This document shows, one piece after another, positions 1-64,000 of a stretch of DNA of 64,000 bases. The notes beneath the pieces were generated by a model. That model did not search any database and was not told the DNA's origin. It saw only the letters and a program-made list of their open reading frames with translations. The stretch's first letter is position 1, and the number at the start of each line of letters is the position of its first letter. Source of the DNA: Gammaproteobacteria bacterium (GTDB taxonomy: Bacteria > Pseudomonadota > Gammaproteobacteria > Pseudomonadales > Azotimanducaceae); the NCBI GenBank assembly GCA_020832085.1, contig JAFIFJ010000138.1, positions 9,534 to 73,533 on the forward strand. The letters are read 5' to 3'. A program made the translations under genes and the position numbers.

Positions 1-182
1 ATCTGCAGCGCTTCGATGCGGCGATTGCCGGCGTCGTCGCGGCTGACGACGCAGCTGGGGCGGCCGTCGCAGGCTGCCAGGGCAGTTCTGCCCTCGCCCC
101 CGGCAGGTCTGACTTGGGCGCAGCCGGCGATCAGACCCAGAGCCAGCAGAAGAATCGCGAGTCCGAACAACTGGCGGGACAT
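1..182 (-). CDS. DUF1499-like lipoprotein (5' part only; gene runs off window start)
   Basis: Minus-strand reading from ATG (complement of 180-182) gives MSRQLFGLAILLLALGLIAGCAQV... with lipobox LIAGC, then ...ACDGRPSCVVSRDD, resembling DUF1499 proteins. Absent from the ORF track because it has no in-window stop. Confidence 0.4.
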   Translation of the reverse strand, partial: MSRQLFGLAILLLALGLIAGCAQVRPAGGEGRTALAACDGRPSCVVSRDDAGNRRIEALQ

Positions 183-252
183 ACCGGGTGCTTCCTGGCC
201 GATGACACCGGTGCATGATGCCCAGCGGCGACTGCTGCTGCAAACGGGTCCG

Positions 253-2289
253 TCAGCGCTCGTGGTCGTGAATGAAGGGCTGCTCGGTACCGAGGCGCTC
301 GCTGTAGATCAGGGCGAAGGCAAGTACGTTCTGGACATAGCCGCGGGTTTCGCGGAAGGGAATGGCCTCGATCCAGACATCGGCCGGAGATGCCGGGCGC
401 CGTGCCAGCCACTGGTCCACACGGCCGGGTCCGGCGTTGTAGGCGGCGGAGGCCAGGATGCGGTTGCGTCCATAACGCTCGTACATCCGCGCCAGATAGC
501 CCGCGCCGATTTCGATGTTCTTGTTGTGGTCGAGCAACTGCCAGGTGTTGGCCAGCGGAATGTTCATCTGTCGTGCGGTGAGCTGGGCCGTGGCGGGCAT
601 GACCTGCATGACCCCCAGGGCGCCAGCGTGGGAGCGGGCATCGACCATGAAGGCGCTTTCCTGGCGGGCGATGGCGAACAGCCAGCTCGGTTCCAGCTGG
701 CGCAGGCGGGCATTGGCCTGCATGGGTTCGGCGAAGGCCAGGGGGAAACGCAGATCGAGGTGGTTCCATTCCCGGGCCGCGATGGTGGCCTGGATGGATT
801 CGCTGTGCCAGCCCTGGCGCCGGGCCAGTTCGGCTAAGGCCAGCAGGCCGCGGGTGTCGAGTCGCCCGCGCAGCCAGCTGAGTTCGCGGCGGGCGTCCAG
901 ACGCTCGTCCATGGCGTAGAGTTCCCGGGCACGCTTGATGGCCGGCTGCTGGGCAACAGCTTCGATCTCCGCAGCCGTGAGGTCGAGGGTTTCGGCCTGC
1001 ATGTTCACCGGCTGGCCGAGGCGGTCGGCGGCCATGAAGCCGTAGTAGTTGCGCTGCTGGGCCACCGCAGCAAACAGGGCGCGGGAAGCATCCGGGGGCA
1101 GGGCCCTCGGTGGCGGTGCTGCGCCGTTGTGCGCAGCGTAGATCGCTTCGCTGGCCCGGGCCTGCCAATACATCCAGCCCGCACGTTCACGCTCCACCGG
1201 GGGCAGCCGTTCGATCCAGATCAGGACCTCGTCCCAGTCTTCGCCGGCAATGGCGCGGCGGGTGAGTTCCTCCACCAGGGTCGCGTCCACCTCGCCGGTG
1301 ACGCCGTCGGGCGGCCAGCTGCTGCTGAAGTTCTCGGGCAGCAGGTCGCGGCGGATGCGCCAGCGCAGGATCTCTTCGGCAATCTGCTGCTGCGCCTGGG
1401 CATCGAGCTCGACCCGGCTCGACCAGGTCCGCCAGGCGGTTTCCGCGGCTTGGGGATCCTGTCGCGCCAGGCGTTTGACGACGTGGGCCACGACCTCGGC
1501 GCGCCGGGCCGGCTCCCCGGGCAGGCTGGCGAGACCGTTGAGGCGCTGGGGCTGCCGATGCAGGGCAATGAACTCCTGTGCCAGTCGTTCGCTGGCCGGA
1601 TCCAGGTAGCGCAGCAGGTAACCGGCCAGGGTCGGTCGATTGGCAGCCAGGACCAGGGTGATGCGCTCCCAGGCCAGGGCGTCGGTGAGGCCGCCGGCCC
1701 GGCGCCAGGCATCGAACAGGGGGTCGCAGACATCCGGCCGTGACTCGCTGGCGACCCACATGCGCGCCGCGCCGGCGAGAGCGCCTGCGCGGTCGCCGGT
1801 CTCGTAGAGGGAGCGGTAGTAGCGGCATTGCAGGGTGGCGCTGGTGGCGACCCTGGGATCGAAGTGCTGCCGGTAAAGATCCCATTGGCCCCGGCGGGCG
1901 AGGTTGTCGAGCCAGTGGTTCAGGATCGAGTTGGCCAGGTGGCTGTCGGCGAAGCGCTCCCGGAAGGCTATGACCTCCGCGGGCTCGGTATTCGAGATGT
2001 AGCGCAGCAGGCGGGCGTAGTGCAGATAAGGCAGCAGTGGATAGTCTTCGAGGCGTTCGAGTTTGCTTTCGAAGGCACGCAGACGGACGGCGTAGAGGTC
2101 GGCCAGGGCTTCCCGGTACAGGGCGCGCTCGGCACTACGGTCGAGGGGCTCAGCGGCCGCTCCATGGACTTCCCCTGCCAAGGCGGCAACCCAGATCGCA
2201 CACAGCAGCATGAACCCATGTGCACCATGCACCGTGGAGCGACGCCCCGGAGCGCGCTGGGTGGCCAAGACTGCCTGACTGCTCGGCAA
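253..2289 (-). CDS. slt: Soluble lytic murein transglycosylase (Slt70 family)
   Basis: 678-aa ORF. C-terminal SLT catalytic motif ESAFMVDARSHAGALGVMQVMPATA, a long superhelical N-terminal region and a signal-like MLLCAIWVAALAG. Alternative start at 2211. Confidence 0.85.
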   Translation of the reverse strand: MPSSQAVLATQRAPGRRSTVHGAHGFMLLCAIWVAALAGEVHGAAAEPLDRSAERALYREALADLYAVRLRAFESKLERLEDYPLLPYLHYARLLRYISNTEPAEVIAFRERFADSHLANSILNHWLDNLARRGQWDLYRQHFDPRVATSATLQCRYYRSLYETGDRAGALAGAARMWVASESRPDVCDPLFDAWRRAGGLTDALAWERITLVLAANRPTLAGYLLRYLDPASERLAQEFIALHRQPQRLNGLASLPGEPARRAEVVAHVVKRLARQDPQAAETAWRTWSSRVELDAQAQQQIAEEILRWRIRRDLLPENFSSSWPPDGVTGEVDATLVEELTRRAIAGEDWDEVLIWIERLPPVERERAGWMYWQARASEAIYAAHNGAAPPPRALPPDASRALFAAVAQQRNYYGFMAADRLGQPVNMQAETLDLTAAEIEAVAQQPAIKRARELYAMDERLDARRELSWLRGRLDTRGLLALAELARRQGWHSESIQATIAAREWNHLDLRFPLAFAEPMQANARLRQLEPSWLFAIARQESAFMVDARSHAGALGVMQVMPATAQLTARQMNIPLANTWQLLDHNKNIEIGAGYLARMYERYGRNRILASAAYNAGPGRVDQWLARRPASPADVWIEAIPFRETRGYVQNVLAFALIYSERLGTEQPFIHDHER

Positions 2290-2334
2290 AGACCGGCTCC
2301 GATGAAAGTTCGATGCCGCCGCGATGGCGGTGGA

Positions 2335-2775
2335 TCACTCCGACATGCCGACCCGCACCGCCAGCACGTCACACTTGGCGCCGTGGAGCACGCTGTTGGC
2401 GGTGGAGCCTAACAGCAGTGCGAGGCCGTGGCGGCCGTGGGAGCCGACCACGATGAGATCCACGTCCTTGCATTCCGATACCCGGTGGATCTCGGTTTCG
2501 GGGCGCCCGAAAATCAGATACTGACGCTCGGCAGGGATCCCGAGCCCTGCGGCAAAATCCGCCAGCTGCGCCTTGGCCTGATCGTGGATCTGATCCTGCA
2601 CCGAGGACAGATCCATGGGGATGTCACCGCCATAGGCAACGCTCAGCGGTTCGATGACGTGAATGACGCTGAGGTCGGCACCGAAGACCTTGGCCAGAGC
2701 GACCGCCTGTTCGGCCACCTGATTGGACTCCTCGGTCAGATCGATGGCCAGCAGCAGGTGACGGTAGCCCGGCAT
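2335..2775 (-). CDS. uspA: Universal stress protein UspA family
   Basis: MPGYRHLLLAIDLTEES...DLIVVGSHGRHGLALLLGSTANSVLHGAKCDVLAV is a typical Usp fold signature. Start moved to the internal Met of ORF 2335..2844. Confidence 0.8.
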   Translation of the reverse strand: MPGYRHLLLAIDLTEESNQVAEQAVALAKVFGADLSVIHVIEPLSVAYGGDIPMDLSSVQDQIHDQAKAQLADFAAGLGIPAERQYLIFGRPETEIHRVSECKDVDLIVVGSHGRHGLALLLGSTANSVLHGAKCDVLAVRVGMSE

Positions 2776-2948
2776 GTTCCAGCCTCCAGCCGCGGGATGC
2801 GCGTTTGGAGGAACATTACACACAGTGCCTGAGGGGCACAACACGGCCGCGAAGGCGGCCCGCGGGAGCTCGCAAATCCGCTGTCAGGCAGGTATCGAGC
2901 GGGCAGCCGGGATAGGGCGTATGCTCCCCATCGCGGTCAGGAGTCCAC

Positions 2949-3578
2949 ATGAGCATCACCGTCATCATCATCATCGCCTTTACCATCGCCCTGGTGGTGG
3001 GGCCGCTGATGTGGCTGCGGCCCACGCCGCGGGATCGTCAGCTCGAGCGTCTGCGCGGCCATGCCCGCAAGCGTGGGCTGAACATCAGTATCCGGGAGAT
3101 TCCTGATCCCGACCCCCGGCCCCAGGATCGGGTGTCCAGCGGCGGCAAGGTGCTGCAGCCCAGCCTCAACGTGGCGCTCTATCAGCTGCCCCTGCGGTTG
3201 CCCGGCAGGGTCGAGGGCAGGCATGCGCCGGACTGGGAAGTGATCCGCCTGCGGCACGATGTGCGCAGTGACGTGGAGGATGAGGTCTCTGCCGGTCTGC
3301 TTTCAGGGTGGCGTTTCAGCCGTCCCGGGCTGCCCCTGATCGAGGGCGTGGTCGGCCGGCTGTCCGAGTTGCTGGCCGGGGCGCCACGGGGCACCGCCAA
3401 GGTGGAAGGGGATGCCAGCACCGTGGGCCTGTACTGGCACGAGCGCGGTGCCGAAGCCGAAGTGGATGCCATTGCCGACCTGCTGGAGGCTTTGCGCCTG
3501 CTGCAGATCGAAGTCAGCGAGGCAGCGGCCAGGGAGGAGGCCCTTCAGCGCCGCCTGGCGGAGGACCCCGAGGCCTGA
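2949..3578 (+). CDS. Hypothetical membrane-anchored protein
   Basis: 209-aa ORF with one N-terminal TM helix (ITVIIIIAFTIALVVGPLMWL) and a charged soluble tail. No family recognised. Confidence 0.45.
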   Translation: MSITVIIIIAFTIALVVGPLMWLRPTPRDRQLERLRGHARKRGLNISIREIPDPDPRPQDRVSSGGKVLQPSLNVALYQLPLRLPGRVEGRHAPDWEVIRLRHDVRSDVEDEVSAGLLSGWRFSRPGLPLIEGVVGRLSELLAGAPRGTAKVEGDASTVGLYWHERGAEAEVDAIADLLEALRLLQIEVSEAAAREEALQRRLAEDPEA

Positions 3579-3788
3579 GGCGGCGCGGACCTGCCGCCCG
3601 CCGGCTTTGCCACAATTCCTTTGACCGGCTCCCGGCTTTGCTGCTATTCGTGAAAAAGGACCAGGAAGCAGCGGTGGCTTGCATGGCAGGCTCCAGCGTC
3701 CCATGGCGGCCCCTGTCCATCGCTCGCCACATTCATGATTGTCACGGTTTTCCTCCCTGCAGGAGGAGGCCAGCGCCCAAGAGGATTC

Positions 3789-6503
3789 ATGGCCAAGTCG
3801 CTAGTCATCGTCGAGTCGCCCGCCAAGGCGAAGACCATCAACCGCTACCTGGGTAACGATTTCATCGTCAAGTCCAGCGTCGGTCATATCCGCGATCTGC
3901 CCACCAGCGGCAGCGGACCCGCCGCGGATCCCAAGGCGCGGGCCCAGGAAGCCGCTCGCACCCGCAAGATGGATCCGAAGGAGAAAGCGGCACACAAGCA
4001 GCGCAAGCAGCAGCAGCAGCTCGTCGCCCGCATGGGCGTGGATCCGGACCACGGCTGGGAGGCCAACTACGAGATCCTGCCGGGCAAGGAGAAGGTGGTT
4101 CGGGAACTGCGGCAGGCGGCCGAGAAGGCCGACACCGTCTATCTGGCCACTGACCTCGATCGCGAGGGGGAAGCCATCGCCTGGCACCTGCGCGAGGCCA
4201 TCGGTGGCGATGCCAGCCGCTACAAGCGGGTGGTGTTCAACGAAATCACCCGCAAGGCCATCCAGGAGGCCTTTGCCGAGCCTGGGGAAGTGGACACCGA
4301 CCGGGTCAACGCCCAGCAGGCCCGGCGCTTCCTCGACCGGGTGGTGGGCTACATGCTCTCGCCGCTGCTGTGGCAGAAGGTGGCACGGGGCCTCTCCGCC
4401 GGCCGCGTCCAGTCGGTGGCGGTGCGGCTGCTGGTAGAGCGGGAGCGGGAAATTCGCGCCTTCGTGCCCGAAGAATACTGGGAAGTGTTCGCCAATCTGG
4501 CCAGGGAAGGGACCGTGGGCGAGGTGGTCCGGGCACGCTTCCAGGTGGTGAAGGAGAAGGGCGAGAACTTCCGTCCCGGTGACAAGGCCACCACGGACGC
4601 AGCCCTGGCCAGGCTCGATGCCAGCAGCTACGAGGTGAGCAACCGGGAGGACAAACCCACCAGCACGCGGCCTGGGGCCCCGTTCATCACATCGACGCTG
4701 CAGCAGGCCGCCAGCACCCGGCTCGGCTTCTCCGTGAAGAAGACCATGACCCTGGCCCAGCGCCTCTACGAGGCGGGTTACATCACCTACATGCGGACGG
4801 ATTCCACCAACCTGTCCCAGGATGCAGTGGAGGCCTGCCGCTCCCTGATCCGCAAGGACTACGGCGAGCTCTATCTGCCGGAGACCCCCAATCTCTATGC
4901 CAGCCGGGAAAAGGCCCAGGAGGCTCACGAGGCCATCCGGCCCTCCGACGTCAACGTCCGCATGGAGCGTCTGTCGGACATGGACCGGGATGCGGTGCGG
5001 CTCTACGAGTTGATCTGGCGGCAGTTCGTGGCCTGTCAGATGCCCCGGGCCGAGTACACCAGCACCACCATCACCGTCACTGCGGGCGATTTCGAACTCA
5101 AACTGCGCGGCCGCATCCTGCGCTTCGACGGCTATACCCGGGTGCAACCGCCGGCCAGCCGCAGCGACGATGACCAGGAAGTCCCGGACCTGCAGATGGG
5201 CGAGGCGCTGCGCCTGCTCAAGCTCGACCCCTTCCAGCACTTCACCAAGCCGCCGCCGCGCTACGGCGAGGCCAGTCTGGTGCGGGAGCTCGAAAAGCGC
5301 GGCATCGGCCGTCCGTCCACCTATGCCAGCATCATTTCCACCATTCAGGAGCGTGGCTATGTGTCGCTGCGCAACCGGCGCTTTTACGCCGAGAAGGTGG
5401 GCGATGTGGTGACGGACAGGCTGCTGGAGAATTTCGATAACCTGCTCGACTACGACTTCACGGCGAAGATGGAAGAGCGCCTGGACACCGTCGCCAAGGG
5501 CGAACTGAACTGGAAGACGGTGCTCGATGAGTTCTATGAGGATTTCCGGGGCAAGCTCGATGCTGCGGCGAAGCCGGAAGGCGGCATGCGTCCCAACGCG
5601 CCCACCAACACGGACATCGACTGTCCGGCCTGTGGCCGCAAGATGCAGCTGCGTACGGCCAGCACCGGCGTGTTCCTCGGCTGTTCAGGCTATGGGCTGC
5701 CGCCCAAGGAACGCTGCACGCAGACCCTGAACCTGATTCCAGGCGAAGAAGCGGTGGACCTCGACGCCGACGAGGAAAGTGAATCCAAGGCCCTGCGGCG
5801 CAAGCGCCGCTGCCCGAAGTGCAGCACGTCCATGGAAAGTTATCTGCTCGACGAGAAGCGCAAGCTGCACGTTTGCGGCAACAATCCGGACTGCGACGGC
5901 TTCGAGGTGGAACTCGGCGAGTTCCGGATCAAGGGCTATGAGGGGCCCACTCTCGACTGCGACAAGTGCGGTGCCGAGATGCAGCTGAAGTCCGGACGCT
6001 TCGGCAAGTACTTCGGCTGCACCGAGTGCAAGAACACCCGCAAACTGCTGCGTAGCGGCCAGCCGGCGCCGCCGAAGATGGATCCGGTGCCCATGCCGGA
6101 ACTGGCCTGTGAGAAGGTGGACGACACCTACGTGCTGCGGGATGGTGCGGCAGGGCTGTTTCTGGCGGCGAGCAAGTTTCCGAAGAATCGCGAAACCCGG
6201 GCGCCGCTGGTCAGGGAGCTGAAGCCGCACAAGGAGGAAATCGATCCCAAGTGGCACTTCGTGCTCGAGGCGCCCGAGACGGATCCGGACGGTAATCCCA
6301 CCGTGCTGCGCTGGAGTCGCAAACTCAACGAGCAGTACGTGATGACCGAGAAGGAGGGCAAGCCTACTGGCTGGCGGGCGGTCTACGCAGACGGCCGCTG
6401 GCAGGAGGCGGATGCCGACGTGACGCGTAAAGGGGGGCGCAAGAAGGCCGGCAAGGCGAAGAAGAAGGTCGCGGGCAGCAAAGCCGCCGGAGCCCGACAT
6501 TGA
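3789..6503 (+). CDS. topA: DNA topoisomerase I
   Basis: [22 protein letters not shown] Toprim N-terminus, an internal TYMRTDS-type region, several C-terminal CxxC zinc ribbons and a Lys-rich tail. Start placed at the [13 protein letters not shown] Met inside ORF 3735..6503. Confidence 0.95.
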
Positions 6504-6549
6504 TGCCGTGGGGAGTGCCGGGGGGAGTGCCGTGGAAGGATGCAATCCG

Positions 6550-6831
6550 ATGACAGAGCAACAGCTCGAACTGCTGCAACTGGAGAATGGCGACGTGGTG
6601 CTGAAGCGGCCGGCTCAGGGGCGGGCGGATGATGCCGAGCCCCTGGTACGGCTGCGGTTTGCGCCTGAACTTCTGCACATGCTCGGCGACGACCTGCTGG
6701 AAGTGGCCCATGCCATGATGGAAGCCGCGGCGGATGCCGTCGGTGACCTGCAGCAGGCCGCCTCCGGCGACGACACCGAGCACGACGGCTGGGAGCTCAT
6801 TTCAGGCAACCGCGGCCCGACGCTGCACTGA
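6550..6831 (+). CDS. Small acidic hypothetical protein
   Basis: MTEQQLELLQLENGDVVLKRP... (93 aa) from the internal Met of ORF 6508..6831. Coding-like composition; no family recognised. Confidence 0.4.
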   Translation: MTEQQLELLQLENGDVVLKRPAQGRADDAEPLVRLRFAPELLHMLGDDLLEVAHAMMEAAADAVGDLQQAASGDDTEHDGWELISGNRGPTLH

Positions 6832-6879
6832 GCTGCAAAGTCCCGCTGCCGCGAGAAACGCTGAATTCAGGCGTAGCCT

Positions 6880-7485
6880 TCAGATCTCCCGGCGGATGAC
6901 GCCCACACCCAGCCCTTCGATGGCGAAAGCCATCTGGCGCAGGTCGACTTCGATGGGGGCAAAGTCCGGGTTCTCGGCCAGCAGGGTGACGCGATGACGG
7001 CTGCGGCCGTCCCGCTGCAGGCGTTTAACCGTGACCTCGTCCTCCACTCTGGCCACCACGATCTGCCCGTTCTCTGCGGTCTGGGCGCGGTGCACGGCGA
7101 GCAGGTCGCCATCCATGATGCCCACGTCGCGCATGCTCTCTCCCTGCACCCGCAGCAGGTAGTCGGCACGGGGCCTGAAGAAGCCGGCAGGAACCTCACA
7201 GTGATCCTCCACGTTCTCCATGGCCAGGATGGGCTGCCCGGCCGCCACCCGCCCGACGATGGGCAATCCGGTGCCCTCAGGCAGGCGGATGCCGCGGGAC
7301 GTGCCGGGGACCATTTCGATGGCGCCTTTGCGGGCCAGGGCCCGCAGGTGTTCCTCGGCGGCGTTGGCGGAGCGGAAGCCGAGCTCCTTGGCGATGTCGG
7401 CCCGGGTGGGCGGATAGCCGGTGTCTTCGATGTGACGGCGGATCAGGTCGAGGACCTGAGCCTGACGGGCGGTGAGCTGTTCCAT
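6880..7485 (-). CDS. lexA: LexA SOS repressor
   Basis: [37 protein letters not shown] w[15 protein letters not shown] cleavage region and a GESM...VTVKRL Ser/Lys dyad. Start at the internal Met of ORF 6880..7608. Confidence 0.95.
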
Positions 7486-7493
7486 GGCATGCA

Positions 7494-7509
7494 CTCGCTT
7501 TTCGTACAG
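7494..7509 (-). promoter_or_regulatory. Possible second, degenerate LexA box
   Basis: Plus strand CTCGCTTTTCGTACAG: one good half-site (ACAG), the other degenerate (CTCG). It lies 2 nt from the first box, echoing the dual boxes of E. coli lexA. Confidence 0.3.
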
Positions 7510-7511
7510 TG

Positions 7512-7527
7512 CTGAAATTATATCCAG
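7512..7527 (-). promoter_or_regulatory. LexA (SOS) box upstream of lexA
   Basis: Minus strand reads CTGGATATAATTTCAG (CTG-N10-CAG with an AT-rich core). It lies 27-42 nt upstream of the lexA ATG. Confidence 0.6.
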
Positions 7528-7685
7528 TTCCGGGGCGGGTGCAAGCCCGTCCGCAGACGTGGAAGGGCGATCGCCGCAAGCATGGTGGCCCCATCGGCAT
7601 GCTGGCAAGGTGCCACCAGCTGGGAAATGGGCGCCTGCCGCGCTAGCCTGCTTCCCTCATCAGCCGACGATCGAGTGCGTGTCCT

Positions 7686-8522
7686 ATGCGTTGTGCCTGG
7701 TCAGCATCCCCGTTGCTCTTCACCCTCTTCCTGCTGCTGATCGGGCCGGGCACGGCTGCGGCTCGTGAACAACTCGAAGCGGTTCTCGCCGACCCGGCCG
7801 CCAGCGCCGAAGCCAGAGGCTTGGCCGTGGCGGAGGCCGCGCGGCGGGTGGATGCGGGCTACGGCGACGAACTGGTGGCGGTGCGCATGGTGCTGCACGA
7901 TGCCCGCGGCTCGAGCAGCGAGCGCGCCATCCGCATTGCCACCCTGGAAGGCGTGGAGGAAGGGGATCGCAGCCTGATTCTGTTTGATGCGCCGCGCGAT
8001 CAGCGCGGGACCGCTCTGCTGACCTGGAACCATGCCCAGCGCGAGGACGATCAGTGGCTTTACCTGCCGTCACTGCGGCGGGCGAAAAAGATTGCCGCCC
8101 GCAATCGCTCCGGCCCTTTCGCCGGCAGCGAGTTCGCCTTCGAAGATCTCACGGCGGAGGAGACCAGCAACTATCGCTGGCGATTCGTCGGCGAGGTGTC
8201 CTGCGGTGAGGGCCGCTGCTACGAGGTCGAGCGGTTTCCGGTGGAGTCCTGGAGCGGGTACAGCCGGCAGCAGGTGTTCTACGACACGGCCACCTTGCGC
8301 ATCGAGCGCATCGAGTATTTCGATCGTCGCGGCGACGCCCTGAAGACGTTTGTGGCGGGCGACTGGTCGCTGCATGACGACCGCCATTGGCGTGCCGGCT
8401 ACATGGACATGCGCAACCATCAGACCGGTCGCCGCACTGAGCTGCTCTGGTCCGACCACAGCTTCGGCAATGGTCTGGGTGCGGACGATTTCAGCACGGC
8501 TGCCTTGCAGCGGCTGAATTGA
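7686..8522 (+). CDS. Outer-membrane lipoprotein-sorting (LolA-like) family protein
   Basis: Signal peptide MRCAWSASPLLFTLFLLLIGPGTAAA. WLYLPSLRRAKKIAARNRSGPFAGSEFAFEDL is typical of LolA-like (PF17131-type) proteins. Confidence 0.55.
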   Translation: MRCAWSASPLLFTLFLLLIGPGTAAAREQLEAVLADPAASAEARGLAVAEAARRVDAGYGDELVAVRMVLHDARGSSSERAIRIATLEGVEEGDRSLILFDAPRDQRGTALLTWNHAQREDDQWLYLPSLRRAKKIAARNRSGPFAGSEFAFEDLTAEETSNYRWRFVGEVSCGEGRCYEVERFPVESWSGYSRQQVFYDTATLRIERIEYFDRRGDALKTFVAGDWSLHDDRHWRAGYMDMRNHQTGRRTELLWSDHSFGNGLGADDFSTAALQRLN

Positions 8523-8539
8523 GTCTGAGCGGGCCCCCG

Positions 8540-9826
8540 ATGCGATGCGGCCTGGCGCGCCCTTTGCTCGGGCTCCTGCTTCTGCTCTCGACCTTGCTGG
8601 GAGCAGAGGGGGCGCAGGCCCAGGCGGTGAGCAACCCCTTTGCCGGTAGCGCGGGTCCCCGGACCGAGTTCGATGCCAGCGTGGCGCTGCAGCTGCGGGG
8701 GTTTCCGCGCCGCGGTGAACTCGGCCAGGATCGCCTGCAGCCATCGGCGGCCGTGGAGTTCACCCTGCGCCGGGACTGGAATGCGGGTGCCGACAGCCTG
8801 ACCCTGTCACCGTTCTACCGCTTCGATCCGGAGGACGGCCAGCGCCGCCGCGGAGATCTGCGGGAGGCGTTCTACAGCCACGTGGGCAGCGGCTTCGAGA
8901 TCCATGCCGGGCTGCGGCGGGTGTTCTGGGGCCAGACCGAGTCGAAGCGCCTGGTGGACGTGCTCAACCAGGTCGATCTCGTGGAGAACGTGGACGAGGA
9001 GGACCGGCTCGGGCAGCCCATGCTGAGCCTGACGCTGCTGCGGGACTGGGGCGTGCTCGAGGCCTACTTACTGCCCGGCTTCCGGGAGCGGACCTTCGCT
9101 TCCACCGATGGTCGGTTGACCGGGCCCTTCGCCATCGACGAGGCCCGCAGCGGCATTCGCCGGGTGGCCAAGGGCCGGGTGGACTGGGCGCTGCGCTACA
9201 GCCACCTGATCGGCGACGTAGAGCTGGGGCTGTCCTGGTTCGAGGGCACGAACCGGGAGCCGGATTTCGCCGTCGTCGGACCGGTGGAGCAGGGGGTGCC
9301 GATCCGCCTGCGGCCCGAGTACGGTGCCATGTCCCAGTTTGGTCTGGACGCGGCCCTCATTCGCGGTGACTGGGCATTCAAGCTCGAGGCACTGCGTCGT
9401 GGCGGTGATGCCCCCAGCCACAGCGCCGTCGTCCTGGGGTTCGAGCGCACCCTGGTCGGGGCCCTGGGACGCGCGGATCTGGGGCTTCTGCTCGAGTACC
9501 TCTTCGACGACCGTGGGCGGCGCACACCGCTTCTGGCCTACGCCAACGATGTCTTCGCTGGTCTTCGTATCGGCTTCAATGATCTGGCCGATTCAGAACT
9601 GCTCGCAGGAGTGATCGTGGATCATCGCAGTGGCCGTCAGGTGTGGTCGCTCGAAGCCAGCACCCGCATCGGCCGTCACTGGCGCCTGTCGGCTCAGGCG
9701 CGGGCCTTCGCCGGCGTCCAGGCGCTGCGGGCTGGGGATCTCACGGGCCTGCTCGAACCAGGGCGGCAGTGGGGCGCCCTGGTACGGGATGACTACCTGG
9801 AGCTGGAGTTGACCCGCTTCTTTTGA
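8540..9826 (+). CDS. Putative outer-membrane beta-barrel protein (hypothetical)
   Basis: Signal peptide MRCGLARPLLGLLLLLSTLLGAEGAQA, alternating beta-strand-like composition, C-terminal ...YLELELTRFF aromatic end. An upstream TTG at 8519 overlaps the preceding stop. Confidence 0.4.
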   Translation: MRCGLARPLLGLLLLLSTLLGAEGAQAQAVSNPFAGSAGPRTEFDASVALQLRGFPRRGELGQDRLQPSAAVEFTLRRDWNAGADSLTLSPFYRFDPEDGQRRRGDLREAFYSHVGSGFEIHAGLRRVFWGQTESKRLVDVLNQVDLVENVDEEDRLGQPMLSLTLLRDWGVLEAYLLPGFRERTFASTDGRLTGPFAIDEARSGIRRVAKGRVDWALRYSHLIGDVELGLSWFEGTNREPDFAVVGPVEQGVPIRLRPEYGAMSQFGLDAALIRGDWAFKLEALRRGGDAPSHSAVVLGFERTLVGALGRADLGLLLEYLFDDRGRRTPLLAYANDVFAGLRIGFNDLADSELLAGVIVDHRSGRQVWSLEASTRIGRHWRLSAQARAFAGVQALRAGDLTGLLEPGRQWGALVRDDYLELELTRFF

Positions 9827-9851
9827 GCGTGGGCCAGTCTTCACCCAAAGC

Positions 9852-11033
9852 GTGTATCCTTGCGCCCGCTCGAAAATGTCTTCCTGGGGGCTCTGCGTGG
9901 AAAACATCACCGCTGATCTGGGAACCTGGATCCGGCAATACCAGGACCTGATCGAGGTCTTCGTCCTGGTCTTCCTGACCCTGCTGGCGTCCTGGATTGC
10001 TGGCCGGGTGCTCGATAGCCTCGAAAAGCGTTTTGCGGCCACCAAGAACGTCTACGACGACGCTGTCCTGTTCGCGGCGCGCAAGCCGCTGGTGTGGCTG
10101 ATCCTGCTGCTGGGCCTTTCTCACGCCGCGGAGATCGCCGGCAGCGATGCGGAGGTGGAACTGTTCGAATTGATCGCGCCCCTGCGTACTCTGGGCGTGA
10201 TTGTGCTGGTGGCGATGTTTGCCTGGCGTGCTGTGCGCTTTGTCGAAGAGCGGGTCATCAGCCCGGAGTTCAGCGAGCAGCCGGTAGATGCCACCACGGC
10301 CACCGCCATTGGTAAACTGCTGCGGCTGTCGATTCTGATCACCGCAGTGATCACGGCAGCCCAGACCCTGGGGTTCTCCATTGCCGGCCTGCTGGCCATG
10401 GGTGGCGTGGGCGGCATTGCCATCGGCTTCGCAGCCCGTGACCTGCTGGCCAACTTCTTCGGTGCGCTGATGATCTACATGGACCGGCCCTTCGCCGTAG
10501 GAGAGTGGATACGCTCGCCGGATCGGAACATCGAAGGTACGGTGGAGGAGATCGGCTGGCGGCTGACCCGCATCCGCACCTTCGATCGCCGACCGCTCTA
10601 TGTACCCAATGCCATCTTCACGCAGATCGCCCTGGAGAATCCGGGGCGGATGAGCAACCGGCGCATCTTCGAGACCGTGGGCGTGCGCTATACGGACGTC
10701 GGCGTGCTGCCGAAAATTCTCGAGGATGTGCGCAGCATGCTCAGCGAGCATCCGGACATCGCCCAGGATCGCATTCTGATGGTGAATTTCGACAGCTTCG
10801 GCGCCTCGTCGCTGGACTTCATGGTCTACGCCTTCACCAAGACCACGGTGTGGACGGAATTCCACGTGGTCAAGGAGGATGTGCTGTTCAAGATCGCAGC
10901 CATCATTGCCGGGCATGGTGGCGAAATCGCCTTCCCGACGCGTACGCTGCACGTCGATTCGATGCCCGTGGAAGACAGACCCGCCACGGTCGAGGCGACC
11001 CAAACCTCCGAGCAAGGGGAGAAGCCAGCTTGA
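9852..11033 (+). CDS. Small-conductance mechanosensitive channel (MscS family)
   Basis: TM helices followed by [70 protein letters not shown], the MscS pore-helix/beta-domain signature. GTG start at 9852, or ATG at 9876. Confidence 0.85.
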   Translation: MYPCARSKMSSWGLCVENITADLGTWIRQYQDLIEVFVLVFLTLLASWIAGRVLDSLEKRFAATKNVYDDAVLFAARKPLVWLILLLGLSHAAEIAGSDAEVELFELIAPLRTLGVIVLVAMFAWRAVRFVEERVISPEFSEQPVDATTATAIGKLLRLSILITAVITAAQTLGFSIAGLLAMGGVGGIAIGFAARDLLANFFGALMIYMDRPFAVGEWIRSPDRNIEGTVEEIGWRLTRIRTFDRRPLYVPNAIFTQIALENPGRMSNRRIFETVGVRYTDVGVLPKILEDVRSMLSEHPDIAQDRILMVNFDSFGASSLDFMVYAFTKTTVWTEFHVVKEDVLFKIAAIIAGHGGEIAFPTRTLHVDSMPVEDRPATVEATQTSEQGEKPA

Positions 11034-11587
11034 GCCGTGACATCTATCATGAGTACCTGCAGGTCCTCGACCATGCCGAGTGCCTGTTCTCAGCCGAACG
11101 GGTAGCCAAGGCCGTGGCCGATCTGGCGCGGGCGGTGAGCATCGATTTTGCGGATCGGGATCCGCTGGTGTTGTGCGTGATGACCGGCGGGCTTCGCTTC
11201 TGCTCGGACCTGATCGGTCATCTGGACTTTCCGCTGGAGCTGGACTACGTGCACTTGAGCCGCTACCGGGACCGCACCGAGGGCGGTGACCTGAACTGGC
11301 TGCGCCACCCGGCGGATGGCCTGCGCGGCCGTCATCTGCTGGTGGTGGACGACATCCTCGATCGCGGCATCACCCTGGCCTCGGTGCGGCAGCATTGCGT
11401 CGATGCCGGCGCGCTGTCGGTGGCCACGGCGGTGCTGGTGGACAAGCAGCTGCCGGCACGGGTGGTGGACAGCGAGTACGCGGCCATTCACGCGCCTGAT
11501 CGCTACCTGTTCGGTGAAGGTATGGATTTCAAGGGCTACGGGCGCAACCTGCGGGGCATTTACGCCATCGCGGATCAACACCTGTAA
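11030..11587 (+). CDS. hpt: Hypoxanthine-guanine phosphoribosyltransferase
   Basis: Frame of ORF 10505..11587 becomes HPRT-like only from LSRDIYHEYL... It carries the PRPP loop LLVVDDILDRGITL and C-terminal FGEGMDFKGYGRNLRGIYAI. The only plausible start is TTG 11030, overlapping the mscS TGA (cTTGA). Confidence 0.8.
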   Translation: MSRDIYHEYLQVLDHAECLFSAERVAKAVADLARAVSIDFADRDPLVLCVMTGGLRFCSDLIGHLDFPLELDYVHLSRYRDRTEGGDLNWLRHPADGLRGRHLLVVDDILDRGITLASVRQHCVDAGALSVATAVLVDKQLPARVVDSEYAAIHAPDRYLFGEGMDFKGYGRNLRGIYAIADQHL

Positions 11588-11607
11588 CCACCCAGGACGG
11601 AGGCAGT

Positions 11608-12342
11608 ATGGGCCGGATGGCGATCATCGCAGGAACGGGTTTCGATCAGCTCGACGAGCTGCTCCTCGAAGACGAAATCACCGCAACCACACCCTGGGGA
11701 GCGCCCGCCGCTCCGGTGCAGCGGGGACAGCTTGGCGCCGCACCGGTGCTGTTTCTGTCCCGGCACGGGCACCAGCACCAGTTTGCCCCCCACGCGGTGA
11801 ACTACCGGGCCAATCTGCAGGCCCTCAAGGATGCCGGGGCCACGGGCATTCTGGCGGTGTATACGGTAGGCGGCATCGATACCGGTCTGCTGCCCGGCAG
11901 CCTGGTGGTGCCTCATGACCTCATCGATTACACCTGGGGGCGGGAATCGAGCTTCTCCACCGAGGGTAACGTCATTCATGTGGATATGACCGAACCCTTC
12001 GATGGGGGATTGCGCAAGCGATTGCTTGCCGCCGGCCGCGAAGTGGTGGGCGCAGACGAACCGCCGGTGGTGGATGGTGGCGTCTACGCCTGCTGTCAGG
12101 GGCCGCGTCTGGAGACGCCTGCCGAAGTGGATCGCCTGGAGCGGGATGGCTGCACGGTGGTGGGCATGACGGGCATGCCCGAAGCGGCACTGGCCCGGGA
12201 ACTCGATCTGCCCATCGCGGCCATCGCCATGGTGGTGAATCCGGCAGCCGGCCGCGGCGGCATCTCCCTGGACGCCATGGCCAAGGTGGCCGCCGCCGGC
12301 CGGGAGCGCATCATCCGGATCCTGGCGGCTGCGGTGCGGTGA
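11608..12342 (+). CDS. MTAP-family phosphorylase (S-methyl-5'-thioinosine/adenosine phosphorylase type)
   Basis: MAIIAGTGF, FLSRHGHQHQFAPHAVNYRANLQALK, VVGMTGMPEAALARELDLP. Closely resembles the Pseudomonas PA3004-type enzyme as I recall it. Confidence 0.85.
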   Translation: MGRMAIIAGTGFDQLDELLLEDEITATTPWGAPAAPVQRGQLGAAPVLFLSRHGHQHQFAPHAVNYRANLQALKDAGATGILAVYTVGGIDTGLLPGSLVVPHDLIDYTWGRESSFSTEGNVIHVDMTEPFDGGLRKRLLAAGREVVGADEPPVVDGGVYACCQGPRLETPAEVDRLERDGCTVVGMTGMPEAALARELDLPIAAIAMVVNPAAGRGGISLDAMAKVAAAGRERIIRILAAAVR

Positions 12343-12410
12343 TGCCAAGCCCCGCGGCCTGTTCCAAACATGGGAGCCTCCGATCGAAGTCGCTGCCGCA
12401 GTGAGCGTTT

Positions 12411-12905
12411 TCACCGCTCGATGCGATAGGGCGTCTCGAACTCGTGCACCTCGGTATCGTCGTCAGAGCTGTCGTCGGCGATGCGATCGATGACGGCGAA
12501 GAGGGTCGCTTCGGCCAGCGGCGTCAGGACGGCGTGCCAGGTTCCGGGCAGGTAGTTGACGCCTTCGCCGCCACTGGCGAGGAAGGCGCGTGGCTGGCCA
12601 GGACGACCTTCCTCATCCGGGCAGACGATGGCCAGATAGGGATCGGCAGCTAGGGGCATGAAAGCCTGCGAGCCGAGTCGGTGACGCTCCACGAAAGTGA
12701 GCTCGAAGGGCAGCTTCCTGGCCACCGAGCGGAACAGGCTCAGACCGAGGCGACCGTCGGCGGCACGCAGCCGCGCCAGATCGTGCCAGCGTCCGCAGCG
12801 CTCCTGATTGATGATGCGGTCCGGTTCGCCGCTGGCTGCAATGACGTCACCAAAGGCAGCGAAGGCCGCCGGGTCCAGGGCTTCGATTCGGATCACGCGG
12901 GTCAT
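12411..12905 (-). CDS. allA: Ureidoglycolate lyase
   Basis: MTRVIRIEALDPAAFAAFGDVI...GSQAFMPL...NYLPGTWH is the AllA fold signature (164 aa). It is the C-terminal part of ORF 12411..13601. Its start overlaps the upstream stop (ATGA). Confidence 0.8.
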   Translation of the reverse strand: MTRVIRIEALDPAAFAAFGDVIAASGEPDRIINQERCGRWHDLARLRAADGRLGLSLFRSVARKLPFELTFVERHRLGSQAFMPLAADPYLAIVCPDEEGRPGQPRAFLASGGEGVNYLPGTWHAVLTPLAEATLFAVIDRIADDSSDDDTEVHEFETPYRIER

Positions 12906-13738
12906 CGGCCGAAGGCTCCCGGCCCCTTCAGTCGGGGGTGGCGATTCACGTCCTTGTACAGCAGATAGCGGAAGCGTCCCGGGCCGCCGGCATAGCAGGA
13001 CTGGGGACAGAACGCCCGCAGCCACATGTAGTCGCCGGCCTCCACCTCCACCCAATCCCGGTTCAGGCGATACACCGCCTTGCCTTCGAGGACGTAGAGG
13101 CCGTGCTCCATGACGTGGGTCTCCTCGAAGGGGATGACGCCGCCGGGTTCGAAGGTGACGATGTTGACGTGCATGTCGTGGCGGAGATCGTCCACGGCCA
13201 CGAAGCGGCTGGTGAGCCAGGCGCCGTTGGTGTCCGGCATGGGTTCCGGCGTGACGTCCAGGTCGTGACTGATCAGCGGCGGCGGGGCGGCCAGCCCCGG
13301 CGCCGCTTCGTAGCACTTGCGGATCCAGTGGAAAACCGCAGGTTGGCCACCCGGGTTGGTCAGGGTCCAGGGACAACCCGGCGGCAGATAGACATAGGCA
13401 CCGGCGATCAGCGGGTGGCGGTCGCTGCCGAGGTTCAGCTCGGGGTGGCCTGCGACCACGAACAGGACCCCTTCGGCATCGACATCGGGCTCCGGCGTCG
13501 GCGAGCCGCCGCCGGGAGCGACCTCCATGATGTAGTGGGAAAAGGTTTCGGCGAAGCCCGACAGGGGACGGGCGATGATCCAGCAGCGGGTGGCTTCCCA
13601 TCCCGGCAGACGGCTGGTGACGATGTCCGAGAGTACGCCGCGGGGGATCACCGCATAGGCTTCGGTGAACACCGCGCGACCGGTGTGGAGTCGACTCTGG
13701 GGCGGCAGACCGCCTTCGGGAACCGCGTAGGAAATCAT
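12902..13738 (-). CDS. Bicupin (S)-ureidoglycine aminohydrolase ('ura-cupin' family)
   Basis: 278 aa. MISYAVPEGGLPPQSRLHTGRAVFTEAYAVIPRGVLSDIV... with two cupin halves, in an allantoin-pathway context. 4-nt overlaps with both neighbours. Confidence 0.75.
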   Translation of the reverse strand: MISYAVPEGGLPPQSRLHTGRAVFTEAYAVIPRGVLSDIVTSRLPGWEATRCWIIARPLSGFAETFSHYIMEVAPGGGSPTPEPDVDAEGVLFVVAGHPELNLGSDRHPLIAGAYVYLPPGCPWTLTNPGGQPAVFHWIRKCYEAAPGLAAPPPLISHDLDVTPEPMPDTNGAWLTSRFVAVDDLRHDMHVNIVTFEPGGVIPFEETHVMEHGLYVLEGKAVYRLNRDWVEVEAGDYMWLRAFCPQSCYAGGPGRFRYLLYKDVNRHPRLKGPGAFGR

Positions 13739-15153
13739 GGCAACAGCTCCTTGATGCGCAGGGCCGCGATGCGCTCCACCTGTCGGCAGGCTTCGGCGAA
13801 TTCTATGTCCGTGGCGTGCTCCATGCGCAGGGCGAGCAGAGCGAGAATCGTCGCCTTGTCGTGATCCCGGGCGGCGATGATGAAGGGGAAGCCGTGGCGC
13901 GAACGATACTCGGCGTTGGCGGTCTCGAAGGCCGCGAACTCGGCATCGGTGAGGGCATCGAGTCCGGCGGCGGCCTGCTCGCGGGTGGATTCCGGCGTCA
14001 GGGCGCGACTGCGGGCCAGCTTTCCGGCCAGGTCCGGATGGGCCTGGAGGATGGCCAGCCGCTCCGCCCTGCTGGCACTGCGAAACGCCTGCACCATGGC
14101 CGCATGAAGCCCCTCTGAAGTATCGTTGGCAGGCCCGAGCTCAGCCGCAAAGCAGCGCTCGGCGATCCAGGCGCCGCCTTCGAAGACGCCGCTGAAGCGG
14201 GCCAGGAAGGCGGCCTGGTCCAGCTGGCTGGGACGCAGTGCTCCCGGCCGGGGTGGGTGGGCCCTGGCCCAGTGCTCGGCAATGTCGATGCGCCGTGGAA
14301 ACCACACCCGCTCATGGCTTTGGGCGTGATCGATGAAGCGGGCCAGGGCCGCGCTGCGGCCGGGACGCCCGGCCAGCCGGCAGTGCAGGCCCACGTTGAG
14401 CAGCTTCGGCTGTCCGGCCCGGCCTTCGGCGTTGAGAACGTCGAAGGCATCACGCAGGTAGTCGAAGAAATGAGTCCCTGAATTGAAGCCACCGGCGGTG
14501 GCGAAGCGCATGTCGTTGCTGTCCAGGGTGTAGGGATTGATGAGGTGGTCGCGACCCTGGTGCTCGATCCAGTAGGGCAGGTCGTCGGCATAGCTGTCCG
14601 AGAGGTAGTCGAAGCAGCCGAATTCGGCACCCAGGGCAACGGTGTGCGGGGAACATCGGCCGGTGTACCAGCCCCGTGCTGCCTCGCCCACCACCGCCTG
14701 ATGCAGGCGCAGAGCCTCGGCCATGGCGCGGCGTTCCGCCTCAACGGTCATGTCCTTGTGCTCGATCCACTTCAGGCCGTGGCAGGCGATCTCCCAGCCC
14801 GCCTCGACCATGGCGGCCACCTGGGCCGGGCTGCGGGCCAAGGCCGTGGCGACGCCGAACACGGTGACCGGGATGCCGCAGCCGGTGAACAGTCGATGCA
14901 GGCGCCAGAAACCGGCGCGGGCGCCGTAGTCGTAGAGGGATTCCATGTTCCAGTGGCGCTGTCCCGGCCAGGGCTCGGCGCCGACGATCTCGCTCAAGAA
15001 GGCCTCAGAGCTGGCGTCGCCGTGCAGCAGACTGCGCTCGCCCCCCTCCTCGTAGTTGAGCACGAACTGCACGGCAATGCGGGCGTGGTCGGGCCAGGGG
15101 TCCGGGGGAGGGTGGGCACCGTAGCCGTGAAGGTCGCGAGGGTAGCGGTTCAT
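13735..15153 (-). CDS. puuE: Fusion: allantoinase PuuE (polysaccharide-deacetylase type) + OHCU decarboxylase UraD
   Basis: N-terminal MNRYPRDLHGYGAHPP...AVQFVLNYEEGGE...NMESLYDYGARAGFWR is PuuE-like. C-terminal ...LQAHPDLAGKLA...FETANAEYRSRHGFPFIIAARDH is UraD-like. Start at the internal Met of ORF 13735..15225. Confidence 0.85.
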   Translation of the reverse strand: MNRYPRDLHGYGAHPPPDPWPDHARIAVQFVLNYEEGGERSLLHGDASSEAFLSEIVGAEPWPGQRHWNMESLYDYGARAGFWRLHRLFTGCGIPVTVFGVATALARSPAQVAAMVEAGWEIACHGLKWIEHKDMTVEAERRAMAEALRLHQAVVGEAARGWYTGRCSPHTVALGAEFGCFDYLSDSYADDLPYWIEHQGRDHLINPYTLDSNDMRFATAGGFNSGTHFFDYLRDAFDVLNAEGRAGQPKLLNVGLHCRLAGRPGRSAALARFIDHAQSHERVWFPRRIDIAEHWARAHPPRPGALRPSQLDQAAFLARFSGVFEGGAWIAERCFAAELGPANDTSEGLHAAMVQAFRSASRAERLAILQAHPDLAGKLARSRALTPESTREQAAAGLDALTDAEFAAFETANAEYRSRHGFPFIIAARDHDKATILALLALRMEHATDIEFAEACRQVERIAALRIKELLP

Positions 15154-15154
15154 T

Positions 15155-15170
15155 TGGGCAGACCTTTGCA
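15155..15170 (+). promoter_or_regulatory. Candidate sigma54 (-24/-12) promoter for uraH
   Basis: TGGGCAGACCTTTGCA: TGG-N9-TGCA with GG-N10-GC spacing. It begins 2 nt beyond the divergent puuE ATG and about 97 nt upstream of the uraH ATG. Confidence 0.45.
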
Positions 15171-15266
15171 GGAGAGGAGCCAGGGGCTGGGACTGCGGCG
15201 CTTCGACCGGGCGTGCGACTTGCATCGCGTCGGGTTAACGTCAGCATGTCTGCCAGCGAGGAAACC

Positions 15267-15626
15267 ATGACCCGAGGCTATCTCACCACTCACGTCCTCG
15301 ATACCGCCCGGGGGCGGCCGGCGGCGGACCTGACGCTGCACCTCTACCGGCTCGTGGACACAGGGCGGGAGCATCTGGCCACGGTAGTCACCAACGCCGA
15401 TGGCCGCTGCAACGATCCGATCCTGGCCGGTGAGGCCTTCGAGGTCGGTCGCTATGAACTGGAGTTCGAGGTGGGCGCCTGGCTGGCAGCCGGCGGGCGC
15501 GCCGAAGGCAGCCCGGTCTTCCTGGACGTGGTGCCCATACGTTTCGGGATTGGGGATGCTTCGGCCCACTATCACGTACCGCTGCTCCTTTCGCCTTACG
15601 GTTACACGACCTATCGGGGCAGTTGA
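15267..15626 (+). CDS. uraH: 5-hydroxyisourate hydrolase (transthyretin-like)
   Basis: MTRGYLTTHVLDTARGRPAA...HYHVPLLLSPYGYTTYRGS with the diagnostic C-terminal YRGS. GAGGA Shine-Dalgarno before the ATG. Confidence 0.9.
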   Translation: MTRGYLTTHVLDTARGRPAADLTLHLYRLVDTGREHLATVVTNADGRCNDPILAGEAFEVGRYELEFEVGAWLAAGGRAEGSPVFLDVVPIRFGIGDASAHYHVPLLLSPYGYTTYRGS

Positions 15627-15716
15627 AAACATCGCCCGCACTGCGGGCTCCCACCATGGGCGGGCAGCGGCTCCGGTCGTGTGGCTGCACCTGACCACTG
15701 CGTTGCGCTGCAGCCA
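15626..15716 (-). ncRNA. Hypothetical sigma54-dependent small RNA (~90 nt)
   Basis: Inferred only. A perfect sigma54 promoter at 15742-15727 predicts a start near 15716. The transcript has a 5' stem (GGCUGCA...UGCAGCC) and ends in the REP hairpin GCCCGCAGUGCGGGC followed by GAUGUUUU. No coding potential. Confidence 0.25.
15631..15660 (+). repeat. REP-like palindromic element, copy 1
   Basis: ATCGCCCGCACTGCGGGCTCCCACCATGGG with a perfect GCCCGC-ACT-GCGGGC hairpin (15634-15648). About 27/30 identical to the reverse complement of 18484-18512. Resembles Pseudomonas-type GTGGGAGC REPs. Confidence 0.55.
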
Positions 15717-15744
15717 GGACAGTGCCAGCAAGGACAGTGCCAGC
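15716..15744. repeat. Tandem direct repeat (14-mer x2, period 15)
   Basis: AGGACAGTGCCAGC a AGGACAGTGCCAGC in the uraH-puuD spacer. The junction of the two copies creates the minus-strand sigma54 consensus. Confidence 0.8.
15727..15742 (-). promoter_or_regulatory. Consensus sigma54 promoter on the minus strand (no downstream gene)
   Basis: Minus strand reads TGGCAC-TGTCC-TTGCT, a full match to TGGCAC-N5-TTGCW. It points away from puuD and toward the 3' end of uraH. Confidence 0.55.
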
Positions 15745-15760
15745 TGGCCCGTATCCTGCT
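15745..15760 (+). promoter_or_regulatory. Candidate sigma54 promoter for puuD
   Basis: TGGCCCGTATCCTGCT (TGG-N9-TGCT), about 38 nt upstream of the puuD GTG. It sits back-to-back with the minus-strand element through the palindrome CCAGCTGG. Confidence 0.45.
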
Positions 15761-15797
15761 TCGTCGGTGGCGCTGACCGTACCTTGGGGAGACGTTC

Positions 15798-17030
15798 GTG
15801 ATCGACACAGTCCTGCTGCTGGAGTGGGCTGAACTGGCGCTGCGGTGGCTGCATGTGATCACCGCCGTGGCCTGGATCGGTTCCTCCTTCTATTTCATTG
15901 CGCTGGATCTCGGACTGCGCCGGCCGGGGACGCTCCCGGACGGGGTGGCCGGTGAACAGTGGCAGGTCCATGGCGGGGGCTTCTACCACCTGCAGAAGTA
16001 CAGCGTGGCGCCGGCAGCCCTGCCGGAACGGCTGGTCTGGTTCAAGTGGGAGAGCTACAGCACCTGGCTGTCGGGGTTTGCGCTGCTGATCCTGGTCTAC
16101 TACGTGGGGGCAGAGTTCTACCTCATCGATCATGCCCGTCGGCCGCTGTCGCCGACGATCGCCATCATCATCTCGTTAGGATCCCTGGGCGTCGGCTGGC
16201 TGGTCTACGATCGTCTCTGCAGGAGCGCCCTGGGGCGCCACGACACCGCGCTGATGGTGACCCTGTTCGCGCTGCTGACGGCGGCGGGCTGGGCCTACAC
16301 GGAACTGTTCACCGGCCGTGCCGCGCTGCTGCATCTCGGTGCGCTCACGGCCACCATCATGTCGGCCAACGTCTTCCTCGTCATCATCCCCAAGCAGAAG
16401 ATCGTGGTGAGGGAGCTCAAGGCCGGGCGGGCGCCGGATCCCGCCCTGGGCAAGCAGGCAAAACAGCGTTCCACCCACAACAACTATCTGACGCTGCCCG
16501 TCATCTTCCTGATGCTGTCGAACCACTACCCGCTGGTGTTCGCCACGCCCTACAACTGGCTCATGGCCAGTCTGGTGTTTCTGATGGGGGTGACGATCCG
16601 CCACTTCTTCAACAGCATTCACGCCGGTCGCGGCCGTCCCTGGTGGACCTGGCTGGCCACCGCCTTGCTGTTTGCCGTCATCATCAAGCTGTCATCCCTG
16701 CAGCCGCCACCGGAAGCGGGTGGGGAGCTTCCGGTGTCCGCGCTGCGCCATCTGCAGGCCGAGGGCTTCGAAGAGGTGCAGATCACGCTGCTGATGCGTT
16801 GCGTCATGTGCCACGGGGATCATGCAGCCTGGCCAGGTCTGAACAGTGCCGCCCGCAGCGTCAAACTCGACACGCCCGAGCGCATCGCGGCCCAGGCCCG
16901 GGCCGTCTATCTGCATGCGGGCGTCAGCCACGCCATGCCGCCGGGGAATCGAACCTACATGACCGCTGCGGAGCGGGCGGGCATTGTCACCTGGTATCGG
17001 GCTGCAGCGCCTGCAGCAGGCGCGCCTTGA
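15798..17030 (+). CDS. puuD: Membrane urate hydroxylase PuuD (cytochrome c type)
   Basis: Multi-TM protein, WLHVITAVAWIGSSFYFIALD...GGGFYHLQKY, with a C-terminal CVMCHG haem-c motif in a urate-pathway context. GTG start. Confidence 0.85.
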   Translation: MIDTVLLLEWAELALRWLHVITAVAWIGSSFYFIALDLGLRRPGTLPDGVAGEQWQVHGGGFYHLQKYSVAPAALPERLVWFKWESYSTWLSGFALLILVYYVGAEFYLIDHARRPLSPTIAIIISLGSLGVGWLVYDRLCRSALGRHDTALMVTLFALLTAAGWAYTELFTGRAALLHLGALTATIMSANVFLVIIPKQKIVVRELKAGRAPDPALGKQAKQRSTHNNYLTLPVIFLMLSNHYPLVFATPYNWLMASLVFLMGVTIRHFFNSIHAGRGRPWWTWLATALLFAVIIKLSSLQPPPEAGGELPVSALRHLQAEGFEEVQITLLMRCVMCHGDHAAWPGLNSAARSVKLDTPERIAAQARAVYLHAGVSHAMPPGNRTYMTAAERAGIVTWYRAAAPAAGAP

Positions 17031-18366
17031 TCGAAGGGCCGGGAACCGGTTCGAAGGCGAAGCTCGCGCCGAGGTACCGCGACTGATTGGCAGGCAGGGC
17101 GATCCAATCCGAGGTCAGCAGCCGGTAATGCCGACCTTCCTCGGGCTGCGGCCAGACGCCATGCAGGGTATCGCCGCCGCGCTCGGCCAGGGGCCGCTGC
17201 TGCTGCGGCGTTGCCCGGTCGATGATGCTGCGCAGGGTGGCGGCGTCCACCTGCACCTGCACAAGACCGTTGTCGAAGCGCAGGAAGCGGTCGAAGCGGT
17301 AGCGGCTCACGTCCCCGGCGGGCAGACCGGTGCCGAAAGAGGTGTGGTTGAGGAAGACCGCATCCACCTCAGGATCCTGCTGCAGCTGCCGGCTGGCCCA
17401 GCGGGCGGCCGCCGGCAGGGTCATGGCCTCGTCGATCCGGCCCACGGTCCGGCGCTCCGCAGTCGTGAGCGTGGTGTCGCGCAGCTGCTGCACGGCCTCC
17501 GCCATGGCCCCATCCTCAGGACCTCGCGCTGCCATGCGCGTCAGGACCACTTCCGGCTCGCCTGCCCTAGCGCTCTCCGAACTGAGGCGGATGGTGGCCA
17601 GGGTGAAGTGCTCGGCCCCGGATCCGGAATGGACGTAGGGAATGCCGGCCACGGCGTCTTCGAGCAGCAGGTGATCGTGGGCGCCGAAGAACAGCAGCGG
17701 CCGTGGTCCTCGGGCGAGCACCTTGCCGACTTCCAGGTCAGCCTCGAGGCCGGCGTGGCTGGCCAGCACCACGTGTCCGGCAGCGCCGGCCAGGGTCTGC
17801 CAATGCTCTGCGATCCAGGCTGCGGGATCAGGCAGCTGCAGGGTCTCCCGCAGCCGCGCAGGCCAGGTGGCGAGCTGATTGGTGGTGACTCCCACCACCC
17901 GCAGACTGATGTCACCCAGGGTGACGTCAACACTCGGGCGCGCCACTGGGGAACCGTTGGCAAGAGCCACGTTACCCAGCAGCTCAATGTCGAGGGCGGC
18001 GGCCCGACGGACCAGCTCCTCGGGATCGATCAGGTCGAACTCGTGGTTGCCGATGTTGAACACCACCGGTCCGAAGCCGCGCAGCCGTTCGAGCAGTGCC
18101 CAGTCGAGCTCGCCGTCGCTGCGGGCGGCCATGGGGTCGCCGGCCTCGAAAAGATCGCCATTGATCAGGATCAGACGTGGCGTCGCCGGATCATCTGCGG
18201 CGAGTCGGGTCAGGCTACCGAGCAGGCGCGGATACTGATCGACGGCCGAATGCAGGTCGGCCAAGTGAATGATCTGGAACGCTGCCGGCAAGGCGGCAGG
18301 GCGGCATGCGACCAGCGAGATCAGGACCAGGGCGGCCACAACCATGCGGCAGGTGGATGGAATCAT
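16987..18366 (-). CDS. Lipoprotein 5'-nucleotidase / metallophosphoesterase (UshA-like)
   Basis: MIPSTCRMVVAALVLISLVAC (lipobox LVAC), HLADLHS, INGDLFEAG, NIGNHEFD metallophosphatase motifs and a C-terminal nucleotidase-like domain. Start at the internal Met of ORF 16987..18558. Confidence 0.75.
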   Translation of the reverse strand: MIPSTCRMVVAALVLISLVACRPAALPAAFQIIHLADLHSAVDQYPRLLGSLTRLAADDPATPRLILINGDLFEAGDPMAARSDGELDWALLERLRGFGPVVFNIGNHEFDLIDPEELVRRAAALDIELLGNVALANGSPVARPSVDVTLGDISLRVVGVTTNQLATWPARLRETLQLPDPAAWIAEHWQTLAGAAGHVVLASHAGLEADLEVGKVLARGPRPLLFFGAHDHLLLEDAVAGIPYVHSGSGAEHFTLATIRLSSESARAGEPEVVLTRMAARGPEDGAMAEAVQQLRDTTLTTAERRTVGRIDEAMTLPAAARWASRQLQQDPEVDAVFLNHTSFGTGLPAGDVSRYRFDRFLRFDNGLVQVQVDAATLRSIIDRATPQQQRPLAERGGDTLHGVWPQPEEGRHYRLLTSDWIALPANQSRYLGASFAFEPVPGPSIKARLLQALQPDTR

Positions 18367-18483
18367 GAACTGTTCCCGGTTTGGCGTAGCGCAGCATCGA
18401 TGACCATGTGTGAAGACTCCAAGGTTACGGTAGCGGAAATTCGCCCGCTCTTGCAGGGTGAGGTCACGCGGCCGCAGACAGCT

Positions 18484-18512
18484 CCCATGTGGGAGCCTGC
18501 TGTGCGGGCGAT
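18484..18512 (-). repeat. REP-like palindromic element, copy 2 (inverted relative to copy 1)
   Basis: Reverse complement ATCGCCCGCACAGCAGGCTCCCACATGGG versus copy 1 ATCGCCCGCACTGCGGGCTCCCACCATGGG. The flanking GCTCCCA (18481-18487) extends it into a GCTCCCA-TG-TGGGAGC palindrome. Confidence 0.55.
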
Positions 18513-18551
18513 CGACCCTAGCGCGCGCTCCCGCAGGGCGGCCCTGAAGCG

Positions 18552-18572
18552 GGCGCACCGTTTTGGGGCGCC
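18552..18572. promoter_or_regulatory. Possible NtrC-type enhancer site
   Basis: GGCGCACC-GTTTT-GGGGCGCC. Its core GCACC-N5-GGGGC resembles the NtrC half-sites GCACC-N5-GGTGC. Centred about 80 bp upstream of the permease sigma54 element. Confidence 0.25.
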
Positions 18573-18639
18573 AAGGACATGCTTCGGCTGACGGCGGTCC
18601 CTAGGATGAGTCGGGATCGGCGGTGCTGCCATGGGGGTA

Positions 18640-18655
18640 TGGTGCGAGCATTGCA
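18640..18655 (+). promoter_or_regulatory. Candidate sigma54 promoter for permease-xdhABC
   Basis: TGGTGCGAGCATTGCA (TGG-N9-TGCA with -12 TTGCA). It lies inside the 5' end of track ORF 18631.., which argues for a later start codon. Confidence 0.5.
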
Positions 18656-18726
18656 TGGTGGTCGCCGCATCGTGCCGGGACTGCGCCGACGCTGGGTCGG
18701 CGGCAGGGTCTGGTCGGGAGGGTGAG

Positions 18727-20049
18727 TTGGGATTTCTCGCGCGCTACTTCGAGTTCGAGGCGCTGGGTACGAACCTGCGTACTGAGATGGTGGCCGGGCT
18801 CACCACCTTCCTGGCCATGGCCTACATCCTGTTCGTGAACCCGAACATTCTCTCCCTGGCGTCGACGGCGCCGGAACTGGGCATGCCTCGGGACGCGGTG
18901 TTCACTGCCACCGCCCTGGCTGCGGCCTTTGGCTGTCTGCTCATGGGCATCCTCGCCCGCTATCCGGTGGCGCTGGCACCGGGCATGGGCCTGAATGCCT
19001 TCTTCGCCTACACCGTCGTGCTGGAGATGGGCATTCCCTGGCAGACCGCCCTGTCCGGAACGCTGGTCAGTGGTGTTCTGTTCCTCATTCTCTCCATCTC
19101 CGGTCTGCGGGAGCGGGTGGTCAATGCCATTCCCATGGCGCTGAAGCACGCGGTGGCAGCCGGAATCGGACTGTTCATTGCCTTCATCGGCCTGCAGAAC
19201 GCAGGCATCGTGGTGCGCAACGAGGCCGTGCTGGTATCCCTCGGGCCGCTGGGAGCCCCGCCGACATTGCTGGCCATCTTCGGCCTGGCCGTGACCGCAC
19301 TGCTGGTGGCGAGGGGTGTGGGCGCCGGCATCTTCTTCGGCATGGTGGCCACGGCTGTGGCCGGGGTAGTGACCGGTGTCATCCCAGCACCTGAGGCCAT
19401 CGTGGCTCCCGTGCCTGACCTGTCGCCGACCTTCGGTGTGGCTCTGCTGAATCTCGGCAATCTGCTGCAGCCGGAGCTGGCCGTGGTGGTGCTGACCATG
19501 CTTTTCGTGGACTTCTTCGATACCACGGGCACTCTGGTGGGCGTGGCCAATCAGGCCGGACTGGTGAAGGAGAATCGCCTGCCCAGAGCGGGGCGCGCGC
19601 TTTCCGCTGACGCCATGGCCACCATGTTCAGCGGCCTGGTGGGGACCTCGTCCACCACCGCCTACATCGAATCGGCCTCCGGCGTGGCGGCGGGTGGTCG
19701 CAGTGGCTTCACCGCCGTGGTGGTGGGCCTGCTGTTTCTGCTGGCATTGGCCTTCTCGCCCCTGCTTGGCGTGGTGACGGCGGCCGTCACGGCGCCGGCA
19801 TTGATCCTGGTGGGCGCGCTGATGACCACGTCGCTCAGGCATGTGCCCTTCGAGCGCATCGAGATCGCGCTGCCGGTGTTCATGACCCTGATCATGATGC
19901 CGCTGACCTTCAGCATCGCCGAGGGCATCGCAATCGGCTTCATCACCTACGCCATCACCCTGCCTGCTGCCGGACGCATTCGTGAGCTGCACCCGCTGAT
20001 GGCGGTCCTGGCGCTGGTGTTCCTGGCCTACTTTCTGTTTCTGCACTAA
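18727..20049 (+). CDS. NCS2-family purine permease (AzgA/PurP type; hypoxanthine/guanine/adenine)
   Basis: ...FLARYFEFEALGTNLRTEMVAGLTTFLAMAYILFVNPNIL matches the AzgA-type N-terminus. Start proposed at TTG 18727, preceded by GGAGG 5 nt upstream; the track ORF begins at 18631. Confidence 0.85.
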   Translation: MGFLARYFEFEALGTNLRTEMVAGLTTFLAMAYILFVNPNILSLASTAPELGMPRDAVFTATALAAAFGCLLMGILARYPVALAPGMGLNAFFAYTVVLEMGIPWQTALSGTLVSGVLFLILSISGLRERVVNAIPMALKHAVAAGIGLFIAFIGLQNAGIVVRNEAVLVSLGPLGAPPTLLAIFGLAVTALLVARGVGAGIFFGMVATAVAGVVTGVIPAPEAIVAPVPDLSPTFGVALLNLGNLLQPELAVVVLTMLFVDFFDTTGTLVGVANQAGLVKENRLPRAGRALSADAMATMFSGLVGTSSTTAYIESASGVAAGGRSGFTAVVVGLLFLLALAFSPLLGVVTAAVTAPALILVGALMTTSLRHVPFERIEIALPVFMTLIMMPLTFSIAEGIAIGFITYAITLPAAGRIRELHPLMAVLALVFLAYFLFLH

Positions 20050-20070
20050 TGACCTGTACTGAGGCTTGCC

Positions 20071-21546
20071 GTGGCTGAGCTTGCGCACGAGAGACCCGAT
20101 GCCATCCGCTTTCTGCTCAACGGCGAAGCGGTGGCAGTGGCGGGGCTGGCCGCCACCACCACGGTGTTGGAATACCTGCGCGAGCACGCAGGGCTCCTCG
20201 GCACCAAGGAAGGCTGTGCGGAAGGCGACTGCGGAGCCTGCACGGTGCTCATGGCAGAGTGGCCCGGCGACGACGCGCCGTTGACGTTCCGCTCCATCAA
20301 CAGCTGCATTCGCCTGCTGCCCACCATCGATGGCTGCGAGCTTTTGACCGTGGAGGGGCTGGCCGACGCTGATGCCCTGCACCCGGTGCAGCAGGCCATG
20401 GTGGAGCATCATGGCTCCCAGTGCGGGTTCTGTACGCCCGGCTTCGTGATGTCGTTGGCAGGGCTTTATCTGCAGACGCCGGACCCTGATCGGGAGCAGG
20501 TCCTGCGGTCCATTGCCGGCAACCTTTGCCGCTGTACCGGCTACCGGCCCATCATCGACGCCGGTCTGGCCATGGGTTCAATGCCGGAACCTTCACTCTG
20601 GCGCCGGCAGAACGTGGACACACCCAAGCGTCGAGCTGCGCTGCGCGCCCTGCAGCGGGAACAGACCCTGACGTTGCCGGATTACGTCGCTCCACGCAGC
20701 CTCGACGAGCTGGCGGCCCTGCGTATGGCCCAGCCCGAAGCGCGGCTGCTGGCGGGTGGCACCGATCTCGGCTTGGAGGTGACCAAGGCGCTGGCAACCC
20801 TGCCCATGCTGATTCACGTCGGCGGGGTGCCGGAACTGCTGCACATGGAATCGACCGGGGCCGGGCTCGTCATCGGCGCGGCTGTACCTCTCAGTGATGC
20901 CTGGGAAGTCATCGTCGAGCACTTTCCCGGGTTTGGCGAAGTGGCCGAGCGCTTTGCGTCGCCACCGGTATGCCATTCCGGAACCCTCGGCGGCAACGTG
21001 GCCAATGCTTCGCCCATCGGTGACGGCATGCCGGTCCTGCTGGCTGTGGACGCCCGATTGCAGCTGCGCCGGGGAGACCACAGTCGCGTGCTGCCGCTGG
21101 CGGACTTCTACCTGGGCTATCGGCAAACGGCCCTGCAGGAGGGTGAGTTCCTCTGCGCCATCGAGATTCCCTGGCCGCAGCCGCATTGGCACTATGCCGG
21201 CTACAAACTCGGCAAGCGCTGGGACCAGGACATTTCCGCGGTCTGCGGCGGCTTCGGGCTGGCCGTTGCCAACGGTCGCATCGAAGGGGCCCGACTGGGC
21301 TTCGGGGGGATGGCGGCGATACCGTCACGGGCCCGTGCCGCCGAAGCGGCCTTGACGGGCGCGGCGCTGGAGCCAGAGACCTTCGAAGCCGCCGCCGCCG
21401 CGCTGGCCGAAGACTTCGAGCCCATCGACGACTTCCGCGCGAGCGCCGCCTATCGCCTCAAGGGGGCCGGCAACCTGCTGCGACGCTTCGGCCGGTCATT
21501 GCTGGCAGGCGATGAGCAGATCTCGGTTCGAGAGGTGTTCCGATGA
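20071..21546 (+). CDS. xdhA: Xanthine dehydrogenase small subunit ([2Fe-2S] + FAD)
   Basis: KEGCAEGDCGACTV and GSQCGFCTPGF iron-sulfur motifs, NLCRCTGYRPI, then an FAD-binding domain (LLAGGTDLGLEV). GTG start. Confidence 0.9.
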   Translation: MAELAHERPDAIRFLLNGEAVAVAGLAATTTVLEYLREHAGLLGTKEGCAEGDCGACTVLMAEWPGDDAPLTFRSINSCIRLLPTIDGCELLTVEGLADADALHPVQQAMVEHHGSQCGFCTPGFVMSLAGLYLQTPDPDREQVLRSIAGNLCRCTGYRPIIDAGLAMGSMPEPSLWRRQNVDTPKRRAALRALQREQTLTLPDYVAPRSLDELAALRMAQPEARLLAGGTDLGLEVTKALATLPMLIHVGGVPELLHMESTGAGLVIGAAVPLSDAWEVIVEHFPGFGEVAERFASPPVCHSGTLGGNVANASPIGDGMPVLLAVDARLQLRRGDHSRVLPLADFYLGYRQTALQEGEFLCAIEIPWPQPHWHYAGYKLGKRWDQDISAVCGGFGLAVANGRIEGARLGFGGMAAIPSRARAAEAALTGAALEPETFEAAAAALAEDFEPIDDFRASAAYRLKGAGNLLRRFGRSLLAGDEQISVREVFR

Positions 21547-21577
21547 GCGCCGCCCGCGCTGACTGCAGGCAAGCCTC

Positions 21578-23836
21578 ATGAAGGCCTCACCCCATGACAG
21601 CGCGGTGCTGCACGTGCGGGGCGAGGCGCGCTACACCGATGACATTCCGCTGCCGGCGAACACCCTGCACGCGGCGTTCGGGGTCAGCCCGGTGGCCCAT
21701 GGGCGCATCGAGGGCATGGACCTCACAGCCGTTCGGGCCGAACCCGGGGTGGTGGCGGTGCTCACCGCTGCCGACATTCCTGGGGCGAACAACTACGGCG
21801 GCATCGTGGCAGACGACCCCATCCTGGCGCAGGACATGGTGGCCCATGTGGGCCAGCCGGTGTTCCTCGTGGCGGCGCTCAGCCGCACGGCTGCGCGCCG
21901 GGCGGCCCTGAAGGGACAACTGGAGATTCGGGAACGTCCGGCACTGCTGGACATCCGCTCGGCGCTGGCGGCGGAGTCCTTCGTGATTCCGAGCAAGCGC
22001 CTTGCGCGGGGCGACCCCGACGGGGAACTGCAACGGGCCCCGCGAAGACTCAGCGGAACCGTCAGCATGGGCGGCCAGGACCACTTCTACCTGGAAGGTC
22101 AGGTCGCAGTGGCTCTGCCCCAGGAGGATGGCGCCATGCTGGTGCACAGCTCGACCCAGCATCCGAGTGAGGTGCAGCACATCGTCGCCCATGCGCTGGG
22201 GGTCGCCAGTCATGCCGTAACGGTGACCTGCCGGCGCATGGGAGGCGGCTTCGGCGGCAAGGAGAGTCAGCCGGCGCTGCTGGCTGCAGCAGCAGCGGTG
22301 ATGGCGCGCCACAGCGGACGGCCGGTGAAGCTCAGGCTCGATCGCGATGCCGACATGATCAGCACCGGCAAGCGCCATGACTTCCTGGCTGACTACGATG
22401 TGGGTTTCGATGACGACGGGCGCATCCGGGCCTTGAAGGTCATGTTGGCTTCACGCTGCGGGCACTCCGCCGATCTCTCCGGACCCGTAAACGACCGCGC
22501 GGTCTGCCATCTGGACAATGCCTATTACCTGGAGCACGTGGAGATCGTCTCCCATCGCTGCCGGACCCATACGGTATCCAACACGGCCTTCCGCGGCTTT
22601 GGCGGACCTCAGGGCATGATGGTGATCGAGCACATCCTCGACGACGTGGCCCGCAGCCTCAACCGGGATCCGCTTGCGGTGCGGCGGGCGAATCTCTATG
22701 GCGTCGGTGAGCGCAACGTGACCCCCTACGGCCAGACGGTGGAGGACAACCTGCTGCCGGAGCTGATCGATGAGCTTGAACGCGACAGCCACTACGCCTC
22801 CAGGCGGGCGGAGATCACGGCCTGGAATGCGCAGCAGCCGGTGATCAGGCGTGGCCTCGCCCTGACGCCGGTGAAGTTCGGCATATCGTTCACGAACACG
22901 GCGTTCAATCAGGCCGGCGCGCTGATCCAGATCTATCGGGACGGGACCGTGCTCCTGAACCATGGTGGGACGGAGATGGGCCAGGGACTGCACACCAAGG
23001 TGGTGGCGGTGGTGGCGCGGGAACTCGGGGTGCCGCTGACGGCGGTTCGCATCACCGCCACGGATACCAGCAAGGTCCCGAATACCTCCGCCACCGCGGC
23101 GTCCAGCGGCTCCGATCTCAACGGCATGGCGGCCCAGGCGGCGGCGCGAACCCTGCGCGAACGGCTGGTGGAGTTCATCCGTGAGCGCGACGGCATTGAT
23201 CTCGATGCAGGCGACTTCGCCGAGGGGCGGGTGCGGCTGGGCACGGGCAGTATCCCCTTTGGGGAACTGGTGGAGCAGGCCTATCAGGCGCGGATTCCGC
23301 TGTCCGCAACCGGCTTCTATCGGACGCCCAAGATCCACTGGGACATGAACCGGCTGCAGGGGCGGCCCTTCTTTTACTTTGCCTACGGCGCAGCCGTGGT
23401 GGAGGTTGCCGTGGATCTGCTGACGGGCGAATCGCGACTGCTGGCCGTGGACATCCTGCATGATGTGGGCAGTTCCCTGAATCCGGCCATGGACATCGGT
23501 CAGATCGAGGGCGGGTTTCTGCAGGGCGTGGGCTGGCTGACCTCAGAGGAGCTGCGCTGGAACGCAGACGGGGCACTGGCGACCCATGCCCCGTCCACCT
23601 ACAAGATTCCCACCGCTTCGGATTGGCCGGAGATGGCGCGGGTGCGCCTGTTCGGACGTCCCAACATGGAGGCGACCATCTACCGCTCCAAAGCCGTCGG
23701 CGAGCCCCCGCTGATGCTGGCCATTGCGGCCCTTCATGCCATCCGGGATGCGGTGGCATCCACGCCTGCGGGGGCCGGGCGGCCGCGCCTGATGGCCCCC
23801 GCCACACCGGAGGCCGTGCTGTGGGCCACATCATGA
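21578..23836 (+). CDS. xdhB: Xanthine dehydrogenase molybdopterin-binding subunit
   Basis: 752 aa. GEARYTDDIP, GGGFGGKE, FRGFGGPQG, and the GEPPL-type C-terminal motif (KAVGEPPLMLA). Confidence 0.9.
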   Translation: MKASPHDSAVLHVRGEARYTDDIPLPANTLHAAFGVSPVAHGRIEGMDLTAVRAEPGVVAVLTAADIPGANNYGGIVADDPILAQDMVAHVGQPVFLVAALSRTAARRAALKGQLEIRERPALLDIRSALAAESFVIPSKRLARGDPDGELQRAPRRLSGTVSMGGQDHFYLEGQVAVALPQEDGAMLVHSSTQHPSEVQHIVAHALGVASHAVTVTCRRMGGGFGGKESQPALLAAAAAVMARHSGRPVKLRLDRDADMISTGKRHDFLADYDVGFDDDGRIRALKVMLASRCGHSADLSGPVNDRAVCHLDNAYYLEHVEIVSHRCRTHTVSNTAFRGFGGPQGMMVIEHILDDVARSLNRDPLAVRRANLYGVGERNVTPYGQTVEDNLLPELIDELERDSHYASRRAEITAWNAQQPVIRRGLALTPVKFGISFTNTAFNQAGALIQIYRDGTVLLNHGGTEMGQGLHTKVVAVVARELGVPLTAVRITATDTSKVPNTSATAASSGSDLNGMAAQAAARTLRERLVEFIRERDGIDLDAGDFAEGRVRLGTGSIPFGELVEQAYQARIPLSATGFYRTPKIHWDMNRLQGRPFFYFAYGAAVVEVAVDLLTGESRLLAVDILHDVGSSLNPAMDIGQIEGGFLQGVGWLTSEELRWNADGALATHAPSTYKIPTASDWPEMARVRLFGRPNMEATIYRSKAVGEPPLMLAIAALHAIRDAVASTPAGAGRPRLMAPATPEAVLWATS

Positions 23837-23870
23837 AAAGTCGTTTCTGGATTGCCGCAGGTCGGATTCG

Positions 23871-24851
23871 ATGAAGGGCTTCTGGGCACAACTCGAAGCC
23901 GAACTCAACCTGGGCTCTCCGGTCTATCTGGTCCTGGTGGTGGCCCACCGGCGGGGTTCCCCGGGGACGGTGGGGGCGCGCATGTTCGTCTGCGCCGACG
24001 GCAGGCAGGTCGGCACCATCGGCGGCAGCGTGCTGGAGCTCGATCTGGTCGGGCGGGCGCGGGAGCTTCTGGCCGCAGCGCCGTCCGGGGCGGACCTGCC
24101 GAAACTGGAACGCTTCGTCCATCGCCGCTCCGATCCCCTGCACATTGCTCCGGGAGAATCGGGACTCATCTGTTCCGGGTGGCAGCAGCACGTTAGCGTC
24201 GCGCTGCGGCCGGAGCGGGACCTCGAGACCATCCACGCCATTGCCGAGTGCGACGCTCAGGGTGGCTACGGAGCGGTCTGGATCACCCAGGCGGGTATTC
24301 AGTTCGACGATGCTGCGCCGGATCTGATGTCTCCTGCCATCGATCTGCAGACAGAGCGGGGATGGCGGGTGGAAGAGCAGCTCCTGAATCGTCAGCGACT
24401 GGTCATCTTCGGCGGGGGCCATTGTGGTCTGGCACTGAGTCGGGTCATGGCGGAACTCGACTGGTACATCACCGTGGTCGACCGGCGGGCAGACGTGGCC
24501 ACGTTCCGCGACAACGACTGCGCCGACCAGCATGTGCTGGTGGAGGACTTTGCGAGCGGCGCCGAGAGTCTCAGCTGGCCGCAGCTCACCGACGCCATCG
24601 TGATGACCACGGACTATCACAGTGATGTGCGCGCTCTGCTCGGATGCTTGGGGCAGCCCTTGCGCTCCATTGGCGTCATGGGCAGCCCCGCCAAACTGCG
24701 GGTGATCCGTGAGGCGCTGACGGACGCCGGTGTGGGCGCCGCCGATCTGGCGCGGGTCCGCGGACCGGTGGGTCTGCGCATGAAGAGCGATACCCCTGCG
24801 GAGATCGCCGTCAGCGTCGCCGCTGAGCTGCTGCAGTTCGCGGATAGATAG
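23871..24851 (+). CDS. xdhC: Xanthine dehydrogenase accessory protein XdhC
   Basis: N-terminal XdhC/CoxI domain (VLVVAHRRGSPGTVGARMFV...GTIGGSVLE) and a C-terminal Rossmann-like RLVIFGGGHCGLAL. Confidence 0.8.
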   Translation: MKGFWAQLEAELNLGSPVYLVLVVAHRRGSPGTVGARMFVCADGRQVGTIGGSVLELDLVGRARELLAAAPSGADLPKLERFVHRRSDPLHIAPGESGLICSGWQQHVSVALRPERDLETIHAIAECDAQGGYGAVWITQAGIQFDDAAPDLMSPAIDLQTERGWRVEEQLLNRQRLVIFGGGHCGLALSRVMAELDWYITVVDRRADVATFRDNDCADQHVLVEDFASGAESLSWPQLTDAIVMTTDYHSDVRALLGCLGQPLRSIGVMGSPAKLRVIREALTDAGVGAADLARVRGPVGLRMKSDTPAEIAVSVAAELLQFADR

Positions 24852-24971
24852 CCCGGCTCTTTCAAGAACGGCGAACCTGTTTCAGCTTCATTGCGGGTCG
24901 TCATGGTCCGGTAACGCCCCATTCTGGGGCAATCTTCTCCTTCGTCGCCCGAAAACTATGCCCTTAAGGTA

Positions 24972-24987
24972 TGGCATGGAAGCTGCA
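24972..24987 (+). promoter_or_regulatory. Candidate sigma54 promoter for the PNP-like/TonB-receptor operon
   Basis: TGGCATGGAAGCTGCA (-24 TGGCAT, -12 CTGCA, correct GG-N10-GC spacing), about 47 nt upstream of ATG 25034. Confidence 0.55.
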
Positions 24988-25033
24988 GATCGACCTCCAT
25001 CGTCGGGTGGCTGGGCAAGAGGGCAGGTCGGGT

Positions 25034-25969
25034 ATGGTATGGGGTCGTTCTTTGAAGCGGATGCTGCTGGCCATGGTGCTGCTGCTGGCGACGGTGGCCT
25101 GCGCAGAAGCCGAGGAGTCTATCTTCATCGCCGTGGTAGGCGGTACCAGCTTCGGGGCGCCGGACCGTTTCGGCCAGGGGCTGGCGGAACTCGAGCGCGA
25201 GTTCACGGTGGAAACCGTGGCCGGCACGAGTCCGGTGATCTATCAGATGCGCTATGACGGCGTGCCGTTCTACTACATCCGCATGTACGGCCATGAAGTG
25301 CGCAGCGTCGGTCAGCCGGAGTACATCGGCCTGATCCGCACCTTTGCCGCGCTCTACGACCTCGGCGTCACCCATGTGCTCAGCGGCGCCAGCTCCGGTG
25401 GGATCAACCCGGAATACGACTACGGCGACATCGTCATCCTCTCTGACTTCATGGAGTGGGAGACCCAGCGGCCCGCCAACATTCTTCAGTACACCGGCAT
25501 CCAGCGCCCGGGCTACTTCGCCAATTTCGAAGTGCCGTTCAGTCCGTCGCTGAGCGCGCTGCTCGTCGATGAGGCGCGCAAGCGCATGGACGGCTACGAC
25601 GGTCGGCTCTACGAGACCGGGGTCTTCGCCCAGCATTCGCCGCTGCGTTTCGAGAGTCCGGCGGAGGTACGGGCCATGGCCATGCTCGGCGCGGAACTGA
25701 CGAGCATGTACCAGGCCACCTGCGCCATCTATGCGCGACAGCTGGGCATGCGCTACGCGTCCATCAGCTCCATCGGCAATCCCGCCGTGGGGGTGCGTCC
25801 TTTCACCTTTGCCGACATGCAGTCCGCGGTGCAGCGCATTGCTGCTCTGGCGGTGCCGGTGGTGCTCGATGTGATCGCCAGGATTCCCACGGAGGCCATG
25901 GAGCCGGAGCCGAGCAGCACCGGCGAGCGCTTCACGGGCAGTTATGTGGATCCGGACGCAGAAGATTGA
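25034..25969 (+). CDS. Exported MTAP/PNP-family phosphorylase-like protein
   Basis: Signal peptide MVWGRSLKRMLLAMVLLLATVACA/EA. The body aligns by eye with the in-window MTAP homologue: IAVVGGTSFG vs IIAGTGF, SPLRFESPAEV vs GPRLETPAEV, LTSMYQATCAIYARQLG vs VGMTGMPEAALARELD, IGNPAVG vs VVNPAAG. Confidence 0.6.
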   Translation: MVWGRSLKRMLLAMVLLLATVACAEAEESIFIAVVGGTSFGAPDRFGQGLAELEREFTVETVAGTSPVIYQMRYDGVPFYYIRMYGHEVRSVGQPEYIGLIRTFAALYDLGVTHVLSGASSGGINPEYDYGDIVILSDFMEWETQRPANILQYTGIQRPGYFANFEVPFSPSLSALLVDEARKRMDGYDGRLYETGVFAQHSPLRFESPAEVRAMAMLGAELTSMYQATCAIYARQLGMRYASISSIGNPAVGVRPFTFADMQSAVQRIAALAVPVVLDVIARIPTEAMEPEPSSTGERFTGSYVDPDAED

Positions 25970-26141
25970 ACGGGATGGATGCGAAGCCGATGGGGCGCGG
26001 CTTCGAGCGGGGCAGCAGGACGGAGCGGGAAGCTCCGGCAAGGGGTAACGGAGTCAAGCATGGCGCAGGTTGAGCCCCTCTCGGGGCTGTGTCCTTACTC
26101 GTGCGTGGCGCGTCGATGGGTGTTCTCGAGGAGTTCTCACT

Positions 26142-28520
26142 ATGGGGTTGCAACGTAACAAACGGCCATGGGGCGGCGGCTTGCTCGTCTCTGCAGCATG
26201 GGCTTGCGCGTTCGTGGCGCCGGTTCTGGGGCACGCGCAAGGTAATTCCGGCATGATCGACGAGATCGTCGTCACCGGCGAAGTTGTGGATCGACTCGGC
26301 ATCATTCCGGACGAGGAGGTGGACTCCATTTTTGGATCGAGCCGCTCCCTGCTGGAAACGCCGCGTTCCGCCACCATGATCAGTTCAGAGCTGCTCGAGC
26401 AGTACAACGCCCAAGACATCAACGATCTGGTGCGGTTCTCGCCCGGAGTCTATACCAGCTCCTTCTTCGGGGTGGCCGGCAACCTCGACGTACGCGGATC
26501 ACCGGGTGACAACTACTTCCGCGGCATGAAGCGCATCGAGAACCCCGGCAACTTTCCGACGCCCATCGGCGCCTCGGACCGGGTGGATATCGTTCGTGGA
26601 CCGTCGTCTCCGGTCTACGGCCCTGGCAAGGTCGGTGGCTATCTGAATTTCGTGCCCAAGTCGGCCCGGGCGGATACCGGGCGCTTTATGCGTGGCGTGC
26701 GCGGTTCGGCCACGGCCACCTGGGGCTCCCACGGCAAGCGCGTCGGTGCCGCTGAATTCGGCGGTCCCATGAAAGTGGGCGATACCGAGGCTGGATACTA
26801 TGTGTATGGCCTCTACGAAGACTCCAGCAGCTACTACCGGCACAACTTCCAGGATCAGATCATCCTGCAGTCCACCTTCGACTTCGACCTGACTGATACC
26901 TTGAATTTCACCGTCGGGCAGCAGTACCACAACTACAAAGGTACTGAGAACGCTGGCTGGAACCGCATCAGTCAGCGGCTGATCGATGACGGCATCTATC
27001 TGGCGGGCAGCCCACTGGTGCCGCTGGATACTGATGGAGACGGCTTCATCAGCGGCCAGGAAGTGCTGGCGGCGGGCAGCCTGTTCGTCTTCCACCCCTT
27101 TGGTTCACCGGTGGACAATCCGCTGTTTCATCTCGACCCGGCTACCGTCCGGGAGGTGGAGATCAGTCGCAAGCAGGTGCTGATCGATGACATCGACCGC
27201 ATCAAGTCCGACAGCTTCGCCTTCTTCGCGGATCTGGAATGGGAGGCCAGTGATCAGCTCAGGGTCACCAATAAGTTCTTCCTGGACTATCTCAGCCGCG
27301 ACAAGCGTGCTTCCTACGGCTTTTCCCAGGACAATCAGGCGGTGTCCATCGAGAACAAGATCCTGGTGCAGTTCTCCCAGGAGTATGAGTGGGGCAGCCT
27401 CGATGCATCCCTGGCACCGTCCTATCGCTACTACCGGGCGACCGATCGCGGCGACTTCGACTTCGAGTACTTCGACCGTCGCGACCTGACCCTGCCCCGG
27501 GGCACGCCGGTGGATCGCATTCTCACCTCGCTGCAGGACAACATCCAGACGCCCTGGACGGCGGATGAGCGCTCGACCCTGCACAATCCAGGCGTGGGGC
27601 TGTTGGTGGATGCCGAGTTCTTCGACCGGGCCTTCATCATCCTCGGCTGGCGTTACGACTGGCTGGACCTGAAGTCCTTGGCCCGCCACGACAACGATCG
27701 CCGCGACAGCAAGACCTTCAAGGCGCCGTCCTGGTCGGCGAGCCTGTCGGTGGATATCGGTGCCGGCCTGCGTCCCTATGTCACCTGGGCTGAGCAGTCG
27801 ACCCTCATTACCAACCAGACCGGTGGGGTGCCCGCCAACCTGGTCCGGGATGGGGATGCACTGGATGATTCCGAACTCAGGGAAGTCGGCATCAAAGGCC
27901 TGCTGTTCGACGGGCGGGTGTACGTCACTGCGGCTCACTACGAGCAGAAACGTTCCAGCTTCAGCGCCCAGACCCTCACGGTGCTCGCCACCGAGAGCAA
28001 GGGACAGGAACTGGAACTGCGCTGGGTGGTGAACGACGAACTCAGCATCACCGGAGCGGCCACCTGGCAGACCACGAAGTACAACCCGGTGACGGACCGC
28101 TTCATCTTCGCCAGTCCGGCGTTGACCGGCCTGCCTCCGGAACTCAGCTACGGCGGCACCATCGGGTCAACCGTGGGTCTGGTGGGCGGTGATGCAGTGA
28201 AGCGGGCCGGTGTGCCCGAGTTCCTCCTCAGCATCTTCGCCAACTACGAACTGCGGGAGTGGGATTTCTCCCTGGGTCTGACTCAGCAGGACAGCGTGGA
28301 CTCGGGGGTCGGCGGTGCAGTCCGGCTGCCCAGTGCCACCCTGGTGACGGCCTCCGCGGGCTGGTCACGGGGCCCCTGGCGGCTGCAGGCCAGCGGCACC
28401 AACCTGCTCAATGAGCGCTACTTCCGCGGGCTGTTCCCGGATATCTTCGGCGACTCGGTGGTGTTCCCGGAGCGTCCCCGTTCCTTCGAGTTGCGCGCCA
28501 CCTACGCGTTCGGTGGTTGA
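26142..28520 (+). CDS. TonB-dependent outer-membrane receptor
   Basis: Signal peptide, TonB-box-like IDEIVVTG, plug motifs (RSATMISSELL, DINDLVRFSPGV, RGPSSPVYG) and a long beta-barrel. The C-terminus ends ...RATYAFGG, two Gly beyond the usual terminal aromatic residue. Confidence 0.85.
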   Translation: MGLQRNKRPWGGGLLVSAAWACAFVAPVLGHAQGNSGMIDEIVVTGEVVDRLGIIPDEEVDSIFGSSRSLLETPRSATMISSELLEQYNAQDINDLVRFSPGVYTSSFFGVAGNLDVRGSPGDNYFRGMKRIENPGNFPTPIGASDRVDIVRGPSSPVYGPGKVGGYLNFVPKSARADTGRFMRGVRGSATATWGSHGKRVGAAEFGGPMKVGDTEAGYYVYGLYEDSSSYYRHNFQDQIILQSTFDFDLTDTLNFTVGQQYHNYKGTENAGWNRISQRLIDDGIYLAGSPLVPLDTDGDGFISGQEVLAAGSLFVFHPFGSPVDNPLFHLDPATVREVEISRKQVLIDDIDRIKSDSFAFFADLEWEASDQLRVTNKFFLDYLSRDKRASYGFSQDNQAVSIENKILVQFSQEYEWGSLDASLAPSYRYYRATDRGDFDFEYFDRRDLTLPRGTPVDRILTSLQDNIQTPWTADERSTLHNPGVGLLVDAEFFDRAFIILGWRYDWLDLKSLARHDNDRRDSKTFKAPSWSASLSVDIGAGLRPYVTWAEQSTLITNQTGGVPANLVRDGDALDDSELREVGIKGLLFDGRVYVTAAHYEQKRSSFSAQTLTVLATESKGQELELRWVVNDELSITGAATWQTTKYNPVTDRFIFASPALTGLPPELSYGGTIGSTVGLVGGDAVKRAGVPEFLLSIFANYELREWDFSLGLTQQDSVDSGVGGAVRLPSATLVTASAGWSRGPWRLQASGTNLLNERYFRGLFPDIFGDSVVFPERPRSFELRATYAFGG

Positions 28521-28582
28521 TCGATGAGGCCGAGGCACGCCTGCCGGGACGCGGGCGTGCTTCGGTAGTACCGGAGAGAGGC

Positions 28583-29608
28583 ATGGACTACACGGAATTC
28601 CTGCGGCGGGTTCCGAAGGTGGAGCTGCACTGTCACCTGGAAGGGACCGTGCGCGCCGCCACGTTCGCCGATCTGGCCCGCAAACACGGCGTAACCCTGC
28701 CCACCAGCGAGGTGGACAGCCTGTACGAGTACGACACCATTGAGGCCTTCCTCGAGATTTTCGGTCTGGTCGCTTCGACCCTGATCGACGAAGAGGACTT
28801 CGAGCGCGTGGCCTTCGAGTCCCTGGAAGACGGCCAGCGCCTGGGCAACCTCAAGTATCGCGAGATGTTCTTCAATCCCACGCTGCATACCCGTCGAGGG
28901 GTCCCTTACCGGACCGTGGTGGATGGGCTGGCGGCCGGCATCCGTCGCGCTGACCGTGAACTTGGCGTCGGTTGCCGACTTATTGCCGACGTCTACCGGC
29001 AGGACAGTCCCGCCATGGCCCTGGCCATGGTGGAAGAAGTGCTCGCTCATCGTCCTGACGAGGTCATCGGACTGGGGATGGACGGTGCGGAGGCGCCGGA
29101 CCCACCCGAGCGTTTCGCCGCGGCCTTTGCCCGGGCCCGTGCCGGCGGCCTGCGTCTCACCAGTCATGCCTGCGAGGACGCCCCGCCGAAGAACATCATC
29201 ACCTGTCTGGATCTTCTCGGCTGTGAACGCATCGACCACGGCTATCACATCCTGGCGGACGAAGCCGTGGTGCGACGTGCTCTGGACGCAGGGCTCTACT
29301 TCACCTGCTGTCCGACGGCCACCGCGCGGGTCTACGGCTGGCCCGATCTCAGCCGGCATCCCATCGGCGGCATGGTGAAGGCGGGCCTGAACGTGACGCT
29401 CAATTCCGACGATCCCACCATGTTCCACACAGACATCGGCCGGGAGTTCGTGGATCTCTGCACGGCGCTGGATTACGGCCCGGAGCAGGTGCGGCAGTTC
29501 TGCCTGAACAGCGTCGACGGCAGCTGGCTCGATGATGCCGACAAGGCGCGACTGCGAAGAGAGGTGGCGGCCGAGTTCGACGCTCTGCATGCGGAGATCG
29601 CGCCATGA
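28583..29608 (+). CDS. Adenosine/adenine deaminase family protein, paralog 1 (cytoplasmic)
   Basis: MDYTEFLRRVPKVELHCHLEGT (HxH), SHACED in place of AHAGEE (Glu kept), ERIDHG, TLNSDDP. No signal peptide. Confidence 0.8.
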   Translation: MDYTEFLRRVPKVELHCHLEGTVRAATFADLARKHGVTLPTSEVDSLYEYDTIEAFLEIFGLVASTLIDEEDFERVAFESLEDGQRLGNLKYREMFFNPTLHTRRGVPYRTVVDGLAAGIRRADRELGVGCRLIADVYRQDSPAMALAMVEEVLAHRPDEVIGLGMDGAEAPDPPERFAAAFARARAGGLRLTSHACEDAPPKNIITCLDLLGCERIDHGYHILADEAVVRRALDAGLYFTCCPTATARVYGWPDLSRHPIGGMVKAGLNVTLNSDDPTMFHTDIGREFVDLCTALDYGPEQVRQFCLNSVDGSWLDDADKARLRREVAAEFDALHAEIAP

Positions 29609-30030
29609 AGCCCTTGGCAGGGCTAGGTGTCCTCGTCGGCACCCTGGCAGTGATGGGCTGTACTGCAACGCCTCCTGCGGTGAGCGCAGTGGACTGTGGC
29701 GGCATGCAGAGTGCGTTGCGCAGCGAACTGTTCTTCGGCATGACCCATCGTCGCGGCGCGGCCATCGCTGAAGCCGATTGGGAGGACTTTCTGGCCAACT
29801 CGGTCACAGCGCGTTTTCCTGACGGGCTCAGCGTCATCGAGGCGCGTGGCCAGTGGCGCAACCCGGGCACGGGTGCGCTGGTGAGACAGCCGGCGCGGGT
29901 CCTGCTCATCATCCATCCTGACGATGCCCGCAGCGATGCGTCCCTGGAAGCGCTGCGCGAGGATTACAAGGCCCGCTTCGATCAGATCTCCGTGCTGCGG
30001 GTGACCCAGCCGGTGTGCATGGCGTTCTGA
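29605..30030 (+). CDS. DUF3574-like lipoprotein
   Basis: MKPLAGLGVLVGTLAVMGC lipobox. SELFFGMTHRRGAAIAEADWEDFLANSVTARFPDGLSVIEARGQW matches my recollection of DUF3574. ATGA overlap with paralog 1; its stop abuts the paralog 2 ATG. Confidence 0.5.
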   Translation: MKPLAGLGVLVGTLAVMGCTATPPAVSAVDCGGMQSALRSELFFGMTHRRGAAIAEADWEDFLANSVTARFPDGLSVIEARGQWRNPGTGALVRQPARVLLIIHPDDARSDASLEALREDYKARFDQISVLRVTQPVCMAF

Positions 30031-31197
30031 ATGCGCACGGCCCGAGGAGTTCGAAAAGACATGGCAGATCGAATCACGGCTCGGGGCGCTGGACTCATGC
30101 TACTGCTCGGGCTCGTACTGGCGGCGCCCCTTCAGGCTCATGCTGGCGCAGCCGATCCTGGCGCGGTCGCGGACTTCATCATGGGTCTGCCGAAGACTGA
30201 GCTGCACATTCATCTCGAAGGCACGCTGGAAGCGGAAGACTATCTGGCGCTGATGGCTCGCAATGGGCGCGATTCGCCCTATGGGGATGCGGCAGCCGTC
30301 CGCGACAGACTCACCTACGCTCGCGATCTCGACACCTTCATCGAAGTGTATGAGGAACTGCTCGGTGCCATGGAGACGGCCCATGACTTCGAGCAGGTGG
30401 CGATGACCTACATCGAGCGGGTTTCGGCCCAGGGCGTGATCTACGTCGAAATGTTTTTCGATCCGCAGATGCATACCTACCGGGGCGTTGCACTAGAGAC
30501 GGTGATGGAAGGTCTGTATCGGGCCCACGCGCGGGCGCCGGTGGAATACGGCGTAGAGCTCTGGTTCATCGCCTGTTTCAACCGGGATCGGTCGGCAGCG
30601 TCTGCCCTTCGTCACCTCGAGGCCCTCGCGCCCTATCAGGACATCGTCATTGGTGTGGGTCTGGACAATCCCGAGGAGATCGGTTTCCCGGAAAAGTTCG
30701 CCACCGTGTTTGCTCGCGCTGCCGCCATGGGATTCCGCCGGACTACCCATCTCGATGTGGATGTCCCCAACACCATCGAGCATCACTGGTCGGCCCTTCG
30801 CCTGCTGGACATCGAGCGCATCGATCATGGCCTGAACGTGGCGGATGACCCGGGGCTGATCGTCGCGGTGCGCGAGGCCGGTATTGCACTGACGGCCTGT
30901 CCGACGCTTCTGTATCGCGATATTCCGGGTCGGCTCGAGGGTCGACTGGCGCGGATTCGAACCTTGCTCGATGCCGGTATCGAGATATCCCTGCATTCGG
31001 ATGATCCGGGCCTGATGCGTGATCTTTACGTGGGTGATCTGTATCTGCTGGCGCACCTCGAAGGGGGATTCACCCGTGCGGAGATCGTCGCTTTGGCCCG
31101 CAACAGTCTCCTCAGCGCCTGGGTGGACGAGGACCGGCGCAGGATCTGGCTGCAGGCCTTCGATGCCTGGCTTCAGGCGCATCCCGTAGCCTTCTGA
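30031..31197 (+). CDS. Exported adenosine-deaminase-superfamily protein, paralog 2 (non-canonical active site)
   Basis: Signal peptide ...GLMLLLGLVLAAPLQAHA/GA, then ELHIHLEG (HxH), ERIDHG and SLHSDDP. The HAGE motif is replaced by THLDVD (Glu position is Val). Alternative start at 30061. Confidence 0.7.
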   Translation: MRTARGVRKDMADRITARGAGLMLLLGLVLAAPLQAHAGAADPGAVADFIMGLPKTELHIHLEGTLEAEDYLALMARNGRDSPYGDAAAVRDRLTYARDLDTFIEVYEELLGAMETAHDFEQVAMTYIERVSAQGVIYVEMFFDPQMHTYRGVALETVMEGLYRAHARAPVEYGVELWFIACFNRDRSAASALRHLEALAPYQDIVIGVGLDNPEEIGFPEKFATVFARAAAMGFRRTTHLDVDVPNTIEHHWSALRLLDIERIDHGLNVADDPGLIVAVREAGIALTACPTLLYRDIPGRLEGRLARIRTLLDAGIEISLHSDDPGLMRDLYVGDLYLLAHLEGGFTRAEIVALARNSLLSAWVDEDRRRIWLQAFDAWLQAHPVAF

Positions 31198-31221
31198 CCG
31201 AGCCGCCGTTCCCGCCCGGTT

Positions 31222-32256
31222 TCATGGCCGGGCATGTGCCAGCAGGTAACGGTCCAGCTCTGCCAGCTTTTCCGCTCTGGCGGGCGCCGGCAGAAAGCTG
31301 GCCTCGAAGGCGTGGCGGTTGATCCGGGCTGCCTGCTCTGCAGTCAGCCGCAGATGCTCATGCAGGGCGATGAAGTTCTCGTTCAGGAAGCCGCCGAAGT
31401 AGGTGGGGTCGTCGGAATTCACGGTGACCCTGACGCCCGCAGCCAGCAATTGGAGCAGATTGTGGTTCGCCATGCTGTCGAAGACCTTGAGTTTGACGTT
31501 CGACAGCGGGCAGACGGTGAGGGGAATCCCTTCGCGGGACAGGCGCGCCAGCAGGGCCGGATCCTCGGCGCTGCGTACGCCATGGTCGATGCGCTCGACG
31601 CCGAGAAGATCGAGGCTGTCGGCGACGAAGCCCGCCGGACCCTCCTCGCCGGCATGGGCGGTGGCCCGGTATCCTAACGAGCGTGCCCGGGCGTAAAGTT
31701 CCGTGAAGTCTGCCGGCGGGTGGCCGAGTTCCGAGCTGGCCAGACCGATGGCGACGAAACCATCCGGGCAGGCCCGGTGGGCCTGCTCCAGGACCTCGAG
31801 GCCATCGCGCTCCGGCAGATGGCGCAGCAGACTCAGAATGAGCAGCACCGACTGTCCCCAGCCTGCCTGGGCTTCGGCCATGGCCTGCTTGAACCCGGAC
31901 ATCATCGTCGCCAGCGATACGCCGCTCGGGAGGTAGGACTGGGGTTCGATCATGATTTCGGTGTGCGTGATGTGCTGATCCCGGCAGGCGCTGAGGTAGT
32001 CGAGCATCAGCAGATAGAAGTCCTCCTCGTCGCGGATCACCGATGTGCCCATGTAGTAGAGATCGAGAAAACTCTGCAGATTCTCGAAGGCATAGGCGTC
32101 AGTCACGTCTTCGACGCTCCGGTAGGGAATGTCGAACCCGTGCTTCGCTGCCCGGTCCAGCAACCGTGAGGGCCTGAGTGTCCCGTCGAGGTGGACGTGC
32201 AGCTCCGCCTTGGGCATGGCGGATATCCACGAGGCGAAGGCAGCGCTGCTCTGCAT
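31222..32256 (-). CDS. Adenine/adenosine deaminase, Pseudomonas ADE-like paralog 3 (cytoplasmic)
   Basis: MPKAELHVHLDGTL, AYAFENLQSFLDLYY, TAHAGEEGP, ERIDHGVR, CPLSNVKLKVF, TVNSDDPTYFGG. Very like the PA0148-type adenine deaminase as I recall it. ATG at 32256 (track ORF starts at TTG 32268). Confidence 0.8.
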   Translation of the reverse strand: MQSSAAFASWISAMPKAELHVHLDGTLRPSRLLDRAAKHGFDIPYRSVEDVTDAYAFENLQSFLDLYYMGTSVIRDEEDFYLLMLDYLSACRDQHITHTEIMIEPQSYLPSGVSLATMMSGFKQAMAEAQAGWGQSVLLILSLLRHLPERDGLEVLEQAHRACPDGFVAIGLASSELGHPPADFTELYARARSLGYRATAHAGEEGPAGFVADSLDLLGVERIDHGVRSAEDPALLARLSREGIPLTVCPLSNVKLKVFDSMANHNLLQLLAAGVRVTVNSDDPTYFGGFLNENFIALHEHLRLTAEQAARINRHAFEASFLPAPARAEKLAELDRYLLAHARP

Positions 32257-32260
32257 GGCG

Positions 32261-33763
32261 TTACTCAAAGCTGATCCCGAAGTTCCGCAGCGCGTAGCCG
32301 TAGGTTTCTGCCTCCACTTCCCACAGTCCGGCGCGCCAGTCGCCGATGCCGAAGCGCTGCTCGAAGGCCCGGATGTCGGCGTCGTACTCTGCCAGCAGGC
32401 GTTGCTTGATGGGTTCCTCGACGAAAGCGTGTTCCAGACTGTTGCGCCCCACCTGCACCAGCTCAGGCCAGGACAGATTGAAGCGGGTGACGGCCACGTA
32501 GTACTCGTCGCTCATGTTGGAATCCCACATGCCGCGATCGTCGGTGTTCAGCGCCACCGGGATGCCGAGGCGCAGGAACTGGGGGAAGGGGTGCAGGTCG
32601 AGATCCGGCGTGTACTCCAGCAGGTGGTTGCTGATCAGGTTGTTCTCGAGCAGGAAGGGCCCGTGGCGCAGCAGCAGCAGCGTGTCGTCGTCATGAATGA
32701 CGTCGATGCCGTGGCCGATGCGGTCGGCACCGAGCAGCAGGGTTTCCCGGACATGGCGCGAGGGCCGATCCGTCTCGCCGGCATGGATGGACAGGCGAAT
32801 GTCCGGGTACTTCCGCCGCATCTCGGCGAAGACCTGCCGGAAACGTTCCGGGTGGCCGCGGTCGTCGTCTTCGCGGCCGGCCATGTTGACGGCCACCCAC
32901 AGATCCCGATAGCGATCGACGAAGGCATAGGCATCGCGGACACGCTGCTCGGCGTCCGGGGTGAAGCGCAGCACGGTCTGCTGGAAACGCACCACCACGC
33001 CGGTGGCCAGAGCGTCGGGCTGCTGCAGCCGCGCCCGGTAGATGTTGACCACGTCGTCCACGGCAATCGGTTCGCCATCGGGATCGACGAAGCCGGCCGC
33101 GCCAGTCTGGGTCTCCAGGTAGCGCAGGCCCTCGGCGCCATAACGCTTCATGTTCTCCACCAGCAGTTCGGCATTGATGTGGGGATTGCGGAACAGTTCA
33201 CCGATGCGGTTCCAGATGCGCTCGAAGAACTCGTCCCGGCCCTCGTGGGGCAGCTCCAGACGCAGGCTGGACAGCCAGGCCGCCCGGGTGTCGTCGTCGA
33301 GGCCGTCGAGGGGCTCGTACTCGCGCTGCTTGCACTCGTCGAGGGTGGCGTAGGTGGAGGCCTGAATGGTCTGGAAGTACAGCAGGTAGGGGCGGGGCCG
33401 AACTTCACCGATGCGCGCCGGATCGGCGGGACGACCGGTGCCGCTCGGACAGTTGTGGATCATGGTCTTGGTGTAATAGCGGTAGCCGCCATTGCGGTCC
33501 GGGTCCACGGCGAGGGCGTACCACCATTCGGAGCGGCTGGATCCGCCGAGGTGGTTGTGGATGTCGCCGCCCTTGGGCATGGCGTAGAGGAAGCGGTAGA
33601 GCTCCTCGGGGCTGGCATCCTGCTTGATGCGCTCGAAGCGTTCGGCGAACGCGAGCTGGCGGCTGTCCTCGAATGCGCTGACCGGCAGTGCCGCTGACAG
33701 CGCCACGGCAGCAAGGGCAAGCAGGGCGAAGCCCCGGTAGAGGACAGCGAGAGATCGGATCAT
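32261..33763 (-). CDS. Exported ADGF/ADA2-like adenosine deaminase, paralog 4
   Basis: Signal peptide MIRSLAVLYRGFALLALAAVALSAALPVSA/FE, a long N-terminal extension, GGDIHNHLGG, SIHAGETD, RIGHG, ALNTDDRGM. Start at the internal Met of ORF 32261..33928. Confidence 0.75.
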   Translation of the reverse strand: MIRSLAVLYRGFALLALAAVALSAALPVSAFEDSRQLAFAERFERIKQDASPEELYRFLYAMPKGGDIHNHLGGSSRSEWWYALAVDPDRNGGYRYYTKTMIHNCPSGTGRPADPARIGEVRPRPYLLYFQTIQASTYATLDECKQREYEPLDGLDDDTRAAWLSSLRLELPHEGRDEFFERIWNRIGELFRNPHINAELLVENMKRYGAEGLRYLETQTGAAGFVDPDGEPIAVDDVVNIYRARLQQPDALATGVVVRFQQTVLRFTPDAEQRVRDAYAFVDRYRDLWVAVNMAGREDDDRGHPERFRQVFAEMRRKYPDIRLSIHAGETDRPSRHVRETLLLGADRIGHGIDVIHDDDTLLLLRHGPFLLENNLISNHLLEYTPDLDLHPFPQFLRLGIPVALNTDDRGMWDSNMSDEYYVAVTRFNLSWPELVQVGRNSLEHAFVEEPIKQRLLAEYDADIRAFEQRFGIGDWRAGLWEVEAETYGYALRNFGISFE

Positions 33764-33821
33764 GGTGCAGGCTCCTCGTGATGCTGGTCTGGTTTTGGAC
33801 TGAATCCCCAACCTTTGGGCA

Positions 33822-33837
33822 TGCACGCAGCGTACCA
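33822..33837 (-). promoter_or_regulatory. Candidate sigma54 promoter for the ADGF-like/ADE-like operon
   Basis: Minus strand TGGTACGCTGCGTGCA (TGG-N9-TGCA). It lies in the 82-bp gap between the csiV stop and the ADGF-like start, about 58 nt upstream of that ATG. Confidence 0.5.
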
Positions 33838-33845
33838 CCGGCCAG

Positions 33846-34952
33846 TCAGTTCCCGGTGGGGGGGGCCTCGAAGCGCTCGATGCGGATGATGGCGCCGATC
33901 CAGGGGTGATCCAGATAGTGCAGCTCACCGCTGCGCATGCGGCGCGACTGCCGGACGTGGACCCATTCGGGAGCGGGGGCTGCAGTCAGCACCACGGCAG
34001 CGTCTCCCTGGGCCCCCGAGCCGGGCTCGGGAACCTTGAAGTAGAGATCGAGATGGGCGTGGAGGAAGCGCCGCAGATCGACGGTGAGGGTACCGAGCAG
34101 GAGTTCACCTTCGGGCAGGCCGGATCGGGTTCGAGCTGTTTCGGCCAGATCCGCCGTGTACAGCAATTGCGCCAGTCCTGGCTCGTTGGGGATGAAGGGC
34201 TGGCGCCAGGCGAGCTGGCCCAAGACCTCGAAGCCGCGGGCGCGGCGCAGGCGTGCCGCCTCACCGTTGAGGAAGCGCTCGCCGGCGGGCACCTCGCGGA
34301 AGGCCAGATCCATGGGGATGACGCCAACGAGTTCGGGAATGCCGATGATCTCCAGTTGGGGCTGCAGTTCCGGTAGCGGCTGCGCGATGACGAGACTGGG
34401 CTCGATGGCGGGGACCGGCAGACCCTCCGGTTCGGACTCGTCGCCGGGCGCCCGTTCGTCCTCGGGTTCCCGCTCGTCCCAGGCGAGCCACTGCAATGAG
34501 TCGAGAAAGCCGAGGTCGATGGGATGACGTGCCCGGCCGACGTGTTCGATGGCCAGCAGGAACCGCTCCTGCTCCACGCTCAGGCCCGGCGTGACCTGAA
34601 GCCATTCCGGGGCCTGGCCGGCGCTCTGCCACAGGGCCAGATACTCGGCGGTGCGTGTTGGCCTGAGATCCTCGCCGGCCGGCGGCAGCAGCGTGGCCAG
34701 CCGGGGTGACCAGCGCGGCTGGATCTTGCCGCCAAGGTCCTCGGCGGTGGCGCTGCGCGCGTTGTCGTTGCGGAAGATGATCACTTCCACCTGATACCAG
34801 GGGCAGTTGTTGATGCCCGACGGCGCGCTGCCGCAGGCGCTGACGAACTGGGCGGAGGCCTGGGGCAGCAGCAAGAGCGCGAGTAGGCCACTGAGGATGC
34901 CTGATCTCACAGCGGTGTTGAGCAGACCCGGAGCTTGTAGGGCGTCATCCAT
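33846..34952 (-). CDS. csiV: CsiV-family periplasmic peptidoglycan-associated protein
   Basis: Signal peptide, CPWYQVEVIIFRND and C-terminal RRMRSGELHYLDHPWIGAIIRIE, both typical of CsiV proteins encoded downstream of mfd. ATG 34952 overlaps the mfd stop. Confidence 0.6.
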   Translation of the reverse strand: MDDALQAPGLLNTAVRSGILSGLLALLLLPQASAQFVSACGSAPSGINNCPWYQVEVIIFRNDNARSATAEDLGGKIQPRWSPRLATLLPPAGEDLRPTRTAEYLALWQSAGQAPEWLQVTPGLSVEQERFLLAIEHVGRARHPIDLGFLDSLQWLAWDEREPEDERAPGDESEPEGLPVPAIEPSLVIAQPLPELQPQLEIIGIPELVGVIPMDLAFREVPAGERFLNGEAARLRRARGFEVLGQLAWRQPFIPNEPGLAQLLYTADLAETARTRSGLPEGELLLGTLTVDLRRFLHAHLDLYFKVPEPGSGAQGDAAVVLTAAPAPEWVHVRQSRRMRSGELHYLDHPWIGAIIRIERFEAPPTGN

Positions 34953-37900
34953 GGGCAACCTCTTTCAGGGCCGGTGCAGGCCCGGCGCCGAGCTGTTCGA
35001 GCAACTCCCGGCAGCGACGCAGGCGCAGTTCGGTGTCGGCCAGCGGCAGGATCAGGCGCAGGCGATTGCCGCCGTCGAAGCGGTAACGATCGGGCGACGA
35101 CTGTACCAACTCGATGACGCGCATGGGATCCACCGTCGTATCCTGGCCGAACTCCACCCGGCCACCTGATTCACCGAAGTCCACCCGGGTCACGCCCAGG
35201 TGCTGGGCCAAGAGTTTGATCTCCGTGACCCGGAACAGGTTCACCACCTGGGGTGGCAGGCGGCCGAAGCGATCCACCATCTCTGCCTGCAGGTTCGTAA
35301 GGGCGTCGGCATCCTCGGCATTGGCGATGCGCTTGTAGTGCACCAGCCGGGTGTGGACATCGGGCAGGTAGTCGTCGGGGATCAGGGCCGGCAGGTGCAG
35401 ATCCACCTCGATGCCTTCGCCGAGAGGCATGGACAGGCTCGGTTCCTTGCCGGCACGGATGGCCTTTACGGCCCGGTCCAGCATTTCCATATAGAGGCTG
35501 AACCCGATGGCCTGCATCTGACCGGACTGGTCGTCGCCGAGCAGCTCGCCGGCCCCGCGGATCTCCAGATCGTGGGTGGCCAGACTGAAGCCGACTCCGA
35601 GCTCTCCGGCCGCCTCGATGGCCTCCAGACGCTTCTTGGCGTCGTCGGTCATGGCCTTGGGGTCCGGGGTCAGCAGGTAGGCGTAGGCCTGACGGTTGGA
35701 GCGACCCACCCGGCCCCGAAGCTGGTGCATCTGCGCCAGACCAAAGCGGTCGGCGCGGTCGATGACGATGGTATTGGCGTTGGGAATGTCGATACCGGTC
35801 TCGATGATGGTGGTGCACACCAGCACGTTGCAGCGGCGATGGTAAAAGTCGCTCATTACCTGCTCGAGTTCGCGCTCGCGCATCTGGCCATGGCCGATGG
35901 CCACCCGGGCCTCGGGAATCAGGGCCTCGATCTCGGCGGCGGTGCGTTCGATGGTGCGCACTTCGTTGTGGACGTAGAACACCTGACCGCCGCGCAACAG
36001 CTCCCGCAGGATGGCCTCTTTCAACAGGCCGTCGGAGCGGCGGCGGACGAAGGTGCGGATGGACAGCCGCTTCGGCGGTGGCGTGGCGATGATCGACAGC
36101 TCCCGCAGTTCGTGCATGGCCATGTTCAGGGTGCGGGGGATGGGCGTGGCGGTGAGGGTGAGCAGATCCACTTCGGCCCGCAGCGCCTTCAACTGCTCCT
36201 TCTGGCGCACGCCGAAGCGGTGCTCCTCGTCGACGATGACCAGGCCGAGGTCCCGGTAGCGGAACTCCCGGCTCAGGAGCTTGTGGGTGCCGATGACAAT
36301 GTCCACCTTGCCGGCAGCCAGGCGCTCGGCCACCGAAGTCATCTCCTTGCCGCTTCTGAAGCGCGACAGCACTTCGATCTTCACCGGCCAGTCGGCGAAG
36401 CGGTCGGAGAAGGTCTCGAAGTGCTGCTGTGCCAGCAGGGTGGTGGGCACCAGCACGGCCACCTGTTTACCACTCTGGACGGCGATGAAGGCGGCACGCA
36501 TGGCCACCTCGGTCTTGCCGAAACCCACGTCGCCGCAGACCAGACGGTCCATGGGCTCGGTACCCACCATGTCGGCAATCACCGCGGCCACGGCGGATTC
36601 CTGGTCCGGCGTCTCCTCGAAGGGGAAGGCGGCAGCGAAGCGGGCGTATTCCTCGTCCGGTTCGGCGAAGCCGAAGCCGGTGCGGGAGGCGCGCCGGGCA
36701 TGGATATCCAGCAGTTCCGCGGCGACATCCCGGACCTTCTCCGCGGCCTTGCGCTTGGCCTTCTCCCACTGATCCGAGCCCAGGCGGTGCAGGGGAGCCT
36801 GTTCCGGGTCGGCGCCGGTGTAGCGGGAAATCACGTGCAGGTTCGCCACCGGAACATAGAGCCGGGCGCCGTTGGCATACTCCAGCGTGAGGAACTCGGC
36901 CCGGTGCTCGCCCACGTCCATGGTTTCCAGGCCCAGATAGCGGCCGACGCCATGTTCGAGGTGCACCACGGGTGCGCCCTTGCGCAGCTCGCTCAGGTTG
37001 CGGATCACCGCCTCCGGCGCCTCGGCGGCCCGCTGCCGGCGGCGCTGCTGACGGACGTGCTCGCCGAGCAGCACGGTTTCAGGAATCACTGCCAGGGTGA
37101 CGTCGCCGGCGGTGAACCCGAACCCGGCTTCGAGGGGGGCAATACACAGGCCCACCGCTGCGTCGCCGTCGAGGAACTGCGAGAAGCTCTCCACGGTATG
37201 GGGGTTCACACCGGCCCGTTGCAGGGTTTCGGTGAGCACTTCCCGGCGGCCTGGGGATTCGGCACTGAACAGCACCCGCTGGGGCGCGGGCCGTGCCGCC
37301 TCCTCGTCGCCATCCCTGAGGTAGCGCAGCAGAGCGGCGGCCGGGTGCTCGCTGCGGGCGTCGAGTTCGAGGTGGGGCAGATGGGTCACCTCGAAGCGGA
37401 ACTCGGAACTGCGCAAGGACTGCTGGCTGTCGCGCAGGCGTACCTGCCCGAAGCGGCCCAAGGCCACGAACAGTTCGTCCACTTCCAAAAACAGGGACTC
37501 CGGCGGCAGCAGGGGCCGTTCCCGGTCGAAACGCAGGTTCTCGTAGCGCTCTAGCACCTCGTCCCGGAAGCTGCGGGCACTGGCGGCGGGGTCACCGCAG
37601 AACACTGCCGCCGTGGACTCCGGCAGGTAGTCGGTGAGCGCGGCCAGGGCGCCGAAGAACAGGGGCAGGTAGTACTCGATGCCCGGTGCCGGCGTACCCT
37701 GACAGATGTCCTGATAGATGGGGCAGGCGTGGGGATCGCCGCTGAAGCTCTGGTGCCAGCGATCACGAAAGCCGCGAATGGCATCGGCGTCCAGGGGGAA
37801 TTCCCGGGCCGGCAGCAGGCGGATGGAGTTCACCTGTTCGAGGCTGCGCTGGGTTTCCGGATCGAAGGTCCGGAGGGACTCGATCTCGTCGTCGAAGAGA

Positions 37901-38469
37901 TCGATGCGGTAGGGCACCGCGCTGCCCATGGGGAAGAGGTCCATGAGGGCGCCGCGTATGGCGTACTCGCCGTGCTCGAAGACGGTCTCCACCCGGCGGT
38001 AGCCGGCGGCCTGAAGCACCCGCTTGCGGGTGTCGAGGTCGAAGCGGTCGCCCACGTCCAGCACCAGGGCCCGGCCCACGAGCCAGTCCACCGGCACAAT
38101 GCGATGAATCAGGGTGGTAATCGGCGCCACCAGGACGCCGCGCTTCAGGTCCGGCAGGCGCTGCAGGGTCGAAAGGCGCTGGGAGACGATATCCTGCTGG
38201 GGCGAGAAGCTGTCGTAGGCCAGGGTTTCCCAGTCCGGAAAGTGCAACACTTCCGGGTCCGACTCACGGTCCAGGAAGTAGCGGATCTCCGCTTCCAGCC
38301 GGGAGGCTTCGCGGGTGTCGCTGGCCACCACCAGCAGCAGGCTGTCGTGGGTGCGGGCGGCGGCGGCCAGGGCCAGGGCATCCGCTCCCGGCCCGAGCCC
38401 GCTCCAGCGGATGCGGTCGTCGACGGTATGGGGCAGGGGCGGGGCGAGCAGATGGGCGCTGTTGGACAT
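34945..38469 (-). CDS. mfd: Transcription-repair coupling factor
   Basis: 1174 aa from MSNSAHLLAPPLP. CarD/RID region, helicase motifs VCGDVGFGKTEVAMRA, DEEHRFGV, TATPIPRT, QLRGRVGRS, and a TRG/D7 C-terminus. The 305 codons upstream in the track ORF are not mfd. Confidence 0.95.
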   Translation of the reverse strand: MSNSAHLLAPPLPHTVDDRIRWSGLGPGADALALAAAARTHDSLLLVVASDTREASRLEAEIRYFLDRESDPEVLHFPDWETLAYDSFSPQQDIVSQRLSTLQRLPDLKRGVLVAPITTLIHRIVPVDWLVGRALVLDVGDRFDLDTRKRVLQAAGYRRVETVFEHGEYAIRGALMDLFPMGSAVPYRIDLFDDEIESLRTFDPETQRSLEQVNSIRLLPAREFPLDADAIRGFRDRWHQSFSGDPHACPIYQDICQGTPAPGIEYYLPLFFGALAALTDYLPESTAAVFCGDPAASARSFRDEVLERYENLRFDRERPLLPPESLFLEVDELFVALGRFGQVRLRDSQQSLRSSEFRFEVTHLPHLELDARSEHPAAALLRYLRDGDEEAARPAPQRVLFSAESPGRREVLTETLQRAGVNPHTVESFSQFLDGDAAVGLCIAPLEAGFGFTAGDVTLAVIPETVLLGEHVRQQRRRQRAAEAPEAVIRNLSELRKGAPVVHLEHGVGRYLGLETMDVGEHRAEFLTLEYANGARLYVPVANLHVISRYTGADPEQAPLHRLGSDQWEKAKRKAAEKVRDVAAELLDIHARRASRTGFGFAEPDEEYARFAAAFPFEETPDQESAVAAVIADMVGTEPMDRLVCGDVGFGKTEVAMRAAFIAVQSGKQVAVLVPTTLLAQQHFETFSDRFADWPVKIEVLSRFRSGKEMTSVAERLAAGKVDIVIGTHKLLSREFRYRDLGLVIVDEEHRFGVRQKEQLKALRAEVDLLTLTATPIPRTLNMAMHELRELSIIATPPPKRLSIRTFVRRRSDGLLKEAILRELLRGGQVFYVHNEVRTIERTAAEIEALIPEARVAIGHGQMRERELEQVMSDFYHRRCNVLVCTTIIETGIDIPNANTIVIDRADRFGLAQMHQLRGRVGRSNRQAYAYLLTPDPKAMTDDAKKRLEAIEAAGELGVGFSLATHDLEIRGAGELLGDDQSGQMQAIGFSLYMEMLDRAVKAIRAGKEPSLSMPLGEGIEVDLHLPALIPDDYLPDVHTRLVHYKRIANAEDADALTNLQAEMVDRFGRLPPQVVNLFRVTEIKLLAQHLGVTRVDFGESGGRVEFGQDTTVDPMRVIELVQSSPDRYRFDGGNRLRLILPLADTELRLRRCRELLEQLGAGPAPALKEVAHG

Positions 38470-38592
38470 GAAGGTGCATCTTTGACGGCGGCAGAAGGCT
38501 TCGGGCGCGAGGCGGCGTATTGTACCCGCGTGCCGCGGCGATGGCAGGCTTGGCGGCGAAGTTTGTGGCGGTAGCGGAAAAGGGATGGTGGT

Positions 38593-39729
38593 ATGTGGAT
38601 CCTGCGTGGGCTGATCATCCTGCTGCTCGGAGTCGCTCTGGGCTGGCTGCTGCGGGGCTGGCAGACCACCGTCGAGCCGCTGGCAGAGACGACGGAAACG
38701 CGGCATCCGGCTGCAGTGGCGACGACGACAGAGCCGGAAGTGTGGAGGGTTTTCGAGGCGCAGATCGCGGCCGGTGCTGCGGAAGAAGCCGTCCGCAGCT
38801 ACGCCGGCGTGGCTGATCCTGGCCGGGAGCCGGAGTTGGCGGCGCGCATGCGCGAGCGCATCCTCAACCACGGCCGGCTGGCCAGCGGGCGTCGAGAGAT
38901 GGAATCGGCCCTGGCGCTGCTGGAGCGCTACACCTTCTACTACCTTCAGGACTTGGATGGCCACTACCGGCTGGCGGAGGCGGCGGAGCGCCTCGGGCGG
39001 GGTCAGGTCGCCCTGGATGCGCTGCTGGCGGCCCTGGAGGTGGCCTTGAACGGCCCCGATCCCGGGCCGGCCAGGGAGCGGGTGGCGCATCTGGTGGATG
39101 CCCTGGCCGCGGGCCGGCTGGCCATCGATGATCGGGCGGGTGCCATGGCGCTGTATCAGTCCGTGCTGGATCGGGATCCCCTCAATCACCGCTACCGCTT
39201 CCTGTTGGCGGTACAACTGGAAGCGGCAGGTGACCTGCGGGCTGCGCGCCGGGAACTGGAGCAGATTCCCGCCTACGGTCACGACAGGGCTGCCATGGCG
39301 GCCCTGGCCCAGCGCATCAGCGAATCCGGGGCCCTGGCGACCCGGTTTGCCGAAGGCCTGCCGCTGACCCCCTTCGGTGGACATTTTCTGGTGGAGGTGG
39401 CGCTGGACGATGGCCGGGCACTCAGCCTGCTGCTGGACACCGGGGCGACCCGGACCGTGCTGCGGCCGCGGGTGGTCGCGGCCGTGGCGGGTGCCGAGCG
39501 GCTGCCCAATCGGGTCAGGGTCGGCACCGCCAATGGCGTGGTCAGCGCCAGTCGCTACCGGCTTCCCGGGCTGACTCTGGGGCCGTTCCGTATCGACGCG
39601 CCGGAATTGGTGGTGCTCGATCTGGACGGCCTCGGCAGCGGCGTGGACGGTCTGCTCGGTCTCGATCTGCTCAGCGGCTTCGACTATCGCATCGATCCTG
39701 GCCGCGGCCGCCTGCTGCTGGCCCGTTGA
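38593..39729 (+). CDS. Membrane-anchored TPR-like / retropepsin-like aspartic protease
   Basis: N-terminal TM helix (ILRGLIILLLGVALGWLL), a helical-repeat middle, and a C-terminal LLLDTGATRTVL (D-T-G-A) plus GLLGLDLL, typical of clan AA bacterial retropepsins. Confidence 0.6.
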   Translation: MWILRGLIILLLGVALGWLLRGWQTTVEPLAETTETRHPAAVATTTEPEVWRVFEAQIAAGAAEEAVRSYAGVADPGREPELAARMRERILNHGRLASGRREMESALALLERYTFYYLQDLDGHYRLAEAAERLGRGQVALDALLAALEVALNGPDPGPARERVAHLVDALAAGRLAIDDRAGAMALYQSVLDRDPLNHRYRFLLAVQLEAAGDLRAARRELEQIPAYGHDRAAMAALAQRISESGALATRFAEGLPLTPFGGHFLVEVALDDGRALSLLLDTGATRTVLRPRVVAAVAGAERLPNRVRVGTANGVVSASRYRLPGLTLGPFRIDAPELVVLDLDGLGSGVDGLLGLDLLSGFDYRIDPGRGRLLLAR

Positions 39730-39741
39730 TGGGCCGCGCCG

Positions 39742-41364
39742 TCAGGCCTTGGCCAGGGCGGTGAAGCCCAGCGCCACCAGGACGATGACGCCGGCCCAGG
39801 CCAGCAGTCCGGCGTAGGCGGGCCACCAGGCCCGGCCCAGGCCGCTGGCATCGAAGTCGGAGCTGGCGACAGCGTCAGCGTCCATCCGGCGCGGCAGCGG
39901 CAGGCTGACCAGGACAGCGGTCACCCAGGTGGCCACGAAACCGGTGACGTTCCACCACAACCAGGAAATGTCCGGGTGGCCCAGGGCCAGCACGAGGTTG
40001 ACGCCGAAGCCGGCGGCCAGGCCGCAGAGCACGCCGGGTTCACCGGTCCTGCGGGTGAGGATGCCGAGCAGGAACACCGCCAGCAGCGGGCCGTTGATCA
40101 GGGAGCCGATCATGTTGATGGCCACCAGCACGGAATCGGCGATGGCCTCCACGTAGAAGGCCATGATCAGGGTGACCACGCCCCAGAATACGGTCAGCAG
40201 CTTGGCCAGGATGAACTCCCGACGGATCGACAGCGGCTTGCGGCGAAAGCGCCGGACCAGGTCTTCCATGGTGGTGGCCGAGAGGGCGTTGAGCACCGAA
40301 TCCAGGGAGGACATGGCCGCCGCGAACAGGCCCACCATCACCAGTCCCACCAGCCCCGGAGGAAACTGCTCGAAGACGAACTGGGGCACCGCCAGATTGA
40401 AGTTCGGCACCGATTCGCCGGCGCTGTCCGACCGCAGTGGCAACCGCTCAACGAAGCCGGGGTCCATGCTGGCGTAGGCGGCGAGACAGACGCCGAGCAG
40501 GCAGTAGCTCAGCACCAGGGGAAAGCGCAGCAGGCCGTTGAGCAGCAGGGCCCGATTGCCGTCGGCCACGGAACGGGACGCCAGCAGACGCTGGGTCTGG
40601 CTCTGGTCGCAGCCGTAGTAGCTGACGTAAAGGAACAGGCCGCCGAACAGCATCGGCCAGAAGGCGTAGTCATGGCCGTCGCCCCAGCCGGTGTGGCTGA
40701 AATCGAGGCTCGTCAGCCGCTCTGACGGGACGCTGGCAAACACCGCGCCGACGCCTCCGAGGGCGTCCACCGCCACCCAGATGGCCAGCAGAATGGCGAA
40801 ACTCAGCACTGCCAGCTGAATCACGTCGCTGACGATGACGGCCCGCAGGCCGCCGATGGCATCGTAGACGATGGTGATGCTGGCCAGCAGCAGGACCGCG
40901 GTGAGGAAATCCGTGTCCAGGCAGATGGCGAGGATCAGCCCGGCGCCGTAGACCGTGACGCCGGTGGCGAAGGCGCGCACCAGCTGGAACACCAGCGACA
41001 GGGTCAGGCGGGTGGCGAGACCGAAGCGGCGCTCCAGGTAGGCGTAGACCGAGACCAGACGCAGGCTGCGCAGGGTCGGCAGCAGCAGCGCCATGATGAC
41101 GATCATGGCCAGGGGGACGGCGAGTTCGTACTGCAGCCACAGCAGGCCGCCGCCGACGGAAAAGGCCACGAAGGCCGGGGCCCCGAGGATGCTGTTGGTG
41201 GAACACTGGGTGGCCATGGTGGACAGCGCGATGCTGACGGGGCCGGAACGGTTGCCACCGAGGTAGTAGTCGCGGCGGTTGCGCTGCCCGCGGGCGATAA
41301 CGATGGCAAGCAAGATCATGGCGGTCATGTACAGACCGACCACCACCCAGTCGATGGCGGTCAT
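39742..41364 (-). CDS. Sodium:solute symporter (SSS family)
   Basis: About 13 TM helices. MTAIDWVVVGLYMTAMILLAIVIARGQRNRRDYYLGGN is an SSS-type N-terminus. Start at the internal Met of ORF 39742..41418. Confidence 0.8.
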   Translation of the reverse strand: MTAIDWVVVGLYMTAMILLAIVIARGQRNRRDYYLGGNRSGPVSIALSTMATQCSTNSILGAPAFVAFSVGGGLLWLQYELAVPLAMIVIMALLLPTLRSLRLVSVYAYLERRFGLATRLTLSLVFQLVRAFATGVTVYGAGLILAICLDTDFLTAVLLLASITIVYDAIGGLRAVIVSDVIQLAVLSFAILLAIWVAVDALGGVGAVFASVPSERLTSLDFSHTGWGDGHDYAFWPMLFGGLFLYVSYYGCDQSQTQRLLASRSVADGNRALLLNGLLRFPLVLSYCLLGVCLAAYASMDPGFVERLPLRSDSAGESVPNFNLAVPQFVFEQFPPGLVGLVMVGLFAAAMSSLDSVLNALSATTMEDLVRRFRRKPLSIRREFILAKLLTVFWGVVTLIMAFYVEAIADSVLVAINMIGSLINGPLLAVFLLGILTRRTGEPGVLCGLAAGFGVNLVLALGHPDISWLWWNVTGFVATWVTAVLVSLPLPRRMDADAVASSDFDASGLGRAWWPAYAGLLAWAGVIVLVALGFTALAKA

Positions 41365-41420
41365 CACGTCCGCCGACCTCGTGCGGAAACGGCTTCGCTT
41401 GCCGTCTGCCCCGACCATTG

Positions 41421-41436
41421 TGGCACCATGCCTGCA
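41421..41436 (+). promoter_or_regulatory. Candidate sigma54 promoter (distal) for the GH13_18 phosphorylase
   Basis: TGGCACCATGCCTGCA: perfect -24 TGGCAC, -12 CTGCA, correct spacing. It lies in the SSS/GH13 divergent gap. Confidence 0.55.
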
Positions 41437-41461
41437 TTCGATTGCTGAGGTGATAACGCCT

Positions 41462-41477
41462 TGGCAAGATCGCTGCG
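41462..41477 (+). promoter_or_regulatory. Weaker second sigma54-like element
   Basis: TGGCAAGATCGCTGCG (TGG-N9-TGCG), 41 bp downstream of the first. Confidence 0.3.
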
Positions 41478-41543
41478 GCCCAGGCCGGCCAGACCAACAG
41501 GAACTTTTTCTGCGTCGTCGGACGCGGTGACGGAAACCGCTAC

Positions 41544-43325
41544 GTGAATCATCCAGGTCCCGAGCGCGACACCCTGCATGGCCAGTTCGCGGCCCGGGTT
41601 CATGCCCTGCGCGGTGAACTCGAAGGTCTTTATGGCCCGGCGGCGGCCGCGGATGTCCTGCGCGCCATCCTGTCGACGGTGGCGGAGTGCCGTCCCGTGG
41701 CGCAGCGGCCGCCGCCCAACAGTTTCGACCCGCGACAGCTCGGGGCCGAAGACGTGCTGCTGATCACCTACGGCAACACCCTCGAGCGTCCCGGAGAGAT
41801 GCCCCTGGCGACCCTGAGGGACTTCATTCGAGAGCGTCTTGACGGTGTCGTCAATGCGGTCCACGTCCTGCCGTTCTTTCCCTTCAGCTCCGACGACGGC
41901 TTTGCGGTCATCGACTTCTACAGCGTCGACCCTGCGCTGGGCGACTGGTCTGACATCACGGCGCTCAGCGCTGAGGTGGCGTTGATGGCCGATCTGGTCA
42001 TCAATCACGTCTCCCGGGAAAGCTTGTGGTTCATGGATTTCGTCAATGATTCCGAACCCGGCCGGGACTTCTTCCTGGCGCTGGAGCCGGACACGGACGT
42101 CAGCCGGGTGGTGCGCCCGCGCAATACGCCGCTGCTGGTACCCATCCATACCTATCGTGGCATGCGCCACGTGTGGGCCACGTTCAGTGAGGACCAGATC
42201 GACCTGGATTTTTCCAAGCCCCGCGTGCTCGCTGAGATGGTGCGGGTGCTCTGCAATTATCTGCGCGCCGGGGCCCGCCTCATCCGCCTCGACGCCATTG
42301 CCTATCTCTGGAAGGAAGTGGGCACGCCCTGCATCCACCACCCCAACACCCATGCAGTGGTGCGCATTCTGCGCCTGCTCAGTGAGCTGATGTGCGATCC
42401 GGACCGTGATCCGGTGGTGCTGATCACCGAGACCAACGTGCCCCACAGCGAGAACGTCAGCTACTTCGGTCATGGCGACGAGGCGCACATGGTCTATCAG
42501 TTCTCGCTGGCCCCCCTGGTGCTGCACGCCCTGACCCGTGGCAGCAGCCGCTACTTGATGCAGTGGGGGGCGGTCCTCGATCCACCGCCAGAGGGCTGTG
42601 CCTTCCTGAATTTTACCGCCTCCCATGACGGCATCGGGCTGCGCCCGGCCGAGGGGCTGGTGCCGGAGCAGGACATCGATGTCCTGGTGGAACTGATGCA
42701 TGCCTTCGGGGGGTTCGTCAGCATGCGCATGCTGGCGGATGGCAGCCAGCGGCCGTATGAGATCAACATTGCCCTGTTTGACGCCCTGCGCGGTACTTTC
42801 GCCGGTGAGGACCACTGGCAGGTGCAGCGCTTCCTCTGCTCTCAGGTGCTGGCCATGAGTCTGCAGGGTGTGCCGGCCATCTACATTCACAGCCTGCTGG
42901 GCACCGGCAATCACATCGAGGGGGTGGAACGCAGCGGACGCACCCGATCCATCAACCGCAGGCAGTGGCAGCTCGCTGAGCTGGAAGAATTGCTGGCTGA
43001 TCCGGCCACCGCAACGGCGCAGGTGTTCGCTGCCATGTCCGGGCTGCTGCGGCTGCGCCGCAGCGTGGCCGCCTTTGCGCCCTGCGCAGCGCAGGTCTTC
43101 GTGCCCATCAGCGATGACTGGGTCACGTTCATTCGGGGCGAAGGCGACGCCGCGGTGGCGGTGGTGATCAACGTCACTGCCGGCAGCTGCCTCCTGGACG
43201 AGGATGCCCGGGCAGCGCTGTTCTGCCAGCGTCAGGTGCGGGATCTGATCACCGGTGAGACCTTCCCGGCTGACGGATCCATCGAGGTGACGCCGTATCG
43301 CTGCCTGTGGCTGCAGGCCCATTAG
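41544..43325 (+). CDS. GH13_18 sucrose-phosphorylase-family sugar phosphorylase (glucosylglycerate/glucosylglycerol phosphorylase candidate)
   Basis: LLITYGNTL...VHVLPFFPFSSDDGFAVIDFYSVDPALGDW...DLVINHVS...IRLDAIAYLWKE are GH13 catalytic regions. GTG start. Specificity inferred from neighbours only. Confidence 0.75.
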   Translation: MNHPGPERDTLHGQFAARVHALRGELEGLYGPAAAADVLRAILSTVAECRPVAQRPPPNSFDPRQLGAEDVLLITYGNTLERPGEMPLATLRDFIRERLDGVVNAVHVLPFFPFSSDDGFAVIDFYSVDPALGDWSDITALSAEVALMADLVINHVSRESLWFMDFVNDSEPGRDFFLALEPDTDVSRVVRPRNTPLLVPIHTYRGMRHVWATFSEDQIDLDFSKPRVLAEMVRVLCNYLRAGARLIRLDAIAYLWKEVGTPCIHHPNTHAVVRILRLLSELMCDPDRDPVVLITETNVPHSENVSYFGHGDEAHMVYQFSLAPLVLHALTRGSSRYLMQWGAVLDPPPEGCAFLNFTASHDGIGLRPAEGLVPEQDIDVLVELMHAFGGFVSMRMLADGSQRPYEINIALFDALRGTFAGEDHWQVQRFLCSQVLAMSLQGVPAIYIHSLLGTGNHIEGVERSGRTRSINRRQWQLAELEELLADPATATAQVFAAMSGLLRLRRSVAAFAPCAAQVFVPISDDWVTFIRGEGDAAVAVVINVTAGSCLLDEDARAALFCQRQVRDLITGETFPADGSIEVTPYRCLWLQAH

Positions 43326-43358
43326 CTCCGTCCGATTGTCGCGAGACAGGATCGCTGA

Positions 43359-44612
43359 TCAGCGTCCGCGCTGTGCCACCACCCGGAGATTCGACCGCGC
43401 TTCGCGATAGTCCTGGTCCACCGCCGCATGGAGCTGGTCGAAGACGTCGGGCAGGGCGCTGCGCACGCGGTTCCAGCTGGGGATGAAGGGCGTTTCCTGG
43501 GGTTTGTCGAGGAAGATCTCGCCGGCGGTGAGGATGTTGGCGGCGAACAGTTCCACCGCACGCTCCTCGCTGTCGCGATCGAGGCTGAGGCCGTTGATCA
43601 GGGCGTCGTTGTAATAGCTCTGCACGAAGTCCAGCGCCATGCGGTAATAGGTGGCCTTGATGGTGCGGATGGTGCCCATGGAGAACACCTCGCCGGTGGT
43701 GGCCAGTTTCCGGAACACGGCCTTGACGATGTCCGTGCTCATGCGCGCCAGGCCGGTTTCCGGATTGTCTTCCGACAGCGGCTGATGCTTGTGGTCGTAA
43801 TTGTCCGCCACGTCCACCTGACACACCCGCTGGCTGCCATAGTTGCGGTAGACCTCGGACAGCACGCCGATTTCGAGACCCCAGTCGCTGGGAATGCGCA
43901 GGTCCCGCAGCACGTCCACCTGCATCGAGAACTCCCCCGCCAGCGGATAGCGGAAGCTGTCCAGGTAGTCCAGGAAGGGGTTGTGGCCCAGGACCTGTTT
44001 CAGAGCCCGGTTCAGCGGTGTCACCAGCAGGCGGCAGACGCGGCCGTTGAGCTTGCCCTGGGCCACCCGGGAGTAGTAACCCTTGCAGAAGGCGTAGTTG
44101 AAAAGGGGGTTCACCACCGGATAGATGAGGCGGGCCAGCATGCTGCGGTCGTAGGTGAGGATATCGCAGTCGTGAAGTGCCACCGCCTGGGCCACGCCTG
44201 AAGCCTGGATGTATCCGAGGCAGTACCAGACGTTGCGGCCCTTGCCGAGCTCCATGGGTGCCAGCCCCCGCTCGGCGAGCATGGCATCGATGGCGCCCAG
44301 GCGGTGGCCGTCGTTCCAGAGAATTCGGTGGTGCTGGGGCAGGCGCTCGAAGTACTTCACTGCGTAGCGATACTGCTCTGCGTCGGCGCGGTCGAGGCCA
44401 ATGACGATCTGGCTGAGGTAGGGCACCTTGGCCAGTTCGTCGATGATGGCGCCGAGGGCTGGACCTTCCAGCTCGGAAAACAGGCTGGGCAGCACCAGGG
44501 CCATGGGGCGGTGGCGGGCGAACTGCACCAGTTCGGCTTCGAGCTCTTCGACGGGGCGGTTGGCGAGGTTGTGCAGGGTGGTGATGATGCCGTTCTGAAA
44601 GAAGTCGCTCAT
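43359..44612 (-). CDS. gpgS: Glucosyl-3-phosphoglycerate synthase-like glycosyltransferase
   Basis: MSDFFQNGIITTLHNL...ALHDCDILTYD... matches my recollection of the GpgS family (xFHQNGxITTLH N-terminus, DxD). Coupled to a HAD phosphatase by a 4-nt overlap. Confidence 0.65.
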   Translation of the reverse strand: MSDFFQNGIITTLHNLANRPVEELEAELVQFARHRPMALVLPSLFSELEGPALGAIIDELAKVPYLSQIVIGLDRADAEQYRYAVKYFERLPQHHRILWNDGHRLGAIDAMLAERGLAPMELGKGRNVWYCLGYIQASGVAQAVALHDCDILTYDRSMLARLIYPVVNPLFNYAFCKGYYSRVAQGKLNGRVCRLLVTPLNRALKQVLGHNPFLDYLDSFRYPLAGEFSMQVDVLRDLRIPSDWGLEIGVLSEVYRNYGSQRVCQVDVADNYDHKHQPLSEDNPETGLARMSTDIVKAVFRKLATTGEVFSMGTIRTIKATYYRMALDFVQSYYNDALINGLSLDRDSEERAVELFAANILTAGEIFLDKPQETPFIPSWNRVRSALPDVFDQLHAAVDQDYREARSNLRVVAQRGR

Positions 44613-45475
44613 GGGTTGTCCTCGTCCTCGAGCAGCGCCCCGATGCAGCGCTGCCAGCCCGCCGGTCCCGGCTCCGGGCTCTTGATCACGCCCTCACGGC
44701 GCTTCAGCGGCATCCAGCTCGAGTCGGGTCTGCGGATGACCACGGCCACGTCTGCCAGCTGCAGCATGTCGGCGTCGTTGGGACTGTCACCGGCCGCAAT
44801 GACCCGGTAGCGGATGTCGGGATGGGCGGCGGTGAAACGGCCCACCAGTTCGCGCATGGCTTCGCCCTTGTCCACCTTGGGCATGATGTGCAGAAAGCGG
44901 CCACCGCTCACCGCGCGCAGGCCGGCCCGGTTGAGTTCGGCAATGAAGTCACGGCGAATGGCTTCCGAACCTTCCCAGATGCCGGGCTCGGAACCCTGGC
45001 GCTGCCGTGCGCGCTGGGCGGCCATCTCGTCGAGGCCGGTGTGGGCGGCGACCTCCTTCGCGCTCATGTCGCCAAAGCCCCGGAACGGGAAACCGTGCCG
45101 GCTGCGCAGCCGCTCGAGCGTGCTGCGGATCTCGCTGTAGGCGGGGCCGAAGTGCTCCACCTGCAGCGGCGTGCCGGACGTGACGCCCGCCGCGTTGCGA
45201 AAGTAGCCCTCGGGCAGGGCGACGCCGGCGCCGTTCTCGAAAATGATGGGATGAATCAGATCCATGGCCCGACGCAGGAGGACCATCTCCGCAAACGTCT
45301 TGCTCGAAGTGAGAATGAGCGGAATGCCGCGTTCCCGGATGGTGGCCAGCGCGCTGCTGGCAGCGTCGAAGCGGTAGCCCTCGTCGAGCAGGGTGCCGTC
45401 GAGGTCGGTGAAGATCAGGGTCGCGGTCTTCATGGCGGCGAAGCGTCGTGCGATAGCCATCGTTGCTTGGTCCAC
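44609..45475 (-). CDS. gpgP: HAD-IIB glucosyl/mannosyl-3-phosphoglycerate phosphatase family
   Basis: TLIFTDLDGTLLDE (DxD), LILTSSKT, AAGDSPNDADML. GTG start at 45475, or ATG at 45460 or 45433. Confidence 0.7.
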   Translation of the reverse strand: MDQATMAIARRFAAMKTATLIFTDLDGTLLDEGYRFDAASSALATIRERGIPLILTSSKTFAEMVLLRRAMDLIHPIIFENGAGVALPEGYFRNAAGVTSGTPLQVEHFGPAYSEIRSTLERLRSRHGFPFRGFGDMSAKEVAAHTGLDEMAAQRARQRQGSEPGIWEGSEAIRRDFIAELNRAGLRAVSGGRFLHIMPKVDKGEAMRELVGRFTAAHPDIRYRVIAAGDSPNDADMLQLADVAVVIRRPDSSWMPLKRREGVIKSPEPGPAGWQRCIGALLEDEDNP

Positions 45476-45504
45476 CGTGCCCGCAGAGGCGTCTCCCGGT
45501 GCTT

Positions 45505-45520
45505 AGCAGATCCCGTGCCA
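45505..45520 (-). promoter_or_regulatory. Candidate sigma54 promoter for gpgP-gpgS
   Basis: Minus strand TGGCACGGGATCTGCT: -24 matches the extended TGGCACG consensus, -12 is CTGCT, spacing correct. It lies 30 nt upstream of the GTG 45475 start. Confidence 0.55.
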
Positions 45521-45643
45521 GAGGCTACAGAGGGTGGGGCAGGCGGATGGCGGGTCCACAGGGCTGCGCTGGGGCACCGTGGGGCGAGCCGGCGCCTTGA
45601 ATCGGTGCGCTTTGGCGGCTCTGCGCCAGGTTGGTGCATGGCC

Positions 45644-46582
45644 TCAGGCTGCAGCGGCACGATTCATGGCGGCCACGGCCGGCAGCACCTCCTCGATGAG
45701 CTGCCGGGTCTGGGCGATCATGTCTTCGGTGTCCGCAGCCATGGGCCGCAGGATGAACTTGTGGGCCCCTGCGGCGTGATAGGCACGGATGCGCTCGATG
45801 ATGACCTCACTGTCGCCGATGGCCACGTAGGGCATGGGATCCTTGCCGAGGCGCTTTTCCAAGGCCTTCCGGTAGCGCCGGGACACGGCATCGTCGGCGC
45901 CGCCGAAGCGAAAACCGAAGCCGGCCCCGAAGTGGTCCTCGTCGATCCGGCGGCCGAGTTCGGCAGCGCGGGCCTTGATGGCGCGGATGACGGGCTCCAC
46001 CTGTTCGGGGGTATCGATGCCGGCCTGCCAGCCGGTGCTCCAGCGGGCACTGCGCTCCACCGCCGCATCCGCCGATCCCCCCGTCCACAGCGGCATGGGG
46101 TCCTGCAGGGGGCGGGGTGAGATGGAGGCGCCCCGGTACTGATAGTGGCGGCCCTCGAAATCCACGCTCTCCTCTCGCCACAGACGCGAGATCAACTCGA
46201 GGCCCTCGTCCGTGCGCTGGCCGCGGCCGCGGGTGGGGACACCCCGCGCGCCGTAGTCACTGCCGAGCGCGCTGCCGACGCCGAAGGCTGGCAGCAGCCT
46301 GCCATTCGAGAGCACGTCGATGGTGGCGCACTGCTTGGCCAGCAGGAAGGGATCCCGCAGGCCCAGGGAGGCCACGTTCATGCCGAACTTCATGCGGCGG
46401 GTGGCGCCTGCCAGCGCTGCCATGACGCTCATGCACTCCAGGTTTGGCTCGTTGCCTACCAGACGGTCCGACTGCCAGATGGAGTCGATGCCGCCGGCCT
46501 CGCATAGATCGACCCAGCGCCAGAAGCCTGCGCCGTCCGCGAACGGGAAGTTGCCGATGCCGATACCCGCGCTGATGGTCAT
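45644..46582 (-). CDS. LLM-class (luciferase-like) flavin/F420-dependent oxidoreductase
   Basis: MTISAGIGIGNFPF...SIWQSDRLVG...FGMNVASLGLRDP... has TIM-barrel LLM features. Start at the internal Met of ORF 45644..46702. Confidence 0.7.
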   Translation of the reverse strand: MTISAGIGIGNFPFADGAGFWRWVDLCEAGGIDSIWQSDRLVGNEPNLECMSVMAALAGATRRMKFGMNVASLGLRDPFLLAKQCATIDVLSNGRLLPAFGVGSALGSDYGARGVPTRGRGQRTDEGLELISRLWREESVDFEGRHYQYRGASISPRPLQDPMPLWTGGSADAAVERSARWSTGWQAGIDTPEQVEPVIRAIKARAAELGRRIDEDHFGAGFGFRFGGADDAVSRRYRKALEKRLGKDPMPYVAIGDSEVIIERIRAYHAAGAHKFILRPMAADTEDMIAQTRQLIEEVLPAVAAMNRAAAA

Positions 46583-46759
46583 GTCTGCTCCTGGGGGACG
46601 TTGCCGCAAATTGGATCCTGAATCGAAGCATGGCCGGCATCGGGTGGCAACCGGAGCCGTTGCCCGGGCTGCTGACGCGGCGTTCGCCCATGCTTGCGTC
46701 ACCGCCCCAGTGACCTAGAATGCGCGCCCGCCGTTCTCCTGTTGCCACGAGGATGTTTC

Positions 46760-47101
46760 ATGCGCGAGCTGCTTGCCGCGAAGATTCACAACGCCACGGT
46801 CACCGAGGCCAATCTGGCCTATGTGGGCAGCATCACCATCGATGCCACGCTGCTCGATGCGGTGGATCTGTGGCCCGGACAGAAGGTGCTCGTGGTCAGC
46901 AATACCTCCGGAGCGAGGCTCGAAACCTACGTCATCCGTGGCGAAGCCGACTCCGGCGTCATCTGCATGAACGGTGCCTGTGCGCATTTGATCGAAGCCG
47001 GTGAGCAGGTGATCATCATGGGTTTCCGCTTCAGTGAGACGCCCATCGAAGCACAGATCGTGCTGGCGGATGCCAACAATCGCATTGACCGTCGACTCTG
47101 A
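46760..47101 (+). CDS. panD: Aspartate 1-decarboxylase
   Basis: MRELLAAKIHNATVTEANLAYVGSITID with the self-processing G-S site; 113 aa. Confidence 0.9.
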   Translation: MRELLAAKIHNATVTEANLAYVGSITIDATLLDAVDLWPGQKVLVVSNTSGARLETYVIRGEADSGVICMNGACAHLIEAGEQVIIMGFRFSETPIEAQIVLADANNRIDRRL

Positions 47102-47156
47102 GCTGTCGATGATCTGACCCTGCCGGCCTGCCTAAAGTCACGGGTTGCAGGACGCG

Positions 47157-47579
47157 ATGGAGAAGACGGTGGAAGAAGGCGAACTCAAGCGTGCCGGGCT
47201 GAAGGTCACGGTACCGCGACTGAAAATCCTCGAGATCCTCGAGGCCTCCGAGCCACGACACATGTCCGCAGAGGACGTCTATCGCAAGCTCATGGAGGCT
47301 GAAGAGAGCATCGGTCTGGCGACGGTCTACCGCGTGCTCACCCAGTTCGAGTCCGCCGGGCTGGTGGAACGCCACAATTTCGACGATGGCCACGCGGTCT
47401 ACGAGATGGCTTCGGATGATCATCACGATCACATGGTCGATGTGGACACGGGCAAGGTGGTGGAGTTCTACGACGAGCGCATCGAGGCGCTGCAGCGCAG
47501 TATTGTCGAGAAGCACGGCTTCGAGCTGGTGGACCACAACATGGTGCTGTTCGTCCGCCAGCCCTCCAGGAAGAAGTAG
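47157..47579 (+). CDS. fur: Ferric uptake regulator
   Basis: LKRAGLKVTVPRLKILEIL...HMSAEDVYRKL...ATVYRVLTQFESAGLV...HHDHMVD. Alternative TTG start at 47145. Confidence 0.9.
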   Translation: MEKTVEEGELKRAGLKVTVPRLKILEILEASEPRHMSAEDVYRKLMEAEESIGLATVYRVLTQFESAGLVERHNFDDGHAVYEMASDDHHDHMVDVDTGKVVEFYDERIEALQRSIVEKHGFELVDHNMVLFVRQPSRKK

Positions 47580-47591
47580 AGAGCAGCCAAC

Positions 47592-48635
47592 ATGAATCCC
47601 ATGCGCACATCGATTGCCATCGGCGGTGCGGATTCCGGCCGCAGGCGCGGTTTCGAGGATGTGGTCAGCTTCGTGCAGGAGGCTGAGAGACTCGGCGTGG
47701 GGGACGTCTGGTCGGCGGAAGCCTGGGGCCAGGATGCCATTGCCCCGCTGGCCTGGGTCGGAGCGCGGACCGAAAAGATCCGGCTGGGCACCGGCATCAT
47801 GCAGATCTCGGCCCGGGTCCCTGCCATGACGGCCATGACGGCGTTGACCATGGCTTCCCTTTCCGGCGATCGCTTCCTGCTCGGGCTCGGCGCCAGCGGC
47901 CCGCAGGTGGTGGAGGGGCTGCACGGCCGCCCCTTCCGGGCACCGCTTGCGCGCCTGCGCGAGACCATCGAGATCGTCCGCCTGGCTTTTGCCGGCGAGA
48001 AGATCGCCTACGAAGGCCGCCATCATCAGCTGCCCCTGCCGGGGGGCGAGGGTAAGCCGCTGCGATTGTCGCAGCCGGCTAATCCCGACATTCCCATCTA
48101 TCTGGCCACACTGGCGCCCAAAGCGCTGGAACTGACCGGTGCGCTGGCCGACGGCTGGCTCGGCACGTCGTTCACCCCGGAAGGTGCCGAGGCGCATCTC
48201 GGCCCCCTGCGCAAGGGAGCCGAGGCGGCGGGGCGGCGGCTCGAAGACCTGGATCTGCAGGCGGGTGGGGTGATCGGCTTCGGTGATCCGGAACAGCTGG
48301 CGGAGCCCCTGAAGCGGCAGCTGGCCTTCACCCTCGGCGCCATGGGTTCCGCGAAGACCAACTTCTACAACGATGCCTACCGCCGTGGCGGCTGGGCGGA
48401 GGACGCCGAAGCGGTGCAGGCCCTGTGGGTGGCCGGCAAGCGCGAGGAAGCCGTCGCCCGGGTGCCCACGGAGATGGTGCTGCAGGCCAACCTGCTCGGC
48501 GACGAAGCCATGGTCCGTTCGCGCATCGACGCCTACCGGCAGGTGGGCATCACCACGCTGCGGCTGTCGCCTTTGGGTGCGGATGCCAACGCACGGCTGG
48601 ATACCTTGGGCCGCGCCCTGGACCTCATGGCTTGA
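47592..48635 (+). CDS. LLM-class flavin/F420-dependent oxidoreductase (second paralog)
   Basis: 347 aa. LGVGDVWSAEAWGQDAI...RLGTGIMQISARVPAMTAM...FLLGLGASGPQVVEG are typical LLM motifs. Confidence 0.7.
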   Translation: MNPMRTSIAIGGADSGRRRGFEDVVSFVQEAERLGVGDVWSAEAWGQDAIAPLAWVGARTEKIRLGTGIMQISARVPAMTAMTALTMASLSGDRFLLGLGASGPQVVEGLHGRPFRAPLARLRETIEIVRLAFAGEKIAYEGRHHQLPLPGGEGKPLRLSQPANPDIPIYLATLAPKALELTGALADGWLGTSFTPEGAEAHLGPLRKGAEAAGRRLEDLDLQAGGVIGFGDPEQLAEPLKRQLAFTLGAMGSAKTNFYNDAYRRGGWAEDAEAVQALWVAGKREEAVARVPTEMVLQANLLGDEAMVRSRIDAYRQVGITTLRLSPLGADANARLDTLGRALDLMA

Positions 48636-48700
48636 GCCTTCCCACAGTAGCGTCGCGCTTGCTGCTGGCGTATCGCGCGTCTCGCTGCTCTCCGGCCTGC

Positions 48701-49486
48701 CTACTGCTTCCTGCCCCGCTCCTGAATGGCCTTGCGGCGTTCGGCGACGGCTTGCGGCGTGACCTGGGTCTGCATGTGCTCGCGGCTGGCGGCGTGTTCG
48801 ATGGCCATGCCTTCGCCGAGGGTCGAACTCCAGCCTTCGTTCATGATCCGCAGCACGGTTTCCCGGGTCGTTCTTTCCGTCGTGAGGATGTCGCGGGCGA
48901 TCTGCCGGGCGTTGTCCAGCAGCGCCTCCGGCGCCACCACCCGGTTCACCATGCCCCATTCGCAGGCCTGCTCGGCGCTGAGGAAATTGCCGGTCAGGGA
49001 CAGTTCCTTGGCCCGGGGCAGGCCGATCAGGCGCGGCAGGCGCTGGGACAGGCCCCAGCCGGGAACGATGCCGACCCGGGCATGGGTGTCGGCGAAGCGT
49101 GCCGCTGACGAGCAGATCAGGATGTCGCACATCAGGGCCAGTTCAAAGCCGCCGGTGATGGCGAACCCGTTGATGGCGGCGATGACGGGCTTGGGGTAGC
49201 CCTGCAGCACGGCGCCGAGATCGGTGTCGGCAGCGCTGCCGCCGGCGGGCGTGCCGTCCGCGGTTTCGCCGCCGAGTTCCTTCAGGTCCAGGCCGGCGGT
49301 GAAGGCGCGGCCGGCGCCGGTGAGAATGATGACCTCGGTGTCGGCGTCCTCGGCCAGCTCCCGGAAGGTGCGTACCAGGGCCTGACGCAGACCGGTGGAC
49401 AGGGCATTGAGGGCATCCGGGCGGTTCATGGTGACGGTGGTGATGCCGCCGTCCCGCTCCAGCAGGACCAGGGGTGGGTTCGTCAT
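48701..49486 (-). CDS. Enoyl-CoA hydratase/isomerase family protein
   Basis: VLLERDGGITTVTMNRPDALNAL...ILTGAGRAFTAGLDLKE...AAINGFAITGGFELAL is the crotonase signature. Confidence 0.8.
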   Translation of the reverse strand: MTNPPLVLLERDGGITTVTMNRPDALNALSTGLRQALVRTFRELAEDADTEVIILTGAGRAFTAGLDLKELGGETADGTPAGGSAADTDLGAVLQGYPKPVIAAINGFAITGGFELALMCDILICSSAARFADTHARVGIVPGWGLSQRLPRLIGLPRAKELSLTGNFLSAEQACEWGMVNRVVAPEALLDNARQIARDILTTERTTRETVLRIMNEGWSSTLGEGMAIEHAASREHMQTQVTPQAVAERRKAIQERGRKQ

Positions 49487-50415
49487 GCCAGGCCTCCACG
49501 AATGCGGTCGGCGGTCAGCGGCCGCGCTGCCTCCACGCCCTTGATGAAGCGGTGAATGCGGGACACCAGCGTCGGCAGCAGACTGGCCGGCAGATCGTGG
49601 CCCATGTTCGGGATCACTTCGATCTCCGCACCGGCAATGGCCTTGGCGATGTCTTCACCGGCGGCCAGGGGCACCAGCGGATCGGCATCACCGTGGATGA
49701 CCAGCGTAGGCGTTCGAACCTGGGCCAGCCGGTCGACGCGATTGCCATCGGAGAGAATGGCTGCGAACTGCCGCGCGAAGCCCGCCGGATGGACCATGCG
49801 GTCGATGGCGGCAGCGGCCAGTTGACCCATGCCCTCGCTGCTGGAGCGGTAGTGGGGCCCGCCGATGACGTCCCACATGGCGTGCTGGTGGGCGATCAGA
49901 CTGTCCCGATCCACCGCCGGCGGTGGCGTCACCAGGACGGCGGCCGCCTCCGGCGCCGGGGGCGGCAGGGCCGGGTTGCCGGTGGACGACATCACGGGAA
50001 TCAGGCTGCGCAGGCGGCCTGCATGGCTGATGGCCAGATGCTGGGCGATCATCCCGCCCATGGAGACGCCGAGGACGTGGGCATCCTCGATGCCGAGGTG
50101 ATCGAGCAGGGCGCGGGCATCGTTGGCCATGTCTGCCAGCCCATAGGGTGCCTGAGGCTGCTGTCCGGACATCATGGCTGCCATCAGCGCGCCGGCATCC
50201 ACCTCGCCTGAGGCATCGAGCTTTTCGCTCAAGCCCACGTCGCGATTGTCCATGCAGATCACGCGCATGCCCCGTTCCACGAAGCCGTCGATGAAGGCCT
50301 GTGGCCACTGCGCGAGCTGACAGCCGATGCCGTGCAGCAGCAGCAGCGGCGGGTCGGCGCGGGCGCCGAACTGGTCGAAGCACAGAGTGATCCCGTTTCC
50401 CTGAAAGATCGGCAT
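49483..50415 (-). CDS. Alpha/beta hydrolase
   Basis: LLLLHGIG, nucleophile elbow GVSMGG, and a C-terminal ...NMGHDLP histidine. 4-nt overlap with the hydratase gene. Confidence 0.75.
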   Translation of the reverse strand: MPIFQGNGITLCFDQFGARADPPLLLLHGIGCQLAQWPQAFIDGFVERGMRVICMDNRDVGLSEKLDASGEVDAGALMAAMMSGQQPQAPYGLADMANDARALLDHLGIEDAHVLGVSMGGMIAQHLAISHAGRLRSLIPVMSSTGNPALPPPAPEAAAVLVTPPPAVDRDSLIAHQHAMWDVIGGPHYRSSSEGMGQLAAAAIDRMVHPAGFARQFAAILSDGNRVDRLAQVRTPTLVIHGDADPLVPLAAGEDIAKAIAGAEIEVIPNMGHDLPASLLPTLVSRIHRFIKGVEAARPLTADRIRGGLA

Positions 50416-50559
50416 TGCGTGTTCCCTGGTTGCGCGCGCATCCCCTGAGGCGCTCGGCGGCCATCGTTTATACCGACTCGGTTACGCTGCGATCAAGGTG
50501 ATCCGCATGCGGTGCTCCGCATCCGCCTTCACGAAGACGTTCAGCCCGCGGCCTGCGCT

Positions 50560-51570
50560 TCAAGCTTCGAGCAGGCTGCGCGCAAGGTCGACCGCGGTCG
50601 TCTCCGGCAGGGTGCCCGTGGAGCGGGCGCGCTCCAGGATGTCGGCCACCGTGGCGCCGATGCGGTCCACGCGCTGGCCGATGGCCGTGGCGCTCTCACC
50701 CTGCCAAGCCAGCGCGGCGTGGATCACGCCGCCACTGTTGATGACGAAGTCGGGCACGTAGAGGATGCCGCGGGCTGCGAGGCGCTCGGCCATGTCCGGA
50801 TGGGCGAGCTGGTTGTTGGCCGCGCCGGCAATGATGCGGCAGTCCAGGGTCGGCAGCACGCTGTCATCGAGCACGCCCCCGAAGGCGCAGGGCGCAAGCA
50901 GGTCGCAGGGTGTGGCCAGCACCTCTGCGGGGTGGACGGCCCGGGCCCCGGTGGCGTCAGCGACGGCCTTGGCCTGCCGCGAATCCACGTCCGCCACGGT
51001 CAGCCGCGCGCCCTCGGCGGCCAGATGTTCGGCCAGCGCTGCGCCGACGTGGCCGACGCCCTGAATCGCCACGTGAACGCCGGCGAGATCCCGTTGCAGT
51101 TCACAGGCCACGGCAGCTCGGATGCCGTGGGCGAGGCCGCGGGCCGTGAACGGTGAGGGGTCGCCTTCCTGTCCGCTCGAGCCGGAGACGAAGCGGGTGC
51201 GGGTGGCGATGGCATCCATGTCGGCGGTTTCCGTGCCCGAATCCATGGCCGTCACGTAGCGGCCCTGAAGGCTGTCGATGGCCTGCCCGAATGCGGCGAA
51301 CAGCGCAGCACGATGGAAGGCGCCCTCTGGTCGGCGGATGACGGCCTTGCCGCCACCGAAGGGAATGCCCGCAAGGGCGTTCTTCAGGGTCATGCCGGCG
51401 GCCAGCAGGCAGGCATCCTCCCGGGCTGCGGTCAGGTCGCCATAGGCGCGGAAACGGCAGCCACCAAAGGCTGGCCCCAGGGTCAGATTGTCCAGGGCCA
51501 CTATGGCTTCGAGACCGGTGGCGGGATCGCTGAAGTGGTGCAGTTCGAGTGGTTCGGGTACGGCGCCCAT
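50560..51570 (-). CDS. Leu/Val/Phe dehydrogenase (Glu/Leu/Phe/Val dehydrogenase family)
   Basis: LGPAFGGCRF, IPFGGGKAVI (catalytic Lys), and a GVGHVG Rossmann motif. Confidence 0.8.
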   Translation of the reverse strand: MGAVPEPLELHHFSDPATGLEAIVALDNLTLGPAFGGCRFRAYGDLTAAREDACLLAAGMTLKNALAGIPFGGGKAVIRRPEGAFHRAALFAAFGQAIDSLQGRYVTAMDSGTETADMDAIATRTRFVSGSSGQEGDPSPFTARGLAHGIRAAVACELQRDLAGVHVAIQGVGHVGAALAEHLAAEGARLTVADVDSRQAKAVADATGARAVHPAEVLATPCDLLAPCAFGGVLDDSVLPTLDCRIIAGAANNQLAHPDMAERLAARGILYVPDFVINSGGVIHAALAWQGESATAIGQRVDRIGATVADILERARSTGTLPETTAVDLARSLLEA

Positions 51571-51694
51571 GGTCGTGCTCCGTTCCGTCGGCAGGCGGTT
51601 TCCTGCCCATCATGGCCTGATCCTGATTGTCGCACGTCAGCGAGAGGCAGGTTGCGCGCGACACTCAGGCAGACCTCGGCTATCCTGCCGCGCC

Positions 51695-52924
51695 ATGTCT
51701 GCCGAGACCCCATCCCACCCCCGCCGTCTGATCGCGCTGCTCGCCGCGGCCACGGCCACCGGGCCGCTGGCCATGCAGATCTTCCTGCCTGCGCTGCCGG
51801 CCGTTCAGGCTGATTTCGCGATCAGTGCCGGTGTGGTGCAGCTCACTCTCAGCCTGTCCCTGCTGTCCATCGCCCTGGCTACCCTGGCCTACGGTCCGCT
51901 GTCGGACCGCTACGGCCGCCGGCCCATGCTGCTGATCGGCCTTGGCCTGTTCCTGGCGGGCACCCTGATCTGTGTGCTGGCCCAGGGCATCGAGGTGCTG
52001 ATCTTCGGCCGCATCGTCCAGGCCGCCGGTGGCGCGGCGGGGATGGTGCTGGCCCGGGCCGTGGTGCGGGACCTCTGGGGCCACGATGAGGCGGCGGGGG
52101 TCATCGCCCGGCTGACCATGGTCATGGTGGTGGCACCCATGGTGGCGCCGGCCATCGGCGGTTTGCTCACGGACCTCTTCGCCTGGCGGGCGGTGTTCTG
52201 GTTTTCGGCCTTTGCCGGTGTGCTGATCGCGTTCTGGGCTGCCCTGCAGCTGCCGGAGTCCCACGCCGGCCGTGGTCGTGCAGAGGGTGTCGGCAGCATG
52301 CTGCGGGGCTTCGGTCATCTGCTCAGTTCCGGACGCTTCTGTGGTTACGTGGCCCACACCGCGTTCTCCTCCATGATCTTTTTCGCCTTCATCAGTGGCG
52401 CGCCCTATCTGATGGTCAACGTCCTGCAGCGTCCAGCAACGGAGTACGGGCTGTGGTTCATGGCCGCGTCGGTTGGGTTCATGGCGGGCAATTTCATCGC
52501 CATTCGCACCTCCGGACGCTGGTCCCTGCAGGGGCTGATGCTCACGGGCAGCATCCTGTCGGTGCTGGGCGTTGCCATTTCCGCTGCCCTGGTCCTGGCC
52601 GGACACCTGAGTCCCATGGGACTGTTTTTGCCCATCAGTCTGACCATGGTGGGCAATGGTCTGGCCATGCCCAATGCCCAGGCCGGGGCGCTCAACGTCT
52701 TTCCTCATCGTGCCGGGACCGCCAGTGGTTTCAGTGGTTTTGCCCAGATGGCGGTCTCGGCCTGTGCCATTCAGGCCGTGGGCCAGCTGCACAATGACAC
52801 GGCCTGGCCCATGCTGAGCTTCATGGGGCTCGGTGCGGTGGGGGCGCTGCTCGCCATCATGGCGGTGAGCCGGCTCGAAGCCCGGCGGGCGGTCAAGCCG
52901 GCTGCCACGGGAAGCGCCGGCTGA
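51695..52924 (+). CDS. Bcr/CflA-family MFS drug efflux transporter
   Basis: 12-TM protein. LAMQIFLPALPAVQADF... and GPLSDRYGRRPMLL (MFS motif A). Start at the internal Met of ORF 51488..52924. Confidence 0.8.
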   Translation: MSAETPSHPRRLIALLAAATATGPLAMQIFLPALPAVQADFAISAGVVQLTLSLSLLSIALATLAYGPLSDRYGRRPMLLIGLGLFLAGTLICVLAQGIEVLIFGRIVQAAGGAAGMVLARAVVRDLWGHDEAAGVIARLTMVMVVAPMVAPAIGGLLTDLFAWRAVFWFSAFAGVLIAFWAALQLPESHAGRGRAEGVGSMLRGFGHLLSSGRFCGYVAHTAFSSMIFFAFISGAPYLMVNVLQRPATEYGLWFMAASVGFMAGNFIAIRTSGRWSLQGLMLTGSILSVLGVAISAALVLAGHLSPMGLFLPISLTMVGNGLAMPNAQAGALNVFPHRAGTASGFSGFAQMAVSACAIQAVGQLHNDTAWPMLSFMGLGAVGALLAIMAVSRLEARRAVKPAATGSAG

Positions 52925-53002
52925 CGCCGACGTCACGCCGGGCGGCTTGCGGGTTCCTGCGCCCCGTGCTGTGATCCAGCCCCGGGTCTGCAGTGCAAGG
53001 AA

Positions 53003-53935
53003 GTGGGAATGTCGTTGCCGACAGCGGCATGCATGGATGGTGCACCCTGGCGGCTGGTCGAGCAGCGGGTGGTCGACATCGTCGTTGATGCCTGCACTCG
53101 CATCGATGACAGCCCTATGGGGCTGGTGCCAGCCGATGTGCATGCCCTGCGGGTGTCCTGCAAGCGACTGCGGGCCCTGTGGCGGATGCTCGAGCCCGCC
53201 TTCGGCACCGAGTTGACCCGGCCGATGGAACGAACTCTGCGGGATGCAGCCAAGCAGCTGGCCGGCCAGCGGCAGGCCTGGGTCCTGGTGAAGACCCTGG
53301 AACGGCTCGGGCGCAAGGCCAGCGCGCGCAAGGATCGCTTCCTTGCCGTCGACCTCGCAGCAGATCTCGCGGCTGCGCTGGGTACAGCAGAGGCGCCCAC
53401 CACATCGGTCCCTTTCCTGCGACAGGCCTTCGAGCAGCAGCCGCCTGCGCTCAGGGCCCTGCCGAGACGGCCCTCGGTCGATGATCTCATTGCCGGCATC
53501 GTCTCTGGGGCCGAGCGGGCCCGCCGGCATGGACGGCGAGCCCGGCGCCGCGACGAGGTGGAACGCTGGCATCGCTGTCGGCGCTGGGTGAAGTACGAGC
53601 TTTATCAGCTGGACATCACCCTGGATCTGAAGGGGGCGTTGCGCCGGCGTCATCGGCGCCTGGAGCGGCTCGGGGAGCTCTTGGGCCGGCATCAGGACGG
53701 ATTCGATCTGGAGCTGCAACTGGCCGGAGCTGAGGTCGCCGTGCCCTTGCCAGGGCCGGCGGCCGCGGTACTCGCGGCCTGGCGCGGCGAGCGTGATGCC
53801 CAGCGTCTGCTCAAATGCATCAGGCGGCGTCAGCAACGCCTGCTCCAGCGCATCGAGAAGCGCTTTGACGTCCTGTATGGTGGCCGCCGCGGCGGACTCG
53901 AGGCTGCCCTGCGCAAGGCGTTCGCCCGAACCTGA
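53003..53935 (+). CDS. CHAD domain protein
   Basis: VHALRVSCKRLRALWRML... and repeated basic helices (RRHRRLERLGELLGRHQD), characteristic of CHAD. Confidence 0.65.
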   Translation: MGMSLPTAACMDGAPWRLVEQRVVDIVVDACTRIDDSPMGLVPADVHALRVSCKRLRALWRMLEPAFGTELTRPMERTLRDAAKQLAGQRQAWVLVKTLERLGRKASARKDRFLAVDLAADLAAALGTAEAPTTSVPFLRQAFEQQPPALRALPRRPSVDDLIAGIVSGAERARRHGRRARRRDEVERWHRCRRWVKYELYQLDITLDLKGALRRRHRRLERLGELLGRHQDGFDLELQLAGAEVAVPLPGPAAAVLAAWRGERDAQRLLKCIRRRQQRLLQRIEKRFDVLYGGRRGGLEAALRKAFART

Positions 53936-54027
53936 GTTACCGTCCTCGAGGTTCCCGTCCCGCCCGGTCCTGCAGACGTGGTGCTCCTGTTGTCACCGGC
54001 CTGTTACCATCGCGCGCTGGACGCGGT

Positions 54028-54810
54028 ATGGATGGAGATTCGAGGGTGAAGGAGAGGGTTGTGGCGAATGCGCCGGACAATGTTTATGGGCCACGCGCCG
54101 GGCTGGGACGCCTCGGGCTGCTGCTGGTCCTGGCGCTTGCAGCCGGTGCGGCTGCCGCCGAGGATCAGGAGATCGATCGCGACCCCTTCGAGGCCTGGAA
54201 CCGTCCCGTCCACAATTTCAACGAGACCCTGGATGTCCACATTCTGCAGCCGGTGGCCCGGGGCTATCGGGCCATCACGCCGAGCCCGGTGGAGCGTGCC
54301 GTCTCCAACTTCTTCGACAATCTGACCCTGCCCTTGAGCATCGTCGGCGGGCTGCTGCAGCTCGATTCCGAGCGCACGCTGAAGGAAACGGGCCGTTTCG
54401 TGGTCAATTCCACCGTGGGTCTGGCCGGACTGTTCGATCCGGCCACGTCGCTGGGTCTCGAGCGCCAGGAAGAGGACATTGGGCAGGCCCTGGAGAGCTG
54501 GGGTGCCAAGAACAGCCCCTATCTGGTGCTGCCGTTCCTGGGGCCCATGACGCTGGTGCAGATTCCCGATCGCATTGCGGCACCGCTCATCGGTCCGACC
54601 TTGATGGGCGGCTACTGGCACGACTCGCTGTATGTGCTCAGCATCATCAGCACCCGGGCTGAACTGCTGTCGGCATCGGCCATCCTCGATGAGTCCGCTG
54701 CCGACTCCTACATCTTCACCCGGGAGGCCTTCCTGCAGCGGCGGCGTTACCTGCTCTACAACGGTGAGCCACCGCTGGACGACTTCGACGCCTTCTTCGA
54801 CGAGTTCTGA
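54028..54810 (+). CDS. mlaA: MlaA/VacJ family lipid-asymmetry protein
   Basis: DPFEAWNRPVHNFNETLD...SNFFDNLTLP...VNSTVGLAGLFDPAT is the VacJ signature. The signal sequence has no obvious lipobox Cys. Confidence 0.8.
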   Translation: MDGDSRVKERVVANAPDNVYGPRAGLGRLGLLLVLALAAGAAAAEDQEIDRDPFEAWNRPVHNFNETLDVHILQPVARGYRAITPSPVERAVSNFFDNLTLPLSIVGGLLQLDSERTLKETGRFVVNSTVGLAGLFDPATSLGLERQEEDIGQALESWGAKNSPYLVLPFLGPMTLVQIPDRIAAPLIGPTLMGGYWHDSLYVLSIISTRAELLSASAILDESAADSYIFTREAFLQRRRYLLYNGEPPLDDFDAFFDEF

Positions 54811-57800
54811 GCACCCTCCGGCGACTCGATCGCAGTCGGGCCCGACTGCAGGGCCTCGAGCATGGCATCGATGCCGCAGGGGCGGCCGTAGAGGTAGCCC
54901 TGGCCGTATTCGCAGCCATGGGACTCGAGGAACTCGGCCTGGGCCCGGGTCTCCACCCCTTCGGCGACCACGGCGAGGTTGAGTTGATGGGCCATGGCGA
55001 TCACGGCTGCAGTGATCGCCATGTCATCGGCACTGTCGGGAATGTCGCTGACGAAGCCGCGATCCACCTTGATCAGATCGATGGGCAGGCGCTTTAAGTA
55101 GTTGAGCGACGAATAGCCGGTGCCGAAGTCGTCGATGGACAGGGTGACGCCGAGTTCCCGCAGGGCATCGAGGGTGCTGATGGCTTCGTCCACGTCGCCC
55201 ATGAGCATGGTCTCGGTGATCTCGAGTTCCAGGCAGGCCGGGTCGAGTTGGGCGGCAACGAGGGCTGCGCGCACGGCGCCTGGCAGATTGGGGTCCGAGA
55301 ACTGCCGGGCGGACAGGTTCACCGCCACGTGCAGGGGCTGGGAGCTGGCGCGGCGGATCCGGGCTGCATCCTGGCAGGCATGGTGCAGCACCCACTGGCC
55401 GATCTCGACGATGAGGCCGCTTTCCTCGGCGATCTGCATGAACTGCTCCGGGCGCAGCACGCCCCGCTCGGGGTGTTTCCAGCGCAGCAGGGCCTCGAGC
55501 CCCACCACCTCGCCACTGCTGATGCGCACCTTCGGCTGGTAGTAGATCTCGAAGCCGTCATTGGCAAGGCTGCCGCGCAGGTCGTTCTCGAGCAGCAGCC
55601 GCTCCATGGCCCGAGTGTTCATTTCCTCGGCGAAGAACTGGTAGTTGTCCCGGCCGCGCTCCTTGGCCCGGTACATGGCGAGGTCGGCATTCTTGGTCAG
55701 GGTGGCCGGATCGCTGCCGTCATCGGGTGCCAGGGTGATGCCGATGCTGGTGGTCACGCGCACTTCGTGGTTGCCGAGGACGATGGGCTCCTGCAGCCGG
55801 CGCAGGATCTTGCGTGCCACCTTGCCGGCCGCCCGGGCGTCCTGGACTTCCTGCAGCAGGATCGTGAACTCGTCACCACCGGGCCTGGCCACGGTGTCCT
55901 CGTCGCGCACACAGGTCCGCAGCCGCTCTGCCACGGTCTTCAGCAGCACGTCGCCGGCCTCGTGGCCGAGGGTGTCGTTGACGCGCTTGAAGTTGTCGAG
56001 ATCGAGATAGAGCAACGCGGCAGGGCGGCCGTGGCGGATGGCCTGACGCACGGCCTGCTCGAGACGGTCGGCAAACAGGCGGCGATTGGCCAGGTCGGTG
56101 AGGGTGTCGTAGAACGCCAGCCGCTCCATGCGTTCCTGGCTCTGCTTCATTTCGGTGATGTCGGCGATCTGAATGATCAGATGCAGCGGGCTGCCGTCGG
56201 GGTGGCGCTGCACCACCATGTGGCGATTGGTGGTGATCTCGGCGCCGCTGCCGGTGAGGTAGTGGGCTTCGCCGCTGTCCTCGTCGGACTCACCGGCCAC
56301 CAGTGCCTGGAGGTGGGCACTGAAGGTGTCCCGGGCATCCTGCACCAGCAGGCTGGCCGCCTCCGCATCCACCAGCTCTTCGGCGTCCCGGTCCAGCAGT
56401 TCACACAGGGTCCGGTTGACCTGGGTGATGCGGCCATCAGGGTCCACCAGCATCATGCCGATAGGCGCGCTTTCGAAGGCGCCACGGAAGCGGGCCTCGC
56501 TCTCGGCCACCAGTTCCTGGGCCTGGCGCAGCTCGCGCATGTCCTTGATGAGGGTGATGGCGCAGGGGTCGCCCTGAATGTCCACCACGGTGGTGGACAC
56601 CAGGGCCGGAATCGGCCCGTCCGGTCCGTTCAAGGTCACTTCGGCGGTGGCGTAGCCTCCGCTGTCCTCGCCGCGTTCGTCCTGATCATCGATGAGGGCG
56701 GCCCAGTGGTTGCGGATGTCGCTCAAGGGCAATTGGGATTCGAGTTCGTGGGCACCGTGACCGACGAGGACGGCCCGGGGGCGCTGCAGCAGCGCGACGA
56801 AGTTGTCGTTGACGTCGATGACCAGATCGTCGGCGAGGCGGGTGATGAGCATGGCGTCCGGACTGCGGTGGAAAACCCGGGCGAACTTGTCCTCGCTCTC
56901 CCGCAGGGCGGCCTCCGTGCGGCGGCGGGCGCTGATGTCGCGCAGCACCACCACCACGCAGAGTTCACCGTCGAGTTCGGCATAGCGGCCGGAGAGACTG
57001 GTTTCCCGGGCGCGGCCATCCGCCGTGATCACCACGGTTTCCAGATCGACCACATGATTTTCGGCTTCGAGCATCTCGGAGAAGCGGGCGATGTCGTTGC
57101 CGTCCGCCACTCGCAGCAGTTCGGAACTCGGTCGGCCCAGGCCGCTGTCCCGCTGGTGGCCGGTGAGTTCGGTGAAAGCCTCGTTGAAGTCCAGGGCAAT
57201 GCCGTCGCTGGTCCGGGTCAGCAGAATGGCATCGCGGCTGGTCTCGAAGAGGGCGGCAAAGCGGGTCTCGCTGCGCCGCAGGGCTCGTTCCGCCTGCACC
57301 TGTCCGGTGATTTCCTGGCCGTTGACCACCGCACCCGCGATGCCGGGCGTGCTGTACAGACCGGTGACCTTGGCGTCGAGAAAGATCCATTTGCCTTCCG
57401 GAGTGCGCAGCCGCAGGTAGGGCAGGGCGATGGGCGTGGACGGACGCTCCCGGCTGCGTTCGAGCACCTTGGCAAATTCGGCGTGATCCCGTTCGTCCAT
57501 GAAAGCGGTGGGATTTGCGCCGAGGGCTTGCTCGGCGCTGACGCCGAGCAGCTTGAGGAAGGCCGGGTTGAGATAGGTGATGTGGCCGCCGCGGTCGATG
57601 ATGAAGGTGATGGCCGTGGAGTACTCGATGATGCCGCGGAATCGTGCCTCACTTTCCCGCAGGGCCTGCTCGGCGCGCTGCATGGGCGTCATGTCCACCA
57701 CCTGATCGATGGTGAAGGCCACCCGCTGGCGGCGGTCGGTGACGATGCCGACGTTGACGCTGGCCCAGAACGCGCTGCCGTCGGCCCGTTCCAGCAGATA

Positions 57801-58361
57801 TTCCCCGCGTCCCACCTGCATCTCGCCGGCCAGCAGCCGCTGATGGTCAGCGGCGAGACCTTCCCAGTCCTCGGCGGTCACCAGATGGCGCAGCGAGGCA
57901 CCGATGAGGCTGCTGCGGGGGCGGCCCAACATCTTGGCCAGGGTGTCGTTGACGTAGAGGACGCGTAGCTGCGGGCTCACCAGGGCCATGCCCGTGGGCG
58001 AGTGGTCGAAGGCCTGCTGGAACGACGATCCGGACAGCCACCACTCGGTGGCGGTGTCGGACATGCGTCCGGCCAGGACCGCCAGCACCCACGTCGTGAT
58101 CAGCACCAGGATGCTCGCGAGGTTCACCCGCAGCTCAGGCAGGCCTGACTCCCACAGCGAGAGGGACAGCAGCACCACCGTTCCGAGCACGGCAATGGCC
58201 AGCGCGGTCAGGGGGCGCTGCAGGCGCCCGGCGAGCATGGCCGCGGGCAGCAGCGGCAGGAAGCTGGCGGGGTGATGGATCACCATGGGCAGCAGCAGGC
58301 CGAGAGCAGCCAGCAACAGCATTGCTGTCGCCATGATCCGCTGCTGGCTGCTGCGCCGCAT
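54756..58361 (-). CDS. Multi-PAS GGDEF-EAL signalling protein
   Basis: N-terminal TM region, about five PAS/PAC units, GGDEF (ARPGGDEFTILL) and EAL (GLEALLRW ... DDFGTGYSSL). Start at MRRSSQQ inside ORF 54756..58511. Confidence 0.85.
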   Translation of the reverse strand: MRRSSQQRIMATAMLLLAALGLLLPMVIHHPASFLPLLPAAMLAGRLQRPLTALAIAVLGTVVLLSLSLWESGLPELRVNLASILVLITTWVLAVLAGRMSDTATEWWLSGSSFQQAFDHSPTGMALVSPQLRVLYVNDTLAKMLGRPRSSLIGASLRHLVTAEDWEGLAADHQRLLAGEMQVGRGEYLLERADGSAFWASVNVGIVTDRRQRVAFTIDQVVDMTPMQRAEQALRESEARFRGIIEYSTAITFIIDRGGHITYLNPAFLKLLGVSAEQALGANPTAFMDERDHAEFAKVLERSRERPSTPIALPYLRLRTPEGKWIFLDAKVTGLYSTPGIAGAVVNGQEITGQVQAERALRRSETRFAALFETSRDAILLTRTSDGIALDFNEAFTELTGHQRDSGLGRPSSELLRVADGNDIARFSEMLEAENHVVDLETVVITADGRARETSLSGRYAELDGELCVVVVLRDISARRRTEAALRESEDKFARVFHRSPDAMLITRLADDLVIDVNDNFVALLQRPRAVLVGHGAHELESQLPLSDIRNHWAALIDDQDERGEDSGGYATAEVTLNGPDGPIPALVSTTVVDIQGDPCAITLIKDMRELRQAQELVAESEARFRGAFESAPIGMMLVDPDGRITQVNRTLCELLDRDAEELVDAEAASLLVQDARDTFSAHLQALVAGESDEDSGEAHYLTGSGAEITTNRHMVVQRHPDGSPLHLIIQIADITEMKQSQERMERLAFYDTLTDLANRRLFADRLEQAVRQAIRHGRPAALLYLDLDNFKRVNDTLGHEAGDVLLKTVAERLRTCVRDEDTVARPGGDEFTILLQEVQDARAAGKVARKILRRLQEPIVLGNHEVRVTTSIGITLAPDDGSDPATLTKNADLAMYRAKERGRDNYQFFAEEMNTRAMERLLLENDLRGSLANDGFEIYYQPKVRISSGEVVGLEALLRWKHPERGVLRPEQFMQIAEESGLIVEIGQWVLHHACQDAARIRRASSQPLHVAVNLSARQFSDPNLPGAVRAALVAAQLDPACLELEITETMLMGDVDEAISTLDALRELGVTLSIDDFGTGYSSLNYLKRLPIDLIKVDRGFVSDIPDSADDMAITAAVIAMAHQLNLAVVAEGVETRAQAEFLESHGCEYGQGYLYGRPCGIDAMLEALQSGPTAIESPEGAQNSSKKASKSSSGGSPL

Positions 58362-58524
58362 GGCTGCCCCTGAATCCCGTTTCGACCCTCGCAGACACCG
58401 AATCCCCCTCGATGCCGCATACCAACTCGGCCCGGCAGGTCGTGGGCCGCGTCCGCTGGATTCTACTTTGGAATGGACTCTACGTCGCCGCGCCACGGCG
58501 CCTTTTTCCAAGGCTCACAGCTCT

Positions 58525-58899
58525 TTAGCGGAACTCGGGCCCGGTGATGCCCATCAGGGCTCCGAAGCGCGTCAGCTGAGCCCGGTGGGCGGCGGGCAGG
58601 CGCAGCCGCTCCATGGCCTGCTCACCCTGACTGCAGAGGAGGTAGCGGAAGCAGTCCTTCAGGGGTTCCTCACCGCCGAGGATGTCCCTGCCGTGGTCAT
58701 TGAGAAGGTCGTAGAAGGCCTCGAGTTCGTCACCTTCGAGGCCTGCCCGCTGCGGTTCGAGCACGGCGTTGGTCCAAAGGGTGGCCAGGTAGATCCGATA
58801 CAGCTCGGTGTCCAGGAACTGCTCGGTGACCCGGGAGAGGCGTTCGATCTCCGCGAAAATGTCCTGGTAGCGCTCAGCGAGACGGTCGTCCGGCTTCAT
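58525..58899 (-). CDS. Hypothetical protein
   Basis: MKPDDRLAERYQDIFAEIERL... 124 aa, helical and acidic. No family recognised. Confidence 0.4.
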   Translation of the reverse strand: MKPDDRLAERYQDIFAEIERLSRVTEQFLDTELYRIYLATLWTNAVLEPQRAGLEGDELEAFYDLLNDHGRDILGGEEPLKDCFRYLLCSQGEQAMERLRLPAAHRAQLTRFGALMGITGPEFR

Positions 58900-58951
58900 G
58901 GTCGAGGCACTCACGCACATTGATGCCCGAATAGGGGGGCATGGTAAAGGT

Positions 58952-58967
58952 TGGGCGGGCCACTGCA
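58952..58967 (+). promoter_or_regulatory. Sigma54-like element facing the acyl-CoA dehydrogenase pair
   Basis: TGGGCGGGCCACTGCA (TGG-N9-TGCA). It shares its TGCA with the oppositely oriented element. Confidence 0.3.
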
Positions 58968-58979
58968 ATGCGCAGCCCA
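58964..58979 (-). promoter_or_regulatory. Sigma54-like element facing the hypothetical gene 58525-58899
   Basis: Minus strand TGGGCTGCGCATTGCA (-12 TTGCA). Together with 58952-58967 it forms the symmetric unit TGG-N9-TGCA-N9-CCA. Confidence 0.3.
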
Positions 58980-59073
58980 GCAGACTCTCGGTTCCGCGCG
59001 TTGCATTGCCTGGGCCTGGACGCTAATGTCCCGCGCCGACCCTGCGGGCGTTCATTCCGGAGATTTCACAGAC

Positions 59074-60213
59074 ATGGCACAAGCCCTGGTATTCGATCCA
59101 GTCAGGTTGCCGCCGGCAGCGGAAGCCCTGCGCAGAGAAGTGCGAGCCTTCGTTGCCGAGCACCTGGACCCCGACCTCCTGCGCAATTCCGACTTCGGCT
59201 CCGGTCACGACCCGGCGTTCAGCCGCGCTCTCGGAGCCCGGGGCTGGATCGGGATGACCTGGCCGGGGAAGTACGGTGGCGGCGATCGCAGCTTTTTCGA
59301 ACGCTACGTGGTCACTGAAGAGCTGCTCGCAGCGGGTGCGCCGGTGGAAGCCCATTGGATCGCCGACCGCCAGAGCGGTCCGGTACTTCTGCGCTACGGC
59401 ACCGAAGCCCAGCGTGAGTTCTTCCTGCCGCGCATCATCCGGGGCGAGTGCTACTTTTCCATCGGCATGAGCGAACCGGACTCCGGTTCGGATCTGGCCT
59501 CGGTGCGGACCTCGGCCACCAAAGTGGATGGTGGCTGGGTGGTCAACGGGACCAAGCTCTGGACCAGCGGCGCTCACCGCAATCACTACATGATCACCCT
59601 GGTGCGCACCGAGCCGGTGGGGGAGAACCGTCATGCCGGACTGTCGCAGCTGATCGTGGATCTGAAGAACCCCGAAGGCCTCACCATCCGCCCCATTGCC
59701 AACATGGCGGGGGATCGGGACTTCAATGAGGTGGTGTTCGAGGACTGCTTCGTGCCCGACGAGCATGTGCTGGGCCAGCCGGGCAACGGTTGGGAGCAGG
59801 TCACCAGTGAGCTCGGCTACGAGCGCAGCGGGCCGGAGCGCTTCCTGTCCTCGTTCCGCCTGTTGGTGGAATTGATCCGGGCCGTCGGCCCGGATCCGGA
59901 ACCGGCCCAGGCCGCGGCCATCGGCAAGCTGGCCGGCCAGCTCACCACCCTGCGCAAGATCTCCATCTCCGTCGCCGGCATGCTGCAGAGCAATCGCAAT
60001 CCCATCGTGGAAGCGGCGCTGGTGAAGGAGCTTGGCAACAACTTCGAAAAGGAGCTGCCGGAAGTGGTGCGGCTGGTGGCCCCGGCCGCGGCGGGGCGCC
60101 TGTTCCAGCGCACCCTTGAGGACACCCTGCTGCATGCGCCGTCGTTCTCGCTGCGAGGGGGCACGCGGGAAATTCTGAGGGGCATGATCGCAAGAGGGCT
60201 GGGACTGCGATGA
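59074..60213 (+). CDS. Acyl-CoA dehydrogenase family protein (subunit A of a probable pair)
   Basis: WIGMTWPGKYGG, CYFSIGMSEPDSGSDLAS, WVVNGTKLWTSGA, and C-terminal LRGGTREILRGMIARGLGL. Start at the internal Met of ORF 58951..60213. Confidence 0.8.
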   Translation: MAQALVFDPVRLPPAAEALRREVRAFVAEHLDPDLLRNSDFGSGHDPAFSRALGARGWIGMTWPGKYGGGDRSFFERYVVTEELLAAGAPVEAHWIADRQSGPVLLRYGTEAQREFFLPRIIRGECYFSIGMSEPDSGSDLASVRTSATKVDGGWVVNGTKLWTSGAHRNHYMITLVRTEPVGENRHAGLSQLIVDLKNPEGLTIRPIANMAGDRDFNEVVFEDCFVPDEHVLGQPGNGWEQVTSELGYERSGPERFLSSFRLLVELIRAVGPDPEPAQAAAIGKLAGQLTTLRKISISVAGMLQSNRNPIVEAALVKELGNNFEKELPEVVRLVAPAAAGRLFQRTLEDTLLHAPSFSLRGGTREILRGMIARGLGLR

Positions 60214-61373
60214 ACAGCACAAATTCTGACGACCGCAACGATGGTCAGGGCGAAGCCGGCCGCATGATCCAGGACACCGCCGACCGCCTGCTGCGGGATC
60301 AGTGCAGCAAGGAGCTGGTGGACGCTGCGGAAGCCGGCACCTGGCCGGCGGCACTGTGGCAGACGCTCATGGAAACGGGCCTGCCCTGGGCCTCGGCACC
60401 GGAGCGTCTGGGGGGCTCGGCTCTCGTGCTGCCTGAAGCCCTGGGGCTGCTGCGGCTGGTGGGCGCCCACGCTGCGCCGGTGCCCCTTGCGGAGACCCTG
60501 ATCGCGTCGGCCCTGCTTGGTGAGGACGAATCCGTCGAACAGTTGCCTGCAGGCCCGCTGGCACTGGTGCTGGCCAGTGCCACGGATGATTTCGCCGCGC
60601 GCCGGACGGCAGACGGCTTCGCGCTTCGCGGCTCGGTCGCCGACGTGCCCTTTGCGCCGTTGGCCGAGGTGCTCGTCGTGGCGGTGGACACCGGTGACGG
60701 ACTGCTGCTGCTGCGGGTGGATCCATCCTCAGTGCAGCTGGAGCCGGGGCGCAATATCGCCGGCGAGCCGGTTGCGACCGTGATCTTCGATGATGCTGAG
60801 GTGACGGAGGCGGCGTGCAGCCGCTGTGCCAGCTTGAACGCTGCCGAGGAACTGCTGGCCCTGCTGGCCCTGTCCCGCGCCTTGATGTCGGCCGGCGCCA
60901 TGCAGTCCCTGCTGGACATGTCGGTCGGTTATGCCCTCGAGCGCCGACAGTTCGGCAGGCCCATTGCCCAGTTCCAGGCGGTTCAGCAACAGCTGGCGGT
61001 GCTGGCCGGGGAGGCCGCAGCGGCCATCCGGGCGGCCGACGGCGGTCTGGAAGCCTTCGCCGAAGTGTTTCGGAGCGACGCTGCAGCCGACCCGGAAACC
61101 CGGACCCGGCGCATTGCCATGGCCATTCAGGAAGCCGGCGTCGCCAAGGCGCGGGCCGGTGAGGCAGCCGGCCGTGGCGCAGAGATCGCCCATCAGGTGC
61201 ATGGTGCGATGGGGTTTACCTACGAACACCGCTTGCATCAGCGCACGCGCCGACTCTGGGCCTGGCGGGATCAGTACGGCACCGAGACCTTCTGGCAAGC
61301 CCGCTTCGGCCGATTCTTGTGCGCGGCCGGGGGCGACGCGCTCTGGGACATTCTGACCCGCCCCCTGGATTGA
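60210..61373 (+). CDS. Acyl-CoA dehydrogenase family protein (subunit B of a probable pair)
   Basis: C-terminal ACAD domain (YALERRQFGRPIAQFQAVQQQLA...HQVHGAMGFTYEHRLHQRTRRL). Its ATG overlaps the upstream stop (ATGA). Confidence 0.75.
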   Translation: MNSTNSDDRNDGQGEAGRMIQDTADRLLRDQCSKELVDAAEAGTWPAALWQTLMETGLPWASAPERLGGSALVLPEALGLLRLVGAHAAPVPLAETLIASALLGEDESVEQLPAGPLALVLASATDDFAARRTADGFALRGSVADVPFAPLAEVLVVAVDTGDGLLLLRVDPSSVQLEPGRNIAGEPVATVIFDDAEVTEAACSRCASLNAAEELLALLALSRALMSAGAMQSLLDMSVGYALERRQFGRPIAQFQAVQQQLAVLAGEAAAAIRAADGGLEAFAEVFRSDAAADPETRTRRIAMAIQEAGVAKARAGEAAGRGAEIAHQVHGAMGFTYEHRLHQRTRRLWAWRDQYGTETFWQARFGRFLCAAGGDALWDILTRPLD

Positions 61374-61380
61374 GTGCAGC

Positions 61381-62805
61381 ATGACGGCGCCGGAGCTGGT
61401 CTGGTTTCGCAACGACCTGCGTTGCCGCGACCAGGCCGCTCTGGCGAAGGCGGCTGATCGGGGCCCGGTGGTGGCTGTCTTCTGCTTCTGTCCCGGGCAG
61501 CTCCAGGCCCACGGGGTCGGCGGCAACCGGGTGGCCTTTCTGTTGCGCTGCGTCGCTGCGCTTTCGCGGGAGCTGCAAGCCCTGGGCATCCCGCTGAAGA
61601 TCATCGAGACGGAAACCTTCGCCGAGCTCCCCGCAGCCCTGGCTGGGCTGGCCCGTGAGCTGGGTGCCCGGCGGCTGTGGTTCAACGCCGAGTATCCGCT
61701 CAACGAGCAACGCCGCGACGAGGCCGTGACCACGGCCCTCGAGGCGGACGGTGTGGCGGTGGAGCGCTGCCACGACACCGTCATCCGCGCGCCGGGCACG
61801 GTACTGACCCAGGCCGGAACGCCCTACACCGTGTTCACTCCCTTCCGGCGACGATGGCTCGAGTCCATCGCTCCGGAAGATCTCGCGCCCCGGCCACGTC
61901 CGCGGTCGCGGTCGGCACCGCCGCTGGCCTCGGATCCGGTGCCGTCCCTGCCGGACAGGTTCGTGGCGACGGCGCCGGAGGCACTCTGGCCCGGTGGCGA
62001 AGGCCCGGCACTGAAACGCCTGGCGCGCTTTGTCGAGTCCGCCGTGCATCGCTACGACGAGCAGCGCGATTTTCCGGCCCTGGACGGCACCAGCACGCTG
62101 TCGCCCTGGCTGGCCGTCGGCGCGCTTTCTCCCCGGCAGTGTCTGCACGCCGCTATCGAGAGCAATGACGGCCGCCTGGACGGTGGCTCACGCGGGGCGA
62201 CCACCTGGATCACCGAACTGGTCTGGCGGGAGTTCTACCGCCACGTGATGGCCGCGTTTCCCCATGTCTCCACCGGTCGCGCCTTCCGCCGCGAGTACGA
62301 CGCCGTGGCCTGGCGCGACGATCCGGAGCAGCTTGCCGCCTGGCGGGAGGGCCGGACCGGCTATCCCCTGGTGGATGCGGCCATGCGCCAACTGGCCAGC
62401 ACCGGCTGGATGCACAACCGCCTGCGCATGGTGGTGGCCATGTTCCTGAGCAAGAATCTGCTGCTGGACTGGCGTCAGGGCGAGGCCCACTTCATGGAAC
62501 TGCTGGTGGACGGCGATTTCGCATCCAACAATGGCGGCTGGCAATGGAGCGCTTCCACCGGCACCGACGCCGCGCCCTACTTTCGCGTCTTCAATCCCGT
62601 CACCCAATCCAAGCGCTTCGATCCTGACGGCCGGTTCATTCGTCGCCATGTGCCCGAGCTGGCGGCGCTGGCAGGATCGCAGCTGCATGCGCCTTGGACA
62701 GCGAAGGGTCCCGTCGTGGAGTATCCTCAGCCCATGGTGGACGCAGCGTCCTCCCGCAGGCGCGCCATCGAGGCCTTTCGCTCGTTGGCAGGTGCGAAAC
62801 ATTGA
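61381..62805 (+). CDS. phrB: Deoxyribodipyrimidine photolyase (class I CPD photolyase/cryptochrome family)
   Basis: LVWFRNDLR, LSPWLAVGALSPRQ, WREFYRH, TGYPLVDAAMRQL, TGWMHNRLRMVVAMFL, ASNNGGWQW. Confidence 0.9.
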   Translation: MTAPELVWFRNDLRCRDQAALAKAADRGPVVAVFCFCPGQLQAHGVGGNRVAFLLRCVAALSRELQALGIPLKIIETETFAELPAALAGLARELGARRLWFNAEYPLNEQRRDEAVTTALEADGVAVERCHDTVIRAPGTVLTQAGTPYTVFTPFRRRWLESIAPEDLAPRPRPRSRSAPPLASDPVPSLPDRFVATAPEALWPGGEGPALKRLARFVESAVHRYDEQRDFPALDGTSTLSPWLAVGALSPRQCLHAAIESNDGRLDGGSRGATTWITELVWREFYRHVMAAFPHVSTGRAFRREYDAVAWRDDPEQLAAWREGRTGYPLVDAAMRQLASTGWMHNRLRMVVAMFLSKNLLLDWRQGEAHFMELLVDGDFASNNGGWQWSASTGTDAAPYFRVFNPVTQSKRFDPDGRFIRRHVPELAALAGSQLHAPWTAKGPVVEYPQPMVDAASSRRRAIEAFRSLAGAKH

Positions 62806-62846
62806 CGGGCCGCGTTCGATTGCGGTGACGGGGGCTGACAGTGGCG

Positions 62847-64000
62847 ATGCAATCGAGCGCAGAGACAGGAGATGAACCCGGCGTCAGCGCGCTGCCCGTG
62901 CCCCTGGCACGGGTGCGATTGGCCGATGGCGCCCTGCTCGAAGCCAACGAGGAGTTGCTGGTGCTCACGGGAGGGCATCTCGATGCCTGGGTCGGCCCGG
63001 GCTGGGTGGACGCGTTGGCGGCCATCGTCGCCGCCGGGCGCACCGCCGTCATCCATTTCGACACCCGTGACGGCGCCACCGTGGAAGTGCGGGTCAGGCC
63101 AGCCGGCGCGGGCGAAGTCTGGGTTGCGTTCCTGCCTCCGCCGGCATCGAGGCGGGCCGATGATCTCGGTCAGCTGGTGGCCATGCTTTCCGACGTGCTC
63201 TGGGAGTGGGATCTGCGCACGGGCCGCGTGAACTACTTCGGCGAGGGCGTGCGTGCGGAGGACTTCGAGGGCAGCTTTCCCGATACGCCCGAATCCTTGC
63301 TGGAACTCATTCACGAAGACGAGCGCGAACTGGCCAAGCAGGCCATGGAGGCCTGTCTGAGCGGTCGCAGCGACCGCTACCGCTTCGAGCACAGACTGCT
63401 GCAGAGCGATGGGGAGTACCGCTGGATGCTCAGTCGCGGCCGGGTCGTGGAGCGGGATACGGCCGGCCAGCCTCTGCGCGTCATGGGTCTGGTCACCGAC
63501 ATCGAGCGCCGGCGCCGGCGGGAAGAGGAGCGGCTGCGCCTCGAAGGGCAGCTGCGGCACATGCAGAAACTCGATGCCCTCGGTCAGCTGACCGGAGGCA
63601 TTGCCCACGACTTCAACAACATCCTCGCCAGTGTGCTCGGCTATGCGGAACTCGGGCTGCTGGAAACCGATCCTGCGATGCTGCGCGACCACCTCGAGCA
63701 GGTCATCCGCTCGGCGGCGCGGGGGCGGGATCTGATCGGTAAGCTCTTGCTGTTCAGTCGCGCTGGATCCGGCGCGGGGCCGGGGCTGGCGACGAGCTCC
63801 CTGCTGCAGGTTCCGGAAACCCTGCGCATGCTCAGGCCCATGCTGCCGGCAACCCTGACTATGGACTTCGAACAGGAGCCCGCGCTGCCCGACGTGCAGA
63901 TCGACCCCAGTGCGCTGCAGCAGCTGGTCCTCAACCTGACCATCAATGCCCGCGACGCGGTGGGGGAGAACGGCTGGATCCGGGTCGCCCTCGGCAGGCG
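62847..64000 (+). CDS. PAS-domain sensor histidine kinase (3' end beyond window)
   Basis: Frame open from the stop at 62826 to the window end, so absent from the ORF track. PAS region (EWDLRTGRVNYFGEG...YRFEHRLLQSDGEYRWMLSRGRVV), coiled coil, H-box LGQLTGGIAHDFNNIL, N-box-like LNLTINARDA. Confidence 0.8.
   Translation, partial: MQSSAETGDEPGVSALPVPLARVRLADGALLEANEELLVLTGGHLDAWVGPGWVDALAAIVAAGRTAVIHFDTRDGATVEVRVRPAGAGEVWVAFLPPPASRRADDLGQLVAMLSDVLWEWDLRTGRVNYFGEGVRAEDFEGSFPDTPESLLELIHEDERELAKQAMEACLSGRSDRYRFEHRLLQSDGEYRWMLSRGRVVERDTAGQPLRVMGLVTDIERRRRREEERLRLEGQLRHMQKLDALGQLTGGIAHDFNNILASVLGYAELGLLETDPAMLRDHLEQVIRSAARGRDLIGKLLLFSRAGSGAGPGLATSSLLQVPETLRMLRPMLPATLTMDFEQEPALPDVQIDPSALQQLVLNLTINARDAVGENGWIRVALGR

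Follow-up and report, generated by a model that had tools for sequence, protein, structure and literature searches.

In Burkholderia cenocepacia H111, RNA-seq of mutants placed xdhAB, a urate oxidase cluster and allantoicase under joint control of sigma-54 and NtrC when nitrogen is limiting (PMC5491218). EcoCyc-derived lists give sigma-54 promoters for xdhA and ygfK of E. coli (S2 Table, PMC12316311). The NtrC-dependent promoters of enterobacteria (glnAp2, astC, rutA and nifLA) share a GG-N10-GC frame with TTGCA/T at -12 and are preceded, about 100-140 bp upstream, by dyads of the TGCACC-N5-GGTGCA type. The glnAp2 dyads are positioned in this way upstream of their promoter, and the rut operon serves nucleobase catabolism for nitrogen. 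The purine and nucleoside block described here shares this frame, the -12 element, the type and distance of the dyad and the catabolic role. As in E. coli, sigma-54-type elements precede xanthine dehydrogenase and neighbouring purine genes and, as in B. cenocepacia, the activator gene would be unlinked. In contrast to B. cenocepacia, the block is known from sequence alone, and it includes outer-membrane nucleoside-scavenging and ADGF-like deaminase operons that are missing from the Burkholderia set.

The window (the whole stretch of 64 000 nucleotides that was analysed, from an uncultured gammaproteobacterium) contains a 20-kb block leading from extracellular nucleosides and purine bases to ammonia-yielding products. 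The allantoin branch (a puuE-OHCU decarboxylase fusion, a bicupin and ureidoglycolate lyase; 12411..15153, minus strand) was identified from NCBIfam, Pfam and the gene calls of relatives. It is followed on the plus strand by uraH (hydroxyisourate hydrolase) and puuD (membrane urate oxidase) at 15267..17030, by a purine permease and xdhA, xdhB and xdhC at 18730..24851, and by an operon encoding a secreted PNP-like protein, a TonB-dependent receptor, an adenosine deaminase, a DUF3574 protein and an adenosine deaminase at 25034..31197. An ADGF-like secreted deaminase and an adenosine deaminase are encoded on the minus strand at 31222..33763. Start codons were corrected to ATG 15153 (puuE), ATG 15267 (uraH), GTG 15798 (puuD), TTG at about 18730 (permease), ATG 25034 (PNP-like) and ATG 33763 (ADGF-like). 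The initial annotation had reported a sigma-54-like 16-mer ahead of uraH, puuD, the permease, the PNP-like gene and the ADGF-like gene. All five were found in place on the reported strands, and they remain upstream of these units and co-oriented with them after start codon correction. For the allantoin branch, no promoter was recognised in its own spacer, and the L089 spacer has no minus-strand match scoring 8 or more.

Sites were scored with a sigma-54 weight matrix derived from 67 known promoters of diverse origin (median score of this training set 15.0, 10th percentile 9.4) and with a second matrix from Salmonella (29 sites). Conservation was examined in the orthologous spacers of five or six related genomes; loci are labelled L0xx, and 96 of them were retrieved in all. 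The loose pattern TGG-N9-TGCW occurs 72 times on the two strands of the window (23.5 in shuffles), with rates per strand-position of 4.9e-4 for coding and 1.2e-3 for intergenic DNA. Given this count, the chance rate of 6e-5 per position assumed at first was about 8-10 times too low. Ten further intergenic matches had been overlooked, better ones among them at 15727-15742 (-), 41421 (+) and 45505 (-). Coding sequence, where none had been noticed, does contain a TGGCAC followed by TGC at the proper spacing, at 60816-60831 (-) within an acyl-CoA dehydrogenase gene. Intergenic DNA in the block amounts to only 1,127 bp. At the coding rate this would yield 0.55 co-oriented matches; five are seen, and the excess is still real.

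The matrix comparison of intergenic with coding DNA that had been proposed as a check came out in favour of the intergenic fraction, with six matches scoring at least 13 in 6.1 kb of intergenic DNA and two in 57.9 kb of coding DNA (p = 1.8e-5). Scores of 12.7-15.8, with ranks 5, 7, 8 and 10 of 128,000 positions, were obtained for four of the sites reported initially. That the matches are chance occurrences in GC-rich DNA is highly improbable. The loose pattern is common, high-GC DNA does yield chance matches (nine coding matches of 12 or more in the window, one of them at 16.0), and strict conservation is lacking for the uraH site, which scores 8.3. Against this stand the intergenic enrichment, the conservation of sites as islands and the position of all relatives' matches of 12 or more within orthologous spacers (L089 5/5, L094 4/4, L002 2/2); in L091 the sole such match precedes a rearranged, receptor-first operon. 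At four of the five sites these results contradict chance, which is the best reading for the uraH 16-mer alone.

The PNP-like, ADGF-like and permease-xdhABC sites are well supported as sigma-54-type promoters by sequence comparison, as their scores resemble those of known promoters and they persist as islands where the surrounding spacer has diverged. The PNP-like site, TGGCATGGAAGCTGCAGA (24972..24989, +), with a predicted transcription start at about 24998 and the start codon at 25034, ranks first with the Salmonella matrix (17.7) and fifth with the diverse matrix (15.8). Its spacer could not be aligned with blastn and has no other conserved island; orthologous sites are present in L001, L094/95, L089/90 and L002. 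In L091, where the receptor gene comes first, TGGCATAGACATTGCTGC (19.1) lies 80 nt upstream of that gene. The ADGF-like site, TGGTACGCTGCGTGCATG (33820..33837, -; score 12.7, rank 10 with the diverse matrix), starts 8 nt past the csiV stop codon, with a predicted transcription start at about 33811 and the start codon at 33763. It is identical at 18 of 18 positions in L001 and L003, where the flanks have diverged on both sides. At the equivalent position L002 and L089/90 carry TGGTACGTTTCCTGCTTC (14.6), followed by an extra cupin gene.

The permease-xdhABC site, TGGTGCGAGCATTGCATG (18640..18657, +; score 14.0, rank 7 with the diverse matrix), has a predicted transcription start at about 18666, and the likely TTG start codon at about 18730 stands behind the ribosome-binding sequence GGGAGGG. 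TGGT.C-N5-TTGCATG is common to five lineages, including L089/90, whose remaining spacer is unrelated, and changes are confined to position 5 and to the spacer between the -24 and -12 elements. The site closely resembles the NtrC-dependent nifLA promoter of Enterobacter cloacae, AAGGTGCACTCTTTGCATGG. The -24 elements of the permease (TGGTGC) and puuD (TGGCCC) sites are without the A at position 5, which is invariant in the 29 Salmonella sites and absent from 21 of the 67 diverse promoters. An NtrC-type upstream activator dyad, CGCACCGTTTTGGGGCG (18554..18570), whose core has one mismatch to GCACC-N5-GGTGC, is centred about 104 bp upstream of the predicted transcription start. Its counterpart in L084 is CGCACCGGATTGGGGCG at -102. 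Perfect cores stand at -131 in L088/L094 and at -95 in L089/L090, and these are four of the six perfect matches to GCACC-N5-GGTGC among all 96 loci. In close relatives the permease island also spans TTGCCATGG..GGTA, with a direct repeat ATGGTG 16 bp apart.

The permease site could not be a promoter if the ATG at 18655 were the real start codon of a longer permease, with the real promoter further upstream. In every genome this ATG, which falls within TTGCATGG in the -12 element, shares the reading frame of the permease, its distances to the TTG start (75, 54 and 51 nt) are all multiples of three, and gene callers took it as the start in L084 and L090. However, it has no ribosome-binding sequence, whereas the TTG is preceded by GGGAGGG or GGAGAG, comparison of the window with L089 shows no protein-level conservation of the putative N-terminal extension, and the NtrC-type dyad is at a proper distance for a promoter at this site. 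Conservation as a start codon is quite unlikely.

The puuD candidate, TGGCCCGTATCCTGCTTC (15745..15762, +; score 13.4, rank 8 with the diverse matrix), has a predicted transcription start at about 15771, ahead of the GTG at 15798. Its TGGCCC-type -24 element is known in Caulobacter and Azotobacter promoters. The site is identical or nearly so in L001, L084 and L088/94 and missing at the aligned position of L089/90 (score 0.0); it is a possible sigma-54 promoter, though a doubtful one. Back to back with it around the palindrome CAGCTG, on the strand opposite to uraH and puuD and embedded in a 15-bp tandem repeat (15711-15744), lies the canonical element TGGCACTGTCCTTGCTGG (TGGCAC-N5-TTGCT; 15725..15742, -), which has the top score of the window (17.9, diverse matrix). 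It is present in all lineages covering the spacer, changes only between the two elements (CTGTC, CTTTC or CCTTC) and is the sole match in the puuD spacer of L089/90. No recognisable activator dyad was found for it. Stronger and better conserved than any other site of the block, it is directed away from any co-oriented gene and its role is unexplained; a transcript initiated there would be antisense to uraH. Canonical, conserved sigma-54 sites that face no gene are found within genes or antisense to them in E. coli and Salmonella (PMC4591121, PMC3844500). Unlike those, the site at 15725-15742 is intergenic and paired back to back with a second one; its transcript would cross the full length of a short gene in antisense, in the direction of a co-oriented operon.

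The conserved islands at puuD and the permease reach past the sigma-54 core in close relatives. They might be operators of an unlinked GntR/LysR/PucR-type regulator acting on sigma-70 promoters, the GG-N10-GC frame being incidental. At puuD the island forms a near-palindrome of 34-40 bp around CAGCTG, with conservation extending well past the core, the permease island in close relatives is wider than the core and includes the ATGGTG repeat, and three of the loose matches form TGG-N9-TGCA-N9-CCA frames. However, the right halves of these TGCA-centred frames are not conserved, the five islands have no common operator word and share the -24/-12 frame alone, and at the permease, PNP and ADGF sites the more distant L089/90 have kept nothing but the sigma-54 core. 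Site scores match those of known sigma-54 promoters, and no sigma-70 consensus or hexamer pair was found in any of the four spacers. Operators are an unlikely explanation.

The 16-mer first assigned to uraH, TGGGCAGACCTTTGCAGG (15155..15172, +), is a weak candidate that starts 2 nt from the puuE start codon, ranks 52 of 128,000 with the diverse matrix and is not supported as a sigma-54 promoter. In relatives its TGG overlaps the puuE ATG and is followed by TGC in L088 (9.1) and L089 (12.5) and by TGT in L084 (3.7); the copy in the window is shifted by 2 nt. The puuE start codon and ribosome-binding site on the opposite strand dictate part of this similarity. An alternative island with GG-N10-GC spacing, GGGCGTGCGACTTGCATC (15209..15226, +; score 10.8, rank 19), lies 58 nt ahead of the uraH ATG. 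It is conserved in L084 and L088, not in L089/90, and closely resembles the Klebsiella nifL promoter AGGGCGCACGGTTTGCATGG. The claim that the whole block is wired to sigma-54 was too strong, since three of the five units have good support, a fourth is plausible and the fifth doubtful. Conservation in relatives held for the PNP-like, ADGF-like and permease sites, extended to the four closest lineages only for puuD, and was not strict for uraH.

Gene and domain annotation confirmed the absence of any regulator gene from 12.4 to 34 kb, and in the window, L089/90, L094 and L091 the operons have no activator gene within 10 kb. In E. coli, the sigma-54 activator gene ygeV adjoins the xdh/ygf purine genes inside the cluster; neither the block nor the relatives' loci have such a gene. 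The suggestion of a remote NtrC-like activator is supported by the conserved dyad upstream of the permease promoter. A weak dyad, CGCCCCATTCTGGGGCA (24915..24931; three mismatches to TGCACCANNNTGGTGCA), is centred about 75 bp upstream of the predicted PNP transcription start. Dyads stand at the equivalent position in L094 (CGCACCGTTTTTGTGCG) and L001, and none does in L089; as an NtrC-like site it is suggestive only. No recognisable dyad was found upstream of the ADGF-like site. The classical arrangement occurs elsewhere in the genome: the best NtrC-box match of the window (45622-45638, one mismatch) is centred at -136 of TGGCACGGGATCTGCT, an intergenic canonical sigma-54 site (45503-45520, -), with a second NtrC box at -106.

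One or more dedicated enhancer-binding proteins sensing purines or nucleosides and encoded elsewhere, rather than NtrC, are a real if less likely possibility; at least the PNP-like and ADGF-like operons would then answer to substrate, not to nitrogen status. The ADGF-like site and 15725..15742 (-) are without an NtrC-like dyad, the PNP dyad carries 3-4 mismatches and is weak, with no counterpart in L089 or L091, and the E. coli cluster has its own activator. On the other side, such a gene is absent from the 10 kb around the operons of the window, L089/90, L094 and L091, perfect NtrC cores precede the permease site in relatives, and Burkholderia provides a precedent for NtrC (PMC5491218).

Compared with enterobacterial promoters, the block has a single recognisable dyad with flanks C...G instead of a dyad pair with flanks T...A, and its -12 element frequently reads CTGC or GTGC; binding and activation are predicted here. 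What the sequences show are the elements, with their scores, placement, strand and conservation, and the lack of a local regulator gene; binding by sigma-54, the choice of activator and its signal are inferred. The best explanation is probably that at least three units, perhaps four with puuD, have sigma-54-type promoters under an unlinked activator and form a nitrogen-limitation switch. Sigma-54 holoenzyme would sit on the -24/-12 sites as a closed complex, firing only once an unlinked enhancer-binding ATPase binds upstream and remodels it. For permease-xdhABC, and possibly for the PNP-like operon, we infer that the activator is most likely of the NtrC type, acting on the GCACC-N5-GGTGC dyad about 100 bp upstream, and nitrogen limitation would be the signal that switches on the block. 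Since sigma-54/NtrC control of purine catabolism is already documented elsewhere (B. cenocepacia; E. coli xdhA), the finding is real and fairly ordinary.

The purine and nucleoside catabolic island spans 11.6-33.8 kb of the window, whose G+C content is 66.5%. It begins with a gene for a cytoplasmic-type nucleoside phosphorylase (11608-12342, +) and genes for ureidoglycolate lyase, a bicupin and a PuuE-OHCU decarboxylase fusion (12411-15153, -). These are followed by uraH (15267-15626, +), puuD (15798-17030, +), a metallophosphoesterase gene (16987 to about 18360-18558, -) and the genes for a purine permease and xdhABC (about 18730-24851, +). An operon encoding a signal-peptide PNP-like protein, a TonB-dependent receptor, an adenosine deaminase, a DUF3574 protein and a second adenosine deaminase (25034-31197, +) is next, then the genes of an adenosine deaminase and a secreted ADGF-like deaminase (31222-33763, -); csiV and mfd lie beyond 33846 (-). 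Four adenosine-deaminase-family genes are thus present within one locus (28517-33763), together with one DUF3574 gene: two after the receptor gene, one of cytoplasmic type (-) and one ADGF-like with a signal peptide. Their copy number differs among relatives. The secreted PNP-like protein (gene at 25034-25969) belongs to a small unnamed family with 132 database proteins at E <= 1e-20. This family (P0121-P0240) also occurs in Verrucomicrobiota (Puniceicoccaceae, Opitutales) and Cyclobacteriaceae, besides these Gammaproteobacteria, and the gene here usually adjoins a TonB-dependent receptor gene. At the related locus L091, ExbB/ExbD/TonB genes come after the PNP-like/receptor pair, and a NUP-family nucleoside permease gene lies still further down.

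The initial annotation had placed a sigma-54-like 16-mer (TGG-N9-TGCW) upstream of five units of this island, and all five were found where it had located them: at 15155 (uraH, +), 15745 (puuD, +), 18640 (permease-xdhABC, +), 24972 (PNP-like/receptor operon, +) and 33837 (ADGF-like operon, -). The chance rate assumed for them, 6e-5 per position, was 8-10 times too low, coding DNA giving 4.9e-4 per strand-position. Over the window the pattern was counted 72 times, against 23.5 in shuffles, a surplus to which codon structure contributes by inflating the count; 15 of the matches are intergenic, not five. The excess nevertheless survives the corrected background, since the 1,127 bp of intergenic DNA in the block should hold 0.55 co-oriented matches at the coding rate and holds 5. 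A longer frame, TGG-N9-TGCA-N9-CCA, occurs in three intergenic places (15155-15182, 24972-24999 and 58952-58979; about 0.5 expected by chance). It consists of overlapping plus- and minus-strand loose matches around a common central TGCA, and its right half is not kept at the PNP site.

Sites were first scored with a matrix built from 29 Salmonella sites (Table 3 of PMC3844500). The PNP site came first of 128,000 positions (17.7) and every site without TGGCA was penalised. This matrix, in which A at position 5 and C at position 4 are invariant, was dropped as too narrow. Its replacement was derived from the Barrios compilation as given in S2 Table of PMC12316311 (67 diverse promoters), using core positions only and scored against the window composition. 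In that set only 46 of the 67 promoters have A at position 5, and the -24 variants include TGGCCC, TGGTAC, TGGCGC and even AGGTGC and GGGCGC. The training promoters themselves score 15.0 at the median and 9.4 at the 10th percentile.

With the broad matrix, the highest score in the window (17.9) was given to a site on the opposite strand of the uraH-puuD spacer (15725-15742, -). The PNP (15.8, rank 5), permease (14.0, rank 7), puuD (13.4, rank 8) and ADGF (12.7, rank 10) sites scored within the range of known promoters. All four have GG and GC doublets 10 bp apart, are intergenic and co-oriented with the downstream gene, and would give leaders of about 27-65 nt. The proposed uraH site reached only 8.3 (rank 52), below a second island in the same spacer at 15209 (10.8, rank 19). 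Scores of at least 13 were found 6 times in 6.1 kb of intergenic DNA versus 2 times in 57.9 kb of coding DNA (p = 1.8e-5). A high-scoring site at 8553 lies within a signal-peptide coding region and was counted as coding. In relatives, all scores of at least 12 fell in orthologous spacers (5/5 in the 20.9 kb of L089, 4/4 in L094, 2/2 in L002 and 1/1 in L091). That the matches arose by chance is extremely unlikely, and tenable for the uraH 16-mer only.

Further high-scoring sites lie outside the island. TGGCACCATGCCTGCATT (41421-41438, +; score 14.4) is located in the spacer between divergent sodium:solute symporter and GH13 alpha-amylase-family genes and leaves a leader of only about 16 nt to a possible TTG start. 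The initial annotation stated that none of the TGGCAC hexamers it had noticed in coding sequence has TGC at the right spacing; one such match was found in a coding gene (60816-60831). The corresponding TGGCACAGCGGCTGCACG (60814-60831, -; score 16.0) lies antisense within an acyl-CoA dehydrogenase gene and represents a chance match or else an intragenic sigma-54 site.

Conservation was assessed at the orthologous loci of five or six related lineages (L001, L002, L003; L084-L088; L089/L090, L091, L094/L095). The nearest relatives are MAGs that carry the label Gammaproteobacteria or Pseudomonadales. Both the -24 and the -12 element were kept in five sequence variants of the PNP site, five of the permease site and, over six loci, two of the ADGF site. 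The xdhC-PNP spacer could not be aligned by blastn and its sole conserved island is TGGCAYG-N4-CTGCW. The PNP site recurs in every examined genome that has the PNP-like operon; at L091, where the receptor gene comes first, the canonical TGGCATAGACATTGCTGC stands 80 nt upstream of that gene. Three genomes share the ADGF site at 18/18 positions between flanks that have diverged. Its form in L002 and L089/90 is TGGTACGTTTCCTGCTTC, in the same location behind the csiV stop codon and followed there by an inserted cupin gene. Five lineages retain the permease site, TGGT.C-N5-TTGCATG; among them are L089/90, in which the rest of the spacer is unalignable.

It is quite unlikely that these islands are operators of a classical regulator acting on sigma-70 promoters. 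The puuD and permease islands are extended and partly palindromic in close relatives, as operators might be, but no operator word is common to the islands, and more distant genomes retain the sigma-54 core alone. A scan of the four spacers, which has little power in GC-rich DNA, detected no sigma-70 consensus. The permease island might also be conserved as the start codon of the permease, an ATG within TTGCATGG being in frame in all genomes. This is very unlikely: a ribosome-binding sequence precedes the downstream TTG, and an NtrC-type dyad lies upstream at a position that fits a promoter at the island. The 75 nt from the permease -12 element to the TTG (18655-18729) are better conserved than the neighbouring genes in close relatives and are in frame with the permease in all genomes, with a 21-nt deletion in L088 and a 51-nt version in L089. 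An Rfam scan of the whole window gave no match, so this conserved leader is not a known riboswitch.

The two remaining sites of the original five were less constant. The plus-strand puuD site is kept in the window and three related lineages, the four closest, and was lost in L089/90. A metagenome scan with PuuD gave only relatives of 60-64% identity, with no general sigma-54 site upstream of their puuD. In unrelated metagenomic lineages (L035, L043, L051 and L057, also L042, L063 and L065), YGGTATAGCCTTTGCACA stands about 41 nt upstream of puuD with GG-N10-GC spacing, and is possibly an independent puuD promoter of sigma-54 type. The uraH 16-mer directly adjoins the puuE start codon and is not strictly kept. 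In relatives the TGG overlaps the puuE ATG and is followed nine bases on by TGC (L088, L089) or TGT (L084), and the window copy is shifted by two bases. The similarity is in part forced by the puuE start codon and the ribosome-binding site on the other strand, and the uraH 16-mer is unproven as a sigma-54 site. Of the five promoters proposed at the outset, three are thus well supported, that of puuD is plausible and that of uraH is doubtful.

As had been noted, the block encodes no regulator: LexA (6.9-7.5 kb) and, at 47.1 kb, Fur were the only DNA-binding proteins found in the window. A six-frame search of the window for enhancer-binding-protein signatures (GAFTGA, activator Walker A) was negative, and no activator gene was found within 10 kb of the operons in L089/90, L094 and L091. 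The window does not contain rpoN. A PAS-histidine kinase gene (62829-64000, +) is cut by the window end.

The suggestion that NtrC is the distant activator was strengthened for the permease unit, whose promoter is preceded by a conserved NtrC-type dyad within the 70-150 bp upstream expected of the NtrC regulon. Relative to the predicted start, this dyad is centred at -104 in the window (CGCACCGTTTTGGGGCG, 18554-18570, one mismatch), -102 in L084 (CGCACCGGATTGGGGCG), -131 in L088/94 (CGCACCTTATTGGTGCG, perfect core) and -95 in L089/90 (CGCACCGACAAGGTGCG, perfect core). Six perfect GCACC-N5-GGTGC cores were present in the 96 fetched loci, four of them being the permease-upstream dyads of L088/94 and L089/90. 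Weaker dyads were found at -75 of the PNP promoter in three lineages and none in L089 or L091. No dyad with four or fewer mismatches accompanies the ADGF, puuD or opposite-strand sites. Dedicated purine- or nucleoside-sensing activators in place of NtrC, notably for the PNP and ADGF units, are possible, if doubtful.

The best window match to the 17-bp NtrC consensus lies outside the purine block (45622-45638, one mismatch), centred at -136 of the canonical TGGCACGGGATCTGCT, an intergenic sigma-54-type site (45503-45520, -). A second NtrC-like box (45591-45610) is at about -106. This region looks like a classical nitrogen-regulated promoter. The two boxes with TGGCACGGGATCTGCT form a classical glnAp2-like layout (45503-45638), which argues that the organism has sigma-54 and NtrC. 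TGGCACGGGATCTGCT is upstream of a HAD/S6PP-like phosphatase gene and an unannotated gene of 444 aa (44609-45502, - and 43359-44693, -), and the promoter possibly serves sugar-phosphate or compatible-solute metabolism.

Given the elements found, their scores, geometry and conservation, we infer that sigma-54 holoenzyme would bind the -24/-12 elements before permease-xdhABC, the PNP-like/receptor operon, the ADGF-like operon and perhaps puuD. These promoters would be activated by an unlinked enhancer-binding ATPase, presumably of NtrC type at the permease unit and possibly also at the PNP unit. Scarce nitrogen would then induce nucleoside scavenging and purine breakdown. Overall, control of three or four units by sigma-54 holoenzyme and an unlinked, partly NtrC-type activator under nitrogen limitation is likely.

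The best-scoring site of the window, the canonical TGGCAC-N5-TTGCT (15725-15742, -), is not co-oriented with the gene downstream of it. It accounts for the deep conservation in the uraH-puuD spacer, which is other-strand CTGGCAC-(CTGTC/CTTTC/CCTTC)-TTGCTG, variable only between the two elements. In the window, this site and the puuD site are arranged back to back about the palindrome CAGCTG, in a tandem repeat of 15 bp. The repeats that overlap the -12 side of the opposite-strand site are lineage-specific: the window has 2.3 copies of a 15-mer (15711-15744), giving rise to a weaker additional site at 15710-15727, and L001 has 4.9 copies of a 13-mer in the same position (1-64). Transcripts initiated at the opposite-strand site would cross uraH in antisense orientation and, unless terminated, enter the puuE operon, for which no recognisable promoter of its own was found. 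That the site is a working promoter, whose product would be an antisense RNA against uraH under nitrogen control or else a leader of 435-560 nt for the puuE/allantoin operon, is a tentative and rather unlikely reading. If true, this site and the uraH/puuD promoters would form a face-to-face sigma-54 pair within one catabolic pathway.

A hairpin, GCCCGCAGTGCGGGC, followed by a T-run is present on the minus strand only (15648-15634), immediately beyond the uraH stop codon; L084 retains the hairpin but not the T-run. A small RNA starting at the opposite-strand site was rejected, the hairpin with T-run not being conserved in L084, L088 and L089, whose spacers leave 10-150 nt. The site was also rejected as an NtrC dyad, its spacing being wrong and its left half not conserved. 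Conserved sigma-54 sites without a gene facing them have been described in enterobacteria (PMC4591121, PMC3844500).

Control of purine catabolism by sigma-54 and NtrC is already established, and the gain here is incremental. In Burkholderia cenocepacia they control xdhAB, a urate oxidase cluster and allantoicase (PMC5491218), and sigma-54 promoter entries exist for E. coli xdhA and ygfK (S2 Table of PMC12316311). NtrC dependence is also known for the rut and nifLA promoters of enterobacteria, the latter being very similar in sequence to the permease site. Compared with these systems, the uncharacterised outer-membrane nucleoside-uptake module, the lack of a local regulator and the conserved opposite-strand site are specific to this island; the last is the only element that could lead to something new. 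The predicted sigma-54 control is extended to the uptake module, with its secreted PNP-like protein, TonB-dependent receptor and secreted deaminases. For an uncultured gammaproteobacterial lineage represented only by metagenome-assembled genomes, this yields a regulon prediction that can be tested. In these bacteria, extracellular nucleoside harvest, purine uptake and oxidation and part of urate breakdown would be linked to a single alternative sigma factor and a remote activator, probably as a nitrogen-starvation response.

Follow-up and report, generated by a model that had tools for sequence, protein, structure and literature searches.

The uraH–puuD spacer and its surroundings

The locus lies in the genome of a member of an uncultured gammaproteobacterial genus (source genome G000, 4.64 Mb; DNA of 65% G+C). 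We refer to the whole stretch of 64,000 nucleotides that was analysed as the window. Genes of urate catabolism are arranged there on both strands (Table 1), puuE heading a minus-strand operon and uraH and puuD lying on the plus strand. The start codons were set at the ATG at 15153 for puuE and the ATG at 15267 for uraH, and the longest ORFs were rejected as starts; the puuE–uraH intergenic gap is 113 bp in the source genome. The stop codon of uraH (TGA) occupies 15624-15626, and the stop and start coordinates confirmed the uraH–puuD spacer of 171 bp given in the first-pass annotation. The genome has a single copy of rpoN and eight enhancer-binding proteins, including NtrC, NorR, PspF and PrsR, and the assignment of NtrC is clear (748 bits vs a cut-off of 559).

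Table 1. Features of the puuE–uraH–puuD locus, with positions counted from the first letter of the window
Feature	Position	Strand	Remarks
Bicupin gene	12902-13738	-	second in the puuE operon; the ureidoglycolate lyase gene (allA) is next
puuE-uraD fusion	13735-15153	-	allantoinase + OHCU decarboxylase, 472 aa; heads the minus-strand operon
Predicted P(minus) leader	15154-15716	-	563 nt; would span the spacer, antisense uraH and the puuE–uraH intergenic region
PuraH	15209-15224	+	sigma-54-like, GGGCGTGCGACTTGCA; 58 nt before the uraH ATG; convergent with P(minus)
uraH	15267-15626	+	5-hydroxyisourate hydrolase, 119 aa (119 aa also in the relatives' calls); TIGR02962, 131 bits
REP element	15631-15654		minus strand GTGGGAGCCCGCAGTGCGGGCGAT; the hairpin (15634-15648), the complement of the uraH stop and AAAA mimic a terminator
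Tandem duplication	15711-15744		15-nt period, 2.3 copies, 94% matches (TRF); source genome only
Weaker P(minus) copy	15712-15727	-	TGGCACTGTCCTGGCT, 10/11; product of the duplication; retains the ancestral GCAGC context
P(minus)	15727-15742	-	sigma-54 promoter TGGCAC-TGTCC-TTGCT; -12 C at 15728; predicted start ~15716
P(plus)	15745-15760	+	TGGCCC-GTATC-CTGCT, facing puuD; predicted start ~15771; 27-nt leader; Shine-Dalgarno GGGGAGA
puuD	15798-17030	+	membrane urate hydroxylase, PF06181; start GTG at 15798

Two back-to-back promoter-like elements had been described in the spacer, the plus-strand one facing puuD and adjoining the other through a palindrome, and both are present. On the minus strand, 15742..15727 reads TGGCACTGTCCTTGCT and agrees with TGGCAC-N5-TTGCW at 11 of 11 positions, with GG and GC exactly 10 bp apart. 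This element, P(minus), had been called the best sigma-54 match of the window, and indeed it is the sole zero-mismatch match there and one of six in the genome. From base composition, about 3.6 perfect matches are expected by chance genome-wide (9.3 Mb, both strands), so the match alone is not significant and it is conservation that carries the weight. Four of the other five perfect genomic sites lie outside the long ORFs flanking them, and at two a protein-like ORF begins no more than about 100 nt downstream, one of these being a type IV pilin gene. The plus-strand element, P(plus) (TGGCCCGTATCCTGCT, 9/11), lies 2 bp from the minus-strand -24 box, and the palindrome CCAGCTGG is found at 15741-15748. 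Taken on its own P(plus) is a weak match, with about 1,250 genomic sites scoring at least 9/11.

Conservation of P(minus) and its neighbours

We compared seven lineages in which puuE is divergent from uraH-puuD and puuD is 72-100% identical. All 11 specified bases of P(minus) were identical in all seven, whereas the flanking DNA could not be aligned. The N5 segment reads TGTCC, TTTCC, CTTAC or CTTCC, three of its five columns being variable. Over the same lineages only 10 of the 35 four-fold sites of uraH (29%) were invariant, and the neutral expectation for 11 invariant specified bases out of 11 is about 1e-6. Because of this difference from the four-fold sites, we conclude from the sequence comparison that P(minus) is under purifying selection and is a genuine, selected consensus sigma-54 promoter. 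Transcription is predicted to initiate at it near 15716.

The first-pass annotation had considered that the promoter and the duplication might be absent from close relatives of the same gene order. The promoter was kept in 7/7 lineages, whereas the duplication is specific to the source genome, and the relatives have a single-copy promoter, unlike the duplicated pair seen here. Independent arrays occur at the same place with a period of 13 nt in G003/L146 and of 12 nt in L135. The duplication had been described as a tandem 14-mer; both copies were found, at 15716-15729 and 15731-15744, but the true period is 15 nt, with one A between them.

P(plus), its N5 included, is conserved in six of the seven lineages at a constant distance from the puuD start (38-43 nt), and the block GCTGGCCCGTATCCTGCTTCG is invariant, again with N5, in five of six. 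In G001 the plus-strand element is gone and the minus-strand promoter is still perfect. The sigma-54-like element in front of uraH holds the same position in 6/7 lineages; of its four variable columns, three fall in N5 and the fourth is already off consensus. A different uraH promoter, proposed earlier at 15155-15170, was not conserved and was given up in favour of the one at 15209-15224.

No comparable strong sigma-54 site was found upstream of puuD in relatives from the family and order or in about 70 Rhodobacteraceae loci, and the element is therefore confined to the genus-level clade. In L143/L144 (puuD 70% identical) the gene order is the same and the sigma-54 site is absent. A search of metagenomes with the plus-strand block GCTGGCCCGTATCCTGCTT gave 14 matches, all of them unrelated chance matches.

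A predicted leader antisense to uraH

Three readings of P(minus) had been put forward: a small RNA, a cis-antisense RNA, and a long leader that crosses uraH in antisense and continues into the puuE operon. It is the last that fits the comparative data best. We give roughly even odds to a reading in which the spacer holds a sigma-54 control region working in both directions: P(minus), its leftward half, would drive the puuE operon by way of a leader antisense to uraH, and the weaker plus-strand element would serve puuD. Sigma-54 RNA polymerase would bind P(minus) and await an enhancer-binding activator, for which NtrC is the obvious candidate. The transcript would then cross the spacer, all of uraH in antisense and the 113-bp gap, and would presumably read through into puuE-uraD, the bicupin gene and allA, giving a nitrogen-regulated operon mRNA with a leader of about 560 nt. 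Such a leader, being fully complementary to the uraH mRNA, would also link both arms of the pathway after the manner of an excludon. Rightward transcription towards puuD would start from the element at 15745-15760; because the -24 boxes are 2 bp apart, the two polymerases are probably unable to bind simultaneously.

The geometry of an excludon, with divergent neighbours and a promoter beyond the neighbour, holds in 7/7 lineages, and in six of them the predicted leader measures 437-583 nt. No other conserved minus-strand sigma-54 site was found between puuD and puuE, and the intergenic sequence next to puuE is unconserved. Simple sigma-70 scans of six lineages found nothing, a scan that is uninformative in DNA of 65% G+C. 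Between the promoter and puuE, no minus-strand terminator-like site was detected in five other lineages and only the REP hairpin in the source genome. In L143 there are only 44 nt between puuE and uraH, and thus overlapping divergent transcription seems inherent to the locus. A search of 14900-16500 for an NtrC-like palindrome with at most two mismatches found none, and in sliding windows synonymous change was nowhere suppressed, either in uraH or at the 5' end of puuD.

Several points speak against the long leader, the negative enhancer searches being one. A sigma-70 promoter for puuE may lie within the intergenic region or uraH, in DNA of 65% G+C. Strong antisense transcription through uraH looks costly, as P(minus) faces the uraH promoter and both arms are needed together. 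A leader of this length may go untranslated and would then be open to termination by Rho. In addition, REP hairpins stand on the path of the leader in three lineages, and the one in the source genome, with its weak U tract, may stop part of the transcripts.

A more elaborate form of the long-leader reading, in which P(minus) drives a sigma-54 excludon with a translated leader and each activation of the abutting pair fires either to the left or to the right, appears quite doubtful to us. On the minus strand opposite uraH, all seven promoter-bearing lineages have a frame that remains free of stop codons across the puuE–uraH gap and closes with a TGA overlapping the start codon of puuE (ATGA). 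Despite at least four independent indels, the gap measures 2 mod 3 in each of them (113, 101, 95, 98, 113, 101 and 77 nt). The antisense of the conserved HYHVPLLL motif offers a start of the form AGGAG-N9-GTG/ATG. A reading frame of 129-141 codons, unconserved in sequence, would ferry ribosomes over the leader, protect it from Rho and hand them over to puuE. The open frame itself was discarded as evidence, since an open antisense frame of uraH is expected from codon usage (P ~0.66), and only the conserved phase of the gap remains of note. The peptide tail encoded by the frame is not conserved, and in L143, which has neither the promoter nor a long open frame, the gap is also 2 mod 3 (44 nt).

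ChIP maps commonly show sigma-54 sites with no gene in front of them, and what these sites are for is a matter of debate. The present locus is a clean natural case, in which the site is perfect genus-wide while its surroundings turn over and the sole plausible target lies about 0.5 kb off, beyond a gene that belongs to the same pathway but points the other way. In E. coli, mRNAs whose 5' UTRs measure 360-760 nt are transcribed from sigma-54 promoters inside nagB for nagE, yqeC for yqeB and rlmD for relA, and an 'intergenic antisense' class of sigma-54 sites was also described (Bonocora et al., 2015, PMC4591121). P(minus) resembles these sites in being a conserved consensus site at a distance of 437-583 nt, inside the E. 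coli range, from the next gene in its direction and in its probable link to NtrC, in a nitrogen-scavenging pathway. It differs from the three confirmed cases, which lie inside the upstream gene, in being intergenic, with the whole intervening gene antisense and a function that is predicted.

Long 5' UTRs lying antisense to the divergent gene next door are described for the excludons of Listeria monocytogenes (Wurtzel et al., 2012, cited in PMC4591121). Here too, the leader would be fully antisense to its divergent neighbour, and one transcript would be both mRNA and antisense RNA. Excludons usually join opposing functions; in the predicted arrangement here both arms belong to one pathway, and the promoter is of the sigma-54 type. 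If the long-leader reading is true, urate catabolism in this clade is brought under nitrogen control by a two-way sigma-54 region together with an antisense leader. A fragment of about 40 bp could then serve as a test bed both for two sigma-54 holoenzymes sharing abutting -24 boxes and for the effect of an antisense leader on the gene embedded in it.

Alternatives to the long leader

A pure cis-antisense RNA of variable length, which would reduce the expression of uraH and read-through from uraH into puuD or set their timing, and would not serve puuE, seems rather unlikely, though the idea, raised earlier for a uraH-puuD co-transcript, still stands behind the long leader in its fit to the comparative data. 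It would act by base pairing with cleavage by RNase III, or because the polymerases making it would run into those that set out from the uraH promoter. In every lineage the antisense of the uraH 3' end would be transcribed first, P(minus) and the conserved promoter of uraH are convergent, and in Yersinia mutations of antisense RpoN sites alter expression of the sense gene (PMC7657599). However, neither a conserved 3' end nor a conserved structure was found, and uraH lacks the suppressed synonymous variation that would mark a functional antisense segment. A pure antisense RNA would also leave puuE without a conserved promoter, and it is hard to explain why a perfect-consensus promoter should be kept only to turn down one of the pathway's own genes.

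We also judge it improbable that P(minus) is a mostly non-productive holoenzyme site acting through occupancy or DNA topology. A closed complex could block read-through from uraH to puuD, or could compete with the abutting weak puuD promoter; alternatively, firing of P(minus) could supercoil the DNA and stimulate that promoter. The last version has a model in the dmp system of Pseudomonas, where a sigma-54 promoter (Po) and a sigma-70 promoter (Pr) stand back to back and supercoiling couples the strong one to its weak partner (del Peso Santos and Shingler, 2016, PMC5175336). Here too a strong sigma-54 promoter backs a weak divergent one that supercoiling could drive, but both partners are of the sigma-54 type, and the gap of only 2 bp between their -24 boxes leaves no space for an enhancer. 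At that spacing, judging from known sigma-54 footprints, the two footprints would have to overlap. Silent as well as repressive RpoN binding is documented (PMC7657599), and the invariance of GCTGGCCCGTATCCTGCTTCG, N5 included, exceeds what a promoter alone would need. On the other hand, G001 keeps a perfect minus site without the plus element or the abutting layout, and thus the value of the site is independent of the pair. Abutting divergent sigma-54 pairs were also dismissed as a recurring design of the genome, two being seen against about 1.3 expected.

That the element is a product of chance, or the operator of an ordinary transcription factor resembling two sigma-54 promoters, is hardly credible: perfect matches do arise by composition at the rate given above and any two divergent promoters necessarily form an inverted repeat, but the palindrome is not conserved, reading CCATCTGG in L140 and L142, the two halves agree at 10 of 16 positions, made up of 9/11 sigma-54-specified and 1/5 spacer positions, and the substitutions sit in N5, as they do in sigma-54 promoters.

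A discrete, trans-acting sigma-54-dependent sRNA of about 90 nt (15716 to ~15627), ending at the REP hairpin and its U tract, was the headline proposal of the first-pass annotation, and we now consider it very improbable. The features that suggested it are real. On the minus strand the hairpin GCCCGCAGTGCGGGC (15648..15634) is followed by GATGTTTTCA, overlapping the uraH stop as reported, and is the only terminator-like site in 15000-16200. It is a loose match to a terminator, a G+C stem of 6 bp followed by GAUGUUUU with the Us beginning 4 nt past the stem, 70-90 nt beyond the predicted start, and it occurs in this form in the source genome only. The arms of the proposed 5' stem, GGCTGCA (15683-15689) and TGCAGCC (15709-15715), are likewise present, but the putative 95-nt RNA folds no better than shuffled sequences (-39.5 vs -39.0 +/- 3.3 kcal/mol, z = -0.16). 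An Rfam search of 14000-18000 at E <= 10, suggested as a check, gave no match in the spacer and only noise elsewhere.

The comparison of spacers, also suggested, was no kinder to the proposal. Spacer sequences could not be aligned, the content between the promoter and uraH showed no conservation at all, and in two lineages the promoter is only 9-12 nt from the uraH stop. The hairpin is absent from four of the seven lineages (G003/L146, L140, L142 and G001) and is present without a U tract in G004 and L135. Known sigma-54-dependent sRNAs, such as NrsZ of Pseudomonas, GlmY/GlmZ and the Vibrio Qrr RNAs, have conserved bodies and terminators. P(minus) is like theirs in having no protein-coding gene directly downstream and unlike them in that nothing is conserved downstream of it except antisense uraH.

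The first-pass annotation had itself cautioned that the hairpin belongs to a REP-like repeat, and rightly so. The palindrome GTGGGAGCCCGC-NNN-GCGGGCGAT is scattered over intergenic regions, with 12 copies of the form GTGGGAGCCCGC-N3-GCGGGCG in the source genome and more than 40 matches in G004, a relative from the same genus, and it resembles the REP elements of Pseudomonas-type gammaproteobacteria. A T-rich tail is found on one of the 12 copies, where it consists of the uraH stop codon and AAAA. It differs from those elements in that this copy landed against the uraH stop codon, which gave it an accidental U-rich tail. For annotation, the lesson is that a REP hairpin beside a stop codon can mimic a terminator and hint at an sRNA that does not exist.

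Promoter elements in the uraH–puuD spacer

The genome that carries the window (G000) was assembled from a metagenome of an uncultured organism and comprises 4.64 Mb in 173 contigs at 65% G+C, the window lying on contig C87. The uraH–puuD spacer sits within a urate-catabolism cluster, whose members are listed in the table; the starts of puuE and uraH were set from the sequence and from the gene calls of relatives (472 and 119 amino acids). The spacer is 171 bp long and contains the elements described in the first-pass annotation: a tandem duplication with a period of 15 nt (TRF), the minus-strand sigma-54 promoter TGGCACTGTCCTTGCT, here called P(minus), a plus-strand element TGGCCCGTATCCTGCT located 2 bp from it and facing puuD, and, on the minus strand, the hairpin GCCCGCAGTGCGGGC with GATGTTTTCA after it.

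Features of the locus and of the related loci discussed in the text
Feature	Position	Strand	Remark
allA		minus	urate-catabolism cluster
Bicupin gene	12902-13738	minus	
puuE-uraD fusion	13735-15153	minus	ATG at 15153
puuE-uraH gap	15154-15266		
uraH promoter GGGCGTGCGACTTGCA	15209-15224	plus	
uraH	15267-15626	plus	ATG at 15267
Tandem duplication (array)	15711-15744		
P(minus)	15742..15727	minus	
Plus-strand element	15745-15760	plus	
puuD	15798-17030	plus	
Metallophosphoesterase gene		minus	cluster member
Purine permease gene, xdhABC		plus	cluster members
Perfect sigma-54 site, C129	~11696	minus	
Perfect sigma-54 site, C106	~40397	plus	
Array, L146	1386-1448		
Array, L135	2400-2437		
Array, G003	L125 end, L002 start		contig ends
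182-aa gene, L140	830-1378	minus	
Terminator-like hairpin, L142	2391-2413	plus	
puuE-uraH starts, L143	1967-2012		

P(minus) had been called the best sigma-54 match in the window, and it proved to be the only perfect one there; the whole genome has six. About 3.6 perfect matches per genome are expected by chance from base composition (an estimate), so the match alone is little proof. The genome encodes one RpoN and eight enhancer-binding proteins, among them a clear NtrC as well as NorR, PspF and a PEP-CTERM regulator. Of the other five perfect sites, four fall clear of the long flanking ORFs, and two have a protein-like ORF beginning within about 100 nt downstream. One of these ORFs is a type IV pilin gene (MKTNQKGFTLIE...), and such genes are classic sigma-54 targets. 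One of the sites on contigs C129 and C106 lies 94 nt before the type IV pilin gene, and the other adjoins an unassigned sigma-54 activator gene.

The PuuD proteins that came closest from beyond the genus (60–66% identical) were nearly all from Rhodobacteraceae and other Alphaproteobacteria, whereas gammaproteobacterial genomes of the same family reached 39–45% identity at most, which suggests that puuD or the whole cluster was acquired horizontally.

Conservation of P(minus) and its partner

We compared the locus with that of every relative to be had: the congeners G001, G003 and G004 and lineages in public assemblies reached via the PuuD and UraH proteins (L numbers denote their contigs or loci). 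The order puuE(-)/uraH(+)/puuD(+) together with the element was found in seven distinct lineages with puuD 72–100% identical, and all seven retained AGCAA-N5-GTGCCA on the plus strand, that is TGGCAC-N5-TTGCT on the minus strand. The 11 specified bases were invariant, and three of the five N5 columns varied (TGTCC, TTTCC, CTTAC, CTTCC). The stretch from the uraH stop codon to the promoter box differed throughout: G001 has 9 nt there, L140 has 12 nt, and G000, G003 and L135 have about 90 to 150 nt. Only 10 of 35 four-fold degenerate sites in uraH were invariant over the same seven lineages, so that under neutrality 11 of 11 promoter bases would be kept with a probability of about 1e-6. Judged by sequence comparison, invariant specified bases around a variable N5 mark a sigma-54 promoter under selection, and by these comparative criteria P(minus) is real. 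The sigma-54 site was absent from a lineage with the same gene order and puuD 70% identical, as well as from more distant puuD loci. An enhancer for P(minus) was found neither by a scan for NtrC-type palindromes nor by synonymous-site conservation in uraH and the 5' end of puuD.

The plus-strand element was kept in six lineages, 38–43 nt from the puuD start, and its N5 was nearly invariant too. The palindrome CCAGCTGG is not conserved and becomes CCATCTGG in L140 and L142. In G001 the plus-strand element has been lost and the minus-strand one is still perfect, which makes the minus-strand promoter the core of the feature. L142 carries a terminator-like hairpin with a T-rich tail right after the uraH stop, so puuD there would need its own promoter.

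The small-RNA reading and the REP hairpin

The headline proposal had been a discrete sigma-54-dependent RNA of about 90 nt ending at the hairpin. A conserved small RNA is unsupported, since hairpin, U tract and spacer are not kept in relatives: the hairpin is missing in four of the seven lineages, and the two other REP-bearing lineages have no U tract. As the accompanying caveat had warned, the hairpin belongs to a REP element, GTGGGAGCCCGC-N3-GCGGGCGAT, present in 12 genome copies here and in more than 40 in G004; spacer copies occur in G000, G004 and L135 and in none of the other lineages. This copy alone among the 12 has a T-rich tail, which is the complement of the uraH stop codon plus AAAA. 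In five other lineages no terminator-like site was seen on the minus strand from promoter to puuE, the fold of the 95-nt candidate was no better than that of shuffled sequence (z = -0.16), and Rfam returned nothing for it. The predicted start coincides with the uraH stop codon in L140 and G001, leaving no space for a separate RNA body. What looks like a small RNA is very probably an artefact created by a REP insertion, and in this one genome the hairpin might stop some transcripts.

A proposed long leader for the puuE operon, and rival readings

In every lineage a P(minus) transcript would start by copying uraH antisense, and the next minus-strand gene is puuE. The puuE-proximal part of the puuE–uraH intergenic region is conserved in neither sequence nor length, and between puuD and puuE no conserved sigma-54 site other than P(minus) occurs on the minus strand. 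This leaves the puuE operon as a unit without a promoter and P(minus) as a promoter without a gene. Among the three readings first offered we favour, with evenly balanced confidence drawn from geometry and conservation, P(minus) as the promoter of the puuE operon, whose RNA would pass through uraH antisense and reach that operon. The predicted leader measures 437–583 nt in the six measurable lineages (563 nt here), within the 360–760-nt class of sigma-54 mRNA leaders shown in E. coli by Bonocora et al. (PMC4591121), who also discussed antisense leaders of such kind, citing Listeria excludons. The feature would combine known kinds in a new variant: a sigma-54 promoter with a long 5' UTR, an excludon-like layout and an unusually tight divergent sigma-54 pair. 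Against this reading, P(minus) and the uraH promoter are convergent, yet the pathway requires both its arms together; puuE may also have a sigma-70 promoter, given the G+C-rich DNA.

The same antisense start would suit a pure cis-antisense RNA against uraH, a possible but rather unlikely role; antisense RpoN sites affect sense genes in Yersinia (PMC7657599). We consider it improbable that P(minus) acts by occupancy or topology: with -24 boxes 2 bp apart two holoenzymes should exclude each other, and supercoiling from a strong sigma-54 promoter can drive a weak promoter placed back to back with it (PMC5175336), but G001 has P(minus) without a plus-strand partner. The substitution pattern makes chance or an ordinary operator unlikely.

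The conserved intergenic block between puuE and uraH is a plus-strand sigma-54-like uraH promoter, 58 nt before the ATG, found in six of the seven lineages with three of its four variable columns in N5; a conserved GGGTTAACGT block comes after it. A uraH promoter proposed earlier at 15155-15170 was rejected because the site is not conserved. In the lineage without the sigma-54 site (L143, L144), the start codons of puuE (GTG) and uraH are 44 nt apart, too short for two promoters with leaders, so overlapping divergent transcription seems inherent to the locus.

The puuE–uraH gap measured 113, 101, 95, 98, 113, 101, 77 and 44 nt in the window, L135, L142, L140, L146, L147, L003 and L143, in all eight equal to 2 modulo 3. 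All seven promoter-bearing lineages have an uninterrupted minus-strand reading frame opposite uraH that crosses the gap as far as a TGA sharing bases with the puuE ATG (ATGA). This frame could begin at AGGAG-N9-GTG/ATG, antisense to the codons for the HYHVPLLL motif, and its peptide is not conserved. Perhaps the leader is translated and coupled to puuE in this way; coincidence is the other possibility. In L140 the minus-strand gene upstream of uraH was called at 182 aa, without a Pfam match; it opens with the same N-terminal codons as puuE and may be a truncated or rearranged copy.

Directly downstream of the P(minus) -12 box, three of the seven lineages carry independent tandem arrays, whose periods are 15, 13 and 12 nt, every unit including GCAAGG. 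L146 has 4.8 copies and each G003 contig end at least five, the array there interrupting the assembly; closely related strains may vary in copy number. This is a hot spot of mutation, perhaps connected with the sigma-54 closed complex.

What the first reader, a model, noticed from the sequence alone, without database searches (positions are those of the whole stretch)
24972..33837. Envelope-located adenine-nucleoside capture locus: TonB-dependent receptor, exported PNP-like protein, four deaminase paralogs (two exported), DUF3574 lipoprotein
Two converging operons make up the locus.

Plus strand, behind a sigma54-type promoter:
- an MTAP/PNP-family protein with a signal peptide
- a TonB-dependent receptor
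- a cytoplasmic deaminase (HCH, SHACED, NSDDP)
- a DUF3574-like lipoprotein
- an exported deaminase paralog

The last three are tied together by an ATGA overlap and a TGA-ATG junction.

Minus strand, behind another sigma54-type promoter:
- an exported ADGF/ADA2-like deaminase
- a Pseudomonas-type adenine-deaminase-like paralog

Four members of one superfamily from four different sub-clades sit in 5.2 kb. Two are exported, and they lie beside an outer-membrane active transporter. Normal purine salvage uses one cytoplasmic add and a porin or NupC-type route.

Immediately upstream are the lipoprotein 5'-nucleotidase (16987-18366), the NCS2 permease and the xdh/urate genes. Taken together, the region reads as a system that captures adenine nucleosides, nucleotides or modified adenines. 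It would deaminate or phosphorolyse them in the periplasm and feed hypoxanthine into nitrogen-yielding catabolism.

I know of no characterised proteobacterial TonB-dependent nucleoside system with this composition.
Basis: partly seen in the sequence, partly recalled or inferred. Interest (0 to 1): 0.8.

Follow-up and report, generated by a model that had tools for sequence, protein, structure and literature searches.

The report
TonB-dependent purine nucleoside scavenging locus
An uncultured gammaproteobacterium pairs an energy-driven outer-membrane importer with exported purine-degrading enzymes, and relatives of that importer sit beside purine genes in most other bacteria examined, which points to a route for harvesting scarce purines as nitrogen that I could not find described.

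Summary
The described genes are all present, and the domain calls hold. The genes are:
- an exported PNP-like protein
- a TonB-dependent receptor (TBDR)
- a cytoplasmic A_deaminase
- a DUF3574 lipoprotein
- an exported A_deaminase paralog
- on the other strand, an exported ADGF-like deaminase followed by a PA0148-type adenine deaminase

They lie next to an AzgA-like nucleobase permease, xdhABC, urate-to-ammonia genes and a lipoprotein phosphoesterase.

The main new result is comparative. In 55 of 67 loci of at least 12 kb, purine genes lie within 10 kb. These are mostly exported ADGF-like deaminases, exported NUP (PF06516) proteins, exported PNP-like proteins and NCS2 permeases. The loci come from Gammaproteobacteria, one Sphingobium and Verrucomicrobia. 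No Fur box or siderophore context was found.

Corrections:
- DUF3574 and the four-deaminase set are specific to this lineage.
- The exported paralog g5 lacks the catalytic HxxE glutamate and belongs to an uncharacterised H-C/L-D-V/I subfamily.
- The sigma54 sites are weak matches but are conserved in orthologous loci.

Literature searches found no description of a purine or nucleoside TBDR outside Bacteroidales.

The parts
24972..24986 (+). sigma54-type -24/-12 element (TGGCATGGAAGCTGC) upstream of g1
   Evidence: It is a 2-mismatch match, not enriched over shuffles. TGGCA[TC]G-N4-CTGC is invariant in L087, L088 and L001 within an otherwise diverged spacer.
25034..25969 (+). g1: exported PNP/MTAP-like protein (the ORF opens at 24971; the likely start is 25034)
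   Evidence: - PF01048, E 5e-20. All NCBIfam PNP/MTAP equivalogs are far below cut-off.
- Signal peptide ending ..TVACA|EAEE.
- GGT, RFES-AE and GNPA motifs resemble a 6-oxopurine PNP.
- 34% identical to the exported PNP-like protein next to the Povalibacter TBDR.
- The family is rare: 7 cluster representatives at E<=1e-30.
26142..28520 (+). g2: TonB-dependent outer-membrane receptor
   Evidence: - Plug and barrel domains.
- Signal peptide ..LGHA|QG and a DEIVVTG TonB-box-like motif.
- Homolog family with conserved purine-gene context.
28583..29608 (+). g3: cytoplasmic A_deaminase (HCH, HACE, NSDDP motifs), closest to the 4gxw type
   Evidence: - PF00962, E 6e-74; TIGR01430 281 bits against a cut-off of 217.
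- Best solved relative is 4gxw, E 7e-63.
- No signal peptide.
- Orthologs of 76-92% identity in L091, L001 and L087.
29605..30030 (+). g4: DUF3574 lipoprotein, overlapping g3 by ATGA
   Evidence: - PF12098, E 1e-32.
- Lipobox VMGC.
- Cys present near the mature N-terminus and near the C-terminus in most homologs.
- Model pLDDT 88.5 with a beta-alpha-beta-beta-alpha-beta order of elements.
- Foldseek top hits are phage SAM lyase, CutA and PII-like proteins.
30061..31197 (+). g5: exported A_deaminase-family paralog lacking the HxxE glutamate (HLDVDV); an alternative start is 30031
   Evidence: - PF00962, E 1e-53.
- Signal peptide ..LQAHA|GA.
- The motif replacement shows in alignments to 3rys and 3ou8.
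- All 120 nearest homologs have the replaced motif.
31222..32256 (-). g6: cytoplasmic PA0148-type adenine deaminase
   Evidence: - NF006850, 426 bits against a cut-off of 419.
- 3ou8, E 6e-98.
- HAGE motif intact.
- No signal peptide.
32261..33763 (-). g7: exported ADGF/ADA2-like deaminase, 4 nt upstream of g6
   Evidence: - PF00962, E 2e-34; TIGR01431 78 bits, below its cut-off.
- A family profile hits ADGF-family structures first: 9nte, 9nti, 3lgd.
- HxH, HAGE, H and DD residues are invariant, and a Cys pair is conserved.
- Signal peptide ..PVSA|FEDS.
33823..33837 (-). sigma54-type -24/-12 element (TGGTACGCTGCGTGC) upstream of g7
   Evidence: It is a 2-mismatch match. It is identical in L087 and L088 while the flanks diverge.
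16987..18366 (-). lipoprotein metallophosphoesterase (5'-nucleotidase-like)
   Evidence: - PF00149, E 3e-10.
- The ortholog in L001 has a faint 5_nucleotid_C hit.
- Lipobox LVAC.
- Syntenic in L001 and L087.
18631..20049 (+). AzgA-like NCS2 nucleobase permease (candidate inner-membrane step)
   Evidence: PF00860, E 3e-45. The N-terminal motif is typical of adenine/guanine/hypoxanthine permeases (own knowledge). NCS2 permeases recur in 23 of 67 related loci.
20071..24851 (+). xdhA, xdhB, xdhC (xanthine dehydrogenase and its maturation factor)
   Evidence: TIGR02963 573 bits against a cut-off of 467; TIGR02965 1195 against 850; XdhC domains.
12902..17030 (.). urate-to-ammonia genes: ureidoglycine aminohydrolase (12902-13738 -), PuuE allantoinase/OHCU decarboxylase (13735-15225 -), PuuD urate oxidase (15798-17030 +), with a perfect sigma54 site at 15728-15742 (-)

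Best explanation
The locus is the envelope front end of a nitrogen-regulated purine catabolic region.

**Proposed pathway**
1. The TonB-dependent receptor g2 actively imports scarce purine compounds across the outer membrane. These are most likely adenine or hypoxanthine nucleosides. The lipoprotein phosphoesterase may first release them from nucleotides.
2. In the periplasm, the ADGF-like enzyme g7 deaminates adenosine (possibly also AMP) to inosine.
3. The exported PNP-like enzyme g1 has residues typical of 6-oxopurine PNPs. It cleaves inosine or guanosine to the free base.
4. The AzgA-like NCS2 permease carries hypoxanthine, adenine or guanine across the inner membrane.
5. In the cytoplasm, g6 (PA0148 type) converts adenine to hypoxanthine.
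6. XdhABC, PuuD, PuuE/OHCU decarboxylase and ureidoglycine aminohydrolase then release the ring nitrogen.

**Regulation.** Transcription of the two converging units is probably sigma54-dependent, that is, nitrogen-controlled.

**Shown versus inferred**
- Shown: gene content, catalytic-residue status, export-type N-termini, and conserved linkage of this TBDR family to exported purine enzymes.
- Inferred: the transported substrate, the order of the periplasmic reactions, whether g1 works by phosphorolysis or hydrolysis, and the regulation.
- Unassigned: g3 (4gxw-like, cytoplasmic), g5 (exported, altered active site) and DUF3574. All three are accessory parts specific to this lineage.
For: - **Domains and export pattern:**
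- **TBDR context elsewhere:**
  - Povalibacter uvarum (43% TBDR identity): ADGF-like, TBDR, PNP-like, two NUP, 8-oxoguanine deaminase, xdhABC, Bmp.
  - A Verrucomicrobia MAG: TBDR flanked by three exported AdeC-type adenine deaminases.
  - L091 (53%): ADGF-like, S1-P1 nuclease, 5'-nucleotidase, TBDR, its own TonB-ExbBD set, g3-type deaminase, two NUP, DUF3574.
  - Genome loci of at least 12 kb: 55 of 67 have purine genes within 10 kb. NUP occurs in 46, ADGF-like in 33 and NCS2 in 23.
  - This context is spread across the whole TBDR tree.
- **g7:** all ADA catalytic residues are invariant in the family, and ADGF-family structures are the top profile hits.
- **g1:** the RFE[ST]xAE and [GS]NPA motifs are conserved in all 10 exported PNP-like sequences aligned.
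- **g6:** passes the NF006850 cut-off and matches 3ou8 at E 6e-98. The title of Goble et al. 2011 states that Pa0148 deaminates adenine (reference list seen).
- **Catabolic genes:** pass curated cut-offs.
- **Sigma54 elements:** conserved in orthologous loci. A perfect site lies in the puuE/puuD spacer.
- **No iron signature:**
Against: - There is no experimental evidence of any kind.
- Nucleosides are small enough for porins, so the need for a TBDR rests on analogy with other low-concentration nutrients.
- The nearest curated and solved relatives of g2 are siderophore receptors, although the matches are weak.
- 12 of 67 related loci have no purine genes nearby.
- The phosphate-binding residues of g1 are only partly conserved: the R60 equivalent is absent, and the T197 position is Y, N or S.
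- g5 lacks the catalytic glutamate.
- The window holds no sigma54 activator gene, no tonB-exbBD genes and no HIU hydrolase among the proteins I scanned.
- The exact gene set varies even among close relatives.
Confidence: 0.65

Rival explanations
1. The architecture is the same, but the real substrate is extracellular nucleic acid. Nucleotides or short oligonucleotides cross the TBDR and are dephosphorylated by the lipoprotein phosphoesterase before deamination and cleavage.
For: - L091 places an exported S1-P1 nuclease and a 5'-nucleotidase lipoprotein directly upstream of the TBDR.
- The window has a lipoprotein Metallophos protein 6 kb upstream, syntenic in relatives.
- The closest solved relative of the ADGF-like family is an AMP deaminase, 9nte.
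- Bacteroidales ddb loci couple nucleases to an outer-membrane transporter.
Against: No nuclease was found among the window genes I scanned. A nuclease was seen in only one related locus. The 5'-nucleotidase C-terminal domain of the window protein is not detected by Pfam. Most related loci carry only ADGF-like and NUP genes.
Confidence: 0.18
2. The TBDR imports free purine bases (adenine, guanine). The exported nucleoside enzymes act on substrates that enter through porins.
For: - In L003, L009 and L013 the TBDR sits next to AdeC-type adenine deaminases, which in L003 carry signal-type N-termini, with no nucleoside-cleaving enzyme seen.
- g5 and g6 both derive from the adenine-deaminase branch.
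- NCS2 nucleobase permeases are frequent neighbours.
Against: The most frequent immediate neighbours are ADGF-like deaminases (nucleoside or nucleotide type) and NUP proteins. Bases are even smaller than nucleosides and pass through porins more easily.
Confidence: 0.1
3. The TBDR is a metal or metallophore receptor (Zn, Ni, Co or Mo) that supplies the many metalloenzymes of the region. Its position next to purine genes reflects cofactor demand.
For: - The best curated and solved matches are siderophore or metallophore receptors, including CntO.
- A HupE_UreJ_2 membrane protein lies next to the TBDR in L003 and L091.
- A_deaminases use Zn, and XDH uses Mo.
Against: - All those matches are far below family cut-offs and cover only the plug or the last barrel strands.
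- No Fur box is present.
- No metallophore biosynthesis genes and no metal-transporter genes were seen in the window's locus or in the orphan loci.
- The partners that recur are exported purine enzymes and nucleobase permeases.
Confidence: 0.04
4. In this lineage the system targets adenosyl-sulfur compounds (SAM, MTA, SAH). DUF3574 would act as a SAM-lyase-like enzyme, and g1 as an MTA/MTI phosphorylase.
For: - The DUF3574 model's best PDB matches are phage SAM lyase with bound MTA and SAM-AMP lyase.
- g1's best NCBIfam hit by E-value is MTAP.
- A cytoplasmic MTI phosphorylase gene lies at 11608-12342.
Against: - The Foldseek TM-scores are only 0.5-0.63, and hits with different functions (CutA, PII-like proteins) score similarly.
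- DUF3574 occurs in unrelated contexts elsewhere.
- g1 has Asn where MTAP has Asp220.
- No catalytic residues were checked.
Confidence: 0.03

Closest known systems
TonB-dependent nutrient-utilisation loci of Proteobacteria (for example Xanthomonas CUT loci with SuxA, Caulobacter MalA and NagA).
   Same: A TBDR is clustered with periplasmic substrate-processing enzymes and an inner-membrane permease, for a low-abundance organic nutrient and not for iron.
   Different: The substrate class is purines. The enzymes are deaminases, PNP-like and NUP proteins instead of glycosidases. Neither a 2024 review of TBDT substrates nor a 2012 survey of marine TBDTs mentions a purine or nucleoside receptor.
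Bacteroidales DNA-utilisation locus ddbABCDEF (PMC12478041)
   Same: It pairs an outer-membrane transporter with secreted nucleic-acid enzymes, and it ends in deaminated nucleobases.
   Different: The ddb locus is related to a Bacteroidota natural-transformation system and resembles Bacteroidales polysaccharide-utilisation loci (section headings). It acts on DNA through nucleases. The locus here has no nuclease, carries exported deaminases and a PNP-like enzyme, and feeds complete purine-ring catabolism.
Enterobacterial nucleoside route: Tsx porin, NupC/NupG, cytoplasmic Add and DeoD
   Same: The chemistry is the same: adenosine to inosine to hypoxanthine.
   Different: Here entry would be through an energised receptor and not the Tsx channel (Tsx is not a TBDT). 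Deamination and cleavage are placed in the periplasm. The inner-membrane step is a nucleobase permease.
Eukaryotic secreted ADGF/ADA2 (CECR1) deaminases and Helix pomatia AMP deaminase
   Same: g7 and its family are exported, and they carry an insertion after the HxH motif with a conserved Cys pair. ADGF-family structures are the best profile matches (9nte E 3e-36, 3lgd E 2e-28).
   Different: The relationship is distant: TIGR01431 scores 78 bits against a cut-off of 315, and no A_deaminase_N domain is detected. These are bacterial periplasmic enzymes linked to a TBDR.
Pseudomonas aeruginosa PA0148 adenine deaminase and the xdh/puu purine catabolic cluster
   Same: g6 passes the matching NCBIfam equivalog and matches 3ou8 at E 6e-98. 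The xdhABC and puu genes pass curated cut-offs.
   Different: In the window these ordinary cytoplasmic genes are joined to an envelope module.

Membership tests
TonB-dependent transporter (g2) | N-terminal plug domain plus a C-terminal beta-barrel | tested here: met
   PF07715, E 2e-12, and PF00593, E 2e-14.
TonB-dependent transporter (g2) | Signal peptide and a TonB box ahead of the plug | tested here: met
   Signal ..LGHA|QG and a DEIVVTG motif, judged by inspection and hydropathy only.
Siderophore or cobalamin receptor subfamilies (g2) | Score above the curated family cut-off, with iron or B12 regulation or context | tested here: not met
   - TIGR01783 scores 128 bits against 223, and BtuB models score below 25 bits.
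- No Fur box is present.
- No Rfam riboswitch was found.
- The neighbours are purine genes.
A_deaminase (PF00962) catalytic deaminase (g3, g6, g7) | HxH, HxxE, H and DD metal and catalytic residues | tested here: met
   g3 has HCH/HACE/DHG/SDDP, g6 has HVH/HAGE/DHG/SDDP, and g7 has HNH/HAGE/GHG/TDDR.
A_deaminase catalytic deaminase (g5) | Catalytic glutamate of the HxxE motif | tested here: not met
   HLDVDV aligns to the HAGE of 3rys and 3ou8. All 120 nearest homologs have H[CL]D[VI/P]x[QV] and none has HAGE. The other metal ligands are retained.
PA0148-type adenine deaminase (g6) | Score above the NF006850 equivalog cut-off and close similarity to the solved enzyme | tested here: met
   426 bits against a cut-off of 419, and 3ou8 at E 6e-98. 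Substrate specificity itself was not tested.
ADGF/ADA2 subfamily (g7) | TIGR01431 cut-off, the N-terminal ADGF domain, and secretion | tested here: inconclusive
   TIGR01431 gives 78 bits against 315, and PF08451 is not detected. However, ADGF-family structures are the top profile hits, and a signal peptide and a Cys pair are conserved.
Trimeric PNP/MTAP phosphorylases (g1) | PNP_UDP_1 fold, phosphate-binding residues and base-specifying residues | tested here: inconclusive
   - PF01048 is met, but all equivalogs are far below cut-off.
- GGT, Ser/Thr93, an FE[ST] motif (Glu201-like) and an Asn243-like residue are present.
- The R60 equivalent is absent, and T197 is replaced by Tyr.
- The hMTAP reference sequence came from memory and agrees with the 5eub alignment.
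DUF3574 (g4) | PF12098 match over the full domain | tested here: met
   112 bits against a cut-off of 25, covering 103 of 103 profile positions.
Sigma54-dependent promoter | GG-N10-GC element matching TGGCAC-N5-TTGC, placed upstream of the start, with an activator protein | tested here: inconclusive
   Both sites have 2 mismatches and are not enriched over chance, yet they are conserved in orthologous loci. No activator gene was found among the window proteins scanned.
Conserved TBDR-purine locus (proposed family) | A TBDR of this family adjacent to exported purine-processing enzymes | tested here: met
   The window has exported g1, g5 and g7 around g2. In related loci of at least 12 kb, 51 of 67 have NUP, ADGF-like, PNP-like, ADA or AdeC genes within 10 kb.

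The most novel reading that the evidence does not exclude
g2 represents a widespread family of TonB-dependent transporters dedicated to purine nucleoside or base acquisition that I could not find described. It is found in Gammaproteobacteria (Steroidobacteraceae, Solimonas, Cellvibrio, Alteromonas, Paraglaciecola, Halieaceae), in a Sphingobium and in Verrucomicrobia. It works with a periplasmic purine-processing set: an ADGF-like deaminase, NUP and PNP-like cleaving enzymes, and in some lineages an exported H-C-D-V-type A_deaminase variant and a DUF3574 lipoprotein with new activities.
Probability: 0.55. Interest if true: 0.7.

Novelty: new variant of a known kind. Interest (0 to 1): 0.62.

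Why it matters
- **Ecology.** Purines and nucleosides are nitrogen-rich, and nucleosides are among the phytoplankton-derived metabolites that marine bacteria take up (PMC8027193). A dedicated high-affinity outer-membrane importer with periplasmic processing would be a new entry in the list of TonB-dependent substrates. It would also give a function to receptors that JGI labels 'iron complex outermembrane receptor protein'.
- **Testability.** Several carriers are cultured isolates, so the idea can be tested directly.
- **Unstudied proteins.** The locus points to three protein groups in a defined functional setting:
  - bacterial ADGF-like periplasmic deaminases
  - a rare exported PNP-like family
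  - an A_deaminase subfamily with a replaced catalytic motif

Tried and rejected
- **Fur box:** no match with up to 3 mismatches anywhere in the window. The best upstream matches have 10 mismatches, which equals background.
- **Sigma70 promoter and terminator scans:** nothing above shuffles.
- **Rfam, whole window:** no riboswitch or other RNA family.
- **Repeat search in the locus:** only short similarities between the paralogous deaminase genes.
- **DUF3574 as a general purine-locus marker:** rejected. Three distant members sit in unrelated contexts, and there is no solved homolog by sequence.
- **Exported g5-type proteins as obligate TBDR partners:** rejected. Two members sit outside purine loci.
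- **The 71% TBDR homolog (P0004):** it lies on short contigs with a different context, so it is uninformative.
- **Structure prediction of g7 with locus-derived homologs:** A profile search of PDB sequences replaced it.
- **NUP protein against PDB sequences:** no hit.
- **Literature:** ten searches and several targeted reads found no purine or nucleoside TBDR outside Bacteroidales. The Goble 2011 paper on PA0148 is not held.
- **Orphan TBDR loci:** the neighbours scanned carried no siderophore-related family.

Full report
**Observation**

The window is GC-rich (about 66%). Codon-position GC picks out one clear gene per stretch in 24.9-33.9 kb.
- g1 is PNP_UDP_1.
- g2 is a plug plus barrel TonB-dependent receptor.
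- g3, g5, g6 and g7 are A_deaminase proteins.
- g4 is DUF3574.

The four deaminases are only 27-35% identical to one another, so they are old paralogs from different branches.

The likely true starts are 25034 (g1), 26142 (g2), 28583 (g3), 30061 or 30031 (g5), 32256 (g6) and 33763 (g7). The ATGA overlap between g3 and g4 and the TGA-ATG junction after g4 are in the sequence. The second ATG of g5, 30 nt downstream, has a GAGGAG in front of it and matches the 378-aa NCBI protein.

g1, g2, g5 and g7 have signal-peptide-type N-termini. g4 and the upstream Metallophos protein have lipoboxes. g3 and g6 have neither. No dedicated predictor was available, so this rests on inspection and hydropathy.

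**Surroundings**

Upstream lies a complete route from purine base to ammonia:
- an AzgA-like NCS2 permease
- xdhA, xdhB and xdhC
- PuuD
- a PuuE allantoinase/OHCU decarboxylase fusion
- ureidoglycine aminohydrolase

The enzymes with curated NCBIfam models (xdhA, xdhB, PuuE/OHCU decarboxylase and ureidoglycine aminohydrolase) score above their cut-offs. A cytoplasmic MTI-phosphorylase-type gene lies at 11608-12342. Downstream are csiV and mfd, which are unrelated.

The window is identical to an NCBI Gammaproteobacteria MAG contig of 101,688 bp.

**The receptor family**

The closest TBDR homologs come from MAGs with the same synteny, but the deaminase sets differ:
- The 94% relative lacks g5.
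- The 80% relative lacks g6 and has two g5-like genes.

More distant homologs give the decisive evidence:
- **Povalibacter uvarum (43%).** The TBDR is flanked by an exported ADGF-like deaminase, an exported PNP-like protein (34% identical to g1), two exported NUP proteins, an 8-oxoguanine deaminase, xdhABC, HIU hydrolase and a Bmp nucleoside-binding lipoprotein.
- **A Verrucomicrobia MAG (45%).** The TBDR is flanked by three exported AdeC-type adenine deaminases.
- **A metagenome scaffold, L091 (53%).** It carries an ADGF-like lipoprotein, a HupE_UreJ_2 protein, an exported S1-P1 nuclease, a 5'-nucleotidase lipoprotein, the TBDR, its own TonB-ExbB-ExbD set, a g3-type deaminase, two NUP proteins, DUF3574 and a second TBDR.

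I annotated the best 80 with my own BLAST against reference proteins. Of the 67 loci of at least 12 kb:
- 55 have purine-related genes within 10 kb.
- 51 have NUP, ADGF-like, PNP-like, ADA or AdeC genes.
- NUP occurs in 46, ADGF-like in 33 and NCS2 in 23.

The context is spread over the whole neighbour-joining tree of the receptors. The window, its two MAG relatives, L089 and L091 form one deep branch. Loci without purine genes have unrelated neighbours, with no siderophore-related family among the ten scanned.

Export status is conserved by family. N-terminal hydrophobic stretches occur in 42 of 47 ADGF-like, 14 of 14 PNP-like and 67 of 68 NUP proteins. They occur in 0 of 24 g6-type, 0 of 5 g3-type and 1 of 19 guanine-deaminase-like proteins.

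**Is it an iron or cobalamin receptor?**

- NCBIfam places g2 nearest the generic siderophore subfamily, but at 128 bits against a cut-off of 223. All equivalogs are far lower.
- A family profile matches solved siderophore or metallophore receptors only at E 1e-22 or weaker, and only over the plug or the last strands.
- There is no Fur box and no riboswitch.

**The enzymes**

*g7.* Its family keeps every ADA catalytic residue and a conserved Cys pair in an insertion after the HxH motif. The family profile hits ADGF-family structures first: Helix AMP deaminase 9nte, AGSA 9nti and human ADA2 3lgd. The TIGR01431 cut-off is not reached. I call it ADGF-like. Adenosine is the likely substrate and AMP is possible.

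*g1.* It is a very divergent PNP/MTAP relative (best PDB match E 4e-10). Its family is rare: 7 cluster representatives at E<=1e-30 among 1.84 billion. I aligned it with human MTAP, using a sequence from memory that agrees with the 5eub alignment.
- The exported family conserves GGT, an RFE[ST]xAE motif and an Asn where MTAP has Asp220.
- From my knowledge of trimeric PNPs, Glu201 and Asn243 specify 6-oxopurines. That fits cleavage of inosine after deamination.
- The phosphate site is only partly kept, so phosphorolysis against hydrolysis remains open.

*g6.* It is a PA0148-type adenine deaminase (title of Goble et al. 2011 seen).

*g3.* It is closest to 4gxw, deposited only as 'Adenosine deaminase'; as far as I know its substrate has not been established. 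It is the best conserved protein of the branch, at 76-92% identity.

*g5.* It is the surprise. The HAGE motif is replaced by HLDVDV. All 120 nearest homologs carry H[CL]D[VI]x[QV] or a near variant and none carries HAGE, while the metal ligands and the DHG and DD residues are kept. This is a distinct subfamily that sources annotate as adenosine or adenine deaminase. It has a clade of about 46 exported members, plus cytoplasmic members in Actinobacteria and Alteromonadales. Exported members are not always in purine loci. Its reaction is unknown.

*DUF3574.* Most members are lipoproteins or carry signal peptides, with a Cys near each end of the mature protein. The model is confident (pLDDT 88.5). 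Its best structural matches are trimeric adenine-nucleotide or nucleoside-binding folds: phage SAM lyase with MTA, SAM-AMP lyase, CutA and PII-like proteins. TM-scores are 0.5-0.63. This is a lead only, because hits with quite different functions score similarly and DUF3574 occurs in unrelated contexts elsewhere.

**Regulation**

- The two proposed sigma54 sites are each 2-mismatch matches. Such matches are not enriched in the window.
- The g1 site (TGGCA[TC]G-N4-CTGC) is invariant in three lineages whose spacer is otherwise diverged.
- The g7 site is identical in the 94% relative while its flanks differ.
- A perfect TGGCAC-N5-TTGC site with a tandem near-copy lies between puuE and puuD.
- No sigma70 consensus site was found in the locus.
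- No activator gene was found among the window proteins scanned.

Nitrogen control through sigma54 is plausible but unproven.

**Mechanism proposed**

1. The TBDR captures scarce purine nucleosides, possibly after nucleotide dephosphorylation by the lipoprotein phosphoesterase.
2. g7 deaminates them in the periplasm.
3. g1 cleaves the 6-oxopurine nucleoside.
4. The AzgA-like permease imports the base.
5. g6 and XDH, followed by the urate pathway, release nitrogen.

The rivals differ mainly in the transported species: nucleotide or oligonucleotide, free base, or metal. The metal reading is the weakest.

**Comparison with what is known, and novelty**

TonB-dependent utilisation loci for non-iron nutrients are a known kind. 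The nearest functional analogue is the Bacteroidales ddb DNA-utilisation locus. [quoted passage not shown] A 2024 review of TBDT substrates mentions nucleosides only for the Tsx porin, which is not a TBDT. A 2012 survey of marine TBDTs mentions no purines. Ten full-text searches found no proteobacterial purine or nucleoside TBDR.

I therefore rate this a new variant of a known kind. The library does not cover most subscription journals, so an existing description cannot be excluded.

Noticed in passing
window 15713-15742 (-): A perfect sigma54 consensus (TGGCACTGTCCTTGC) sits with a tandem 1-mismatch copy in the divergent spacer between puuE/OHCU decarboxylase and puuD.
   Followed up: partly
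window 30031-31197 (g5) and its homologs P0241-P0360: This is an A_deaminase subfamily in which the catalytic HAGE motif is replaced by H[CL]D[VI]x[QV] in all 120 nearest homologs. The other metal and catalytic residues are kept. It includes a clade of about 46 signal-peptide-bearing members. Sources annotate it as adenosine or adenine deaminase, and no solved structure has this motif.
   Followed up: partly
window 11608-12342 (+): A cytoplasmic S-methyl-5'-thioinosine phosphorylase-type gene (NF006599, 292 bits against a cut-off of 223) lies at the edge of the purine region. It implies a deaminate-then-cleave logic for MTA, as in Pseudomonas.
   Followed up: no
L003 14383-15678 and L091 3903-5066: A HupE_UreJ_2 (PF13795) membrane protein with a signal-like N-terminus recurs next to the TBDR in two distant loci. 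Its role (metal supply or purine transport) is unknown.
   Followed up: no
L091 5069-15448: One related locus encodes its own DUF3450/ExbB/ExbB/ExbD/TonB/TPR set directly after the TBDR. Directly before the TBDR it has an exported S1-P1 nuclease and a 5'-nucleotidase lipoprotein.
   Followed up: partly
window 29605-30030 (g4) and alignment A4: The DUF3574 model (pLDDT 88.5) resembles phage SAM lyase, SAM-AMP lyase, CutA and PII-like folds. Most homologs have a Cys near the mature N-terminus and another in the C-terminal C-x-x-F motif, which suggests a periplasmic disulfide.
   Followed up: partly
L005 13624-15751 and 46 of 67 related loci of at least 12 kb: NUP (PF06516, 'purine nucleoside permease') proteins next to the TBDR almost always carry signal peptides or lipoboxes (67 of 68) and have no solved homolog by sequence. 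Their annotation as permeases looks doubtful, and a periplasmic nucleoside-processing role seems more likely.
   Followed up: partly
window 31197-31240: The converging g5 and g6 genes are only 24 nt apart. A short GCCCGG/CCGGGC inverted repeat overlaps the 3' end of g6, and no canonical terminator was detected.
   Followed up: no
L001 13360-14022 against the source's gene call at 13489-13908 (-): In the 80% relative, the public gene call places a 139-aa ORF with no Pfam hit on the minus strand, where the plus strand encodes the DUF3574 ortholog (72% identical to g4). This is probably a mis-annotation.
   Followed up: no
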